Assembly: GCF_031769215.1 (NCBI RefSeq)
Contig: NW_026782173.1
Location: 1,736,001-1,800,000 of the forward strand
Source of the DNA: Ylistrum balloti
Lineage: Eukaryota
Direction of reading: 5' to 3'
Length of the DNA stretch: 64,000 nt
Part shown: piece after piece, positions 1 to 64,000 of the stretch
Numbering within the stretch: the first letter of the stretch is position 1
Layout: each line of letters opens with the position of its first letter
Notes under the pieces: generated by a model
Databases searched by the model: none
The model's input: only the letters and a program-made list of their open reading frames with translations
What the model was told of the DNA's origin: nothing
Position numbers and translations under genes: made by a program

Positions 1-58
1 TCCTTACTTAAAACATCCTCAACATGTCCTTACTTAAAACATCATCAACATGTCGTTA
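1..58. repeat. Tail of a 26-bp tandem repeat cut by the window edge
   Basis: TCCTTACTTAAAACATCCTCAACATG occurs twice (one mismatch), then decays. Confidence 0.6.
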
Positions 59-780
59 CAAAGTCAAATCTGACTTCAAGAGTACGCTAAATTGTTGATT
101 TTTTTCTGTTTTCCATATTTGTTATATCAGATCCCCTTCAATCTCTGATTAAATAGAATACCTCCGATTCACACACTTCCAGTTCACACTTACTGATGGC
201 AAAGTCTCAAGCATTTCACTTATATATGTTAACAGGAAGCAAAAGAGCTTTCACGTACTTTTTGTTCATATAATTTTTAATTTCCACAGCAATGCTTCAA
301 ATCAAAATAGAACTGGTCTTTTAAATACAGGCCTTAACTTCCTTTTCAATCCACCCACTTCCCTATAAGAAAAATAACCATCGACCATTTAAATAATCAT
401 ATATTTCCTTATAATATGTAAGGTTGAATTCTTTTGAATATTTATTCAACTAGTATCAACACTTTAAGGCACTGTTAATCACATGGACAGATCACTTCTC
501 ATGTAACCTTCTCTTTATCTAATGGCTAGATCTTAAGTCAATATAACCCTATATCCTTCCCAGGGTTACATCAGACTCACAATTACCTCTAACTCAACAA
601 ATGGCTACACTTAACATAACTCATATCCATCACGTCTTCAACAAGTTCAATATTACATCCAGTTCATCAAATGGTCACATCACACTCAATGACCAATTCA
701 TTAACAAGGCTTCATCAGATTCAAAATAATTTATCCATCACAAATCTACATCAGACTCAATGTAATCTCTTATTCATCAC

Positions 781-3585
781 AGGGCTAAATTAGACTCAAT
801 ATTATAACCTCTTTCTTGTCACAGAGCTACATTAGACTCAATATTATAACCTCTTTCTTGTCACAGGGCTACATTAGACTCAATATCATAACCTCTTTCT
901 TGTCACAGGGCTACATTAGACTCAATATTATAACCTCTTTCTTGTCACAGGGCTACATTAGACTCAATATTATAACCTCTTTCTTGTCACAGGGCTTCAT
1001 TAGACTCAATATTATAACCTCTTTCTTGTCACAGAGCTACATTAGACTCAATATTATAACCTCTTTCTTGTCACAGGGCTATGTAAAACTCAATATTATA
1101 ACCTCTTTATTGTCACAGAGCTACATTAGACTCAATATTATAACCTCTTTCTTGTCACAGAGCTACATTAGACTCAATATTATAACCTCTTTCTTGTCAC
1201 AGAGATACATTAGACTAAATATTACCTCTTTCTTGTCACAGAGCTACATTAGACTCAATATTATAACCTCTTTCTTGTCACAGGGCTACATTAGACTCAA
1301 TATTATAACCTCTTTCTTGTCACAGAGCTACATTAGACTAAATATTACCTCTTTCTTGTCACAGAGCTACATTAGACTCAATATTATAACCTCTTTCTTG
1401 TCACAGAGCTACATTAGACTCAATATTATAACCTCTTTCTTGTCACAGGGCTACATTAGACTCAATATCATAACCTCTTTCTTGTCACAGGGCTATGTAA
1501 AACTCAATATTATAACCTCTTTCTTGTCACAGGGCTACATTAGACTCAATATCATAACCTCTTTCTTGTCACAGGGCTACATTAGACTCAATATTATAAC
1601 CTCTTTCTTGTCACAGGGCTACATTAGACTCAATTTTATAACCTCTTTCTTGTTACAGGGCTACATTAGACTCAATATTATAACCTCTTTCTTGTCACAG
1701 GGCTATGTAAAACTCAATATTATAACCTCTTTCTTGTCACAGAGCTACATTAGACTCAATATTATAACCTCTTTCTTGTCACAGAGCTACATTAGACTCA
1801 ATATTATAACCTCTTTCTTGTCACAGAGATACATTAGACTAAATATTACCTCTTTCTTGTCACAGAGCTACATTAGACTCAATATTATAACCTCTTTCTT
1901 GTCACAGAGCTACATTAGACTCAATATTATAACCTCTTTCTTGTCACAGGGCTACATTAGACTCAATATCATAACCTCTTTCTTGTCACAGGGCTACATT
2001 AGACTCAATATTATAACCTCTTTCTTGTCACAGGGCTACATTAGACTCAATATTATAACCTCTTTCTTGTCACAGGGCTTCATTAGACTCAATATTATAA
2101 CCTCTTTCTTGTCACAGAGCTACATTAGACTCAATATTATAACCTCTTTCTTGTCACAGGGCTATGTAAAACTCAATATTATAACCTCTTTATTGTCACA
2201 GAGCTACATTAGACTCAATATTATAACCTCTTTCTTGTCACAGAGCTACATTAGACTCAATATTATAACCTCTTTCTTGTCACAGAGATACATTAGACTA
2301 AATATTACCTCTTTCTTGTCACAGAGCTACATTAGACTCAATATTATAACCTCTTTCTTGTCACAGGGCTACATTAGACTCAATATTATAACCTCTTTCT
2401 TGTCACAGAGCTACATTAGACTAAATATTACCTCTTTCTTGTCACAGAGCTACATTAGACTCAATATTATAACCTCTTTCTTGTCACAGAGCTACATTAG
2501 ACTCAATATTATAACCTCTTTCTTGTCACAGGGCTACATTAGACTCAATATCATAACCTCTTTCTTGTCACAGGGCTATGTAAAACTCAATATTATAACC
2601 TCTTTCTTGTCACAGGGCTACATTAGACTCAATATCATAACCTCTTTCTTGTCACAGGGCTACATTAGACTCAATATTATAACCTCTTTCTTGTCACAGG
2701 GCTACATTAGACTCAATTTTATAACCTCTTTCTTGTTACAGGGCTACATTAGACTCAATATTATAACCTCTTTCTTGTCACAGGGCTATGTAAAACTCAA
2801 TATTATAACCTCTTTCTTGTCACAGAGCTACATTAGACTCAATATTATAACCTCTTTCTTGTCACAGAGCTACATTAGACTCAATATTATAACCTCTTTC
2901 TTGTCACAGAGATACATTAGACTAAATATTACCTCTTTCTTGTCACAGAGCTACATTAGACTCAATATTATAACCTCTTTCTTGTCACAGGGCTACATTA
3001 GACTCAATATTATAACCTCTTTCTTGTCACAGAGCTACATTAGACTAAATATTACCTCTTTCTTGTCACAGAGCTACATTAGACTCAATATTATAACCTC
3101 TTTCTTGTCACAGAGCTACATTAGACTCAATATTATAACATCTTTCTTGTCACAGGGCTACATTAGACTCAATATCATAACCTCTTTCTTGTCACAGGGC
3201 TATGTAAAACTCAATATTATAACCTCTTTCTTGTCACAGGGCTACATTAGACTCAATATCATAACCTCTTTCTTGTCACAGGGCTACATTAGACTCAATA
3301 TTATAACCTCTTTCTTGTCACAGGGCTATGTAAAACTCAATATTATAACCTCTTTCTTGTCACAGGGCTACATTAGACTCAATATCACAACCTCTTTCTT
3401 GTCACAGGGCTACATTAGACTCAATTTTATAACCTCTTTCTTGTTACAGGGCTACATTAGACTCAATATTATAACCTCTTTCTTGTTACAGGGCTACATT
3501 AGACTCAATATTATAACCTCTTTCTTGTCACAGGGCTATGTAAAACTCAATATTATAACCTCTTTCTTGTCACAGGGCTACATTT
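781..3585. repeat. 42-bp minisatellite (~67 copies) with higher-order structure
   Basis: Unit ACATTAGACTCAATATTATAACCTCTTTCTTGTCACAGGGCT plus a 39-bp variant. Diagnostic variants recur 1083 bp apart (AGGGCTTCAT at 991 and 2074) and 624 bp apart. Confidence 0.97.
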
Positions 3586-3599
3586 AATTCAGAATAGCC

Positions 3600-4175
3600 T
3601 ATTCATCACATGACTCCATCATACTCAATATAATGAATCATCACAGACATACGTCATATTCAATATCAACTAAATATCCTATGACATCAGACTCAATATA
3701 ACCTACACATCACAGAGTGATATCAGACTCAATATAACCTACCCATCACAGAGTGATATCAGACTCAATATAACCTGCACATCACAAAGTTATATCAAAC
3801 TCATTATAACCTACCTATCACAGAGTGATATCAGACTCAATATAACCTACACATCACAAAGTTATATCAAACTCAATATAATCTACCCATCACAGAGTTA
3901 TATCAGACTCAATATAACCTATTTATCACAGAGTTACATCACACTCAACATAATCTCCTACCCATCACAGAGTTATATCAGACTCAATATAACCTAACCA
4001 TCACACGACTACATCAGACTCAATATAACCTACCCATCACATGATTACATCAGACTCAATATAACCTAACCATCGCATGACTACATCAGACTCAATGAAA
4101 CCTACCCATCACATGACTACAACAGACTCAATAAAACTATACATCACAGGACTTCCTCTGACTCAATATAATCAT
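3600..4175. repeat. Degenerate 36-bp tandem repeat homologous to the 42-bp unit
   Basis: Unit ~ATCAGACTCAATATAACCTACCCATCACAGAGTTAT aligns to the 42-mer with two 3-bp gaps; similar decayed copies lie at ~520-780. Confidence 0.85.
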
Positions 4176-5904
4176 GAGCACTTCTTATTTTTCATAGGGC
4201 TTCCTCAGACTAAATTTTTGACTTCACTTTAAGTCTTGTCTTTTACAAGGTAATAGACGATACTTCACAATTTCACTATATGGAGAACTATGAGACATTG
4301 GCTTACTGCACAACACAGTAAGTCATACGATGTTAGGATTTACTTAGCGACCGAACCCAATTCTGCATTAGATAATGTAGGGTAAGTAAACAACAAAAAT
4401 TTATTTGTATAGCATATTTCATTTGCATAAAGAGTGAACACATAGATGTCTTGGTAGCCATGAGCCAGAGGCACCATCAGTCAGCGACCCAATAAGTAAA
4501 ATGTAGAGTAGATATGTTTGTTAAGTAAATAAATTAAGATAGGTCGTACCATTTGTAGTTTGTATCAGTTTGACTTCCTGTGGTAGATAAAATGTTAAAA
4601 CAAAAACCACACTACATGTTTATATAGAGGTGTCTAATAACAGGATCACCGTCACCCTGACTTCGACAATCGCAAAAACTTACTGTCAAGTTACAATTGT
4701 AAATAATTTTTTTCAAGCATCATTTAATCTAATAAGTAATTTGTTGTTTGTACACACAGAATTTTACAAATACTGATAATGTAATGAAGAGATATCACAT
4801 GCAGACAACATGTTCTGGTCATCTGTGGGTCAATATATGGTACATAGCCCTATCAGGCTCCACACGACATACAGAGTTGTATGTCATATGACAGGTCAGG
4901 ATGTCGCTATGTTTACTGAAGATTGTTACCTCCATCACTATTCTTAGACCAGTCATGTGACTAGTTTCCCTTATTTGGCAATGAAAAATGACATATATAT
5001 CAATAAAACAGGATGGTATACAAACATTAAAAGCCAACTTGGAGTCAACAGAACTTCACTAGATCTAAACTAGTTAGCTAATTAAACAATTGAATTATAA
5101 ATAGATTTACTAAAGATGGATAATATTACAGCACAAAAAGCCAGAGATGTACTCTTCTTTTCAAAGTAACAAACCTTAACCTAAGACAGGCAACTTTGGC
5201 AAGCACTTTTATCCAGAACACAATACATAATATTTGAGTTTGATTGGCTCGATAGAGCTAAGGTTATTACAAGGAATCCAGTTTTCTATATGTTAACTTT
5301 AATTGCAATGTATGTATAGTTTAAGTTACAATGACCTAAGACAATTCAATTTATCTTCATGCAAGAAACAATTTTTCTATTTGTACTAACTGTGACCTTG
5401 GACTTTGACATCAAAATATGAAAACGCAAAGTCAAGCAGGAACTTTCAGTAAAGTGTCTGAGATTTGAGTATGATGTTTAAGCCTTTGTTTGGATGATGT
5501 AAGTGATGACCAATGCCACCAACCTGATGGCTGTTTTATGCCACAAGAATACTCGACAGCTTTCAGTATTTCCGGCTATAAATCAATCATAAGTAGGGTC
5601 GGGTATTTTTTCCTTCCCATATTCATAACTCAGATATAACAAGTTGTGATGTGAATTTATGAAACCTGTCTTTGAGATTGGCTGAACACATAAGAGGCAC
5701 AATACGTAATTATCTTTAACATTGTCATGTTAGTTAATGAGAGTTCTAAGAGGGATCTTGGCACCCACATTGATCTCTGTTTGTTCCTTACAAGTTGTAT
5801 CTTCTCCCTTCTTTTCTCTTCCCTCCTCTATTTGTTTTCTCCTAATGATACAAGATTTGTACATTCCTTAGCAGAAATAGCAACAAGAATCTTTAATTGT
5901 CAAA

Positions 5905-6245
5905 TCTAAGATGGTCACCTTTCAGCCATTTTTTTCTGATCAGTCCCAAAATCTAGCAGCTACAACTAGGTACCAAGGACAGACTACAAATCAAATTTGA
6001 GAAAGATTGAACTAGTACATCTCAAGAAAGAGTGATAACAAATTTTCATGGTTGAATCCCAAATGGCCACCTGTTAGCCATTTTGTTTTCTGATCAGTCT
6101 TAAAAACAAACGGGCACAACTACTGATAAAGGAAAAGTTATATATGAAATTTGAGAGAGATTCATCAAGTACTTCTTAAAAAATAGTAATATGAAATTTG
6201 AAAGGAATTCACCTAGTACCTTTCAAGAAATAGTGATAACAACTT
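5905..6245. mobile_element. Degenerate interspersed-repeat fragment with two internal related subunits
   Basis: (A)ATGG(T/C)CACC...CAGCCATTTT...TTCTGATCAGTC occurs at ~5910 and ~6062, each followed by AAATTTGAGA...CTAGTAC blocks. Family assignment is from recall only. Confidence 0.45.
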
Positions 6246-7129
6246 CATCATTTAGCCTACATCTATCAGGCCTGAATGTCTGATGTAGTTTGTGTACAAC
6301 CAGATATAAATGAATTGCAAAGCTAAGTTTTATTTTGACAGTTACCCAGCTTCAAAATCACTCAGTCTCAAACTCATCCTGGCTGCTCTTGTGGAATAAA
6401 CTCAACAAGTTAACTTAAACCATATAAACATTTGTGTAACATCCTAGTTATTGATTTTAAATCAAAATTTGCTGTAATGATCCTGACCATGTACCATATT
6501 TTCTAAGTTATAAGTAGCACCAGTATATAAGTTGCAGGGCCAATTTTTATTGATTTTTACAATTTTATACACATATTAACCGCACCAGAATATAAGCCGC
6601 AACCTTTCTTACGTTATGGTAACCACTATTGTTGACATTTGTTGGTATACACTCATGTAGCATCCTTGGTGTCAATTTTAAATAGAAATTTGATGTAACA
6701 ATTCTGATCATGTATACATTTACGTAACATTCTCAGTGTCAATTTAAATAGAAATCTGATGAAATTTAAGATGATATAAAACATCTTTAATGTGACTTTG
6801 ATGGATGTAACACATCCTACAGATGGATTTAACTTGATCGTTTGATGTAAACGGAGAGATTAGACAGAGCATTTTCCTTGAACCTTTAAGGTTAAGAGGA
6901 TTTAGAATGGTAGTTTAGAACATATGATTCTGTAATATGTCACTGCACTGTTTTACATAACAAGGTTTCCTAGTCCTATAAATTTTTTTGTATAATCATC
7001 CCTTGTGTGCTTGAACAGCTGTACACCTGATAGATAGCACAGCTGACTGGTTAAGTATTTTGCAATTCCTTATGTAATACCTATAAAAATATACTCAACT
7101 GTTCGTAAAATTTACATCAGGCACATATT

Positions 7130-9520
7130 TCATAACTGAATACAGGAAATAAGTAGTGGTCCTCCACCAGGTAATGAACATGCAACCCCTGGCAGTTTCA
7201 AGTCTGTCACTCTACCATTCAAGCTGAAGGAAAATTTCCACAAAGCTTTAGAATCTGTATACAACCGAAACCTGCTAACCCACTTTCCCTTTTGTCCCAA
7301 AATACCACATGAACCCAATGTGTCCTTGATCCAATAAAGCTTCTCTTTTTCCTCTAGTTTTGAACTTATGTCTAAAGCACTAAATGTAAGAAGATATACG
7401 TAGTGTTCCTCTACTGGAATCAAACCAAGGCCTCCTTTTTACATGCCTGCCACTCAGCTGATTGAGCTAAAACGAAAATCCCTCTCACAGGAAACTTACA
7501 TGCCGTTTTTGTTCCTTTACAGCCTCAAAAACCTGCCACACAAATAATTTCTGATATACTTACCAAATACTCCAAGCAACAATTTCTCTTTCTAAGTTAA
7601 AATTCCTGAAATTCTGCAAAGATGATTGCAAATGGCCATAACACAATGAAGATCAGTCTCCATATATCTATAGGCTTCCGTATATATTAAATGTCAATAT
7701 TTCCATGTGAAATAATAATGTAGACTATATTCACCATAGACGTCAGTAAAAAGTGACAAAGAAGTGCATCAATTGTAGTTACTGTAAGAAGTAAGACAAT
7801 GTAGACCACAGACAAATATAAAATTGTCCAGGGACTGAAAACTTATCACATCAATCTTAAGTTTACTTAGTTGATAACCTGTAGCTGATGTCCACTGTGG
7901 TCAGTTTTACCCCGTGTGGAAACCAGAGATAAATATAGCTACGTGAAAGAGCATGAAATCCAACCCTGGAATAACAAATATCACACAGTCAAAGTGAAGA
8001 TACAAATTTGATTAGACACAAGATTTCTTGACATCAGTTAAAATTCTTTTGAAAAATCACATTAAAAAACAAAAATTACCTTACTTGATATGCCATGTTA
8101 AGTGTCAATTACAACAAAGACTGGTTTTGGGAAAGTATAATGCATACATACAGATCGAGCTTCACAAATGACTGTTTGTAAATAGCGACTAGTGCCCAAC
8201 CATACAGTTAAGATTTTCTTGAGTTTTATTGAAAACCACAAAGAGAACTTGTGTAGCATTTAATTTGCATGAACTAGCCATGGATTTGATCCACCCAGCC
8301 TCACCCTATGGTGTCAGAAGCAGGGCCTGTTGAGGAACTGGGCCCAATAAGTGAAATTCAGAATCCTCTTTAGAACCAATCTTCTTCTGTAGGAATGACA
8401 GGCTTTTGTTCAAATTTAACGTAAGCATAATGAGGTAAAGAAGAAGCTGGATCTCTCTCACCTGAAGGCACAAGGGTGGGGCCAAATATGGGAAAAGTTT
8501 TTATATCCATTCTTCTGTTAAGAGGAAAGGATTTTGAGCAATTTTGTTCTGAAGCATCATCGAATGGTGGGGAGTCAATGTGTATGGTGAATTGGTAATT
8601 CTGAGAGGCTATACTTAAGGGATTGAGTGCAACAGTTTGGATATAGCCATTTTGGCCAAACCAAACCAGATGAGTGATACAGACCCTATTGACATCTTCT
8701 TTCTGTTTGATTATCTTTCCACAGAATCCGATACATATTACTATACATATTACCATTAGTTGTACAGATCTAAACTGTATAGTACATAGTAATCTAATCA
8801 TGATTTGTAGAGTTATTTCCCTTTCTACATAATCAGGATTTTGATTGTCCCTTCTGCTAAGAGAACAAAAACGTGACTTTATTTGATCTGCTGCACCCAT
8901 TCGCCCATGGGAGGCTTGTATTTCTCTGTCTCTTCTACTATTGTCAACTTCTGGTTATATCTTAATTACATTTAAGCAAATCCTTATGATGGAGGCTCTA
9001 CATCTTAATCTAGACCAAGAAAATTAGCAGAGTCATAAATATTCTTTTACCTTATAATATTATGAAGACAAATGATTTTCAAGACTGGAAAAAAATATTG
9101 ATAAGGAATTTAGAAAAAAGATATACTGGTCTGGTATCAACTTCCTTAGTAAATTGAACTTCATTTTTTTTATTTCAATTTTACAGCAACTTCTGTTAAC
9201 CACTTGAGTCCATTTTCTTCTTTGCTAGTTGCTAGTTTTGAGATGCACCTGACTAATTCATTCACAGAGGAATTTTGAATATTCTACAGTAAACTACAAG
9301 CTACTGAGAATTACTCTTTCATAAATTCTACTGATAAAGCATCTGAGAATAGCAAATTGGAAGTCCCTGGTTTGATCCTTGTTAAAGGCAGTATTAAAAC
9401 AATGTTCTCTGTTACACAAACTACATGGGCTCCCATATAGGGGCCAAGTTATTTCAACAAAGTGAAGGCTAATGAGCTTGGTATCCCTGACATTTGATCT
9501 CTTGCTTAAAAAATACAAAA
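7130..9520 (-). mobile_element. Possible highly decayed non-LTR retrotransposon (L1/Tx1-like) fragments
   Basis: KGGLGL motif at ~7420-7440 on the minus strand; weak endonuclease-like peptides (PLYGSP...RDFQ near 9400, RL/LDYY near 8780). Many stops and frameshifts. Confidence 0.25.
8268..8485. repeat. Dispersed ~215-bp repeat, copy 1
   Basis: CATGAACTAGCC...GGTGTCAGA.GCAGGGC...TTCTTCTGTAGGAATGACAGG...AAGGGTGGGG, repeated directly at 9680-9888. Confidence 0.8.
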
Positions 9521-9679
9521 ATAATGATCTCTGTCACTATCCTTAACCTGCTTCCTGCTAATAATACTGGGAAAAATTCTTTTAATGTAAGTGGTAAAAC
9601 ATCCGATCAGGAAACTAAAAGATCATGAATTGGACTGAACGTTATATTCTGTTATATTCATGGGGATTCTGATGATTTC

Positions 9680-9888
9680 CATGAACTAGCCCTGGATTTG
9701 ACACACCCTTTTGGTGTCAGAGGCAGGGCATGTTGAGAAACTGGGCCAAATAAGCAAAATTCGACAAAATCTTTAGAATTTATATTCTTCTGTAGGAATG
9801 ACAGGTTTTTGTTCATTTTTTGATCTCAAGTATAATAAGGTAAAGAAGCTGGAGCTCTCTCTACCTGGATGCAGAAGGGTGGGGTAAA
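9680..9888. repeat. Dispersed ~215-bp repeat, copy 2
   Basis: Direct, diverged copy of 8268-8485. Confidence 0.8.
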
Positions 9889-10140
9889 AGTGTGATACAT
9901 AAGACATGAGTGGAGATTATACAAGCAATTCCTATGTTATTGTTGATAAAACTACTTCCACCAACGTCCAACTCCTAAGTAATCATTATTGATAGTTCTA
10001 CATGTATGTCCATAGACTGAATAATGCTCCATGCATAGATTACTAAATTTTGTAATTTTACACCAAGAAGAAATTTATTTTGTGCTATGATCTTGATGTA
10101 CACAGACAAAATGTAGACACTCCATTAGATTAACATACAT

Positions 10141-10310
10141 CAGGGCTTTTTTCCACTTGAATCTCATGTTGGGCGAAACAAAAACAAACGGAAAAAAAAC
10201 AATTGGTGAGGAATTTTTTAAAAAGTGAATTTGGCCAAGTTATGAAATAATGTCATTGGGAATGATGCTCAATATATTCATCCCTATGGAGCCCCTGGAA
10301 AAAGGCTTAT
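10141..10310. mobile_element. Possible decayed hAT-like MITE
   Basis: Left end CAGGGCTTTTTTCCA; imperfect inverted copy TGGAAAAAGGCTT at ~10296-10308. No TSD found. Confidence 0.35.
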
Positions 10311-10961
10311 ATGTTTATATAAGTAAGACTCAACAGATTAAACTGATAAGTCAGCTGATAAATGCAGAATACCTGATTTTTTTTGTTCAGCTATCAAACC
10401 TCACTATCGTTTATATGTATAGTACATATATGATATTGTTCTGTCAGAAGGGAATCCGTGATTAAATAAAACTATTCCAGAATCTCTAAATCAACATCAT
10501 GCCTGCTTAGATGTTACTCCTAAATTGTGACGGTCCAAAGTGTCTACATGTACAATAAATTGGACAAGTAACATTTTGTTTTGGCAGGTTTTAAGTCATT
10601 TAAACAAAATTAAAATGTCAGTGGAATAAAACACGTCATTCAAAATTATCAATGAGAGTTCTACCTCTGTATGTGTTTACATACTATTTTTAGTAAGTGG
10701 GGAGCTAGACAGCAAACGCTTACTACAAAACAAACACGGTTATCCAAACTGATGTGCTTCACTCATGCCCTGGACCCAGTGATCACAGAGGTATCTTAGT
10801 TACCCGTTTACGCGTGATTTAAGTCGTGTTAAACTTGTGGTAAGTGTTGTCACCTTGTTAACTTTGAAAATAATTAAACCCCCACCGTATCAACAACATG
10901 AATATTTACCTTTACTGGCAATGACACTGCCATCAGTCTTTCTTGACAGATGCGGGTAGCA

Positions 10962-11027
10962 TCACGTGCTGTGAGAGGCGACGCCACAATTTTGTCACGT
11001 GATGTAAACAGGAAGTTAGAAGGAAGT
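10962..11027 (+). promoter_or_regulatory. SGSH proximal promoter: two CACGTG E-boxes (CLEAR-like) and two GGAAGT ETS-like cores
   Basis: TCACGTG at 10962-10968; GTCACGTGAT at 10994-11003 (9/10 match to CLEAR GTCACGTGAC); GGAAGT at 11011 and 11022; SGSH ATG at 11118. Confidence 0.6.
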
Positions 11028-11117
11028 ATATGGGAAAATACGATGAGTCTCGAAAGCATACTTTGAATCTCTCTGGGTTTTTCTATCTGAAAAAGAGAAT
11101 CTCAATATTAGCTGAAC

Positions 11118-14100
11118 ATGGTGTCTATTAATGTCCATTTCATTGTTCTTCACGGTATAATCATATTGATATCAAACGTGCAATCAAGGAACGTGCTCCT
11201 TATACTTGGTAAGGTGTTAAGTGCAACAAATATTTCAAAAAATAATGTTCTAATGTGTGATGTTCAGTAAAAGTTTGACGTCAGCTTTCAGTTTCACTTT
11301 GTCTTTTCCTACATTCATTGTTCATGTTATGTTATATTTCAAACGAAGCGTAATTAGATTTCAAACATAAATGTAGATACAAACGCGATTGTTGTTATAT
11401 TCAGAAGTATGTGCTTGATAATGTTTAGGGGATGATGCGGGATTTGAGACACAGGTGTACAACAATCATATTTGTAAAACACCAAATCTGAACAAGTTAG
11501 CTGAGAGGAGCTTGGTCTTCAACAACGCATTTACATCAGTGAGCAGTTGTTCACCTAGCAGGTATAAACATTTACATATAGAACACTATGCAGTGTATTA
11601 AAATTATCAGCTGGAGTGTCGAGCCTTGAATTCTGGGTTGGTATCGTAGATAAGTAATTTAAGTCATTTGTAAATATTGAATAAAAAATTTCAATCTTAG
11701 TTTTCTTTTTCTGTTATGGTTGTTACAGTGAAAGATCTAATTATCTTGTTTTCAGTTAATTCTATGGATTGGCAATTGTTAAGTATTTAGTTTTTCACTA
11801 TTGAATAAGTTCTTATTGGTTATTGAAAAGGAAACGAAAAATAAACGAACATAAATAGGGATGCTGAAATACCGGATAAGCGGTAATAACTTTAATTTTG
11901 TTCATTTTATTTTTGTGGAATTTCCTAGTACATGTACAGTAAAAAAATTTTGAAAAACAGATGAAGTATATGCTAAGGTTACAGTTGAAGTCCATTCATT
12001 ATTTTGTGAAAGAGATCATAGCGATGACAGGTAGCTTAGATTTTATTAAAAATATGGAAAAAAGGCATACAGATAAGAATAACACCAGCCATAGTTAAAC
12101 ATCCTGATATACATGTAGAATAGGAGAATGTGAAACTAGTTAGTAATTCCAATATTTTCATAATGATCAGGAATATCCAACACATGGTTCATTAACTACA
12201 TATAATAAACACTAAATAAGACAAAACAATCTTGTCCTATAAAACATTATAAAAAAGGACTAGTGTCTTATGTTCACAGGTCAGTCGTGTTGTCAGGATT
12301 ACCTCAGCACCAGAATGGAATGTATGGACTGTTCAATGGATACCACCACTTTCAGTCATTTGATGAAGTCAAAAGCTTGCCACTACTTCTGAAGGGGGCA
12401 GGTATCAGAACAGGTACGACAGAGGACAGGTATCAGTATAGGTTAATCAGAGTACATTTGACACTACAGGTAAATTAGGGGACAGGTGTCAGTATAGAAG
12501 GATAAGGTTAACACATCAGTACAGGTTAACCAGAAGACAGATGTCAGTGCAGGTACATAAGGAGACAGGTGTCAGTACAGTTAAATCAGGAGAGAGTTGT
12601 CAGTACAGGTTAATCAGGAGATAGTGCAAGTGCAGGTTAATCAGAAGACAGATGTCAGTTTTAATCAAAAGACAGGTGTTAGTGCAGGTACATCAGGAGA
12701 TAAGCATCATTACAGATTAATCAGGTAACAGGTGTCAGTGCAAGAAAATAAGGTGAAGACATAAGCACAATTTAATCAGGAGACAGGTATCAGAACAGTT
12801 AACCCAGGAGACAGGTGTCAGTACAGGGTAATCAGGAGACAGGTATCATTTAAAGTAAGACAGTTTGTACCAGTTAATAGGGAGACAGTTGTAATTGGAG
12901 ACAAGTTTCAGTACAGATAATCAGAAAACTATTGGCAATACAGGTAAATCATGTGACAGATATCAGAATAGATAAATCAGCAGACAGGTGTTAGAATAGT
13001 TAATCAGAAAAAAGGTGTCAACGCTGTGGTGTTAGTATTAGGGAGACAGAAGACCAGTATCATGGGGGCCACTGACACTGGTATGTTAAGTTGTAGGATA
13101 TTTTTACCATGACATGTTATTTTGTTTTGACCTGACAGGTATAATTGGTAAGAAGAATGTGGGTCCAGAGTCAGTATACCCATTTGATTACTCTGTGACG
13201 GAACTTGATGGCCATAGTATTCTACAAACAGGACGGAATATCACTTTCATTCGTCAACATGTTCGAGAATTTCTACAACACAATTCATCCAGGTGAGTGT
13301 TTCTTTATATCACAAAGAAAATTCTTCAGAAATTAAAAGAACTTTTTCACTGCCTAATATCTTTTGTGTATTAACTTATTATTTCTTGTGTGTATATACT
13401 TTGTAATGTATACCTCTCTTCATGGTAGGTACTATTTTCATCTTATTCTCATTTTTCTTTTTTTTTGCCAAAATTTTGGTGAAATCTTGAAAAACCTTAA
13501 ACTTTATAGAGTAAACATAATGAGATAGTGACATACCCCACTCACTAAGTCAGTTCCATCCCCAGTTCCACTCACTTAACTCAGTTCCATCCCCAGTTCC
13601 ACTCACTTAACTCAGTTCCATCCCCAGTTCCACTCACTAAGTCAGTTCCATCCCAAGTTCCACTCACTTAACTCAGTTCCATCCCCAGTTCCACTCACTA
13701 AGTCAGTTCCATCCCCAGTTCCACTCACTAAGTCAGTTCCATCCCCAGTTTCACTCACTAAGTCAGTTCCATCCCCAGTTTCACTCACTAAGTCAGTTCC
13801 ATCCCCAGTTCCACTCACTAACTCAGTTCCATCCCCAGTTTCACTCACTAAGTCAGTTCCATCCCCAGTTTCACTCACTAACTCAGTTCCATCCCCAGTT
13901 TCACTCACTAAGTCAGTTCCATCCCCAGTTTCACTCACTAAGTCAGTTTCATCCCCAGTTCCACTCACTTAGTCAGTTTCATCCCCAGTTTCACTCACTA
14001 AGTCAGCTCCATCCCCTGTTACATCCATTACTGGGTATGTCAGTTCCATCCCTGTGCCTTACCCACCAATTCTATTTAATCCTTTAACTCTACCCATCAA

Positions 14101-17100
14101 GGATTTCTCTCTCTCTCTTACTATGTCACTTCCATTCCCCTGTCTTAACCACCAAGGAAGATCCATCCTAAAACCCTACCCACAAAGTAAGTTCCAACCC
14201 CTATCACTATCACTCAGGTCAGTCCATTCCCCCAGCCTTACCCACTAAGTTAGTCCATCCCTACATCCACCCACCAAGTCTGTTTCATCTACCAGCTCTA
14301 TCCACTAACTTGGTTCTGTCCTCCCACAAAGTCAGTGCCATCCCCTACCTCCACCCACCAAGTCTGTTTCATCCACCAGCTCCAGCCTCCAAGTTGTTTC
14401 CATCCAATAAGCCCACCTACAAAGCAACATTTAACTGTAACGTCTAAACAAGGTATATATATTGTCTTCAGTTTCCTTATCTTTCCTCTATTATTGTCCC
14501 TTTGTGACAGAGGTAGAAGTGTATATTTACCCTTACACAAAAATGCATGAAACATCAATACATACATCTGTATTACAATACAACAAACTCCTTTATCAGC
14601 ACTCTAGCAACTTTGTCATTTAATGGATTTTAAGAGAATTTACATGCAGATTTGGTATGAAAATATTTTGTGTAAATTTGATTTTGCAGAGTCAAGGATG
14701 TCATTCTTACTTTTAGAAATCATATATTTCAGCACTTCCGTAATTTGAATTTTCATTTGATTTTAGTGACCTAATACCTCCAGTATATTAATCAGTCTCT
14801 TTTTTGTTAGCTGTCAATTTTTATGAAGGCAGATGGATTTATATCATTTGCCGTGTCTTCTTTTCTTATCAGATAAAAAAAAATTACTGATTTGAAATAT
14901 ATTCCAGTCCCTTTTTCCTGTACGTGGCATTCCATGACCCCCACCGATGTGGCCACACTCATCCCCAGTATGGACAGTTCTGTGAGAAGTTTGGAGCTGA
15001 TGGAAGCATGCCTGATTGGAAGCCCATAACTTTTGATCCTGCATCTGTTGTTGTCCCATATTTTGTTCAGGACACACCTGCTGCCAGACTGGACATTGCT
15101 GCTCAATACACCACCATAAACCGCATGGACCAAGGTAAACTATTCTGATGGATTCTACAATTGAAGTATCAAAACATGTAATGTATTGGTGTAGTCTCTT
15201 ATATAACACAGATCAACATGTACTGGTGCAGTATAATGTATGGCCCCATGTATATAACACAGATCAACATGTACTGGTGCAGTATAATGTATGGCCCCAT
15301 GTATATAACACAGATCAACATGTACTGGTGCAGTATAATGTATGGCCCCATGTATATAACACCGATCAACATGTACTGGTACAGTATAATGTATGGTCCC
15401 ATGTATATAACACAGATCAACATGTACTGGTACTGTATAATGTATGGCCCCATGTATATAACACAGATCAACATGTACTGGTGCAGTATAATGTATGGTC
15501 CCATGTATATAACACAGATCAACATGTACTGGCACAGTATAATGTATGGTCCCATGTATATAACACAGATCAACATGTACTGGTGCAGTATAATGTATGG
15601 TCACATGTATATAACACAGATCAACATGTACTGGTACAGTATAATGTATGGTCACATGTATATAACACAGATCAACATGTACTGGTACAGTATAATGTAT
15701 GGTCCCATGTATATAACACAGATCAACATGTACTGGTACAGTATAATGTATGGTCCCATGTATATAACACAGATCAACATGTACTGGTGCAGTATAATGT
15801 ATGGTCCCATGTATATAACACAGATCAACATGTACTGGTACAGTATAATGTATGGTCCCATGTATATAACACAGATCAACATGTACTGGTACAGTATAAT
15901 GTATGGCCCCATGTATATAACACAGATCAACATGTACTGGTGCAGTATAATGTATGGCCCCATGTATATAACACCGATCAACATGTACTGGTACAGTATA
16001 ATGTATGGTCCCATGTATATAACACAGATCAACATGTACTGGTACTGTATAATGTATGGCCCCATGTATATAACACAGATCAACATGTACTGGTGCAGTA
16101 TAATGTATGGTCCCATGTATATAACACAGATCAACATGTACTGGCACAGTATAATGTATGGTCCCATGTATATAACACAGATCAACATGTACTGGTGCAG
16201 TATAATGTATGGTCACATGTATATAACACAGATCAACATGTACTGGTACAGTATAATGTATGGTCCCATGTATATAACACAGATCAACATGTACTGGCAC
16301 AGTATAATGTATGGTCCCATGTATATAACACAGATCAACATGTACTGGTGCAGTATAATGTATGGTCACATGTATATAACACAGATCAACATGTACTGGT
16401 ACAGTATAATGTATGGTCACATGTATATAACACAGATCAACATGTACTGGTACAGTATAATGTATGGTCCCATGTATATAACACAGATCAACATGTACTG
16501 GTACAGTATAATGTATGGCCCCATGTATATAACACAGATCAACATGCACTGGCACAGTATAATGTATGGTCCCATGTATATAACACAGATCAACATGTAC
16601 TGGTACAGTATAATGTATGGTCCCATGTATATAACACAGATCAACATGTACTGGTACAGTATAATGTATGGTCCCATGTATATAACACAGATCAACATGT
16701 ACTGGTACAGTATAATGTATGGCCCCATGTATATAACACAGATCAACATGTACTGGTACAGTATAATGTATGGCCCCCATGTATATAACACAGATCAACA
16801 TGTACTGGTACAGTATAATGTATGGTCACATGTATATAACACAGATCAACATGTACTGGTGCAGTATAATGTATGGTCCCATGTATATAACACAGATCAA
16901 CATGTACTGGTACAGTATAATGTATGGTCCCATGTATATAACACAGATCAACATGTACTGGTACAGTATAATGTATGGTCCCATGTATATAACACAGATC
17001 AACATGTACTGGTGCAGTATAATGTATGGTCCCATGTATATAACACAGATCAACATGTACTGGTACAGTATAATGTATGGTCCCATGTATATAACACAGA

Positions 17101-19763
17101 TCAACATGTACTGGTGCAGTATAATGTATGGTCCCATGTATATAACACAGATCAACATGTACTGGTACAGTATAATGTATGGTCACATGTATATAACACA
17201 GATCAACATGTACTGGTACAGTATAATGTATGGTCCCATGTATATAACACAGATCAACATGTACTGGTACAGTATAATGTATGGTCACATGTATATAACA
17301 CAGATCAACATGTACTGGTACAGTATAATGTATGGTCACATGTATATAACACAGATCAACATGTACTGGTACAGTATAATGTATGGTCCCATGTATATAA
17401 CACAGATCAACATGTACTGGTACAGTATAATGTATGGTCCCATGTATATAACACAGATCAACATGTACTGGTGCAGTATAATGTATGGTCCCATGTATAT
17501 AACACAGATCAACATGTACTGGTACAGTATAATGTATGGTCACATGTATATAACACAGATCAACATGTACTGGTACAGTATAATGTATGGTCCCATGTAT
17601 ATAACACAGATCAACATGTACTGGTGCAGTATAATGTATGGTCCCATGTATATAACACAGATCAACATGTACTGGTGCAGTATAATGTATGGTCCCATGT
17701 ATATAACACAGATCAACATGTACTGGTACAGTATAATGTATGGTCACATGTATATAACACAGATCAACATGTACTGGTACAGTATAATGTATGGTCCCAT
17801 GTATATAACACAGATCAACATGTACTGGTACAGTATAATGTATGGTCCCATGTATATAACACAGATCAACATGTACTGGTACAGTATAATGTATGGTCCC
17901 ATGTATATAACACAGATCAACATGTACTGGTACAGTATAATGTATGGTCCCATGTATATAACACAGATCAACATGTACTGGTACAGTATAATGTATGGTC
18001 CCATGTATATAACACAGATCAACATGTACTGGTACAGTATAATGTATGGTCACATGTATATCAGATATACTTTAACAAAGTACAAACAAAAGTTAAGCTA
18101 TATTTGTCGTAGAGAAAGACATAGAGATTACAAGCCATGTAGACAAATCTTTAGAGTGTAAGTAGTTGTCCTCCAAACATAAACATCATTCAATGTACTA
18201 TTTCTTTACCTCAAGGTATAGGCCTTATACTGAAGGAACTAGAATTGGCAGGCCATGCAGATGACACTCTAATCATGTACTCCTCCGACAATGGCATACC
18301 TTTTCCAAATGGCCGCACCAACTTGTACGACTCTGGTATGGCAGAACCATTCTTCTTGTCATCACCACATCATAGGAAGCGCTGGAACCAGGTGCGTGCA
18401 TAACTACATATCTCTCCTACTCAAGGTTTCATTATTTTGATTCTGTTTTCCTATTTGATATTTGGACCAGGATTATCAGGTAGTTACAGTCGGTAGAGTG
18501 TTTCTTCCTTTTCCACAAGTCATAAGTTTGGTCAAAAAATAATTTTTACCAAACAAGTCAAGCCTCACTAACAAGAAATTATTATATTTGGTTTATAATT
18601 TCATGTGATAATTTCATATTAAAATAGAATTTTAGAAAGAAAAAATCTGCAAAACTCTTTTTCTCAGAACTTCATTGTATCAAGGCTAGTCACTGCTGAA
18701 CTAAAATACATTGATGACAAGTTTTGTAAATCACATATAGAATGTAATATGTTCCTATACTGGACAATGTATGGGGACAGGTATGTCTTACAATCAAGAC
18801 TTTACATGATTGTTTGTGCAATTAACTCATTTTATGAGGCTGACTTGAATTATAACATATCATCATTTAGATCCAATCTGTTATCAGTTGTGACATGCTG
18901 TTAAGGTTTTTATACAGAGTTAAAATAATGGGAAAATACTGAACTATCAGCCAACACAGCACATGCAGCTCTGCTTAGTGTTCATACAATTAATATAATG
19001 GCTATTTGGACACTGATAAGATAAAAGATAATAAGATTCCTTCTCAATTTTACAACATTGCTGCTCCAGTATATTGAAATTACTGAAATGAACATCCAAG
19101 AACAGATTTTGTTTTAAGAATTTGCTTTGAATTCACATGAAATAATTTTTGTAATTTTAGAAAAGTGACGCCATGTTGAGCCATGTGGATATCCTGCCTA
19201 CAGTACTTGATTGGTTTGGTGTCAAATTCCCTCACTACAAAATCCTCAGAAACCATGTGACCTTGACTGGCAAATCTTTACTCCCATTGCTTGAGGTAGA
19301 ACCGAAGGAATCCTGGGATACTGTATACGCCAGTCACAGCCTCCATGAGGTCACCATGTATTACCCAATGAGGGTGGTGAGGAACAAACAGTATAAGCTC
19401 ATTCAGAATATCAACTTTCAAATGCCATTTTCAATAGATCAGGATTTTTATATTTCAAGGACATTCCAAGATTTGCTGAATAGAACACATAAGGGAGAGG
19501 ACACACATTGGTACAAAACTCTCCACAAATACTACTACAGGGACCAATGGGAACTCTTTGATATCATTAATGACCCACAGGAACTTCAAAACCTAGCTCA
19601 TGATTCTAGTCATTCAAAGGTTTATCATCAATTGCAACACCAATTGAATATGTGGCAGAATATAACCTTTGACCCCTGGATTTGTTCACCCTCTGGTGTT
19701 CTACAGGACGCTGGACCACACAAGTACCATCCACAGTGCTACAGTATGTACAATGGACTATGA
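11118..19763 (+). CDS. SGSH: N-sulfoglucosamine sulfohydrolase (sulfamidase), 505 aa, 7 coding exons
   Basis: Exons 11118-11208, 11429-11561, 12280-12413, 13139-13292, 14908-15134, 18216-18391, 19161-19763; all GT-AG, phases consistent, total 1518 nt. Hydrophobic N-terminus, ILGDDAG, sulfatase [56 protein letters not shown], all collinear with human SGSH as recalled. Confidence 0.96.
12414..13060 (+). repeat. Degenerate ~28-bp tandem repeat starting at the SGSH exon 3 donor
   Basis: Unit ~GTTAATCAGGAGACAGGTGTCAGTACAG; resembles the exon end GGGGCAGGTATCAGAACAG|GT. Confidence 0.8.
13540..14060. repeat. 30-bp minisatellite in SGSH intron 4 (decays to ~14420)
   Basis: Unit CTCACTAAGTCAGTTCCATCCCCAGTTCCA, ~17 copies. 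Confidence 0.95.
15185..18060. repeat. 51-bp minisatellite (~56 copies) filling SGSH intron 5
   Basis: Unit ACAGATCAACATGTACTGGTACAGTATAATGTATGGTCCCATGTATATAAC; 612-bp (12-unit) higher-order duplication; 1-nt insertion at ~16776. Confidence 0.97.
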
Positions 19764-20175
19764 GGAAGTGAATTCCAGTTACATGTACATTAGACCATGA
19801 GGTGTGGTCAAGCAGTGAAGTAGTTGTAACACTCGACTTCCAATAACAGAGATTCCTTTCCCTATTTAGATGTGAAAAGTGAAACAGTCTGCTGCCCACC
19901 CTCTAGTTTCCTTCCACCTAGCATCCCGGATATACGCTACAATCCAGACCAACACAAAGATTGTTCTAAAGGATATTAAGTTTATAACAGTGGAAGTAAC
20001 CATAACATTATGTATTGTCAACTGTGGACTGTTATAATACTGCAATGAAAAGTATTTGTAACATACTTATAGAGGTTCAAGTATAACAACACTCAATGTA
20101 TGTTACAAGACCTTGGTTTCATATTGATAACCTCAACTATCTCAAATTGAAACCAGCATGCCTCTTCATAGCCAG

Positions 20176-20858
20176 TAACAAGAGTTCTGCAAGGCAGAAC
20201 ATAATACACCTGTCACAGGTTACACAGGCATATTGCAACAGGGAATGAAAGGAATAAAGGTAAAGAGCCTCCCGATGAAGTTGATCCATTGAAAAACTAA
20301 TCAAGATATCAAGCACACACCGTTTTGATGATTAAATAAAGGGCCAGAACTCCTTGAATTACAGTTGGAAAAATGCAGTCATTGAACTTTTCTCAGCAAA
20401 AATGACAATGAACCTTCCTATCATGTTTGAAGTTCAAGAGATTAAGCGGACAATGTTTCCGTAATTGAATAAATAAGGCCATTACTACATAAATTCCAGT
20501 ACAAAATTTGCGGTCATCAAACTTGTCAGAGCTATCATGATAATGAACCTTCCTTGAACTATGAATATGAAACTATGAAGTTTGAAGGTAAATAGATGAA
20601 AAACACTTTTGATATCGAGTGGACAATGTTTCTGTTATTATTTAAAGGGCCATAACTCCATGAATTATGGTTAAAAAATTACCATGACCAAATTAGCCTA
20701 AGATATCATGGTAATGAACCTCCCTATAAAGTTTGAAGTTGATCTGATGAAAACTACTCATTATCAAGCGAACACCGCTTGTGTCCCCCTACCCACAAAC
20801 CTGCCCTCCCGCTCAAATGATAACAAAATACAGCCCATCTTCAACAGACATATAAAAG
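20176..20858. mobile_element. Non-autonomous interspersed element with degenerate ~150-170-bp internal tandem subunits (Helentron/HINE-like)
   Basis: Starts AACAAGAG, has recurring AAAGGGCCA.AACTCC...ATG..AATGAACC.TCC...AAGTTTGAAG blocks, and ends AAATACAGCCCATCTTCAACAGACATATAAAA. Architecture matches bivalve HINE-type repeats from recall. Confidence 0.55.
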
Positions 20859-23403
20859 TTTGACTGATAGATGCAAATGTAAATGAATCATTTGTTTATG
20901 ATGGAGATATTTCTATTATTGGATTTATTTTGCATTTTGCATGTTATATATGGTGTCAGTTAGCTGATACAGGCCTATTAGGCCTAGCACCCTCTTACGT
21001 GTTAGATCTTATGCATGAGGTAAGGGACAGAGGCCTCCTCAATGGTATATCAGGCCTATGGGGACTTTTGTTTCATATACTTTACATATTAGATCTGGTG
21101 TCTCAACTATGTGATACAGGCCTGCTAGGTCTTGTGGTTTACATTCTCTATCATGCATATTTTTTTTCTTCTTAATTTGGCTTCGTTAACTTAGCAATAA
21201 AACTTTCAGGGAAATTACTTCCAAATTTCCAAAGATCTGAAATTATTTTTTTCAATATATATACTTGTTATGTTTCTCAGATCACAGAAAGAGTTCTTAA
21301 AACTGAATTTGAAAATTTATTGAACTTATTAAGTTATAGAAGCATGACACAAGTCTCATCACTCGAATAAATCACTTCCAAAGACTGGCTGTTCAAATGT
21401 TTGTTCATTTTTTATACAGTTGATATATCATGGTACATATCCATACATCTGTGACATAGAAAAATGAATGGTATACATATATTTATACATTTATATAATT
21501 AATGAATATTTTCATAATCCATACCTACTTCTTTTCATCTGAAATTAAACATTTTAAAAATTCATGAAAAAATTATAGAAGAAACAAAGCAGACACGAAT
21601 GTCAGATCTGATTACAATGAACAGTAACAGGCATAAGTTTTATTTTACTGTACACAGAGAAATGTAATGTTAAACAGACAGTAATCTGACATACAGTGTC
21701 ATTTCATGATTATTTTGTAACCATGAATTCTCTTTTGTTTGAAGTTCAATATATACAGTCTGCCTGTTTTCATTCCTCCATGGTTCCAAAACCAAATCAA
21801 ACATTAACATGGATGCTATATTTTACAATATAACGATATAATGATAATTTTTTGTAATGAACACTATACCACACATTTGTCCCACAGAACTCCTGTTTAG
21901 TGAACATTCACATCCAGCAATGTATACTTCTTCACTCTTTGTCTCTATAACAAATCTACTTTACCTTTGATTCAAGTATAACACAGCTGAAAATTATTGA
22001 CAGTGTCTTGTTACCAATTTTGTAATATCTATTGTCTCCTGAAAGACTATAATGTTTCATCATATGTTGTGATACAAACATTCATTGTTTAAATGTGGTG
22101 GCAAATCATTTCATGCCAACTAAACTAGAATATACATGTCATAAGAAAATATGATAGTTATATAGAGTGTAAAATTACTGACTTTTAGGTAGAAAAAGAA
22201 AAACAATGTAATGTTGACTCTATAGAAAATGCTGTTTTAAACACTTGTCATTTTCATTGAGATCTGTCTTTATTTCATGATATTAAATGAATAATTATAA
22301 AGGAATATTTTATACTGTGGTAATAAATCTTTATATCAAAATTAATCAGGCTTTGTATTTTCTTATTCCATATTAATGAAGCAATAGATACCAGCTTTGA
22401 TAATTTGAACAGTTTTCCAAAAATTGTACGTGTGTAACCAGTGTTAAAGATGTCACAAAAAGCATGCAGATCCTCATTATGGGTTCTGCTGACCTGCTTC
22501 AATAGGACATTTAAAACAATAAGAAGAACTTATCTCAAATTTACCTGTCTTAGTGTTATACTTTGTGAAAAGATAAAAAAATAATTGCATAATTTACACA
22601 AGTTGTGTGATGCATTATGCAGTTTGAATTCCTAAGACAAGGTTTTTCCAGCTTGAGTGTGAAGTGGAGCTGTAGTGCTGTAGAGAAGCACTAGGGAAAA
22701 AAAAGAATAAAAATACTCAATGAACATTTTATTTTTTTAAGAAAGATGCATTTTGTATTACTACTATGACCAAGTATTACGAAACACTAAAAACTATTCT
22801 ACAATTGAAATAATTTATCATATCACAGCTGTTTTACACAAAGCTACACAAGAATGGACAACAGATACACCTGTCCATTTATAATCAATTATAGCACAGA
22901 GCTACACATGAATGGTCTAGACAGTCACAAGTAGCATAACACCATGATATACATTACAAAACATTCACAGCTCTTTGATAAAAGAGTGGCAGTCTTCATT
23001 GTTTCATATTTAAACTTATTGATGCACTGCATCCAGGTCATGTTTGTTGTTTACTAACTTGACCTAAAAAAATAAAAAGTAATGGTCTGGCAACACATGG
23101 ACTTGCTAAAAGCACTTCATTCTTTCGCGACACACAGCATATTTTTATGACAATCAACTGGTGACCAAAGTTCAACCCACACATCAGCAATCCACTTTAC
23201 ATGTTTTGATATCACAGTGAAGTACTCTATATTTCATGACACTTTGTTGTACAATGTGTCGGGTCAAAGATATGTTGAGTATGACTCCCAGCTGGTCTTT
23301 GGAATATCCTGTCATTGAGGGTCACATGATGCTGTTTACTAAATTGATACCGGTCCGAGAAAGTCCCCTGGACGTTGTTTACTAGTTTTATATCAGTGCC
23401 CTA

Positions 23404-26400
23404 TCAGTGAGCTGGTACTTTGTTGACATAATTCATGATAGCATTTTGTAACACTTGAGCTCGTTGGCTTTCTTCCTCTCGTATACCGTTGAGTTCTGCC
23501 TCCCTTGATTTTAACCTTCTTTTCAAATCCTCAGTCTCCAAGTCCTTTTCTTCCAGAAGTTGTCTGTGTCTGAGAAGTTGTTCTGGAAGTAAATATTGAA
23601 TTTTTAGACACATGATCTGGTAATGCCTTGACTGAAGTATAGAATGCAGTGATATACCAGTAAAGCTGAAGGAAACAGCCTCAACATAGCTCTGATAATC
23701 TACAAAGTACATAATTATACAGAACAACTAACGTCCTTATAATTTGAGAAGTTTAATTAAAAGAGGATAACCAGTTTGAAATTGGCTGGTCTATAAATAT
23801 TAGTCTGTAGTTTGTGATCTTTAGTGTACATCTATACTGACAGGACCGTACCTGTATATATTACATGTCTATATTGCTGGTGGTGTGAGATTTAATCAGC
23901 CCCTATACACTTACCTGACATCTTTCTGTCAGCTTCCCCCAGTTGCTCCCTGAGTTCGGCCTGGATTTTCCTCTCCCCATCAAGCTTAGTGAGTGTTTGA
24001 TTCAAGTCTATCTTTACCTTACCCACTTCAGACAGTGTTGTCGTGTTCTTTTCAGATAACTCCTGTGGATTGGTGAACAAAGCCATTTTTATTTTTATTC
24101 ATTTCATGAAATTTATCCATTCCAATATTTTTCTGTCCTAGCCAATATGATGGTTTCATAACGATCCATGAAGAATTAGAAAGACATTAGCTTATAGAGA
24201 CAAAACATATGATGTTACAGAATGCCTCTATCTCTGGTTATAATAAAGCATCTGAACATATGAAGTGTCCCAAAATATCTAAATCTATTTGGAATAATGG
24301 GTATTGTCTGTGTTAATCCATTTAAATGCCTTTAACAGTAGTAGTCTATAAAACTAAATTTAAGAAAGGTAGTATTCAGGCCACAGAGTCACTTTTATCT
24401 TGTATTGTGATACTGTGTATCACTCACCTGCTGAAGCTCTTCCACCCGCCTTTTCATCAGTTCAAGCTCCATGGTGAGCGAGCTGTTTTTGGACTGTAGT
24501 TCCGATGCTTGGCCTGACATCTGGTTACACCGTGATTGGAGCTCATCTTTAAGGTGCATCTCCAGCTTCAGCTTTTCCTCCATATGTTGTTGACGAAGAT
24601 CCTTCAATTAGAGTCAGTCAATAAACTGTTTTAGTTAATAATGAGTTACCTCCCTTCCCACCCAAAAAAGAACATGATTACCCCCGCCCCTTACTCTCAA
24701 AACAATGTACAACTATATTATTTCTCTAGGATATAAAAAAAGGCCTCAAGTAAATTGGATGTTAATCTGTCATACCTCCTCACTTAGGAGTTTCTGTTTA
24801 GCGAGACTGAGCTGTTCCTCATGGTGAAGTTTGTTGTTCATATTTGCGTTTTTGTGTTTACTGATCTCCTCCTCTAAGGCCAGTCTTGTCATCTCCAGCT
24901 TCTGAATCCTTTCACGCAGGGCACTCTCTGTTTCCTCAGCCTCTTGTCGTACTCTTGCCACCTGTACAAGGAGACATGATCAATGTTACCTTCCACATTT
25001 GTTATTTACAGTGCACCCGACCACTAACAAACCTTAAACGTTACAAATTCATAAAAATAGTTTCAATTTAAATAATTACCAACAATTCTAAGTTGACAAG
25101 ATAAAATTTGTCCATGGATCCTTAAGACATAAAATTAAATCAATCTCTGCCCTGCCCACTACAACTGGATTTTTCAGGAGATCTACCTGCTCACAGCCCT
25201 GATATCCCTTTTTAGTTAGTTAGTTACAGGTTTTATGTGTCCGTGATCCCTCCCGTTTCTGGATATCATCTAAGTGATGAACGTCAGTGTTCTTGCAATA
25301 TGAACCACAGTACCCCAAGTCGAGCTCTACAGAATTTCAACAACACAGTCTGGCTAATACACATTGATAGTTTACCTCTTTTTGTCTGATCTGCTCTGCA
25401 TCTCTTAAATCATCCTTATGTCGTATCCGTTCTTGTTGTAGACGCTCTGCAAACATTGAAAGACGTTTATCATTTTGATTTCTATACAATACAAAGATGT
25501 TTATAATCATCAAAGAAATGTGAGTTCTTTTCTCTGAATCTCACACCTTCATGCCTCTGCTTACTTTTTTTTCTGTTGTCTATGTAAACAAACATGATCT
25601 GTGTCCCATGTAACTTATAAATGTGACCTTAACCTTTTTTTCTTTATTCATTGTGTCAAATTTTAAATGTTTACCATCAAAATGTGTTCCTTTCAGTTTC
25701 AATTCTGCTGTTAAGTGTGTAATTTGTTCCTTCAACTCAAATATTTGATCTTGCTGTAGCCGACATTTCCTTTCTGCATCCTCCAACTGAGAACAAATCA
25801 AGGGGAGATCATTTATAGAAAGATATCACTCTCTGGACACAAAGGGCAAATCATTATACAAAGATATCGCTATCTGGACACTTCAGTTCACAAAAAATAT
25901 CACTCCCTGGACACCAAGGGCAAATCATTATACAAAGATATCACTCCCTGGACACTTCAGTTCACAAAAAATATCACTCCCTGGACATCAAGGACAAATC
26001 ATTGTACAAAGATATCACTCCCTGGACACCAAGGGCAAATCATTATACAAAGATATCACTCCCTGGACATCAAGGGCAAATCATTGTACAAAGATATCAC
26101 TCCCTGGACACCAAGGGCAAATCATTATACAAAGATATCACTCCCTGGACACCAAGGGCAAATCATTATACAAAGATATCACTCCCTGGACACCAAGGGC
26201 AAATCATTATACAAAAGATATCACTCCCTGGACACCAAGGGCAAATCATTATACAAAGATATCACTCCCTGGACACAAAGGGCAAATCATTATACAAAGA
26301 TATCACTCCCTGGACACCAAGGGCAAATCATTATACAAAGATATCGCTATCTGGACACCAAGGGTAAACCATTATACAAAGATATCACTCCCTGGACACC

Positions 26401-29400
26401 AAGGGCAAATCATTATACAAAGATATTGCTATCTGGACACTGCAGTTCACAAAAAATATCACTCCCTGGACACAAAGGGCAAATCATTATACAAAGATAT
26501 CACTCCCTGGACACCAAGGGCAAATCATTATACAAAGATATCGTTATCTGGACACCAAGGGCAAATCATTATACAAAGATATCACTCCCTGGACACTGCA
26601 GTTCACAAAAAATATCACTCCCTGGACATCAAGGGTAAATCATTATACAAAGATATCGCTATCTGGACACTTCAGTTCACAAAAAAATCACTCCCTGGAC
26701 ACCAAGGGCAAATCATTATACAAAGATATCACTCCCTGGACACAAAGGGCAAATCATTATACAAAGATATCACTCCCTGGACACAAAGGGCAAATCATTA
26801 TACAAAGATATCATTCCCTGGACACAAAGGGCAAATCATTATACAAAGATATTGCTATCTGGACACTGCAGTTCACAAAAAATATCACTCCCTGGACACA
26901 AAGGGCAAATCATTATACAAAGATATCACTCCCTGGACACCAAGGGCAAATCATTATACAAAGATATCACTCCCTGGACACCAAGGGCAAATCATTATAC
27001 AAAGATATCACTCCCTGGACACTGCAGTTCACAAAAAATATCACTCCCTGGACATCAAGGGTAAATCATTATACAAAGATATCGCTATCTGGACACTTCA
27101 GTTCACAAAAAATATCACTCCCTGGACACCAAGGGCAAATCATTATACAAAAGATATCACTCCCTGGACACCAAGGGCAAATCATTATACAAAAGATATC
27201 ACTCCCTGGACACCAAGGGCAAATCATTATACAAAGATATCACTCCCTGGACACAAAGGGCAAATCATTATACAAAGATATCACTCCCTGGACACCAAGG
27301 GCAAATCATTATACAAAGATATCACTCCCTGGACATCAAGGGCAAATCATTATACAAAGATATCACTCCCTGGACACTTGTATCCAGGAAATATACTGTA
27401 TTTTCCTTTACACTCATTACTTTTATTCACACAAAAAAAGTATACAATAAAGTATAAACATACCTTTGTCTCTAACTGGATATTCTTGTCATGTGCCACA
27501 GACACCTCCTTGTAGAGTTTTGCCTCAGTAACTGAACGATCCTGAAACAATGAGAACATTTTTTTTTTCTTAAAACCTCAAATTTTACAAGGATATTTAA
27601 ATGATGATGGGTCAAGCAAATGACTTTTAATGTTGACCCTATAACATACATATCAGTTAAATGGATTTCCCCAAGTAGACATAAACTAGAAGTGTAATAT
27701 AATGGCTAACTAAACACCCCTCCCCAGTAAAATTCCTTTCAATAATACCAAAACAAAGGTGGTCATGACACCCTGGCAAATCACATCTATAAAATAAAAA
27801 CCGACACAACCAAACAGCTACCCAATTTACCAATATTCACATAAGTACTAGGCAAATAGTCAAATCAAAATACAAGTCTGAATTGTGTAAATTTGTTATC
27901 ATGACATCAAACTCACCTCCTGGTATCTGCGTAGATCCTCCTGGTGGCCACCCACCTTATCTGATAACTCCTGTTTTAGTTTGCTTATTAGCATAGAGTA
28001 ATCATTACATTTCTGTTCTGTAAGGGCAAGTTCAGACTCTGTCATGGCAAGTCTAGATTTAACAGAGCAAGAAACACATAATGATATAAGATTTAAATGA
28101 CAACTTCAGGAAACTGAAGAAATTTGAAGTCATGGTTTTACACACATTAATCAGCATATGTACAGTATAGTTCCTGATAGCTGAATAGGCAAGTAGCACA
28201 AGTAGGAGTATAGTGTATTAGTGTACTGATTAGAAGTATAGTGTACTAGTGTACTGATTAGAAGTATAGTGTACTAGTGTACTAGTGTACTGATTAGAAG
28301 TATAGTGTATCAGTGTACTGATTAGAAGTATAGTGTATCAGTGTATTGATTAGAAGTATAGTGTATCAGTGTATTGATTAGAAGTATAGTGTATTAGTGT
28401 ACTGATTAGAAGTATAGTGTATTAGTGTACTGATTAGAAGTATAGTGTCCTAGTGTACTAGTGTACTGATTAGAAGTATAGTGTATTAGTGTATTGATAA
28501 GAAGTATAGTGTATTAGTGTACTGATTAGAAGTATAGTGTACTAGTGTACTGATTAGAAGTATAGTGTACTAGTGTACTGATTAGAAGTATAGTGTATCA
28601 GTGTACTGATTAGAAGTATAGTGTACTAGTGTACTGATTAGAAGTATAGTGTATTAGTGTACTAGTGTACTGATTAGAAGTATAGTGTATTAGTGTACTA
28701 GTGTACTGATTAGAAGTATAGTGTACTAGTGTACTGATTAGTAAGTATAGTGTGATTAGAAGTATAGTGTATTAGTGTACTGATTAGAAGTATAGTGTAC
28801 TGATTAGAAGTATAGTGTACTAGTGTACTGATTAGAAGTATAGTGTACTAGTGTACTGATTAGAAGTATAGTGTACTAGTGTACTGTACTAGTGTACTGA
28901 TTAGAAGTATAGTGTACTAGTGTACTGATTAGAAGTATAGTGTACTAGTGTACTGATTAGAAGTATAGTGTACTAGTGTACTGATTAGAAGTATAGTGTA
29001 CTAGTGTAGAAGTGTACTGATTAGTGTAAGATTAGAAGTATAGTGTACTAGTGTACTGATTAGAAGTATAGTGTATTAGTGTACTGATAAGAAGTATAGT
29101 GTACTAGTGTACTGTTAGAAGTAAAGTGTACTAGTGTACTAGTGTACTGATTAGAAGTATAGTGTCCTAGTGTACTAGTGTACTGATTAGAAGTATAGTG
29201 TCCTAGTGTACTAGTGTACTGATTAGAAGTATAGTGTACTAGTGTACTGATTAGAAGTATAGTGTATTAGTGTACTGATTAGAAGTATAGTGTACTAGTG
29301 TACTGATTAGAAGTATAGTGTCCTAGTGTACTAGTGTACTGATTAGAAGTATAGTGTCCTAGTGTACTAGTGTACTGATTAGAAGTATAGTGTCCTAGTG

Positions 29401-32400
29401 TACTAGTGTACTGATTAGAAGTATAGTGTCCTAGTGTACTAGTGTACTGATTAGAAGTATAGTGTACTAGTGTACTGATTAGAAGTATAGTGTACTAGTG
29501 TAATGATTAGAAGTATAGTGTACTAGTGTACTGATTAGATTTATAGTGTCCTAGTGTACTGATTAGAAGTATATAGTGTAGTATAGTGTATAGTACTGAT
29601 TAGAAGTATAGTGTATTAGTGTACTGATTAGAAGTATAGTGTATTAGTGTACTGATAAGAAGTATAGTGTATTAGTGTATAGTGTACTGATTAGAAGTAT
29701 AGTGTACTAGTGTACTGATTAGAAGTATAGTGTATTAGTGTACTGATAAGAAGTATAGTGTACTAGTGTACTGATTAGAAGTATAGTGTACTAGTGTACT
29801 GATTAGAAGTATAGTGTATTAGTGTACTGATTAGAAGTATAGTGTATTAGTGTACTGTACTGATTAGAAGTATAGTGTACTAGTGTACTGATTAGAAGTA
29901 TAGTGTATTAGTGTACTGATTAGAAGTATAGTGTACTAGTGTACTGATTAGAAGTATAGTGTATTAGTGTACTGATTAGAAGTATAGTGTATTAGTGTAC
30001 TAGTGTACTGATTAGAAGTATAGTGTACTAGTGTACTGATTAGAAGTATAGTGTATTAGTGTACTAGTGTACTGATTAGAAGTATAGTGTACTAGTGTAC
30101 TGATTAGAAGTATAGTGTATTAGTGTACTAGTGTACTGATTAGAAGTATAGTGTATTAGTGTACTGATTAGAAGTATAGTGTACTAGTGTACTGATTAGA
30201 AGTATAGTGTATTAGTGTACTAGTGTACTGATTAGAAGTATAGTGTACTAGTGTACTGATTAGAAGTATAGTGTACTAGTGTACTGATTAGAAGTATAGT
30301 GTACTAGTGTACTGATTAGAAGTATAGTGTATTAGTGTATTGATAAGAAGTATAGTGTATTAGTGTACTGATTAGAAGTATAGTGTATTAGTGTACTGAT
30401 TAGAAGTATAGTGTACTAGTGTACTAGTGTACTGATTAGAAGTATAGTGTATCAGTGTACTGATTAGAAGTATAGTGTACTAGTGTACTGATTAGAAGTA
30501 TAGTGTATTAGTGTACTAGTGTACTGATTAGAAGTATAGTGTACTAGTGTACTGATTAGAAGTATAGTGTACTAGTGTACTGATTAGAAGTAAAGTGTAC
30601 TAGTGTACTGATTAGAAGTATAGTGTATTAGTGTACTGATTAGAAGTATAGTGTACTAGTGTACTGATTAGAAGTATAGTGTATTAGTGTATTGATAAGA
30701 AGTATAGTGTATTAGTGTACTGAATGGAAGTATAGAAGTAAAGTGTATTAGGGTATTCAGTGTAAGGGTATTGATAGGAAGTATAATGTACTAATTGTTA
30801 TTATACTAAACAAATAAGATCTTATCACTTACTTAGAAGCTACAGAGTTAAACGAAGCTTTCCTTTCTTCCAGGGCTTCGTGTAGATTGGTGATTTTATC
30901 AGCTGAAGACCTGATCAATAAGAACAAGACGAATTAATTGGTTACTGATACATGTAATAAAGATCTTTCTCTTTTAATCTGAATCATGATTTCAACCTGA
31001 TTTTATCAGACAAAACAAAACTCAATTCCATTCATTTATATCATAAGTCAATAGTATCTACGTAGAATAGAATGTGCATGTTTCAGAAATTTCATTAACC
31101 TTATATTTTATAAATACACATATACACCTGTCTTTCCATGATTATTTAGTTATATTTGAAGCATTTGGCACTCATGAGTAAAATGCTTATATATGAGTAA
31201 CTATAATTGTTTTACAACAGTTTACCTTTTGGATCGGCGTAGCAGCTCTTCTTGTTTGTCTATAGTATCCATGAGGTCATTCATCTATGAGAATTGTAAG
31301 GTCAAAGGTAAAAAGTCAATCGAAAACTCAAACATTAAAACCACACATTTATTATGTTTTTATCAAATGAAGCTTTTCTATCAAATAATTCACTATCATT
31401 TGATCCAACATGAAAAACGAGGAGCAAAACAGAGGTCAAGTCAGCCTTACCAGGAAGTGTACAACACTTCTTACCACCTGTAATGTCTTGTCATGTTCCT
31501 ACCTGTAATGACTTGTCATGTTCCTACCTGTAATGACTTGTCATGTTCCTACCTGTAATGACTTGTCATATTTATACCTGTAATGACTTGTCGTGTTCCT
31601 ACCTGTAATGACTTGTCATGTTCCTACCTGTAATCCTACCTGTAATGACTTGTCATGTTCCTACCTGTAATGACTTGTCATATTTATACCTGTAATGACT
31701 TGTCGTGTTCCTACCTGTAATGACTTGTCGTGTTCCTACCTGTAATGACTTGTCATGTTCCTACCTGTAATGACTTGTCATATTTATACCTGTAATGACT
31801 TGTCATGTTCCTACCTGTAATGACATGTCATGTTCCTACCTGTAATGACTTGTCATGTTTATACCTGTAATGACTTGTCATGTTCCTACCTGTAATGACA
31901 TGTCATGTTACTACCTGTAATGACATGTCATGTTCCTACCTGTAATGACTTGTCATGTTCCTATCTGTAATGACATGTCATATTTATACCTGTAATGACA
32001 TGTCATGTTCCTACCTGTAATGACTTGTCATTTTCCTACCTGTAATGACATGTCATATTTATACCTGTAATGATATGTCATGTTCCTACCTGTAATGACT
32101 TGTCGTGTTCCTACCTGTAATGACTTGTTGTGTTCCTCCCTGTAATGACTTGTCGTGTTCCTACATGTAATGACTTGTCATGTTCCTACCTGTAATGACT
32201 TGTCATGTTCCTCCCTGTAATGACTTGTCATGTTCCTACCTGTAATGACTTGTCGTGTTCCTACCTGTAATGACTTGTCATGTTCCTCCCTGTAATGACT
32301 TGTCGTGTTCCTACCTGTAATGACTTGTCGTGTTCCTACCTGTAATGACTTGTCGTGTTCCTACCTGTAATGACTTGTCGTGTTCCTCCCTGTAATGACT

Positions 32401-35400
32401 TGTCGTGTTCCTACCTGTAATGACTTGTCGTGTTCCTACCTGTAATGACTTGTCATGTTCCATTTGTTTCATATGCTTGGACATCATTGTGATCTTTTTA
32501 CTGTATTCTCCTGTTACTAAAGCACGGTCCTCGTTCTGACTTATGGCTGTTTCTACAACACAATACACTTGAAATGAACAAATGAAAATGCATTCATTTT
32601 GAGCTCAACAATTAAACAAATATTGTGAGTGAGGTTGGAGTGGGCAAATAAAGTTAACCTGGCAATGGCAGCATCAAATTTTAAAATATTTCAAAAGTTT
32701 TTGAGCAAATTCCTCAAGCTGTAATGGATCACCACCATCGAGCTGTTAGTTATAGAATTGTCTATTCATATTTTCTATATTAATGAGCCCAAAATGGACC
32801 AACTTTACATTGTTCAGCAAATGTTAAATTAAATTTCATTACATATCACAGAGTTGCTCTGATGAAATGTATAATTTATAACTTAAAAGTTTTCTTAACC
32901 TGAAGATTCAAGTTCTTTTTTTTAAAAAGACAGAAAATGCTATTATTTAACCAGACACCTGTAGAAACATTTTTGTGATTTTGTGATTGATAACTAATAA
33001 ATCTTTCATTTAATTTTCTCATCTAAGAAAAAGTGCCTTTCCCTATATTATATATATTTGTTGTTTTTTGTGTTGATATCTATTATTATAGAAAACTGAA
33101 AACAATTTCTTATGTAATATAGTCCAGAATTTAACCTGTTTAACCATTTGTCTACATCTTGAGTGTAATGGCTTACCAATAGACTTTAAGATATCTACAG
33201 GGATGTTGTTGCCAGCTAGCTCCATTCTACACAGGGTTTTATTAGTTTGTAACATTTCTAGTAAAGCACGGCCTCCCAACAGCCCAACATTGTTCCATCG
33301 TAAGTCTGAAAAAATTAACTTGTACTTATAAATAAAGGTATAGAAACACGTTTGGATTGTTCATCCTATTCGAAAGAGCTGGTATTGTAATATTTTGCTT
33401 TTTGAAATAAAACTACTTTTTACTAAAACTGAATAATTTTAAAGAAAACCAAACAATCTTGTAATTTACATACAAATGTACTTTATACATCTATGGAAGA
33501 TATACTGATAAATAGTGAGATATAAAATTGTTTGATTATATACTATTGAAATAAACAATAATCTTATACACTAAATATATCAATTTCTGAGTAAATGTAA
33601 AACAAATTACAAACTGAACGGTAAGTACCAACTAATATTGTCCTTACCCAGAGATCTTAGCGTGCTGTTCCTCTTGAGCCCTGCAGCAAGCTCTATGGCT
33701 CCGTCATGATTGATCTGGTTGTTCCTGATGTCTAGAGCCTGGAGACTATCATTGGAACCTACTCCCTCACAAAACAGAGCAAAGGAGTTGTCCAGCATCC
33801 CCAAGGCATTCCATTCCAGACACAAGCTGTGTACAAAAATAATTGGACTAGTTTGACAATCCACCAGAAATAAGTAACAATACTGTATATCATTTCCACT
33901 AAACACTTAAGTTTTAAACTGTCTTACCAGTACCCAAAATATTTGTAAATACGAAAATGAAAGTCCTTGTTACCATCAGTTTTTTAAACAAATGATCCAG
34001 CATCACCATGTACCTTTTCTTGTTCTAAAATGTTTTGACAGTAATATTTAACTACAAAGTTATCATCATTAGTCTCTATCTTATATTGAGAAAAATAAAC
34101 TATTCTACTCAGTAAAGATGTAAGCTTTGTAGTATACCTAAGGAGGGTGTGGTTGTGACGCAGCATCTTTCCAAGGAAGTCCACACCTGTTCCACGGATG
34201 TTGTTTCCCTAGAAGATAAAAGTATTTACTAGTTGGATGTTCTCTTTGATACTTTTTCAAATCTCAATTTTATGAATTAATTAGTTTACTGAAATAAATA
34301 TTTCTGGATAACTGGGTATGCAAAATGAGATAATAAAATCACAATGGCAGATGGTATAAATGAAACCACAACACAGTATCTCTTTATACATTAGCAAAAA
34401 GGAACATTTGTGCTGATAACCAACTACTTTATCTATAGCATGTTTATATATCTTAGAATGAATAAGATCGTTTCTCAAAATTCCTGTCAGTTTTTAATTC
34501 ATTAATTAAAACACAAGAATGACCCTTTTGTGTCCATGCTTCTCCATTATCAGGATTAAGTAAAAATTTAAGTGGAGAGAAATTCAGCTAAACAGAAATT
34601 TTAAACTTTAAAACGGCTCAATTAATTAACAAAGTCAAAATAAATTTAAAGTGAATTTCTTAATTTTAATATGTGTTGGAGAAGTTATATACTGATATAA
34701 GTATCTATTATTCCATGTTTTGTTGACAGCGTTCAAGGTTTTCCATAATAGCCGGTCGCCAGTCAATTTGACCGGTTACTTTGATCATTTGGCCACCTAC
34801 ACCAATCCAGTTCCGTAATAATGTTCCGTACACGACTACATGTACACGGCAGGCCAGCCTCCTACTTTCACTACACAGCCTACTACTAACAAAATTATGG
34901 AAAACCCTGAGCATTTGTACTTAAGAGAGAAACTGAACTAACTGCAAAACTTATACAAACAACTTTATCAACAAGTGACATAATTTATTCATGATTTCAC
35001 AAAGTAATATCACAGGAGTTTCATACAATACTGATGTCATGACTATTACATGGCACAACTTACTTATGTGATAAAATCCTTTCTTTAGTCTCAGTCCTGG
35101 TAAGTACATATATAAATAAAAATCTCACCTTCATGTCAAGTTTTTTACAGTAGTTGTTTGTGGAAAATCCATAAGCTAATCCTTTTACACCTGTAAATTA
35201 AGATGATATCACATAAAACACTACTTCAATTGGTACTATATTACCTTGGTATTTCAAAATTTTCAATTTATTTTCAACATAACATTTGATGGTATTTTAT
35301 CAATATATGAGTATAATGTTTCATACCATCTTCACTAAGCATACAATCAGCAAACTTGATTTCTCTGAAATTTTTGTCTGTGGCAATTGTTTTCCCAAGG

Positions 35401-35879
35401 GCGTGGCATGTTTTAGCTGATAAACTGTTTGTTGACAGATCTAACACATGTTTTCCTTTCCCGCCTTCAAAACTACAAAAGAAATAATCCTTGTAACCAT
35501 TTTATATCATTCAATGGCTTTATATGTTTGTAAAAAACATCATATTACAAGTTATGGAAGGTAAGTTCTACAGGGATACTCTGTTTCATCCTCTTTGAAC
35601 TAACGATTATCATAATTGTGTGATTGGGCTTTCGATGTCAATAATGATTCCATCTTTCATTCTGTAATCCATAATCCAAAATAATCCTACTAATTTCAAA
35701 GTGTTTACAATGTTACACACATGGTATTTATTTGTATATAAATAACAAAACACCTAGCATGTTCAAAAGACTTGTACATTCAACATTTCTTACCTTTTTA
35801 ATTGGGTTAAAACACAATCCTGGGGTTCAATGTGACTTTCTTTACAAAGGCGCTGGAATACATGTCTGAAGCTCTCCAT
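23404..35879 (-). CDS. LRRC45: Leucine-rich repeat-containing protein 45 (centriolar LRR + coiled-coil protein), 668 aa, 17 coding exons
   Basis: Exons in transcript order: 35879-35794, 35472-35327, 35190-35129, 34208-34138, 33826-33648, 33305-33177, 32552-32440, 31284-31226, 30910-30833, 28052-27917, 27541-27464, 25786-25675, 25446-25376, 24961-24776, 24601-24428, 24062-23915, 23582-23404; total 2007 nt, phases consistent. MESFRHVFQRLCKES, LEWNALG, DLRWNNVGLLGGRALL, ELAGNNIP and C-terminal REEESQRAQVLQNAIMNYV match human LRRC45 as recalled. Confidence 0.95.
25805..27380. repeat. 41-bp minisatellite (~39 copies, with 33- and 42-bp variants) filling LRRC45 intron 11
   Basis: Unit AAAGATATCACTCCCTGGACACCAAGGGCAAATCATTATAC; it abuts and resembles the exon 12 acceptor. 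Confidence 0.96.
28205..30770. repeat. 28-bp minisatellite (~85 copies) with a variable 8-bp subunit in LRRC45 intron 9
   Basis: Unit GTGTACTGATTAGAAGTATAGTGTACTA; extra GTGTACTA octamers give 36-bp units. Confidence 0.96.
31474..32460 (-). repeat. 25-bp minisatellite (~39 copies) made of the LRRC45 exon 7 3' end plus donor site
   Basis: Transcribed-strand unit GAACATGACAAGTCATTACAG|GTAG; the first copy is the coding exon end (EHDKSLQ). Confidence 0.96.
34734..34909. mobile_element. 176-bp MITE, hAT-like termini
   Basis: 16-bp TIRs CAAGGTTTTCCATAAT (34734-34749) and ATTATGGAAAACCCTG (34894-34909), one mismatch; internal CCGGTC...GACCGG. No TSD recognised. Confidence 0.6.
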
Positions 35880-37061
35880 ACTTCCACTGTGTGACACAAG
35901 AGAATAAATTTTGTGTTTAATAATTGGCTTCTGTCCATTTGAGACATATAGTTATGTCACTTAGTCAATAGCTTCTTGGATAATGTTTTGACTGCAAGAA
36001 ATCATTGACAACTACAAACATGCTAAACTTGTCACATAACAGTAAACCCTTGACACTAATGATACATTCTTCTTTGGAATTAGACCAAACTGAGGTAACA
36101 TGTTTGGAGGATATAAATGGTAATACTTGTAATCAGTAAAGATTTTAACCCTCATTATTGTATAAATTTGTCAAAATTTCCAAAATAATAAGCAAAACAA
36201 TTTTTCATAATAACTTGCTGTTCACTTGTTTGTGAATAGTGCAATGGTTGGAACTGTCTTGTTGCAAAGACAGCTCAAAGTTAAACATTGCCTTCATAGA
36301 ATCTAAAATAGTGTGCAACCTATATATGATTTTAGCTAAAGGTTGTCACTTCTTTGATGTACCATGTAAAGTATTAAAAATGTTACAAAATATCATGTCA
36401 AATAAAACATCACAATTAAGATACCTATACTCCATCAACTCCAACATAAAAGATGACTGTTATTTATAGATTTCACTAATGACAATGGAAACAAATATAA
36501 GAAATTATTAGCAATTTCCTTGCCTCTAGATGGAAAGAGAGTTTTGTCATACCATTTTTTTACCATTAATTTCGATGCTTATTAATTATACAACTAAAAC
36601 TTGACAATTAATTGCAGTAAAATTCGATTTCATAGAAAACTAAAATCACTATGATATAATTTTAAAGAAAAAGTAAAAAGAATATATCGTAAATCAAAGA
36701 AATATAGCTGGCTGTTTAAGGGTCATAAAAACTCAATGTATTTATTACACAGACCAGGACCGTTATAACAGTGTTTTTATTCGTACAGTATTCTAAACCT
36801 GCACATACAACTATATAATATATAAAATATATGTATTGACAATAACTTCTTGTTATCTGACCGAGAACTAGAGAGTAGGTCCCAAAGTAAGCAGATCATA
36901 AACATAAACAATCGAGTTGACCGTGTTGTGTTCAGACTTGCAGTTTACAATTAAATGTTATTTTACTCCAAAACAAATAACTTTAACATCAAGGTATGTT
37001 CCTAAAAGGGAAATCGAAGTTTCATAATTTCATTGTCAATATATACATTGCATTCATTTAC

Positions 37062-37327
37062 CTGGTTATCGCGAAATGCTCTACAAATAAAATGTCACTG
37101 CAACAGTTTTCCTTTCATACCGCCATTTTGAAACTTTTTGTTGCTATTCTCCGAAGTCCCAGAAATGTTTTAAAATTTAGCAAATTATTGCAGCTCTTTA
37201 CTCAAGCGTTTTATTGACAGCGAAAACATGTATTTCCTATCTTCGACGCAAAAGAGTCGATGTTATTTGTAAACAGAGATCATGTGGCGTGTAGACTAGA
37301 GCATTGACGTCGGAGGGTATCGTCATC
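37062..37327. promoter_or_regulatory. Putative bidirectional promoter of LRRC45 (-) and LRRC20a (+), including a likely non-coding LRRC45 first exon
   Basis: Minus-strand donor CAG|GTAAAT at 37062; YY1-like AAAATGGCGG (minus, ~37120-37129); TGACGTC at ~37305; local CpG enrichment; LRRC20a ATG at 37328. Confidence 0.55.
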
Positions 37328-40094
37328 ATGGCAGCAGAGGCTGCTTTAGTGGCGAATCGTCTTCGAGAAGCACAAGAAAGCAATGTTATTGGTATACATT
37401 CCTTCATGTTTATGTTATAAGAAAGTAAAGTGGTATTTACTCTCAGTTTGATTTAAGACTGCATCTGTACCTACAGCACATGTCTTCTGTCTCTAATGTT
37501 ACTTCGGTTTAGTAGTAGTATTTGGGGACCGTCAGTTCTGATTATTAATCCCAAGGCAGTGATTAAATGGATAAGATATTTATGTACATTTCATTTAGAT
37601 AAAAAGAATTATGATTAGATAGGTAGGGTACAGTGACAAGTGATTTGAAGGTGTCAACAGCGAAACAAAAGATTACTGACGTGAGTTCTGTTGTGTGATA
37701 GTTTTTGGATAGAAGGCGTGTTTATAGCAGTCTGTAGATGATTTTATGTGTCTGAAAGTGTATGGGTTGTCGTGGCTTGAATTAGTGCCGATGTCGACAG
37801 GCAGGAGATTTTCAAGATGAAGTGCAGCAAGGCCATGTACTATTTTGAAGATTATAAGTCTGTTTTGCAAGAGGCACCTGTGAAGCAGAGATTCAGTCAT
37901 ATTGGTGACAGAGCTTTTATTGTGTTAATTGTTACACACGTATCTAGTGGCTCTGCAATGCACTTTCTCTATCTGGTTTATTTGGGATGTATTTTGACGA
38001 TCTCGAACTTTTGTGCTACATGTATATTCTAGCTTAGAACATACTAGAGTTTATCAGAATGGTCTTTCACATGTGAAGAGTTTATATTTAAATTTCATCA
38101 AAGGATGCAGAGTGATTGATTTGTTTAGATGTAATGGAGTTGATGTGCAGGTCCCATTTCAGAATAGGCTGTGCAGTGATCCCCAGATTTTTTGTAGATT
38201 TTTTTGTCTCTAGGACATGGCGATGTAAAGTGTCATTTGGAGGTGAAGATGATCATTTATTTGTGACTTCCAGTATGGAGCAATTGTCAGGATGAAGGGA
38301 CATAAGCCAATCTTATTCCCAGACAGCTGCAGTGTCACGGTCCAACTGAAATTTGTGAACGTCATCATTGGACTTGATGTCCCTGTATATAATAGTGTCA
38401 TCAGCAAAGAGAAAGATAATGCAATGTTTAATGTATTCAGAAAAATGGCTTAAGTCTAGTGTTTCAGTGGATGGCATCCTCAATACACCAAGGGTTACGA
38501 TCGCTTTCGCTCTCTGTACCCCTGGAACCATTTTCCATACACCAGGGGTTACAATCACAGGCTGATACACTCCTTTTGAAGATTACAGAGGAGGAACACC
38601 CAACTTCAAAGCCATAACAATATATGCTATGCGACCTGAAATTTGTTTGATGTACATCATAGGATCAACCCAGTCTTTTGGTGTTGTCCACAAGGTGTCG
38701 TACAGGAAACCTTCAATATTGCCATGAAATGTTCCAGGGGAACAGAGAGCGAAAGTGATTGTAACCCCTGGAATATTGAGGATGGTGGGACAGTGTATGC
38801 AGTTGTTCTGGAGAAAAAGAAGGATGTTTTTTGATAATATATGATACATTCTGTAAATATAATCAGAAATATGTGTAGATTTTTTTTTCTGTTGTAGATT
38901 TGACAAACTGTGGATTGATGAAAGTTCCAGATGCAATTTATATATTCCTGAAGCACACACCTGTGTTATCCTGTTCATTTTCAAAGAATCAATTAAAGCG
39001 AATTCCACCGCGGTTTCCAGTGACATTCAAAACAGTCCAAGGTGATTCCTATTAATGATAATAATAGAAAAGTGATGAAATGTCAGTAAACCTGAAATTC
39101 ACATGTTTTAAAAGCAGACAGTAGAGATGTTAGGGAGATTTATAAGAAGTTTTTGTTGGTGATATAGATTTTTGCAGATAGTACAGAGATACACATGTCC
39201 CTCAGTGTAATTTCAGATGAACTATATATGTAAGCAACTGCATCATTAAATGATTCATCACATCAATGCAGCTTTTGCATCTTTGAATACAATAAAGCTC
39301 TTGACCTCTTTTGTTTGAATTTGTGGAAATTGTTTTGCTCTCCATAATTTCAGTTGAGGATGGGAAAACTTATTGCGAAGCTCTTTTGTATTGATTTAAT
39401 GGTGTTCAAAAGACACTTTGAATAGTAAAAGCTTTAGAGCCTTTTTTCTTGAACACAGGAGGTATCCAATTCAAAATGTGTATTGAAATATGCTAATCAT
39501 TTGGTTGTCTATATACAAGTTTTACAGAAAGGTAATCTCTTTCAGGTATTACCGCTATCATTTTCCTTGGTATGTGAAAGCACAATATAAGACTCTGAAA
39601 GCACAAAAGACTATGATTTGACATACATGTGTACATAAATCTTGATTGCTTTTTCGCAGAGCTGAATATGAGTGATAACAAACTGTCAGAGCTGCCAGAA
39701 GAAATGAGTGAACTGATCGACCTAAAAACAATGGACATTTCCAGGAATCAGTTCACCTCATTACCAGATTTTGTGTATCAGTATTCAAACTTACTACAAC
39801 TGAAACTCCACTCCAATCAGATTTCAGGTATAGGATCAATTTACACGTAGTGTAAATAGGATGTACACAATTTCAATTGTATTTTGAACAAAACACTACA
39901 AAGCTTTCTAAAATTACTTCATTCATGAAATTGACATTTTTGTTGCAGATATTGACACTGAAAAACTGGTGCAAATGTCTTCCCTCCAAGAAGTCGATTT
40001 TCGAGGTAATCCACTGTCAGCAGAAGTGGTGTGTCGTCTGCAGGAGTCGAACATCACAGTACAATTGGACAAGCTAGGGGAGGGAGATTCCTGA
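37328..40094 (+). CDS. LRRC20: LRRC20-like leucine-rich repeat protein, paralogue a, 173 aa, 4 exons
   Basis: Exons 37328-37391, 38898-39041, 39660-39827, 39949-40094 (522 nt). AALVANRLREAQES..DLTNCGLMKVPDAIY..NQLK..ELNMSDNKLSELPEEM..DISRNQF..EKLVQMSSLQEVDFRGNPL is collinear with LRRC20 as recalled. Confidence 0.88.
37673..38460 (-). mobile_element. 5'-truncated, decayed LINE (CR1/L2-type) reverse transcriptase remnant in LRRC20a intron 1
   Basis: LFADDTIIYRDIKSNDDVHKFQLD (RT YADD-type motif) and RLIIFKIVHGL...FRHIKSSTDCYKHAFYPKTI (typical CR1/L2 ORF2 C-terminus); frameshifts and stops between them. Confidence 0.8.
38475..38784. mobile_element. ~310-bp MITE-like element with ~58-bp imperfect terminal inverted repeats
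   Basis: 38475-38534 (CATCCTCAATACACCAAGGGTTACGATCGCTTTCGCTCTCTGTACCCCTGGAACC) is inverted at 38727-38784. No clear TSD. Confidence 0.7.
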
Positions 40095-40779
40095 CATTGG
40101 TCGACAGTAGCTTGTAACAACATATAAGTTTGTGACATAAAATAAGTTTGGTCATTTTATATTAGCTGTATGTATAACATAATTATTTGGAACAAAGGTA
40201 GTATTGATTGTGTGATCCCAAGATTTTTTATGAAACCATCACCGATATTAACAAAACCCAATTATAAGCTGTCTACAACCTGCTAATGATTGAAAATATT
40301 TCAGCTAAATCAAATACTAGTAGTCTATTTGTCATCATCAGAGCACCAAATCTTACAACTAAATATAACAATTCTTCAGAAAATATGAATTAGTGTTGTC
40401 AAGAAAATGTCGCTGACCACAAAAATTTCTGACAAGATTTATATATACTTTTGTTGTATTTTATATGTTATTTACGTAAAATTTATATCACTGATAACTT
40501 CATTATTCATTAATTATACATACACTTTTCTTTGCTCTTTAATAAATTATTTAAGGAGGTATAATTGTTTTCATGATTTATCTAAGTTATAAATGTTGAA
40601 GCAACGAATAATTGGTATACACATCATTCATTAGAATTAATGATACATGTCAGGTATACATTGTGAACATATTTATTTCTTGTACCAAGTGAAAAAAAAT
40701 AACAAGTAAAATAAACAAATTATCATCAATTGCTTTCGTCAGTTATTTTTTTGTTTGGTGTGCACTTGTAATATTTCCT

Positions 40780-42167
40780 GGACAGATCGTTCACCGTGAT
40801 ACTGACGTATCAAAACTACCATTTGAGTGTACACCAGTGATGTTCCCCGGACAGACCACCGTGATACTGACGTATCAAAACTACCATTTGAGTGTACACC
40901 AGTGATGTTCCCCGGACAGACCACCGTGATACTGATGTATCAAAACTACCATTTGAGTGTACACCAGTGATGTTCCCCGGACAGATCACTCACCGTGATA
41001 CTGACGTATCAAAACTACCATATGAGTGTACACCAGTGATGTTCCCCGGACAGATCACTCACCGTGATACTGATGTATCAAAACTACCATTTGAGTGTAC
41101 ACCAGTGATGTTCCCCGGACAGATCACTCACCGTGATACTGATGTATCAAAACTACCATTTGAGTGTACACCAGTGATGTTCCCCGGACAGATCACTCAC
41201 CGTGATACTGACGTATCAAAACTACCATTTGAGTGTACACCAGTGATGTTCCCCGGACAGTTCACCGTGATACTGATGTATCAAAACTACCATTTGAGTG
41301 TACACCAGTGATGTTCCCCGGACAGATCACTCACCGTGATACTGACGTATCAAAACTACCATTTGAGTGTACACCAGTGATGTTCCCCGGACAGTTCACC
41401 GTGATACTGATGTATCAAAACTACCATTTGAGTGTACACCAGTGATGTTCCCCGGACAGTTCACCGTGATACTGATGTATCAAAACTACCATTTGAGTGT
41501 ACACCAGTGATGTTCCCCGGACAGTTCACCGTGATACTGATGTATCAAAACTACCATTTGAGTGTACACCAGTGATGTTCCCCGGACAGATCACTCACCG
41601 TGATACTGATGTATCAAAACTACCATTTGAGTGTACACCAGTGATGTTCCCCGGACAGATCACTCACCGTGATACTGATGTATCAAAACTACCATTTGAG
41701 TGTACACCAGTGATGTTCCCCGGACAGATCACTCACCGTGATACTGACGTATCAAAACTACCATATGAGTGTACACCAGTGATGTTCCCCGGACAGTTCA
41801 CCGTGATACCGATGTAACAAAACTACCATTTGAGTGTACACCAGTGATGTTCCCCGGAAAGATCACTCGCCGTGATACTGATGTATCAAAACTACCATTT
41901 GAGTGTACACCATCAATGTTCCCCGGACAGTTCACCGTGATACTGACGTATCAAAACTACCATTTGAGTGTACACCAGCAATGTTCCACGGACAGTTCAC
42001 CGTGATACCGATGTAACAAAACTACCATTTGAGTGTACACCAGTGATGTTCCCCGGAGAGATCACTCGCCGTGATACTGATGTATCAAAACTACCATTTG
42101 AGTGTACACCAGCAATGTTCCCCGGACAGTTCACCGTGATACTGACGTATCAAAACTACCATTTGCA
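40780..42167. repeat. 64-69-bp minisatellite (~21 copies) between the LRRC20 paralogues
   Basis: Unit GTGTACACCAGTGATGTTCCCCGGACAGATCACTCACCGTGATACTGATGTATCAAAACTACCATTTGA, with 4-5-bp deletion variants. Confidence 0.96.
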
Positions 42168-43024
42168 TTCACTGTTTTATTATTATACAATTGTACTTGG
42201 AAAGAATGTTCCGTAGAATGATGCATTATAAAACGAGTCTCATTAGTTTTTCTTTGACAAGTCATGTCCTTGGGACGGATTTCATAAAGTCTCGTTTAAT
42301 TTACAACAGTTACATTATGACTTACACGTTTTAAAGTAAAAATGTGGAAGACAAAATCTAAAGGAGGCAGCCATTCTGTTGCGTCGTTTTCAACTCGTGA
42401 CGTTATGTCGTTGTCCATGTTATAAACATCATTATCTTTTTCTGACTTATGTAACACAGGAAAAGCACTCTAGGGCACATTACTCAAGTAACATACGCAA
42501 AAATATTACATGTGTGCATCCACCAGATTATGTGATTGAAAGGAGCTGGCTGGCCGTCATGATATAAGACGCGTGGTGTGATGTTTGCCTGTAAAGCTCG
42601 GCCAGTTATAACGACCGTAAATTCCACAACAAGACAGTTTCTTGCTTACACATTCCCTACGCATGTTGCTATCATTTACCGACACTAATTTGATTTTAAC
42701 TTAAGAAAAAACTGCTAATGTTATCCGTCAAGTAGAAATGCCCATTTGACGGTGAGCCGTCACCGCTGCCGAGTCAATAATGATGATGCTGTTATGGTCA
42801 TGTGATTTTTTTATCGTACTGTACATCACATCTCTTTCTGGTTAGATGAGCAAAAACATGGCCGGGAATAGATCGTTGTGATCAAGCATTTCAGAACATC
42901 TTTTCTGAAATCACTTAAGAGTATTTATTGCTACATACCAAAAGTCCACGCGAATGGGTCCGTACGGCATCATGGTAACCACAGTAACGGACTAAAATTA
43001 TGAGCTATTAATAGACAAGACGTT

Positions 43025-46000
43025 ATGGCGACGGAGGTAGAGAGGAAGGCAGCAGCAGAAGTTGCCGAAGTTGCTAGACGTCTACAAGAAGCAAAGGAAA
43101 GTTGTATTCTAGGTAAGATTTACATCTGTAATACACGCCATTTTAACAGCCAGTATTCTCTAGAATATGATTTATTTGTACATAATGCAATTGTGTATTA
43201 CAAAACCTTTGATAAGTTATAAGTGTAGATATATATATAGAAACAGATAAGATACACGTGCTGTGCATACACCGACAACCAGCACACACGTACTTATCTG
43301 TTGTAGTCGACTGACTGATGTTAATGCGTTAGTCTAAGTGTATAAGCACAGTATTAAACAAGTACTTAAATGTGACAAGTAGAAATCATAATAGGTAATT
43401 ATCTTTATGAGAATTGACAAATGTAACTATATCAAACCCTTGTAAGAGATTTCTGTGTAACCGGACACTACTCGAAAGTAGTATTTTTTATGCTATAATA
43501 CATTACCAATATATACTCTGATCAGCACGGAGAGTGTTCCAGTGTTGGCTACCACACCTGCCAAAACCCCTCAATTCTTTTAAAATGCTCTCGATATATA
43601 CAAACACATGCCTCTTATCTTAAGGCACACGAATGCTAAATGCATGTGTTGTTCAGTTATGGAAAATTACTAATATTACGTTAATGGATATTAAAGTGAC
43701 ATTTTCGGTAACCTCACATATATAAGATAACTATTCTTCTATATACTACATGTATGTATCAGATTATATAGACATAGCAAGATGTGTTTATGAAACAGTA
43801 CTGTGCCTCGGTTACAACAAAAATCTGAAATTGGACATTAAAATTGTATTGTGTAAGGCATGTGCTAATTGCATGCACGTTTTGTGAAACACTTATGTCC
43901 TCATTGTGGTAATGGTTGCTTGTTCCATTTTGGTACCATCAGAAAGGTCTTGTCAAAGGAAACACACATACCTAATATGAAAGCCCTACCTCCTTAAATA
44001 CGATAGTTATGGCCAAAGTCAAAATTTGTCAAATGTAGGTTAAAGGTCACGGTCAAGGTCACATGGTGAACAATTTGGGTACCAGCGGAAAGGTCTTTTA
44101 CAAGGAGTACACATGCCAATTATGAAAGCCTTACCTCTTACAGTGCAAAAGTTATGGGCAAGATTAAAGTTTACAACACACAAAGAGAGAGCACAAAAAC
44201 AATATGCCCCGACCCTTCGACCCGTGGGCATTAAAAGCATTATTAATAGACAAATAAATGTGTTTATTATAGATAAATCAACAAACTGATAAATTCGTGA
44301 GAAATGTTATCACTCCCCAAACCTAATACCATTGTAGACCTCTCTGACTGTGGTCCGTAGTGGATGTTCCTGACGTAAATATCTGCCATTGTAGACTGAC
44401 TGTGGTCTGTAGTGGATGTTTCTGATGTAGCTATCTACCATTGTAGACCTCTCTGACTGTGGTCTGTAGTGGATGTTCCTGGCATAGCTATCTACCATTG
44501 TAGACTAACTGTGGTCTGTAGTGGATCTTCCTGACATAGCTATCTACCATTGTAGACCTATATGACTGTGGTCTGTAGTGGATGTTTCTGACATAGCTAT
44601 CTACCATTGTAGACCTCTCTGACTGGTCTGTAGCGGATGTTTCTTATATACCTATCTACCATTGTAGACCTCTCTGACTGTGGTCTGTAGCGGATGTTTC
44701 TGATGTAGCTATCTACCATTGTAGACCTCTCTGACTGTGGTCTGTAGTGGATGTTCCTGACATAGCTGTCTACCATTGTAGAACTCTCTGACTGTGGTCT
44801 ATAGCGGATGTTTCTGATGTAGCTATCTGCCATTGTAGACCTCTCTGACTGTGGTCTGGTTCTGTAGCGGATGTTCCTGACGTAGCTATCTACCACTGTA
44901 GACCTCTCTGACTGTGGTCTGGTTCTGTAGCGGATGTTCCTGACGTAGCTATCTGCCATTGTAGACCTCTCTGACTGTGGTCTGGTCTGTAGCGGATGTT
45001 CCTGACATAGCTATCTACCATTGTAGACCTCTCTGACTGGTCTGTCGCGGATGTTTCTTATATAGCTATCTACCATTGTAGACCTCTCTGACTGTGGTCT
45101 GTAGTGGATGTTCCTGACATAGCTGTCTACCATTGTAGAACTCTCTGACTGTGGTCTGTAGCGGATGTTTCTGATGTAGCTATCTACCATTGTAGACCTC
45201 TCTGACTGGTCTGTAGTGGATGTTCCTGACGTAGCTATCTACCATTGTAGACCTGTCTGACTGTGGTCTGTAGCGGATGTTTCTGATGTAGCTATCTACC
45301 ATTGTAGACCTCTCTGACTGTGGTCTGTAGTGGATGTTCCTGACATAGCTGTCTACCATTGTAGACCTCTCTGACTGTGGTCTGTAGTGGATGTTTCTGA
45401 CATAGCTATCTACCATTGTAGACCTCTCTGACTGTGGTCTGTAGCGGATGTTCCTGACGTAGCTATCTACCATTGTAGACCTCTCTGACTGTGGTCTGTA
45501 GTGGATGTTTCTTATATAGCTATCTACCATTGTAGACCTCTCTGACTGGTATGTAGCGGATGTTCCTGACATAGCTATCTACCATTGTAGACCTCTCTGA
45601 CTGTGGTCTGTAGCGGATGTTTCTGATGTAGCTATCTACCATTGTAGACCTCTCTGACTGGTCTGTAGTGGATGTTCCTGACATAGCTATCTACCATTGT
45701 AGACCTCTCTGACTTTGGTCTGTAGCGGATGTTTCTGATGTAGCTATCTGCCATTGTAGACCTCTCTGACTGTGGTCTGGTCTGTAGCGGATGTTCCTGA
45801 CGTAGCTATCTACCACTGTAGACCTCTCTGACTGTGGTCTGTAGTGTATCTTCCTGACATAGCTATCTACCATTGTAGACCTCTCTGACTGGTATGTAGT
45901 GGATGTATCTGACATATAGCTATCTTCCATTGTAGACCTCTCTGACTGGTCTGTAGTGGATGTTCCTGACATATATCTATCTACCATTGTAGAACTCTGT

Positions 46001-49000
46001 GACTGTGGTCTGTAGCGGATATTTCTGACATAGCTATCTACCATTGCAGACCTCTATAACTGTGGTCTGTAACGGATGTTTCTTATGTAGCTATCTACCA
46101 TTGTAGACCTCTCTGACTGTGGTCTGTAGTGGATGTTTCTGACATAGCTTTCTACCATTGTAGACCTCTCTGACTGATCTGTAGTGGATGTTTCTGATGT
46201 AGCTATCTACCATTGTAGACCTCTCTGACTGGTCTATAGTGGATGTTTCTTATGTAGCTATCTACCATTGTAGACCTCTCTGACTGTGGTCTGTAGTGGA
46301 TGTTTCTGACGTAGCTCTCTACCATTGTAGACCTGTCTGACTGGTCTGTAGTCTATGTTTCTGACGTAGCTATCTACCATTGTAGACCTCTCTGACTGTG
46401 GTCTGTAGCGGATGTTTTCTGACATAGCTATCTACCATTGTAGACCTCTCTGACTGTGGTCTGTAGCGGATGTTCCTGACGTAGCTATCTACCATTGTAG
46501 ACCTCTCTGACTGTGGTCTGTAGTGGATGTTCCTGACGTAGCTATCTACCATTGTAGACCTCTCTGACTGTGGTCTGTAGTGGATGTTCCTGACGTAGCT
46601 ATCTACCATTGTAGACCTCTCTGACTGTGGTCTGTAGTGGATGTTCCTGACGTAGCTATCTACCATTGTAGACCTCTCTGACTGTGGTCTGTAGCGGATG
46701 TTTCTGATGTAGCTATCTACCATTGTAGACCTCTCTGACTGTGGTCTGTAGTGGATGTTTCTGACGTAGCTATCTACCATTGTAGACCTCTCTGACTGGT
46801 CTGTAGCGGATGTAGACCTCTCTGACTGTGGTCTGTAGCGGATGTTTCTGATGTAGCTATCTGCCATTGTAGACCTCTCTGACTGTGGTCTGTAGCGGAT
46901 GTTTCTGATGTAGCTATCTACCATTGTAGACCTCTCTGACTGTGGTCTGTAGCGGATGTTTCTGATGTAGCTATCTACCATTGTAGACCTCTCTGACTGG
47001 TATGTAGCGGATGTTCCAGACATAGCTATCTACCTTTGTAGATCTCTCTGACTGTGGTCTGTAGCGGATGTTTCTGATGTAGCTATCTGCCATTGTAGAC
47101 CTCTCTGACTTGTATGTAGCGGATGTTCCTGACATAGCTATCTACCATTGTAGACCTCTCTGACTGTGGTCTGTAGCGGATGTTTCTGATGTAGCTATCT
47201 ACCATTGTAGACCTCTCTGACTGGTCTGTATTGGATGTTCCTGACATAGCTATCTACCACTGTAGACCTCTCTGACTGTGGTCTGTAGCGGATGTTTCTG
47301 ACATAGCTATCTACCATTGTAGACCTCTCTGACTGTGGTCTGTAGCGGATGTTTCTGATGTAGCTATCTACCATTGTAGACCTCTCTGACTGTGGTCTGT
47401 AGTGGATGTTCCTGACATAGCTATCTACCATTGTAGACTGACTGTGGTCTGTAGTGTATCTTCCTGACATAGCTATCTACCATTGTAGACCTCTCTGACT
47501 GTGGTCTGTAACGGATGTTCCTGACGTAGCTATCTACCATTGTAGACCTCTCTGACTGTGGTCTGTAGTGGATGTTTCTGACATAGCTAGCTACCATTGT
47601 AGACCTCTCTGACTGTGGTCTGTAGCGGATGTTTCTGATGTAGCTATCTGCCATTGTAGACCTCTCTGACTGTGGTCTGTAGTGGATGTTTCTGACGTAG
47701 CTCTCTACCATTGTAGACCTCTCTGGCTGTGGTCTGATGAAGATACCTGATGCCATTTATATGGTTTTGAGAGGAACAACTATAAGGACAAGCAACTTAT
47801 CACGGAATCAGTTACAGAAAGTTCCACCAAAGTTACCGGCCAACTTCAAGCTGCTTCAAGGTATATCTTTATAACATTATATATGTATGGAGCAAGTTAA
47901 CAACTCCATGGTAAACTCACATACTGTTGCGTTAGTGTACAGTGTGTCTGTCAACAGCTTCAAGATATATCCTTATAACATCACACATATATACAACATG
48001 ACAACTGCTCCAATGTATATCCTTATAACATCACACACATATACAGCGTGTCATCTGTTCCAATGTTTATCCTTATAACATCACAAACATATACAGCGTG
48101 TCAGCTGTTCAAAGATATATCCTTATAACATCACACACATATACAGCGTGTCAACTGTTCCAAGATATATCCTTATAACATCACACACACATACAGCGTG
48201 TCAACTGTTCCAAGATATATCCTTATAACATCACACACATATACAGCGTGTCAACTGTTCCAAGATATATCCTTATAACATCACACACATATACAGCGTG
48301 TCAACTGTTCCAATGTATATCCTTATAACATCACACACATATACAGCGTGTCAACTGTTCCAAGATATATCCTTATAAAATCACAAACATATACAGCGTG
48401 TCAACTGTTCCGATGTATATCCTTATAACATCACACACATATACAGCGTGTCACCTGTTCCAATGTATATCCTTATAACATCACACACATATACAGCGTG
48501 TCAACTGTTCCAAGATATATCCTTATAACATCACACACATATACAGCGTGTCAACTGTTGCAATGTATATCCTTATAACATCACACACATATACAGCGTG
48601 TCAAGTGTTCCAAGATATATCCCTATAACATCACACACATATACAGCGTGTCAACTGTTCCAAGATATATTCTTATAACATCACACACATATACAGCGTG
48701 TCAATTGTTCCAATGTATATCCTTATAACATCACACACATATACAGCGTGTCAACTGTTCCAAGATATATTCTTATAACATCACACACATATACAGCGTG
48801 TCAACTGTTCCAAGAAATATCCTTATAACATCACACACATATACAGCGTGTCAACTGTTCCAAGATATATCCTTATAACATCACACACATATACAGCGTG
48901 TCAACTGTTCCAAGATATATCCTTATAACATCACACACATATACAGCGTGTCAACTGTTCCAATGTATATCCTTATAACATCACACACATATACAGCGTG

Positions 49001-50572
49001 TCAACTGTTCCAATGTATATCCTTATAACATCACACACATATACAGCGTGTCAACTGTTCCAAGAATATCATTATAACATCACACACATATAAAGCGTGA
49101 CAACTGTTCCAAGATATATCCTTATAACATCACACACATATACAGCGTGTCAACTGTTCCAAGATATATCCTTATAACATCACACACATATACAGCGTGT
49201 CAACTGTTGCAATGTATATCCTTATAACATCACACACATGTACAGCGTGACAACTGTTCCAAGATATCCTTATAAAAACACACACATATACAGCGTGACA
49301 ACTGCACCTTGATATGTCCTTATAATATCACACACATATACAGCGTGACAACTGCACCTTGATATATCCTTATAACATCACACACATATACAGCGTGATA
49401 ACTGTTCCAAGATGTATCCTTATAACATCACACACCTATACAGCGTGTCAACTGTTCCAATGTTTAACCCCATATCACGGAGGTATAAATTACACACTGG
49501 TACAACAAATATTACAGAACAACTTGTCTACTACTTGTTTTGTGGAAATAACTAAAGTAATATGACTTGGTTAATGTCGTATACAATTGAGAGGCTCCGA
49601 GACTTCAATAATTTAAATTTTTATATTGATATCGGTTCTTCATGACTACATTTGAACGTAAATAGAAAGACTTTCGTTTGTTCATCACACATCTTGCACT
49701 TGCTTTTACTGTATTTACAAGTAGGCAGAATTTAGCAGTTTAAATATGTTTTGGATAAGTGTATTGCCGTAATTTTAAAACTCCAGAAAGGTATGCAAGT
49801 TTCTAGACTGAGATGTTTATATATATGTTGTTCTGGAGATGTATACTTTTTACACTGTGCACAACTTGTAACATATTCACCATAGTATATCATGCAATTT
49901 GTTTCAGAACTTAATCTGAGTCAAAACTTCCTATCTGAGTTACCAGGAGAAATGAGTTTGATGTCGGAACTGACTGCTTTGGACTTGTCAATGAATCGTC
50001 TCCGTGAAATACCACCAGTAATCTATCAGTTCGGTAACCTACAGGTGTTGAGGATAACCAGGAATGCAATTGTTGGTAATGTCAAATTTCCAACTCTTTG
50101 ATGTTGATTTGTTACTAATAAAGTAAAAAACAAAACACCCACGTACTTTAAATAACACATATACTCAGGTAATATCTTAAACCTTTGTTATTTACACTTA
50201 AATATTTTATTCTTTTATCATGTATTATCTTGAATCAGAGTCACAAACAATTATTAATATTATGTTTTTTGTAAATTTATTTTATTTTTATTTAGCAAAT
50301 AAATGTATTTTTTATGAAGTGATTCTGATGTTCTTGAGGATCCGATCTCTTTACCGATATCTGAAAAAGACTTTTATTTAAGAGAAGCAAATTTATTTCT
50401 ATTTCTTTCTTCAGAAATTGATATGGATAGGCTAAGTCAGATGTCCTCTCTACAGGAAGTGGATCTTCGCGGTAATCCTCTGTCACCGGAAGTAAAGAGC
50501 AATCTTCTCGAGAGAAGATTTCGTGTGCTCATTGATGACGTCGAAGAGGAAGAAAGTATGAGTGTGGATTAA
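43025..50572 (+). CDS. LRRC20: LRRC20-like leucine-rich repeat protein, paralogue b, 185 aa, 4 exons
   Basis: Exons 43025-43112, 47717-47860, 49908-50075, 50415-50572 (558 nt). Same intron positions and internal exon sizes (144, 168 nt) as paralogue a; EVAEVARRLQEAKES..DLSGCGLMKIPDAIY..ELNLSQNFLSELPGEM..LQEVDLRGNPL. Confidence 0.88.
43777..44236 (+). mobile_element. Non-autonomous Helentron/HINE-like element
   Basis: Starts CAAGATGTGTTTATGAAACA; two ~146-bp subunits (GGTACC...GAAAGGTCTT...ATATGAAAGCC at 43932 and 44078); ends AAAAACAATATGCCCC...GGGCATTAAAA with a subterminal hairpin (TGCCC 44205 / GGGCA 44226). Family from recall of bivalve repeats. Confidence 0.65.
44325..47740 (+). repeat. 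57-bp minisatellite (~60 copies) made of the LRRC20b exon 2 acceptor plus exon start
   Basis: Unit CTATCTACCATTGTAG|ACCTCTCTGACTGTGGTCTGTAGTGGATGTTTCTGACATAG; the last copy is the true acceptor (47716|47717). Confidence 0.97.
47945..49465 (+). repeat. 50-bp minisatellite (~30 copies) derived from the LRRC20b exon 2 donor junction
   Basis: Unit TCAACTGTTCCAAGATATATCCTTATAACATCACACACATATACAGCGTG versus junction CAAGCTGCTTCAAG|GTATATCTTTATAACATTATATATGTATG. Confidence 0.95.
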
Positions 50573-51201
50573 ATCCTGATTCATACGTGTCATAATGAAG
50601 AAGAAAAAGAACACGCGCCAAGATTCGTCGGTTGTTACTAAGTTAAAGGCTTAATGTTTACTTTTTGATACACCATACAATTCCTAAATGTGATAATAAA
50701 ATCATGCTTATTTGTATAAGGTTTTATTTCATTAGGGTAATCTATGTCGCTGAAATATTGATAAACAGAACATTGAATTCCATACGCCAATCAATATCCG
50801 TATGCAGTATTTTCATTGTTTACATCAGTATGTTAGATGTAAACACAATGGTATGAAAGGCGTTATATTCAATGATACTCTCTATTGTGAAATGAAATGT
50901 CCGCATTTTATTGGAACACAATCATTGTAATACAATTCCATATTTTCCTGTCGATATGCATTCTTGGAATTTATGTGGACAGTTTCAAACTTGTTGTGAA
51001 TAGCGACAACCCTGCCGATCATTAACATTTAAGTGTGTTTGTACCGTTTTAATGTTTATATTTATATACTTGTCTGTGATGTTTGTGTATGATGGCAATG
51101 TTTACGTATTTCTCTTACCTTCCATTGTTTCATTACTCCATTGGAACAGATATAAATGCGTTGTAACCATTGCTGTTTTGTTGATACATTTCTGCTTGTG
51201 A

Positions 51202-51251
51202 AATAAAAAGAATTGGTTCACGTATAATCTATCGCATATCAGCTATTTATT
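51202..51251. terminator. Candidate convergent polyadenylation signals of LRRC20b (+) and the acidic-protein gene (-)
   Basis: AATAAA at 51202-51207 (+) and at 51251-51246 (-), 38 bp apart, between the two stop codons. Confidence 0.4.
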
Positions 51252-51646
51252 GTTTGTAATATCTTATCAAGGGACATTATACAAGCAACGCTCTCATTGT
51301 ATATTGGCGTTAGTTCGTTTTTACTATTTCTATAAACAATTATTAAAGCCCATATGCCAAACGTTGCGAAATACGCTTGCCTGTATAGTTCTCTTAACTA
51401 TGTAAACCGAAACTCCTTCTCTCGCGACCCTAAAAACACTAAAAACTAATACTAAAAAGTTCATTAAATCTACCCGTGTAGCTGATTATTACAATATTCC
51501 TAGTTTCCCACACCCAGGAAAGATGTTCTCGGTCTCTCAAATTATATCAATTCAACGTTTTATACGATCCTTCTGTTTCTAGCAATCCAAGGTTTTCCAC
51601 ACTTTGATGACGGCCCCCTAACCAGATATGCTCCTGTTGTAATCGT

Positions 51647-52327
51647 CTATACCACTATTGGGTTTCCAGCACCTTGGAGAGAAGCTCCCACTACGTCGTC
51701 CCATATCATGTCTTGATTATTTGAGTCTTCATCGACTGGTAGATCATACGATCCAACAACTGGTTGTATATCAGCATTAGAAAAGTCACTTGGTACTAAA
51801 TCAATTGAAGCCAAATCAGAACCACTTCTTTGTGGCTCTGTTTCACTTTCGTTTGGAATTTCTTTATTTTCTGCGCTGACAGAAGGACTCTCGATTTCAT
51901 CAAGCACCCTTTCAAGAAACTCGTCTGAATTTTCATCGTTGGATTTTTTAAATCCCAATTTTCCCATTAACTCGTAGTCGATTTCATCTCTCTCACTTCT
52001 GTCACCATTTGTTGTACCGTCCATGGTCTTACTTACTTTATCGAGCATCTGACTTGGGTCATTAATGCCTCTTACGTCAATACCCAAATTATTAGTGAGA
52101 TGATTCTTAAATGCAGTAATGAAATCGTCATCAAAATCGTCATCGTCGTCCTCCTCCTCCTCACTATCGTTATCAGAATTGCGGGCGTCACCATCAAGAT
52201 CATCACTGTCGTCACCATCAAGATCATCATCTTCGACCGTTTCCTCCGAGAGTGATTCTGCATCTTGAATATCGTCTTCTTTATCCTCATCACTTTCCTC
52301 GTCCGCGTCCACTTCATTTGATTGTAA

Positions 52328-52366
<39 letters not shown>

Positions 52367-55300
52367 GTCATCGTCGTCGTCGTCGTCCACCGATTCTTCA
52401 CTTGGAACATCCTCCAATACTTCTCCAGATGATTGCTCTGGTCTTGGAGAATTGTCATCTATATCACCTTCCTCCCTTTCTATCTCTTCAGATACATCCA
52501 AATCGTGATCATCAGTGTTATCGTGGTTTATAGAATTTAAATCCTCATTATCATCACCACTCTTGTCAGTATCTTCTTCAGCACTGTCATTTCCATCTGA
52601 CTCAGCTTCAGTGTCATTCTCCAATTCGTCGTCATCAGTTTCAACTGAGGTTATTTCCTCTTCATCTTCATCGTCGTTATTGCCCTCGCCATTTGCATCA
52701 TCATCATCTTCATTGTCATCATCGATTTCAACATTATCTTCTGTTGTATCGTTCACCTGTTCGAAGTCTGAAACGTTTCTGTCGTCATTATCATTATCAT
52801 TATTTCCATCGTCAGCGTCTTCTTCATCTACGTCATCATTATTTCCATCGTCAACGTCTTCTTCATCTACGTCATCATTATTTCCATCGTCGACGTCTTC
52901 TTCATCTACGTCATCATTATTTCCATCGTCGACGTCTTCTTCATCTACGTCATCATTATTTCCATCGTCAACGTCTTCTTCATCTGCGTCATCGTTATTT
53001 CCATCGTCAACGTCTTCGTCATTTTCGTCATCATTATTTCCATCGTCAACGTCTTCTTCATCTACGTCATCATTATTTCCATCGTCAACGTCTTCGTCAT
53101 TTTCGTCATCATTATTTCCATCGTCAACGTCTTCTTCATCTACGTCATCATTATTTCCATCGTCAACGTCTTCTTCATCTACGTCATCATTATTTCCATC
53201 GTCAACGTCTTCGTCATTTTCGTCATCATTATTTCCATCGTCGACGTCATCGTCATTTTCGTCATCATTATTTCCATCGTCGACGTCTTCTTCATCTACG
53301 TCATCATTATTTCCATCGTCAACGTCTTCTTCATCTACGTCATCATTATTTCCATCGTCAACGTCTTCGTCATTTTCGTCATCATTATTTCCATCGTCGA
53401 CGTCATCGTCATTTTCGTCATCATTATTTCCATCGTCAACGTCTTCTTCATCTACGTCATCATTATTTCCATCGTCGACGTCTTCTTCATCTACGTCATC
53501 ATTATTTCCATCGTCGACGTCTTCGTCATTTTCGTCATCATTATTTCCATCGTCGACGTCTTCTTCATCTGCGTCATCATTATTTCCATCGTCGACGTCT
53601 TCGTCATCATTATTTCCATCGTCAACGTCTTCGTCATTTTCTTCATCATTATTTCCGTCGTCGACGTCTTCTTCATCTACGTCATCATTATTTCCGTCGT
53701 CAACATCTTCTTCATCTACGTCATCATTATTTCCGTCGTCAACGTCTTCTTCATCTACGTCATCATTATTTCCATCGTCGACGTCTTCGTCATTTTCGTC
53801 ATCATTATTTTCATCGTCAACGCCTTCTTCATTTACGTCATCATTATTTCCATCGTCGACGTCATTTACGTCATCATTATTTTCATCGTCGACGTCTTCG
53901 TCATTTACGTCATCATTATTTCCATCGTCGACGTCTTCGTCATTTACGTCATCATTATTTCCATCGTCAATGTCTTCGTCATTTACGTCATCATTATTTC
54001 CATCGTCGACGTCTTCGTCATTTACGTTATCATTATTTCCATCGTCGATGTCTTCGTCATTTACGTCATCATTATTTTCATCGTCAACATCTTCGTCATT
54101 TTCGTCATCATTATTTCCATCGTCGACGTCTTCGTCATTTACGTCATCATTATTTTCATCGTCAACGTCTTCGTCATTTTCGTCATCATTATTTCCATCG
54201 TCAACGTCTTCGTCATTTACGTCATCATTATTTCCGTCGACAACGTCTTCGTCATTTACGTCATCATTATTTCCATCGTCAACGTCTTCGTCATTTACGT
54301 CATCATTATTTCCATCGTTACTGTCATCATTGACATCGTCATCGTCATTATCATTATCATCATTTTCAGCACCATCGTCATCATTGGTGTCGTCGCTGCC
54401 ATCATCATTAACATCGTCGTCATCATCGTTATCTGTATCGTCATCGTCGTCATCATCATCGTTATCTAAATCGTCATCGTCTTCATCATCTTCATTAGCA
54501 TCGCCATTATCTGGACCATTATTATTAAAATTGTTACCACTCCCTGAAGGAGCTGTTTCAGTTTGTGAAGCATCAGGATTTACCGCTTCTACAGGGAGAT
54601 CTCTCTGTAAAGCCTTTATTTCTGCTTCTAACTTAGACTGAGATGGACCAAGTTCTGCGTTGCTCCATGCACCCGGACGTGAGAGTACCGATTCCGGTTC
54701 AGTTCCGAATCCGAGAGAAGGTTGTGGAACTGAATTATCTGTGACTGAGTTAGCCTCTGCATCAGATGGTGTTTGTTGACCTGCTTTAGACGGACTGAGC
54801 TGGCTTCCTACGTAATATGTTTGTCCATCCGGTCCAACCACTGACATCGGTTGATCACGGTAAAAGAAATTGTTGTTGTTTTTGAAGCCAATGCGTCTCA
54901 CGTTATTGTTTTGTACAGACGAAGCTACTTGTGGCAAACTGCTTTGTTGTTGAACTTCATTTTGTTCCCGAATCCAATCTGGTTGCTGAGTGAAGCTCTT
55001 GTGTTGGTCTAAAGGCTCAATAACTGAAATAAAGACAAGATCATAATAAGGTTTCGATATATCGTGGAATTGTCTGTTTAAAACGTTTGCATACCGATGG
55101 GACTTCGAAAACTACAGAAATGTCTAGTAATTATGATATCTTTACAGTGACATACCAGGTGAAGTTCTAGATCAGTAGTCTGTAAATAAATTTTCATTCT
55201 ATAAGTAAATGTGACCTTCCATCAGTAGTTTATTGGAACTTTTCATACTAATTTAAATATGTCACATCGCTGCGACATGGAATTGCAAAGCATGGTGAAA

Positions 55301-56285
55301 TGAACCGAGGTCAAAATAGCGTTATGATGAAATGAATCTTCCGTGACATTTATATTCTATTTTCAATATTTACAATGAAAAACCGTCATAAATTAATTCG
55401 CTTTAATCATGTGTCCTTTTAAAGTATAACTTGTTTGGCAACATGGTCTAATTTGCCGTGTGAATTAACAATCAACGTTAGTTAAGAATTGGTAACTGAC
55501 GAGAGTGAGCTATTTTTGAACAGGTATGCTACATCTGTGTGGTGTCATCTGTCCTGTTCCATCGATATCATCTCCAGCTTGAGTAGCTGTGCACAATAAA
55601 ATTCCTCTATCAAATGTCAGTCCGACTTATTGAATGATTAGACAATCCATTACGTAGTGTTTCCGTGCGTGTTTACATACTGCTAATGAGGTAATAAACG
55701 GCCAAGTCAAAGGCCATGTCGTCACTGTAGACGGAAATATCACGTCTCGTTTGTTACTCGTCTAATTCACTGTGATTTAATGATTATGTGTTTATAGTGT
55801 TTTCATCTGTTTTAAGTGTCCGTGAAACTGTACTCATTATATTAACGGTTTTCAAACACAGAATATTTGGTACAAAAAAAATATCTCTCTTTTAGGACGA
55901 AATGCATCCTGGGTCTCTATATAGTGTTTACTTCTGGTGTTGTTGGACGACTGACACAAGTTGATCTTTACAAGTTCTGATTTAGACCGATGTCTTTTTA
56001 ATTTGCAACACGGTGATTCATGACGATGTTAGGTCAAAATTCCTTGCATTCCATGTAACACTTCACAGAACCATCGAATCAAATTTTAGGTACTGAGAAA
56101 TTGATTTACAAATCATAATTTTTCACAGTTTTATCTTCTACATTTGTATTGAAATGTGATCTTATATCTTTTGTATAATCCTTACCTGGATCCACCCAGT
56201 TAGCAACAGACTGTTGTTGAACGGGTAAAGCTGTAACCAGGACCCCAAGGGAACCACACAAACACAACCACGTGATGACTGACAT
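51647..56285 (-). CDS. Secreted, extremely Asp/Glu/Asn-rich repeat protein, 1158 aa; candidate biomineralisation (shell-matrix) protein
   Basis: Exon 56285-56186 (MSVITWLCLCGSLGVLVTA-LPVQQQ..., signal-peptide-like, donor CAG|GTAAGG, acceptor 9 nt upstream of the ATG) joins in phase to exon 55023-51647 (acceptor TCTTTATTTCAG); total 3477 nt, no internal stop. About 40 x 13-aa acidic repeats, a 19-Asp run, and non-repetitive N- and C-terminal regions. Confidence 0.9.
52790..54325 (-). repeat. Coding 39-bp tandem repeat (~40 x DDGNNDD(V/E)(D/N)(E/D)EDV)
   Basis: Counted from the translation; both short variants (11 and 10 aa) are in-frame deletions. Confidence 0.95.
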
Positions 56286-57954
56286 GACGAAAACCTGCAA
56301 TCAAAATAAAATACGCGTTACTTGTCAACCACAATGCTGTGAAATAGATAAATAATATGTGTGTTCGTTTGGTGCTCTGATTACTAGAAATCATAGTTAT
56401 CTATTAAAACAGTTTTTATTTCACACGAAATTTACACATATATAACATAAGGATTAACAAGCGTAGTAGTTTTATTAGTTATTAGCGGTTATGGATTGCT
56501 GTTATTAATTATATATATTAAATCGGAACAAAATTTCGTATACACCTTGACCTCAGGTAGGGGTCATGACCTCATATTCATGTTCTAAGTAAGGTAACTG
56601 AATCAGGCTGACGTTGTCCGTTTTTGTCTGTTCACAGGTAACACCCTTGAATTGACTTTAAGTCTAGTTTTTATCAACAAAATCGCACTCTATGACGCGT
56701 TTTCTTTCATCATTCTTGCAGAGAATAGATAAAAAATTTAATAAAGAGTGCAATCTATCTTATACTTCCTGGTGGTATTTTTTCCATGGACACACCTCTG
56801 ACGGGTGTACGTGTAATGCATTAATGCAGTACCAATTGATTAACGTCAATGATAAATTGTGATAGTAACCACTCACAATCTTATATTAGTCAGCGAAATG
56901 CCCCTGACAATAAACAGGTGAATGCAAATTACGACTTTAGTTATATCTACCTCTGACATTTAACACCTACCTTTATCTAATAATAAATCACAGGTGTTGT
57001 TCATGTCCTGGTGACAGGTTAAAAAGTCAAATTTTCTAATTAGCACACAATTAAGTAATTAACTGTTTAACGAGGAATTTGTATGAAAATGTTCAGTAAT
57101 ATATTATACACTTCCGGAAAACTTAAGGTCGTCATGACACGATGTTCGGTTGTGAGACGCCAGTTTTATCGCCATTTAAGTTGTAGTGTATTTAACCTTG
57201 AATTAGGCATAGTTACATTACACTGACACCAACGTGATGCTTTCGGAACACACGTGTAAATATTCAAGCTCTGTTGATCATAGCAAACCCTATTGTACTT
57301 GACATTAACAAAAGGTATAGTCAAACCCTTTTCGAATGACTCTTACTTTCAGTTCAACTAGGAAAAAACTTACATGTAAACGGAGTCTTAATTCTTTAAA
57401 TCTATTAAAAAAGGGTGCAAAATTTAGAGTAAGGTAAAAAGGATAATGAGACAGGGTGTTCCGGAAGGGTAATCGTCTTCTGCCTTTTTTATCTTTACAA
57501 TAAGAAATGTCATATTCTCAAATCAGAAACAAGCTGATAACAACTGGTAGATAAACTATAACGAACATTGAACACATCTATATGGCATGTGTAAATAATA
57601 TATTGATTACAATTGTCATCATTTTAACAGTCATCGCATTGGCGATGAATTCTACGACCAACTTGAATGTTTTACACAGCAAAACTTTGTTTGTTAAGAT
57701 AGGAAATTATTGTTCACTAAGAACATTAAAAGGTTACATATCTTTATAACAATATTTGTCATCCTTGTCACTGATCTCCGAAGGTGTATGTATATATTCT
57801 AAATTTCTTACTATGATCACTCGGTACTATATTGTATATAACTGTAATTATGATATTTTGTGGAATAGAAGTGAGCTGAACTATACCGAATTGACTAGTT
57901 TGATACAAAATTGAAACGGAACGAACTGGATCAGCTGGACCAAGATTGAAAAAA

Positions 57955-60610
57955 CATTTATTACCACTGTAATAAACACTATTATCACTGTAATAAACAA
58001 TATTACCACTGTAATAAACACTATTATCACTGTAATAAACAATATTACCACTGCAATAAACAATATTACCACTGTAATAAACAATATTACCACAGCAATG
58101 AACACGATTATCACTGTAATGAACAATATTACCACTGTAATAAACAATATTACCACTGCAATAAACACTATTACCACTGTAATAAACAATATTACCACTG
58201 TAATAAACACTATTACCACTGTAATAAACAATATTACCACTGCAATGAACACGATTATCACTGTAATGAACAATATTACCACTGCAATAAACAATATTAC
58301 CACTGTAATAAACAATATTACCACTGCAATAAACACTATTACCACTGTAATAAACAATATTACCACTGTAATGAACACTATTACCACTGTAATGAACAAT
58401 ATTACCACTGCAATGAACACTATTACCACTGCAATGAACACTATTACCACTGTAATAAACAATATTACCACTGCAATAAACACTATTACCACTGTAATAA
58501 ACAATATTACCACTGTAATGAACACTATTACCACTGCAATGAACACTATTACCACTGTAATAAACAATATTACCACTGTAATAAACAATATTACCACTGT
58601 AATGAACAATATTACCACTGTAATAAACACTATAAACACTATTACCACTGCAATATTACCACTGTAATTAACAATATTACCACTGTAATAAACACTATTA
58701 CCACTGTAATGAACAATATTACCACTGTAATGAACAATGAACACTATTACCACTGTAATGAACACTATTACCACTGTAATGAACAATATTACCACTGTAA
58801 TAAACAATATTACCACTGCAATAAACACTATTACCACTGTAATAAACACTATTACCACTGTAATAAACAATATTACCACTGTAATGAACAATATTACCAC
58901 TGCAATGAACACTATTACCACTGTAATGAACACTATTACCACTGTAATGAACACTATTACCACTGTAATGAACAATATTACCACTGCAATGAACACTATT
59001 ACCACTGTAATGAACACTATTACCACTGTAATGAACAATATTACCACTGTAATAAACAATATTACCACTGCAATAAACACTATTACCACTGTAATAAACA
59101 ATATTACCACTGTAATAAACAATATTACCACTGCAATAAACAATATTACCACTGTAATGAACACTATTACCACTGTAATAAACAATATTACCACTGTAAT
59201 AAACAATATTACCACTGTAATGAACAATATTACCACTGCAATAAACACTATTACCATTGTAATGAACAATATTACCACTGCAATGAACACTATTACCACT
59301 GTAATAAACAATATTACCACTGCAATAAACACTATTACCACTGTAATAAACAATATTACCACTGTAATGAACACTATTACCACTGTAATGAACAATATTA
59401 CCACTGCAATGAACACTATTACCACTGCAATGAACACTATTACCACTGTAATAAACAATATTACCACTGCAATAAACACTATTACCACTGCAATAAACAC
59501 TATTACCACTGTAATAAACACTATTACCATTCTAATGAACAATATTACCACTGCAATGAACACTATTACCACTGTAATGAACAATATTACCACTGTAATG
59601 AACAATATTACCACTGTAATAAACAATATTACCACTGCAATAAACACTATTACCACTGTAATAAACACTATTACCAATGTAATGAACAATATTACCACTG
59701 CAATGAACAATATTACCACTGTAATGAACAATATTACCACTGCAATAAACACTATTACCACTGTAATGAACAATATTACCACTGTAATAAACAATATTAC
59801 CACTGTATAAACAATATTACCACTGTAATGAACACTATTACCACTGTAATGAACATTATTACCACTGTAATAAACAATATTACCGCTGTAATAAACAATA
59901 TTACCACTGTAATAAACAATATTACCACTGTAATGAACAATATTACCACTGTATAAACAATATTACCACTGTAATGAACACTATTACCACTGTAATGAAC
60001 AATATTACCACTGCAATGAACAATATTACCACTGTAATAAACACTATTACCACTGTAATGAACAATATTACCACTGCAATAAACACTATTACCACTGTAA
60101 TGAACACTATTACCACTGTAATGAACACTATTACCACTGTAATGAACAATATTACCACTGCAATAAACAATATTACCACTGTAATGAACAATATTACCAC
60201 TGCAATAAACACTATTACCACTGTAATGAACACTATTACCACTGTAATAAACAATATTACCACTGTAATGAACAATATTACCACTGTAATGAACAATATT
60301 ACCACTGTAATGAACATTATTACCACTGTAATAAACAATATTACCGCTGTAATAAACAATATTACCACTGTAATAAACACTATTACCACTGTAATGAACA
60401 ATATTACCACTGTAATGAACATTATTACCACTGTAATAAACACTATTACCACTGTAATGAACACTATTACCACTGTAATAAACAATATTACCACTGTAAT
60501 GAACATTATTACCACTGTAATAAACAATATTACCACTGTAATAAACACTATTACCACTGTAATGAACAATTTTACCACTGTAATAAACACTATTACCACT
60601 GTAATGAACA
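57955..60610. repeat. 21-bp minisatellite (~126 copies), intergenic
   Basis: Unit AATAAACAATATTACCACTGT; 1-nt deletions at ~59806 and ~59952 (146 bp apart) and irregular units at ~58630-58740 break all frames. Confidence 0.97.
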
Positions 60611-61049
60611 CAATTGAATAGCGACGCGCAAGATCATATCAATTAATAATGCGTTCTCATTCTCCTGTAAAAACAGTTTGATGGAGATCATCAAAGGAGA
60701 TCATTATTTTATTGTTTCTTAAGTGATACAAATGAGTGTGTCAGATGTATACAAACCTACAGTGTTGTCTAAAATGTGACATGTGAATGGTCGAGATTTA
60801 TTGGTTTTTTTGTAATTGATTGAAGGATCCATTTATATGTACGACGAGTTGTGAAGATGTGTCAGGTGTTGTATACGCGTTGAATTGTAATTTGATACAA
60901 TTAGTTATGTTGTATAAGAAAATGTAGAGCATATTGATTCTAAAGAATATAACAAGTCAGAAAGAAAATGCATAATTAAATATTCTGAAACTGCAATTAC
61001 TCTTTTTAATAAAAGCATGCATATTTCTGTTTTTCTTACTAGGTTTCAT

Positions 61050-61545
61050 ATATTCTACTCGTTAAAGAAACAATATTTAATAGATTCTACTCGTTCCAGA
61101 AACAAGATTTAATAGATTCTACTCGTTACAGAAACAAGATTTAATAGATTCTACTCGTTACAGAAACAAGATTTAATAGATTCTACTCGTTACAGAAACA
61201 CGGTTTCATAGATTCTACTCGTTACAGAAACAAGATTTAATAGATTCTACTCGTTAAAGAAACAATATTTAATAGATTCTACTCGTTCCAGAAACAATAT
61301 TTAATAGATTCTACTCGTTACAGAAACAAGATTTAATAAATTCTACTCGTTACAGGAACACGGTTTTATAGATTCTACTCGTTACAGAAACAAGATTTAA
61401 TAGATTCTACTCGTTACAGAAACAAGATTTCATAGATTCTACTCGTTACAGAAACAAAATTTAATAAATTCTACTTGTTACAGAAACAAGATTTCATAGA
61501 TTCTACTCGTTACAGAAACAAGGTTTCATAGATTCTCGTCACAAA
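61050..61545. repeat. 32-bp minisatellite (~15 copies)
   Basis: Unit TAGATTCTACTCGTTACAGAAACAAGATTTAA. Confidence 0.95.
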
Positions 61546-64000
61546 AACATTATATTGTTTATACATTTCAACTTAAAACCGCTAACACTGATATACAACT
61601 AAATATGCGCACAGGTTACTCAATAGTTTCTTTCATGATGTTTGAAAAGTGCTTAATCTTACAAAGCTGAGTAGGAGGATAAGTCTTATCTAAATGATAA
61701 TGTTAATCAGCAAAAATTTGTTATGATAGATTAATAATAAGCAATTTTACGGCTTATTTTATCACAATATAAAAGAATTACATTTCGAATTTGAATACAT
61801 GGTCTTTTGCTGCCTTGGTGATTCCAATAACAATATTGTGTCATAAGAAGTTATAACTTTACTCTATACATGTCTAGTAATGCACAATGTCAACTTTTGT
61901 ACAAATATGTAACATTTAGCCATTTTAGCGTACATGTAATTCTGTGTCGGTCATGAGTCATTAAGGAATAAACACGTTACTTCATAAGTTAGACATAAAA
62001 TAATACAGACTTTATAAACAACCAATGTCATTTTAAAATCTGTAAAACGTGTATTTCCTTAACTTATACTATAAACATGCACGCGGATGTAATATGTACG
62101 AGTTATCGAGCCATGGCACATGTCCAAACAAAATGAATGTTCCTGAGCTGAAAAAAATCCAAATTGTATTGTTCGCAGGAGTGAATGACACATCGACATT
62201 GCTAGTTTTTTTTTCTATCAGTAACATGCATTCAGACAGTCTCGTAATAAACTACGATTATAGAAATACGTTGAACAGGTACAATTAAGTAATTTACACG
62301 AGACATTAACGACGATGTTTTACGTATGAAATCCGGGGTTTTACTGTTTTCCAACTACTAAAACATGACACAGTTCATTAGTAAATTTGAAAGAATATTA
62401 TAATTACAGCTCAAAAAAAGTTATTTTAAGAATAATAAAAAAATTACTTAATAAGCTGCTAAAACCTCCACTGATAAACATTAGAAGACACGGAAGTGAG
62501 CCTACCTGTGTGTTGCGGTATACTCCTTGCTCTGTGGGACTGGTCTACCTACCTCAGGAAACCTCTTCACTATATATACACTAATGGTATCTTACCTGAT
62601 AGGTTACCTACAATATGACGCGCTAATGAGCTCACGAGATAGTCGATGACTAAATGGTGTTCAAGTGTAAGGTGACGTACCCTTAATAGAAAAGACCGCA
62701 CTGTCAATACGTAAAAGACAGGTTCAGAATATAGAATATACATACCTTCTGGCATTGTCAGTTACGAACAAATTACAAAAGATATTGGAATTTTAAGTCT
62801 AGAGCATCTCCCAGGCTAGATTTGACATTTTTTCCTTCGATTTTTACTTAACTCATTTGTATCCAAAGTTTCAAAATTTTGGCCCAGAGCATCACTGGCG
62901 AATTTTTTGTGGTGTTTAATTCACTATTTGGCTCTATTGTATCTAATTCTAAATTTGTATTGAAATATGCCTTCTACTTGAGTTTCTTTTGTACAATGAT
63001 AAAATTGATTCAAGGACCTAAACATCGCGTAGACCTAATCAAAAACAAATCCTACAAAAACATTTGCAATTATAAAGGTAAATATGATGGTTTCGTTTTC
63101 TTTGCAAAGATTAGGTCTATACAAAGCTTACTCTGAAGATTTTCGATTAACATAATTTCAATTTCTCAATCCCAGTCACAAGATTTCCATGACAGATATT
63201 GACTTATTTCAAGAGATGCATGTTGGTTAAGATAATAGAATTTAAGAATGTATTGTCTTAAAAAATCCATTGGGAAGTCATATATTTGCGTTTGCTGTCT
63301 CATGGTTCCGTCTTCACCCTTTCTGATCCTGATTTTATAGAACTAAATGTTATTTGGATACAAGCCCATCGTATGTATATTTCTTTCGTTCATAGTCCGA
63401 GTTTATCAGTTATAGTTATGTTGACAATGCAAAATTTACTTACGGAACACCCTGCAGCTGGGCCCGTATTCATGAAACCGTTCTCATGCTCAAGCATGAA
63501 TTTTGTGCTCATGCCTTATGTCTTATTTAAATTTAAAAAATAATAAATAAGGTTGATTTTGCAAAAGATTTAAAAAAAAAATGAAAGGACTTAAAGTCAA
63601 AGTTATATTCAAAGTTTATATTTGACATTTGTATTATTTATATGGTTTAGGAGAATTACAAAAAAAGTTTGCTTGAGCACAAGATCTATGCTGGAGTATT
63701 CTTGCTCATTCTTTGCCCTAGTTTTATTGGATACATTAATATGGATTACATGTTCACGCTATTTCATTTCATCTTCATAGGAATAAAATAAGTTTATTCT
63801 GCTGTCGTTAATAACCTTGAAAATAAGATATGCTTGTGGGTAGTAAATGACCTTTCTTTATTCTAATCAAACAATATTGAACATCTTTCCTGATCTTGTT
63901 CTGAATGTGATTACATTCCGTGATAGACTAACCCATAAACCACTTTCTCGATTCCCATCAGCAGGCCGACCACGTCCCATATCCCATCATGTCTCCTCGT

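What the first reader, a model, noticed from the sequence alone, without database searches (positions are those of the whole stretch)
12395..49465. Recurrent splice-junction-seeded minisatellites in three unrelated genes
Seen: five intronic arrays have units that are copies of the neighbouring exon-intron junction: SGSH exon 3 donor (28 bp, old and degenerate), LRRC45 exon 12 acceptor (41 bp), LRRC45 exon 7 donor (25 bp), and LRRC20b exon 2 acceptor (57 bp) and donor (50 bp). In each case the functional site is the terminal copy or next to it. Inference: either tandem amplification in this genome starts preferentially at splice junctions, or arrays that include exon edges survive only when they expand intron-ward and are then edited by selection on splicing. 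Either way, each array is a copy-number-variable bank of decoy or alternative splice sites that could tune isoform or NMD output. I do not recall this described as a genome-level class, but could not search.
Basis: partly seen in the sequence, partly recalled or inferred. Interest (0 to 1): 0.88.

Follow-up and report, generated by a model that had tools for sequence, protein, structure and literature searches.

The report
Splice-junction minisatellites ("mirages") in a scallop
In this scallop (Ylistrum balloti) four intronic minisatellites are tandem copies of the neighbouring exon-intron boundary, a kind of repeat already named "mirage" in amphioxus but, as far as I could find, not yet reported in molluscs.

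Summary
The window is Ylistrum balloti (saucer scallop). It carries SGSH, LRRC45 and two LRRC20 paralogs. About 37% of it is tandem arrays.

Four of the five claimed arrays are true copies of the adjacent junction. These are the SGSH exon 3 donor (28 bp), LRRC45 exon 7 donor (25 bp, about 39 copies), LRRC20b exon 2 acceptor (57 bp, about 60 copies) and LRRC20b exon 2 donor (50 bp, about 30 copies). The fifth, the 41-bp array beside LRRC45 exon 12, only abuts the acceptor (12-13 nt away). It shows no similarity across the junction (P=0.70).

The kind is known. Tandem repeats spanning exon-intron boundaries were named "mirages" in amphioxus (Adh3, globins, PGBD5), and human F7 intron 7 is a studied case.

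New here:
- The SGSH exon 3 array is present in all four scallop genera examined.
- The LRRC45 exon 7 array is shared with Mizuhopecten.
- Independent junction arrays sit at other exons in Mizuhopecten, Argopecten and the clam Mercenaria.

Seven of 14 independent minisatellite events span a junction, against 6-26% expected in these short-intron genes. That is suggestive, but not significant once the window's own four cases are set aside.

A regulatory "decoy bank" role is untested. Other first readers of this scan noted the same pattern in at least eight other windows of this genome.

The parts
12280..12413 (+). SGSH exon 3. The donor GT is at 12414-12415 (...GGGGCAGGTATCAGAACAG|gtacga).
   Evidence: Splice solver. 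PDB 4mhx alignment ends at AGIRTG. Clean 505-aa ORF.
12399..13018 (+). 28-bp degenerate minisatellite (unit CAGGTGTCAGTACAGGTAAATCAGAAGA). Its first copy is the last 15 nt of exon 3 plus 13 nt of intron. About 24 further donor-like GT sites lie in intron 3 beside the real donor.
   Evidence: TRF. Junction alignment score 35, spanning -15 to +38. Degenerate copies reach 12994. Donor scan. Homologous arrays in three other scallops.
32440..32552 (-). LRRC45 exon 7 (...GAACATGACAAGTCATTACAG|gtagga). The donor GT is at 32439-32438.
   Evidence: Ortholog tblastn, solver, and an exact match to the RefSeq protein.
31476..32461 (-). 25-bp minisatellite of about 39 copies. Each unit is the last 21 nt of exon 7 plus GTAG. 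There are 26 exact CAGGTAGGA donors (the real one included) and 6 CAGGTATAA. In-frame donors lie at +75, +375 and further on.
   Evidence: TRF, alignment score 58, donor PWM scan. The same array is in Mizuhopecten; Pecten and Argopecten have a single copy.
47717..47860 (+). LRRC20b exon 2. The acceptor AG is at 47715-47716 and the donor GT at 47861-47862.
   Evidence: Same acceptor position as the paralog LRRC20a. Solver. 185-aa ORF, matching the product length of the public annotation.
44327..47736 (+). 57-bp minisatellite of about 60 copies. Each unit is about 19 nt of intron end (..taccattgtag) plus at least 20 nt of exon 2 start (ACCTCTCTGACTGTGGTCTG). There are 50 homologous acceptor copies including the real one; each of the 49 decoys runs into an in-frame stop within 26 codons.
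   Evidence: TRF, alignment score 56 spanning -40 to +20, acceptor scan. Absent from Argopecten LRRC20b, where intron 1 is about 361 bp.
47846..49460 (+). 50-bp minisatellite of about 30 copies. Copy 0 is the junction itself (15 nt of exon plus gtatatctttataac...). Copy 1 is degenerate and has a GT at +50. Core copies carry AAGATAT or AATGTAT in place of AAGGTAT.
   Evidence: TRF core 47949-49460. Flank copies 47846-47948. Alignment score 23.5. Phased copies and donor scan.
25675..25786 (-). LRRC45 exon 12 (acceptor ...gatttgttctcag|TTGGAG).
25799..27377 (-). 41-bp minisatellite of about 40 copies in intron 11. It ends 12-13 nt upstream of exon 12 and is not a demonstrable junction copy. A homologous 43-bp x3.5 array lies in Pecten intron 11.
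   Evidence: TRF, negative junction test, Pecten sequence.
13538..14020 (+). Control: interior 30-bp array in SGSH intron 4.
   Evidence: A homolog is present in Mizuhopecten.
15200..18061 (+). Control: 51-bp array filling SGSH intron 5. It lies 66 nt from the donor and 154 nt from the acceptor and shows no junction similarity.
   Evidence: (score 8, background fraction 0.31).
28203..30735 (-). Control: 28-bp array in LRRC45 intron 9. Degenerate copies reach 40 nt from the exon 9 donor. Junction similarity is not significant.
   Evidence: (score 9, background fraction 0.17).

Best explanation
These are mirage-type minisatellites.

Origin (inferred). A short tandem duplication of 25-57 bp happened to straddle an exon-intron boundary. 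It was then amplified by the usual minisatellite processes, replication slippage and unequal exchange. The genome makes 20-60-bp arrays at a very high rate, and the array-free introns are short (roughly 100-1200 bp).

Why the arrays look intronic (logical consequence). Only the copy contiguous with the rest of the exon can give the normal mRNA. That copy is the first one for donors and the last one for acceptors. All other copies therefore lie in the intron and inflate it 3- to 13-fold.

Persistence (shown). Arrays persist and turn over for long periods. One is present in four scallop genera. Another is shared by two genera and is single-copy in two others.

Function (inferred). The extra splice sites are most likely silent passengers. 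This rests on the annotation, on the unchanged proteins of species without the arrays, and on published amphioxus and human F7 experiments. Occasional cryptic splicing cannot be excluded.
For: - Units cross the boundary at four junctions with scores far above all 772 background pairs.
- The junction copy is in register with the array, and identity to the consensus is 76-100%.
- The gene models equal the public annotation.
- The single-copy state of the same junctions exists in relatives: LRRC45 exon 7 in Pecten and Argopecten, exon 13 in three scallops, and LRRC20b exon 2 in Argopecten.
- Orthologous or independent junction arrays occur in separately assembled genomes: Mizuhopecten exon 7, SGSH exon 3 and SGSH exon 2; Argopecten exon 13 and SGSH exon 3; Pecten SGSH exon 3; Mercenaria exon 15.
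- Exon structure and protein length are identical in all four scallops, with or without the arrays.
- Published precedent: amphioxus mirages do not disturb splicing (PMC3087553, PMC3902484). In F7 intron 7 the most upstream of identical donors is chosen and the downstream pseudo-sites stay silent (PMC1557585).
Against: - No RNA data were available, so the silence of the decoys is inferred, not shown.
- The share of arrays that span junctions (7 of 14 events) is above the 6-26% expected from random seeding. A purely random-seed model may therefore be incomplete.
- Both junctions of LRRC20b exon 2 carry arrays, which is unlikely for two independent random events.
- The LRRC20b donor array has lost AG|GT in every core copy in two different ways (AGAT and ATGT). 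That hints at selection against decoys at that site.
- I found no excess microhomology at the ends of the founding units.
Confidence: 0.78

Rival explanations
1. Exon-intron junctions are preferred birth sites for minisatellites in scallop genomes. Under this view there is a mutational hotspot at the boundary, for example from chromatin, methylation or replication-transcription features, or the conserved junction copy repeatedly re-seeds the array.
For: - 4 arrays span a junction in the window against 0.8-1.1 expected (P=0.005-0.014).
- 7 of 14 independent events span one across five bivalves (P from 1e-3 to 4e-2 depending on the null).
- Two arrays flank a single exon.
- Pecten SGSH intron 3 has a young layer at the junction (96-98% identity, containing exact exon sequence) and an older 28-bp layer behind it. 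That fits repeated re-seeding.
- Other first readers flagged the pattern in at least eight other windows (unchecked).
Against: - The window was chosen because of the pattern.
- Without its four cases, 3 of 7-10 events give P=0.06-0.3.
- The chance share is already high because introns are short.
- There is no microhomology signal.
- No junction arrays occur in LRRC45 of oyster, Pinctada, Mytilus or amphioxus.
Confidence: 0.3
2. The arrays are selected, copy-number-variable banks of decoy or alternative splice sites that tune isoform or NMD output.
For: - There are dozens of intact decoy donors as strong as the real one.
- An in-frame option exists at +75 nt in LRRC45.
- All 49 decoy acceptors in LRRC20b lead to stops.
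- Copy number differs between species: 39 versus 18 copies at exon 7.
- The SGSH exon 3 array is retained in four genera.
Against: - Arrays are absent at the same junctions in sister species with unchanged proteins.
- An in-frame stop in a 57-nt unit is expected by chance in about 60% of frames (my estimate).
- Decoy integrity differs from array to array, with no common pattern.
- Published cases show such pseudo-sites are silent.
- I had no expression data.
Confidence: 0.1
3. The junction similarity is chance, or an artefact of assembly in repeat-rich DNA.
For: One of the five arrays (exon 12 acceptor) does fall to chance. Tandem repeats are known to be hard to assemble.
Against: - Four alignments exceed all 772 background pairs.
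- The same arrays occur at the same junctions in independent assemblies of other genera.
Confidence: 0.02

Closest known systems
[quoted passage not shown] 2002, NAR 30:2871, not held in the library; globins: Ebner et al. 2010, PMC3087553; PGBD5: Pavelitz et al. 2013, PMC3902484)
   Same: The unit contains an exon end plus the adjoining intron with its splice signal. Both donor and acceptor sides occur. The authentic section sits at the edge of the cluster. Copies within a cluster are homogenised. Repeat number varies. Gene products are normal.
   Different: - A different phylum (Mollusca, Pectinidae, plus one venerid clam).
- Far higher copy numbers (18-107, against 3-6 in the globins).
- Mostly shorter units (25-57 bp).
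- One array is retained across four genera.
- Both sides of one exon are affected.
- No sign of intron gain: exon structure is identical in four scallops.
Human F7 intron 7 37-bp VNTR, whose first element spans the exon 7-IVS7 boundary (Borensztajn et al. 2006, PMC1557585)
   Same: A donor-side array in which the authentic 5' splice site is the first of several identical sites. This matches the layout at LRRC45 exon 7, SGSH exon 3, Argopecten exon 13 and Mercenaria exon 15.
   Different: The F7 case is a single locus with few repeats. Its silent pseudo-sites were shown by experiment. Nothing comparable has been tested here.
Intron gain by tandem duplication across AG|GT proto-splice sites (Rogers model, as discussed in PMC3087553)
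   Same: Both involve a tandem duplication that contains splice signals.
   Different: No new intron or exon is created here. The copies stay inside a pre-existing intron.

Membership tests
[quoted passage not shown] | Head-to-tail tandem array of minisatellite-sized units | tested here: met
   TRF finds periods of 25, 28, 50 and 57 bp with 16-60 copies.
[quoted passage not shown] | The unit contains both an exonic part and the adjoining intronic part with the splice signal | tested here: met
   Met for four arrays, whose alignments cross the boundary by 15-22 nt of exon. Not met for the 41-bp array at LRRC45 exon 12.
[quoted passage not shown] | The authentic gene section lies at the edge of the cluster and the normal mRNA is made | tested here: inconclusive
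   The position at the edge is shown. The annotated RefSeq protein equals the model that uses the terminal sites. No transcript data could be examined.
[quoted passage not shown] | Length instability or copy-number variation | tested here: inconclusive
   Between species the answer is yes: the exon 7 array has 39 copies in Ylistrum, 18 in Mizuhopecten and 1 in Pecten and Argopecten. Variation within a species cannot be tested with these tools.
[quoted passage not shown] | Concerted evolution inside the cluster, with boundary copies less homogenised | tested here: inconclusive
   The LRRC20b donor array fits: copies 0 and 1 are 76% and 58% identical to the consensus, against 92% for interior copies. 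The LRRC45 exon 7 junction copy is 100% identical to the consensus.
Intron gain by tandem duplication (Rogers model) | A new intron is created between duplicated AG|GT sites | tested here: not met
   All 17 LRRC45 exons have the same boundaries in four scallops, with or without arrays.

The most novel reading that the evidence does not exclude
In pectinid genomes, exon-intron junctions are real hotspots for minisatellite birth. The conserved junction copy keeps re-seeding the array, so a 'conveyor' of splice-site copies can persist across genera (SGSH exon 3). Array length then modulates splicing efficiency or NMD of the host gene.
Probability: 0.2. Interest if true: 0.7.

Novelty: new member of a known kind. 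Interest (0 to 1): 0.5.

Why it matters
This extends mirage-type junction minisatellites from cephalochordates to molluscs. They can be large (up to 107 copies and 4.4 kb) and long-lived, and they drive much of the intron-size difference between related scallops. For example, LRRC20b introns are 361 and 332 bp in Argopecten against 4604 and 2047 bp in Ylistrum.

These arrays are natural experiments in splice-site choice. Tens of identical donors or acceptors sit in a row and only the terminal one is annotated as used.

They are also a practical hazard for gene prediction and read mapping in bivalve genomes.

Whether junctions are preferred seeding sites is now a sharply posed question that a genome-wide count can answer.

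Tried and rejected
1. LRRC45 exon 12 acceptor as a junction copy. Rejected in Ylistrum. The homologous Pecten 43-bp array shows a weak, non-significant resemblance to the exon start (score 9.5, background P=0.155). An ancient junction origin cannot be excluded.
2. Junction origin of the 51-bp (SGSH intron 5) and 28-bp (LRRC45 intron 9) arrays. The best alignments touch the junctions but sit within background.
3. A hidden gene or junction next to the 69-bp array at 40780-42165, whose minus strand carries CACG|GTGAGT. No ORF there has a Pfam hit and no flank copy was found.
4. Microhomology at the ends of the founding unit in single-copy outgroups. No excess over other junctions.
5. 'Exon drag', meaning extra substitutions in exon ends covered by arrays. 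Argopecten exon 13 has 3 unique changes in 23 nt (two amino-acid changes), but P=0.17. The others show nothing.
6. GC content of units as a predictor of junction origin. I saw no pattern by eye.
7. The single representative-library search with an LRR exon was swamped by giant LRR proteins. It still yielded one LRRC45 ortholog that opened the comparative route.
8. Canestro et al. 2002 could not be read because it is not held. No mollusc report of junction minisatellites turned up in the held library.
Full report
**What the window is.** TRF finds about 14 minisatellite arrays covering 37% of the 64 kb. GC content is about 34%. An LRR exon used as a query recovered an LRRC45 ortholog from the clam Mercenaria. 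That ortholog aligns to 17 exons on the minus strand.

With ORFs, splice consensus and frame rules I built models for four genes:
- SGSH (+ strand): 7 exons, 505 aa.
- LRRC45 (- strand): 17 exons, 668 aa.
- LRRC20a (+ strand): about 173 aa.
- LRRC20b (+ strand): 185 aa.

The LRRC45 model is 100% identical to RefSeq XP_060071452.1 of Ylistrum balloti. The public Y. balloti locus L007 is identical to the reverse complement of window 13404-45879. The product lengths called there (185, 173, 668 and 505 aa) match my models. A PDB alignment to human SGSH confirms the end of exon 3. The paralog LRRC20a fixes the exon 2 acceptor of LRRC20b.

**Checking the observation.** I aligned each of 56 junction windows (+/-40 nt) to each of 14 array consensus units, in gene orientation. 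Non-adjacent pairs give a background mean of 7.2 and a maximum of 13.5 (n=772). Four adjacent pairs stand far outside this, and each alignment crosses the boundary:

| Junction | Unit | Score | Span |
|---|---|---|---|
| SGSH exon 3 donor | 28 bp | 35 | -15 to +38 |
| LRRC45 exon 7 donor | 25 bp | 58 | -22 to +40 |
| LRRC20b exon 2 acceptor | 57 bp | 56 | -40 to +20 |
| LRRC20b exon 2 donor | 50 bp | 23.5 | -15 to +40 |

The fifth claimed case fails. The 41-bp array ends 12-13 nt upstream of LRRC45 exon 12. The segment -13 to +30 scores 6.0 against the unit, which is no better than shuffles (P=0.70) or other acceptors.

Three further intronic arrays are interior and show no junction similarity. 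These are the 30-bp array in SGSH intron 4, the 51-bp array in SGSH intron 5 and the 28-bp array in LRRC45 intron 9.

**Anatomy of the four confirmed arrays.**
- **LRRC45 exon 7 donor.** The unit is 21 nt of exon plus GTAG. There are 26 exact CAGGTAGGA donors (the real one included) and 6 CAGGTATAA. The real site is the first one. In-frame donors lie at +75 nt and beyond.
- **SGSH exon 3 donor.** The array is degenerate (66% matches). The first copy is 15 nt of exon plus 13 nt of intron. About 24 further donor-like sites lie in the intron, and some score as well as the real one.
- **LRRC20b exon 2 acceptor.** There are 50 homologous copies of ..CCATTGTAG|AC including the real one. The real site is the last. 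Every decoy meets an in-frame stop within 26 codons. By my estimate about 60% of frames in a 57-nt unit would contain a stop by chance.
- **LRRC20b exon 2 donor.** Copy 0 is the junction itself. Copy 1 is degenerate and has a GT at +50. Core copies carry AAGATAT or AATGTAT, so no core copy reaches a donor score of 4 bits. Each variant is one substitution away from AAGGTAT. That is a hint of selection against decoys at this one site.

Identity of the junction copy to the array consensus ranges from 76% to 100%.

The 'terminal copy is the functional one' observation is a logical necessity. For a duplicated (exon tail + intron head) segment only the first donor gives the normal mRNA. For (intron tail + exon head) only the last acceptor does.

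**Is it known?** Yes, as a kind. Ebner et al. [quoted passage not shown] They cite Canestro et al. [quoted passage not shown] Pavelitz et al. 2013 add PGBD5 and mention troponin C. In human F7 intron 7 a 37-bp VNTR has a first element that spans the exon 7 boundary. The most upstream of the identical donors is chosen and the pseudo-sites stay silent. I found no mollusc report in the held library. Canestro 2002 itself was not available.

**Comparative evidence.** I fetched the LRRC45-SGSH loci of Pecten maximus (L004), Mizuhopecten yessoensis (L005), Argopecten irradians (L006) and Mercenaria mercenaria (L001). All 17 LRRC45 exons map with AG/GT at identical CDS positions in the four scallops. 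In Pecten the first three exons could not be placed; the locus carries a 500-N assembly gap.

- **SGSH exon 3 donor.** A junction array is present in all four scallops.
  - Mizuhopecten has 27 bp x 28 copies, at least 14 of them carrying the intact GGTAAGAC donor.
  - Argopecten has a 26-bp array.
  - Pecten has two layers. A young array of 32/47/79-bp units (96-98% identity) reaches 21 nt into the exon. An older 28-bp array lies behind it.
- **LRRC45 exon 7 donor.** The 25-bp array is shared by Ylistrum (39 copies) and Mizuhopecten (18 copies). Pecten and Argopecten have the single-copy state ...TTACAG|gtaggaaa. In an LRRC45 protein tree Pecten and Argopecten form a clade (98/99 support). One gain or one loss is therefore enough.
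- **New, independent junction arrays.**
  - Mizuhopecten SGSH exon 2 acceptor: 33 bp x at least 5, made of 17 nt of exon plus 16 nt of intron with its AG.
  - Argopecten LRRC45 exon 13 donor: 41 bp x 107 copies, 4.4 kb, with 96 of 97 copies keeping GGTAAAAT.
  - Mercenaria LRRC45 exon 15 donor: 94 bp x 3.8, made of 78 nt of exon plus 16 nt of intron, with all donors intact.
- **LRRC20b in Argopecten.** There are no arrays, and introns 1 and 2 are about 361 and 332 bp, against 4604 and 2047 bp in Ylistrum.
- **Other taxa.** LRRC45 of Magallana, Pinctada, Mytilus and Branchiostoma has no junction array. Pinctada, Mytilus and Mercenaria carry mostly 124-167-bp satellites inside introns; Magallana and Branchiostoma have no arrays at all in this gene.

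**Is there an excess at junctions?** In the window, random seeding in the array-collapsed sequence, with exon-internal seeds rejected, predicts 0.8 spanning arrays for the whole window or 1.1 for the four gene spans. Four are observed (P=0.005 and 0.014).

Across the five bivalves I count 14 independent minisatellite events in these genes, and 7 of them span a junction. The chance share depends on unit length and intron compactness and runs from 6% to 26%. The pooled P therefore runs from 1e-3 to 4e-2. Leaving out the four window cases that prompted the finding gives P=0.06-0.3.

The window was selected for this pattern. Notes from other first readers report it in at least eight other windows of this genome (unchecked). 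The excess is therefore suggestive, at roughly 2-4 fold, but not established. A large part of the apparent surprise comes from how short the array-free introns are. Examples are about 90 bp for LRRC45 intron 11, about 190 bp for intron 7 and about 220 bp for SGSH intron 5.

**Mechanism.** Three things are shown. The arrays are tandem copies of junction segments. They are absent from the same junctions in relatives. They differ in copy number and in layer structure between genera.

Two things are inferred. The first is origin by a small tandem duplication followed by slippage or unequal exchange. The second is that internal splice sites are silent, which rests on the annotation, on the unchanged proteins of relatives, and on the amphioxus and F7 precedents.

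Two mechanistic ideas were tested and not supported: microhomology at the ends of founding units and accelerated change of exon ends under arrays.

**Verdict.** The kind is already known (mirages). This is a new member in a new phylum. The added facts are deep retention at one junction, very high copy numbers, and a testable question about junction preference.

Noticed in passing
window 11118-35879; L001, L004-L011: SGSH and LRRC45 are convergent neighbours in Ylistrum, Pecten, Mizuhopecten, Argopecten, Mercenaria, Magallana, Pinctada and Branchiostoma floridae. An LRRC20-like gene lies upstream of LRRC45 in three scallops (not seen in the Pecten locus, which has an assembly gap there) and in Mytilus. 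This looks like very old microsynteny.
   Followed up: partly
window 51650-55111 (-), array 52782-54318: A long open frame of 1154 codons is rich in acidic residues. It has a 39-bp (13-codon) coding tandem repeat of about 40 copies. A similar acidic repeat gene sits upstream of LRRC45 in Pecten (L004 7290-8902, 84-bp repeat).
   Followed up: no
window 38316-38582 (-): An ORF with an FADD motif (…IIFLFADDTIIYRDIK…) looks like a reverse-transcriptase fragment inside LRRC20a intron 1. Neighbouring minus-strand ORFs (37676-39026) may belong to the same retroelement remnant.
   Followed up: no
L005 about 31095-31150 (minus strand): Between the Mizuhopecten SGSH exon 2 acceptor array and the real acceptor lies an inverted copy of the exon 2 start (aaatccaggatcatcccc, the reverse complement of GGGGATGATCCTGGATTT). 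This junction has therefore been duplicated in both orientations.
   Followed up: no
L004 22623-23972: The Pecten SGSH intron 3 array has two layers. Young 32/47/79/252-bp higher-order units next to the exon are 96-98% identical. An older 28-bp array further in is 83% identical. It looks as if new copies are added at the junction end.
   Followed up: partly
window 777-4171 and 57959-61536: Four further arrays (42, 36, 21 and 32 bp; the 21-bp one has 126 copies) lie in sequence where I could not identify any gene. Whether they sit in introns of unannotated genes is unknown.
   Followed up: no
L001, L009, L010: Introns of Mercenaria, Pinctada and Mytilus LRRC45 and SGSH carry 124-167-bp satellite arrays (most 145-167 bp) that look related across loci and are probably linked to transposable elements. 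They are never at junctions, unlike the 20-60-bp scallop minisatellites.
   Followed up: no
L006 16826-16848 (Argopecten LRRC45 exon 13 end): The 23 exon nucleotides covered by the 107-copy array carry three Argopecten-specific changes, giving two amino-acid changes (EQI to DQL) in an otherwise conserved stretch. The exon copy equals the array consensus. This is not significant on its own (P=0.17).
   Followed up: yes

What the first reader, a model, noticed from the sequence alone, without database searches (positions are those of the whole stretch)
44325..47740. ~60 copies of the LRRC20b exon 2 acceptor, each leading straight into an in-frame stop
Seen: unit = 16 nt of acceptor plus the first 20 nt of exon 2. 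Upstream copies read TAG|AC CTC TCT GAC TGT GGT CTG TAG (D-L-S-D-C-G-L-stop in the exon 1 frame); only the last reads ...GGC TGT GGT CTG ATG AAG and continues the protein. That copy also has the more pyrimidine-rich CTCTCTACC, which I noticed only once elsewhere (~46315). Paralogue a has the same exon start (DLTNCGLM), so the exon is ancestral and the array derived. Inference: the spliceosome must bypass 3.4 kb of near-identical AGs; any upstream use is a built-in poison event, so copy number could act as an NMD-coupled expression rheostat, or the locus is a natural test of exon definition.
Basis: partly seen in the sequence, partly recalled or inferred. Interest (0 to 1): 0.85.

Follow-up and report, generated by a model that had tools for sequence, protein, structure and literature searches.

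The report
Splice-acceptor minisatellite in scallop LRRC20 intron
Intron 1 of a saucer-scallop LRRC20-like gene carries about 60 tandem copies of its own 3' splice site plus the first 20 bases of exon 2; this is a real and large example of an already described repeat type ("mirage" minisatellite), and nothing here shows that it regulates the gene.

Summary
A 57-bp minisatellite (44327-47736, 3.4 kb, 74% of intron 1) holds 59 upstream copies of the exon 2 acceptor of LRRC20-like paralogue b of Ylistrum balloti, plus one truncated copy. All 59 keep the AG. Joined to the exon 1 donor, all reach an in-frame stop within 1-26 codons; 31 read exactly DLSDCGL-stop.

The true acceptor at 47717 gives an intact 185-aa protein identical to NCBI's model. 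The gene is under purifying selection (dN/dS 0.14-0.27). The array is lineage-specific: the same intron is 369 bp in Argopecten, 556 bp in Mizuhopecten, and holds an unrelated array in Pecten.

About 36% of the window is minisatellite. Exon 2 is also followed by a 50-bp array copied from its donor. Such junction-derived arrays are known: amphioxus "mirages", reported to splice normally, and the human F7 intron 7 repeat. This scan has already logged at least eight like it elsewhere in this genome.

The NMD-rheostat idea has no support and could not be tested, because no transcript data were reachable. Verdict: a tolerated by-product of a repeat-prone genome and a new member of a known kind.

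The parts
43025..43112 (+). LRRC20-like paralogue b, exon 1 (ATG at 43025; ends in phase 1; donor TAG|GTAAGA)
   Evidence: the spliced model equals P0146
43113..47716 (+). Intron 1 of paralogue b, 4604 bp, against 369 bp in Argopecten and 556 bp in Mizuhopecten
44327..47736 (+). 57-bp minisatellite: 59 upstream copies of the 37-nt intron end plus 20 nt of exon 2. Each copy has a CTGAY branch-point-like motif about 22 nt upstream of TAG|AC. The last unit is the true junction
46807..46835 (+). Truncated extra copy (GGATGTAG|ACCTCTCTG...) that keeps the AG but lacks the branch motif and pyrimidine tract
47717..47860 (+). Exon 2 of paralogue b (144 nt; true acceptor AG at 47715-47716; donor AAG|GTATAT)
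47949..49460 (+). 50-bp minisatellite in intron 2, copied from the exon 2 end plus its donor; about 30 units by TRF. The 27 anchored copies read AAG|AT, AAT|GT or AAG|AA, never AAG|GT
49908..50075 (+). Exon 3 of paralogue b
50415..50572 (+). Exon 4 of paralogue b, with stop TAA at 50570-50572
37328..40094 (+). Paralogue a (exons 37328-37391, 38898-39041, 39660-39827, 39949-40094). It is 173 aa and equals P0123. It has no array in its introns and a strong pyrimidine tract at exon 2

Best explanation
This is a 'mirage' minisatellite. In the Ylistrum lineage, after it split from the other sequenced scallops, a 57-bp segment spanning the intron 1/exon 2 junction of LRRC20-like paralogue b was duplicated in tandem. 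The segment comprised 37 nt of intron end, with branch-point motif, weak pyrimidine tract and TAG, plus 20 nt of exon. Slippage or unequal exchange then amplified it to about 60 units, as happened to many other sequences in this very repeat-prone genome. Only the last unit is continuous with the rest of exon 2, so it remains the working acceptor. The 59 upstream units are complete-looking but most likely silent 3' splice-site copies. I infer they stay silent for three reasons. The unit has no usable 5' splice site, so no pseudo-exon can be defined. All but the last few copies lie more than about 300 nt from the exon 2 donor. The true site alone has the real exon body downstream (ATGAAGATACC..., purine-rich) and a slightly better pyrimidine tract (C instead of A at -14). 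Occasional use of the nearest copies would give a transcript with a premature stop, probably removed by NMD. That would be a small cost, not a designed control. Shown here: the structure, its origin from the junction, its lineage specificity, the intact constrained gene, and the stops. Inferred: silence in splicing and neutrality.
For: Array and copies. Stops. The true acceptor gives a protein identical to the NCBI model P0146. The tandem a and b paralogues occur in all four scallops; intron 1 of b is 369 bp in Argopecten and 556 bp in Mizuhopecten with no junction copies, and Pecten has an unrelated 23-bp array. The intron part of the unit aligns with the end of the Pecten intron at the orthologous place (P about 0.02). 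The copies keep GAC at exon position +10, as in Pecten and Argopecten, while the true exon now has GGC. Purifying selection on b is like that on its orthologues (dN/dS 0.14-0.27). Variation looks neutral: 20 of 57 positions are invariant and the hypervariable sites are CpG. No GT in the unit matches CAG|GTAAGT better than 5 of 9. About 14 minisatellites cover about 36% of the window, including a donor-derived array on the other side of the same exon. Published mirages at 3' and 5' junctions splice normally (PMC3087553; PMC3902484). Human F7 pseudo-donors stay silent (PMC1557585).
Against: No transcript data for this species could be reached; the P0146 cluster has a single genomic contig. Silence of the copies is therefore inferred, not shown. 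The last 3-5 copies lie within ordinary exon-definition range (exon lengths 201-430 nt) and differ from the true site by only two bases up to +20. Their non-use is not explained by any signal I could measure. Predicted RNA accessibility does not separate true from copy. Splice-critical positions are, if anything, slightly less variable than average (all six have at most one variant, against 61% of positions; P about 0.05, counts not independent). The donor-side array has lost every intact AAG|GT in two different ways. That suggests selection does act on such copies, so complete neutrality is not assured.
Confidence: 0.8

Rival explanations
1. The upstream acceptors are used at a meaningful rate. 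Each use yields a stop-containing transcript destroyed by NMD, so array length tunes LRRC20b output as a heritable rheostat.
For: Every copy keeps a branch-like motif, tract and AG, and every one leads to a stop upstream of two further exon junctions. The true acceptor is intrinsically weak: Y fraction 0.65 and longest Y run 6. Upstream copies are transcribed first.
Against: The array is absent from three other scallops, so the gene works without it. There is no clear selective signature on the copies. Distant copies have no downstream donor within reach, so adding copies far upstream should matter little. Experimental work on amphioxus mirages and on F7 found the copies silent (PMC3087553, PMC3902484, PMC1557585). 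The same repeat type is scattered over unrelated genes in this genome, which argues for a mutational rather than a gene-specific origin.
Confidence: 0.1
2. Paralogue b is silenced or decaying in Ylistrum, because its exon 2 is boxed in by two junction-derived arrays. The array would then be junk in a dying gene.
For: Both introns flanking exon 2 are swollen by arrays. No transcript evidence could be retrieved. A second paralogue (a) lies 3 kb upstream and could cover the function.
Against: The 185-aa ORF is intact with canonical splice sites. dN/dS against three orthologues is 0.14-0.27, no higher than between the other species. NCBI annotates the same model.
Confidence: 0.05
3. Assembly artefact: the array, or its copy number, was produced by mis-assembly of a shorter repeat.
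For: Long minisatellites are error-prone in assemblies. Amphioxus authors reported one mis-assembled mirage (PMC3087553).
Against: The units carry a rich, non-periodic mosaic of variants: 11 haplotypes at four sites, and 52-, 55-, 62- and 63-bp length variants. The contig is 3 Mb. A dozen other arrays of similar size lie in the same window. The copy number may be inexact, but the structure is real.
Confidence: 0.04

Closest known systems
Amphioxus 'mirage' minisatellites (Adh3, globin BflGb6/BflGb9, troponin C, PGBD5), as described in PMC3087553 and PMC3902484
   Same: Both are tandem repeats whose unit spans an exon-intron boundary, with the authentic junction as the terminal unit. BflGb6 duplicates the 3' end of an intron plus the 5' part of exon 2, exactly as here. 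The copies keep AG/GT signals, and edge units are excluded from homogenisation.
   Different: This array is in a mollusc, not a cephalochordate. It has about 60 copies of 57 bp, against 3-6 copies of 150-160 bp in BflGb6. Normal splicing and length polymorphism were shown experimentally in amphioxus but not here. Here the same exon carries such arrays on both sides.
Human F7 intron 7 37-bp VNTR (PMC1557585)
   Same: It is a minisatellite whose first unit spans the exon 7/intron 7 boundary, so the true splice site is followed by identical pseudo-sites that stay silent. In both cases the exon-proximal site is the one used.
   Different: F7 involves the donor side and few copies. Its pseudo-sites are identical to the true one and were shown to be functional when the true one is removed. 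Here the acceptor side is involved and nothing has been tested.
Regulated unproductive splicing (poison exons or alternative sites coupled to NMD, as in SR-protein genes; from general knowledge)
   Same: An alternative splice choice would insert a premature stop upstream of later exon junctions.
   Different: Those elements are conserved across species, are used at measurable rates and sit in feedback loops of RNA-binding proteins. This array is lineage-specific, has no known usage, and lies in a small LRR protein gene.
Other junction-derived arrays of this same genome logged by this scan (for example the USP5 acceptor array, s1-240620)
   Same: The species, the repeat type and the scale are the same: about 60 copies of a 3' splice site plus about 18-20 nt of exon.
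   Different: The gene differs. Here the copies give stops rather than in-frame insertions, and the exon is flanked by arrays on both sides. I did not re-examine those loci.

Membership tests
Mirage minisatellite (junction-spanning tandem repeat) | Head-to-tail tandem array of minisatellite-size units | tested here: met
   57-bp period, about 60 copies, 89-90% matches
Mirage minisatellite (junction-spanning tandem repeat) | The unit contains both intron and exon sequence, including the splice signal | tested here: met
   37 nt of intron end plus 20 nt of exon 2. The exon part is conserved in four species and in paralogue a. The intron part aligns to the Pecten intron end
Mirage minisatellite (junction-spanning tandem repeat) | The array is contiguous with the authentic junction, which forms its terminal unit | tested here: met
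   The last unit runs into exon 2 at 47717, and the array ends at exon position +20
Mirage minisatellite (junction-spanning tandem repeat) | Regular splicing is not disturbed | not testable with these tools
   No transcript data were reachable. Indirect support only: the NCBI model equals the true-acceptor model and the gene is under constraint
Mirage minisatellite (junction-spanning tandem repeat) | Length instability or polymorphism | not testable with these tools
   Only one assembly holds the locus. Internal mosaicism and local blocks of identical units suggest ongoing exchange
NMD-coupled regulated unproductive splicing | The alternative site introduces a premature stop upstream of a later exon junction | tested here: met
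   59 of 59 upstream AGs give a stop within 26 codons, and two exon junctions lie downstream
NMD-coupled regulated unproductive splicing | The alternative site is actually used | not testable with these tools
   No RNA data for Y. balloti in the collections
NMD-coupled regulated unproductive splicing | The element is conserved across related species | tested here: not met
   No junction copies in intron 1 of b in Argopecten, Mizuhopecten or Pecten
LRRC20 family (the host gene) | Small LRR protein, about 170-190 aa, homologous over its full length to annotated LRRC20 | tested here: met
   b is identical to P0146. It is 71% identical to the Argopecten protein and is in the family of the 'LRRC20-like' Mizuhopecten protein. 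It is 36-46% identical to further LRRC20-family representatives (organisms not named); insect LRRC20 proteins match the Pecten query at 38-47%.

The most novel reading that the evidence does not exclude
The nearest upstream copies are used at a measurable rate, so each allele's array length and unit variants set how much LRRC20b pre-mRNA is diverted to NMD. The contrast between 59 of 59 intact acceptor copies and the twice-crippled donor copies on the other side of the same exon would then reflect different selective regimes on decoy 3' and 5' splice sites.
Probability: 0.1. Interest if true: 0.6.

Novelty: new member of a known kind. Interest (0 to 1): 0.3.

Why it matters
Taken alone it is a curiosity. 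It is a very large acceptor-side example of a repeat type first described in amphioxus, now seen in a mollusc. Its value is as material for experiments. One exon has about 60 near-identical complete 3' splice-site modules upstream and about 30 crippled copies of its donor downstream. Related species lack both arrays. This makes a ready-made natural construct for asking how the spliceosome picks the exon-proximal site among identical competitors, the 3' counterpart of the human F7 experiments. It also bears on how far selection polices decoy donors compared with decoy acceptors. The frequency of such arrays in this genome is the more interesting question, and the scan has already raised it elsewhere.

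Tried and rejected
1. I tested whether the second half of the unit derives from exon positions 21-45. The alignment is not better than shuffles (1381 of 5000 reach the score), so I rejected this in favour of an intron origin.

2. I tested whether RNA structure hides the copies but not the true site. In isolation the copy forms a 12-bp hairpin (-14.3 kcal/mol, against -8.4 for the true junction). In a ±100-nt context, however, AG, tract and branch accessibility of the true site fall inside the range of the copies. There is no discrimination.

3. I looked for selection keeping or removing the AG. 20 of 57 positions are invariant, so nothing can be concluded.

4. I checked for a coding or RNA gene hidden in the array. 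Minus-strand ORFs of 91-217 aa are simply an open frame of the repeat broken by indels. Rfam gives no hit in 42000-51000.

5. I checked for dispersed copies of the unit as a sign of a transposon. There are none outside the array in the window. The rest of the genome could not be searched.

6. I looked for transcript evidence. The clusters of P0146 and P0123 hold one genomic contig each, so I did not spend look-ups on the 36-aa truncated product.

7. The original mirage paper (PMC117041) is not held. I relied on two papers that describe it.

8. The full spliced protein was never typed into a tool. Homologues were reached through the exon 2 reference and the stored protein ids instead.
Full report
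**What is there**

The window comes from the saucer scallop Ylistrum balloti. The protein assembled from exons 37328-37391, 38898-39041, 39660-39827 and 39949-40094 equals P0123, 'LRRC20-like [Ylistrum balloti]'. The protein assembled from 43025-43112, 47717-47860, 49908-50075 and 50415-50572 is identical to P0146, a second 'LRRC20-like [Ylistrum balloti]' of 185 aa on the same 3-Mb contig.

**The array**

- Tandem Repeats Finder reports a 57-bp array from 44327 to 47736, in two rows of 43.7 and 16.4 copies with 89-90% matches.
- Anchoring on CCATTGTAG|A finds 60 sites, all with AG. Fifty-nine are upstream copies and the last is the true acceptor. A truncated sixty-first copy lies near 46811.
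- Joining exon 1, which ends in phase 1, to each upstream AG gives an in-frame stop in 59 of 59 cases. Thirty-one read exactly DLSDCGL-stop. The 55-bp variants run 21 codons, and the longest runs 26.
- The junction 29-mer occurs 44 times at up to 3 mismatches, only inside the array, against none in shuffles.

**Anatomy of the unit**

The consensus unit, starting at the exon-like +1, is given. Its last 37 nt are the intron end. They carry a CTGAC or CTGAT motif whose A lies about 22 nt upstream of the AG; this fits the metazoan yUnAy branch consensus (general knowledge). A weak pyrimidine tract and TTGTAG follow. Its first 20 nt are exon 2. Each unit is thus a complete-looking 3' splice-site module, not just '16 nt of acceptor'.

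The intron part is ancestral sequence. At the orthologous position Pecten maximus reads TCCTGATGTAACGTTCTATTGTTGTAG, against TTCTGACGTAGCTCTCTACCATTGTAG here. The part upstream of the shared TTGTAG aligns better than 98% of shuffles or background windows. An alternative idea, that the second half of the unit came from exon positions 21-45, is not supported.

The in-frame TAG is simply the first three bases of the intron segment placed after exon position +20 by the duplication. The unit is 19 codons long, so the frame is kept from unit to unit.

**True site compared with the copies**

Up to +20 the true junction differs from the consensus copy at two bases.

- At -14 it has C instead of A, which gives a run of six pyrimidines instead of three.
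- At +10 it has G instead of A (GGC Gly against GAC Asp). Pecten and Argopecten have GAC there, so the copies probably preserve the older exon state.

After +20 the true exon continues ATGAAGATACC..., while the copies continue TAGYGGATG.... This acceptor is weak in all four scallops (Y fraction 0.53-0.65), unlike paralogue a (0.82).

No GT inside the unit matches CAG|GTAAGT at more than 5 of 9 positions. The array therefore offers no pseudo-exons. Use of copy k would only lengthen exon 2 by 57k nt up to the donor at 47861. Predicted RNA accessibility does not separate the true site from the copies.

**Age and origin**

The a-b gene pair exists in Argopecten irradians, Mizuhopecten yessoensis and Pecten maximus.

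| Species | Intron 1 of b | Junction copies |
|---|---|---|
| Y. balloti | 4604 bp | 59 upstream copies |
| A. irradians | 369 bp | none |
| M. yessoensis | 556 bp | none |
| P. maximus | about 2.47 kb | none; an unrelated 23-bp x 78 array |

The array therefore arose in the Ylistrum lineage. The true junction differs from the consensus unit by 2 of 57 bases, while synonymous divergence from the other genera is about 0.75. The array is much younger than the genera.

Units form a well-mixed mosaic: 11 haplotypes at four sites, and about 88% identity at every lag, with a faint two-unit periodicity. Three of the four hypervariable sites are CpG positions (CG to TG or CA). I read that as methylation-driven decay within a gene body.

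**State of the gene**

The ORF is intact and all splice sites are canonical. dN/dS of Y. balloti b against its orthologues is 0.14-0.27, the same range as pairs that do not involve Y. balloti (0.18-0.30). The gene has evidently kept working with the array in place.

**Context**

The window holds about 14 minisatellite arrays covering roughly 36% of its bases. Immediately after exon 2, a 50-bp array (47949-49460) is copied from the exon end plus its donor. Its 27 anchored copies read AAG|AT (16), AAT|GT (10) or AAG|AA (1), never the intact AAG|GT. The remaining GT's tally is the true donor at 47861.

Earlier notes of this scan report many such junction-derived arrays in unrelated genes of this genome (USP5, TDRD5, BAG6, FAM221A and others). 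They pointed me to the term 'mirage'. I checked that lead in the literature.

- PMC3087553 describes tandem repeats spanning exon-intron boundaries in amphioxus Adh3 and globin genes. One (BflGb6) duplicates the 3' end of an intron plus the 5' part of exon 2. RT-PCR indicated regular splicing despite retained AG/GT signals.
- PMC3902484 says the same for troponin C and PGBD5.
- PMC1557585 shows that the identical pseudo-donors of the human F7 intron 7 VNTR are functional but silent, and that the exon-proximal site is chosen.

I found no paper describing these arrays in scallops.

**Interpretation**

The best-supported reading is a neutral or nearly neutral by-product of a genome that makes minisatellites readily. 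A 57-bp tandem duplication happened to straddle the junction and then expanded. The last unit remained the working acceptor because it alone is joined to the exon body.

Why the nearest few copies are not preferred is not explained by anything I could compute. I infer a combination of exon-body enhancers after +20, the slightly better tract, and the fact that any upstream 'exon' would contain further 3' splice-site modules.

Against it stand the lineage specificity, the absence of a clear selective signature (20 of 57 unit positions are invariant, so the invariant AG means little), the published behaviour of comparable arrays, and the mutational, genome-wide nature of the phenomenon. The twice-independent crippling of the donor copies hints that selection does police some decoys. 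That is the most interesting loose end.

**Limits**

No RNA data for this species were reachable. The rest of the genome could not be searched for the unit. The copy number rests on one assembly.

Noticed in passing
window 47842-49460: The 50-bp array after exon 2b is copied from the exon end plus its donor. Copies read AAG|AT (16), AAT|GT (10, besides the true donor) or AAG|AA (1), never AAG|GT. These are two different disabling changes, in contrast to the 59 of 59 intact acceptor copies upstream of the same exon.
   Followed up: partly
L002 4185-4291 (Mizuhopecten yessoensis, intron 1 of paralogue a): A 40-bp x 2.7 repeat reads tgtag|ACTGTGCTCTGTTGAAGTTT. It resembles the start of exon 2 (2-3 mismatches to a 16-mer) and lies about 120 bp upstream of the true exon. 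It may be an independent small junction-derived repeat at the homologous junction. blastn-short does not report it, so it is only suggestive.
   Followed up: partly
L003 7394-7484 and 8024-9776 (Pecten maximus): Exon 1 of the b orthologue matches in two different frames, through either a frameshift or an assembly error. This is probably why NCBI starts its model (P0148, 141 aa) at a Met in exon 2. The same intron holds an unrelated 23-bp x 78 minisatellite.
   Followed up: partly
window 44327-47736: In each copy the acceptor lies in a 12-bp inverted repeat, CCATTGTAGACC / GGTCTGTAGTGG (-14.3 kcal/mol in isolation). Hairpin potential of this kind might have favoured slippage. Three of the four hypervariable unit positions are CpG sites.
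   Followed up: partly
window 1-64000: About 14 minisatellite arrays (periods 21-69 bp, 15-126 copies) cover about 36% of the window. Eight of the 14 periods are multiples of three (binomial P about 0.06). The orthologous regions of Argopecten and Mizuhopecten have almost none outside a coding acidic repeat.
   Followed up: partly
window 31476-32461: A 25-bp x about 33-39 array has a unit containing CCT|GTAATG. I did not examine it.
   Followed up: no
window 43900-44150: The unique part of intron 1 contains two similar segments of about 65 nt (ggtacca.c.gaaaggtctt...atgaaagcc.tacctc), probably fragments of a dispersed element.
   Followed up: no
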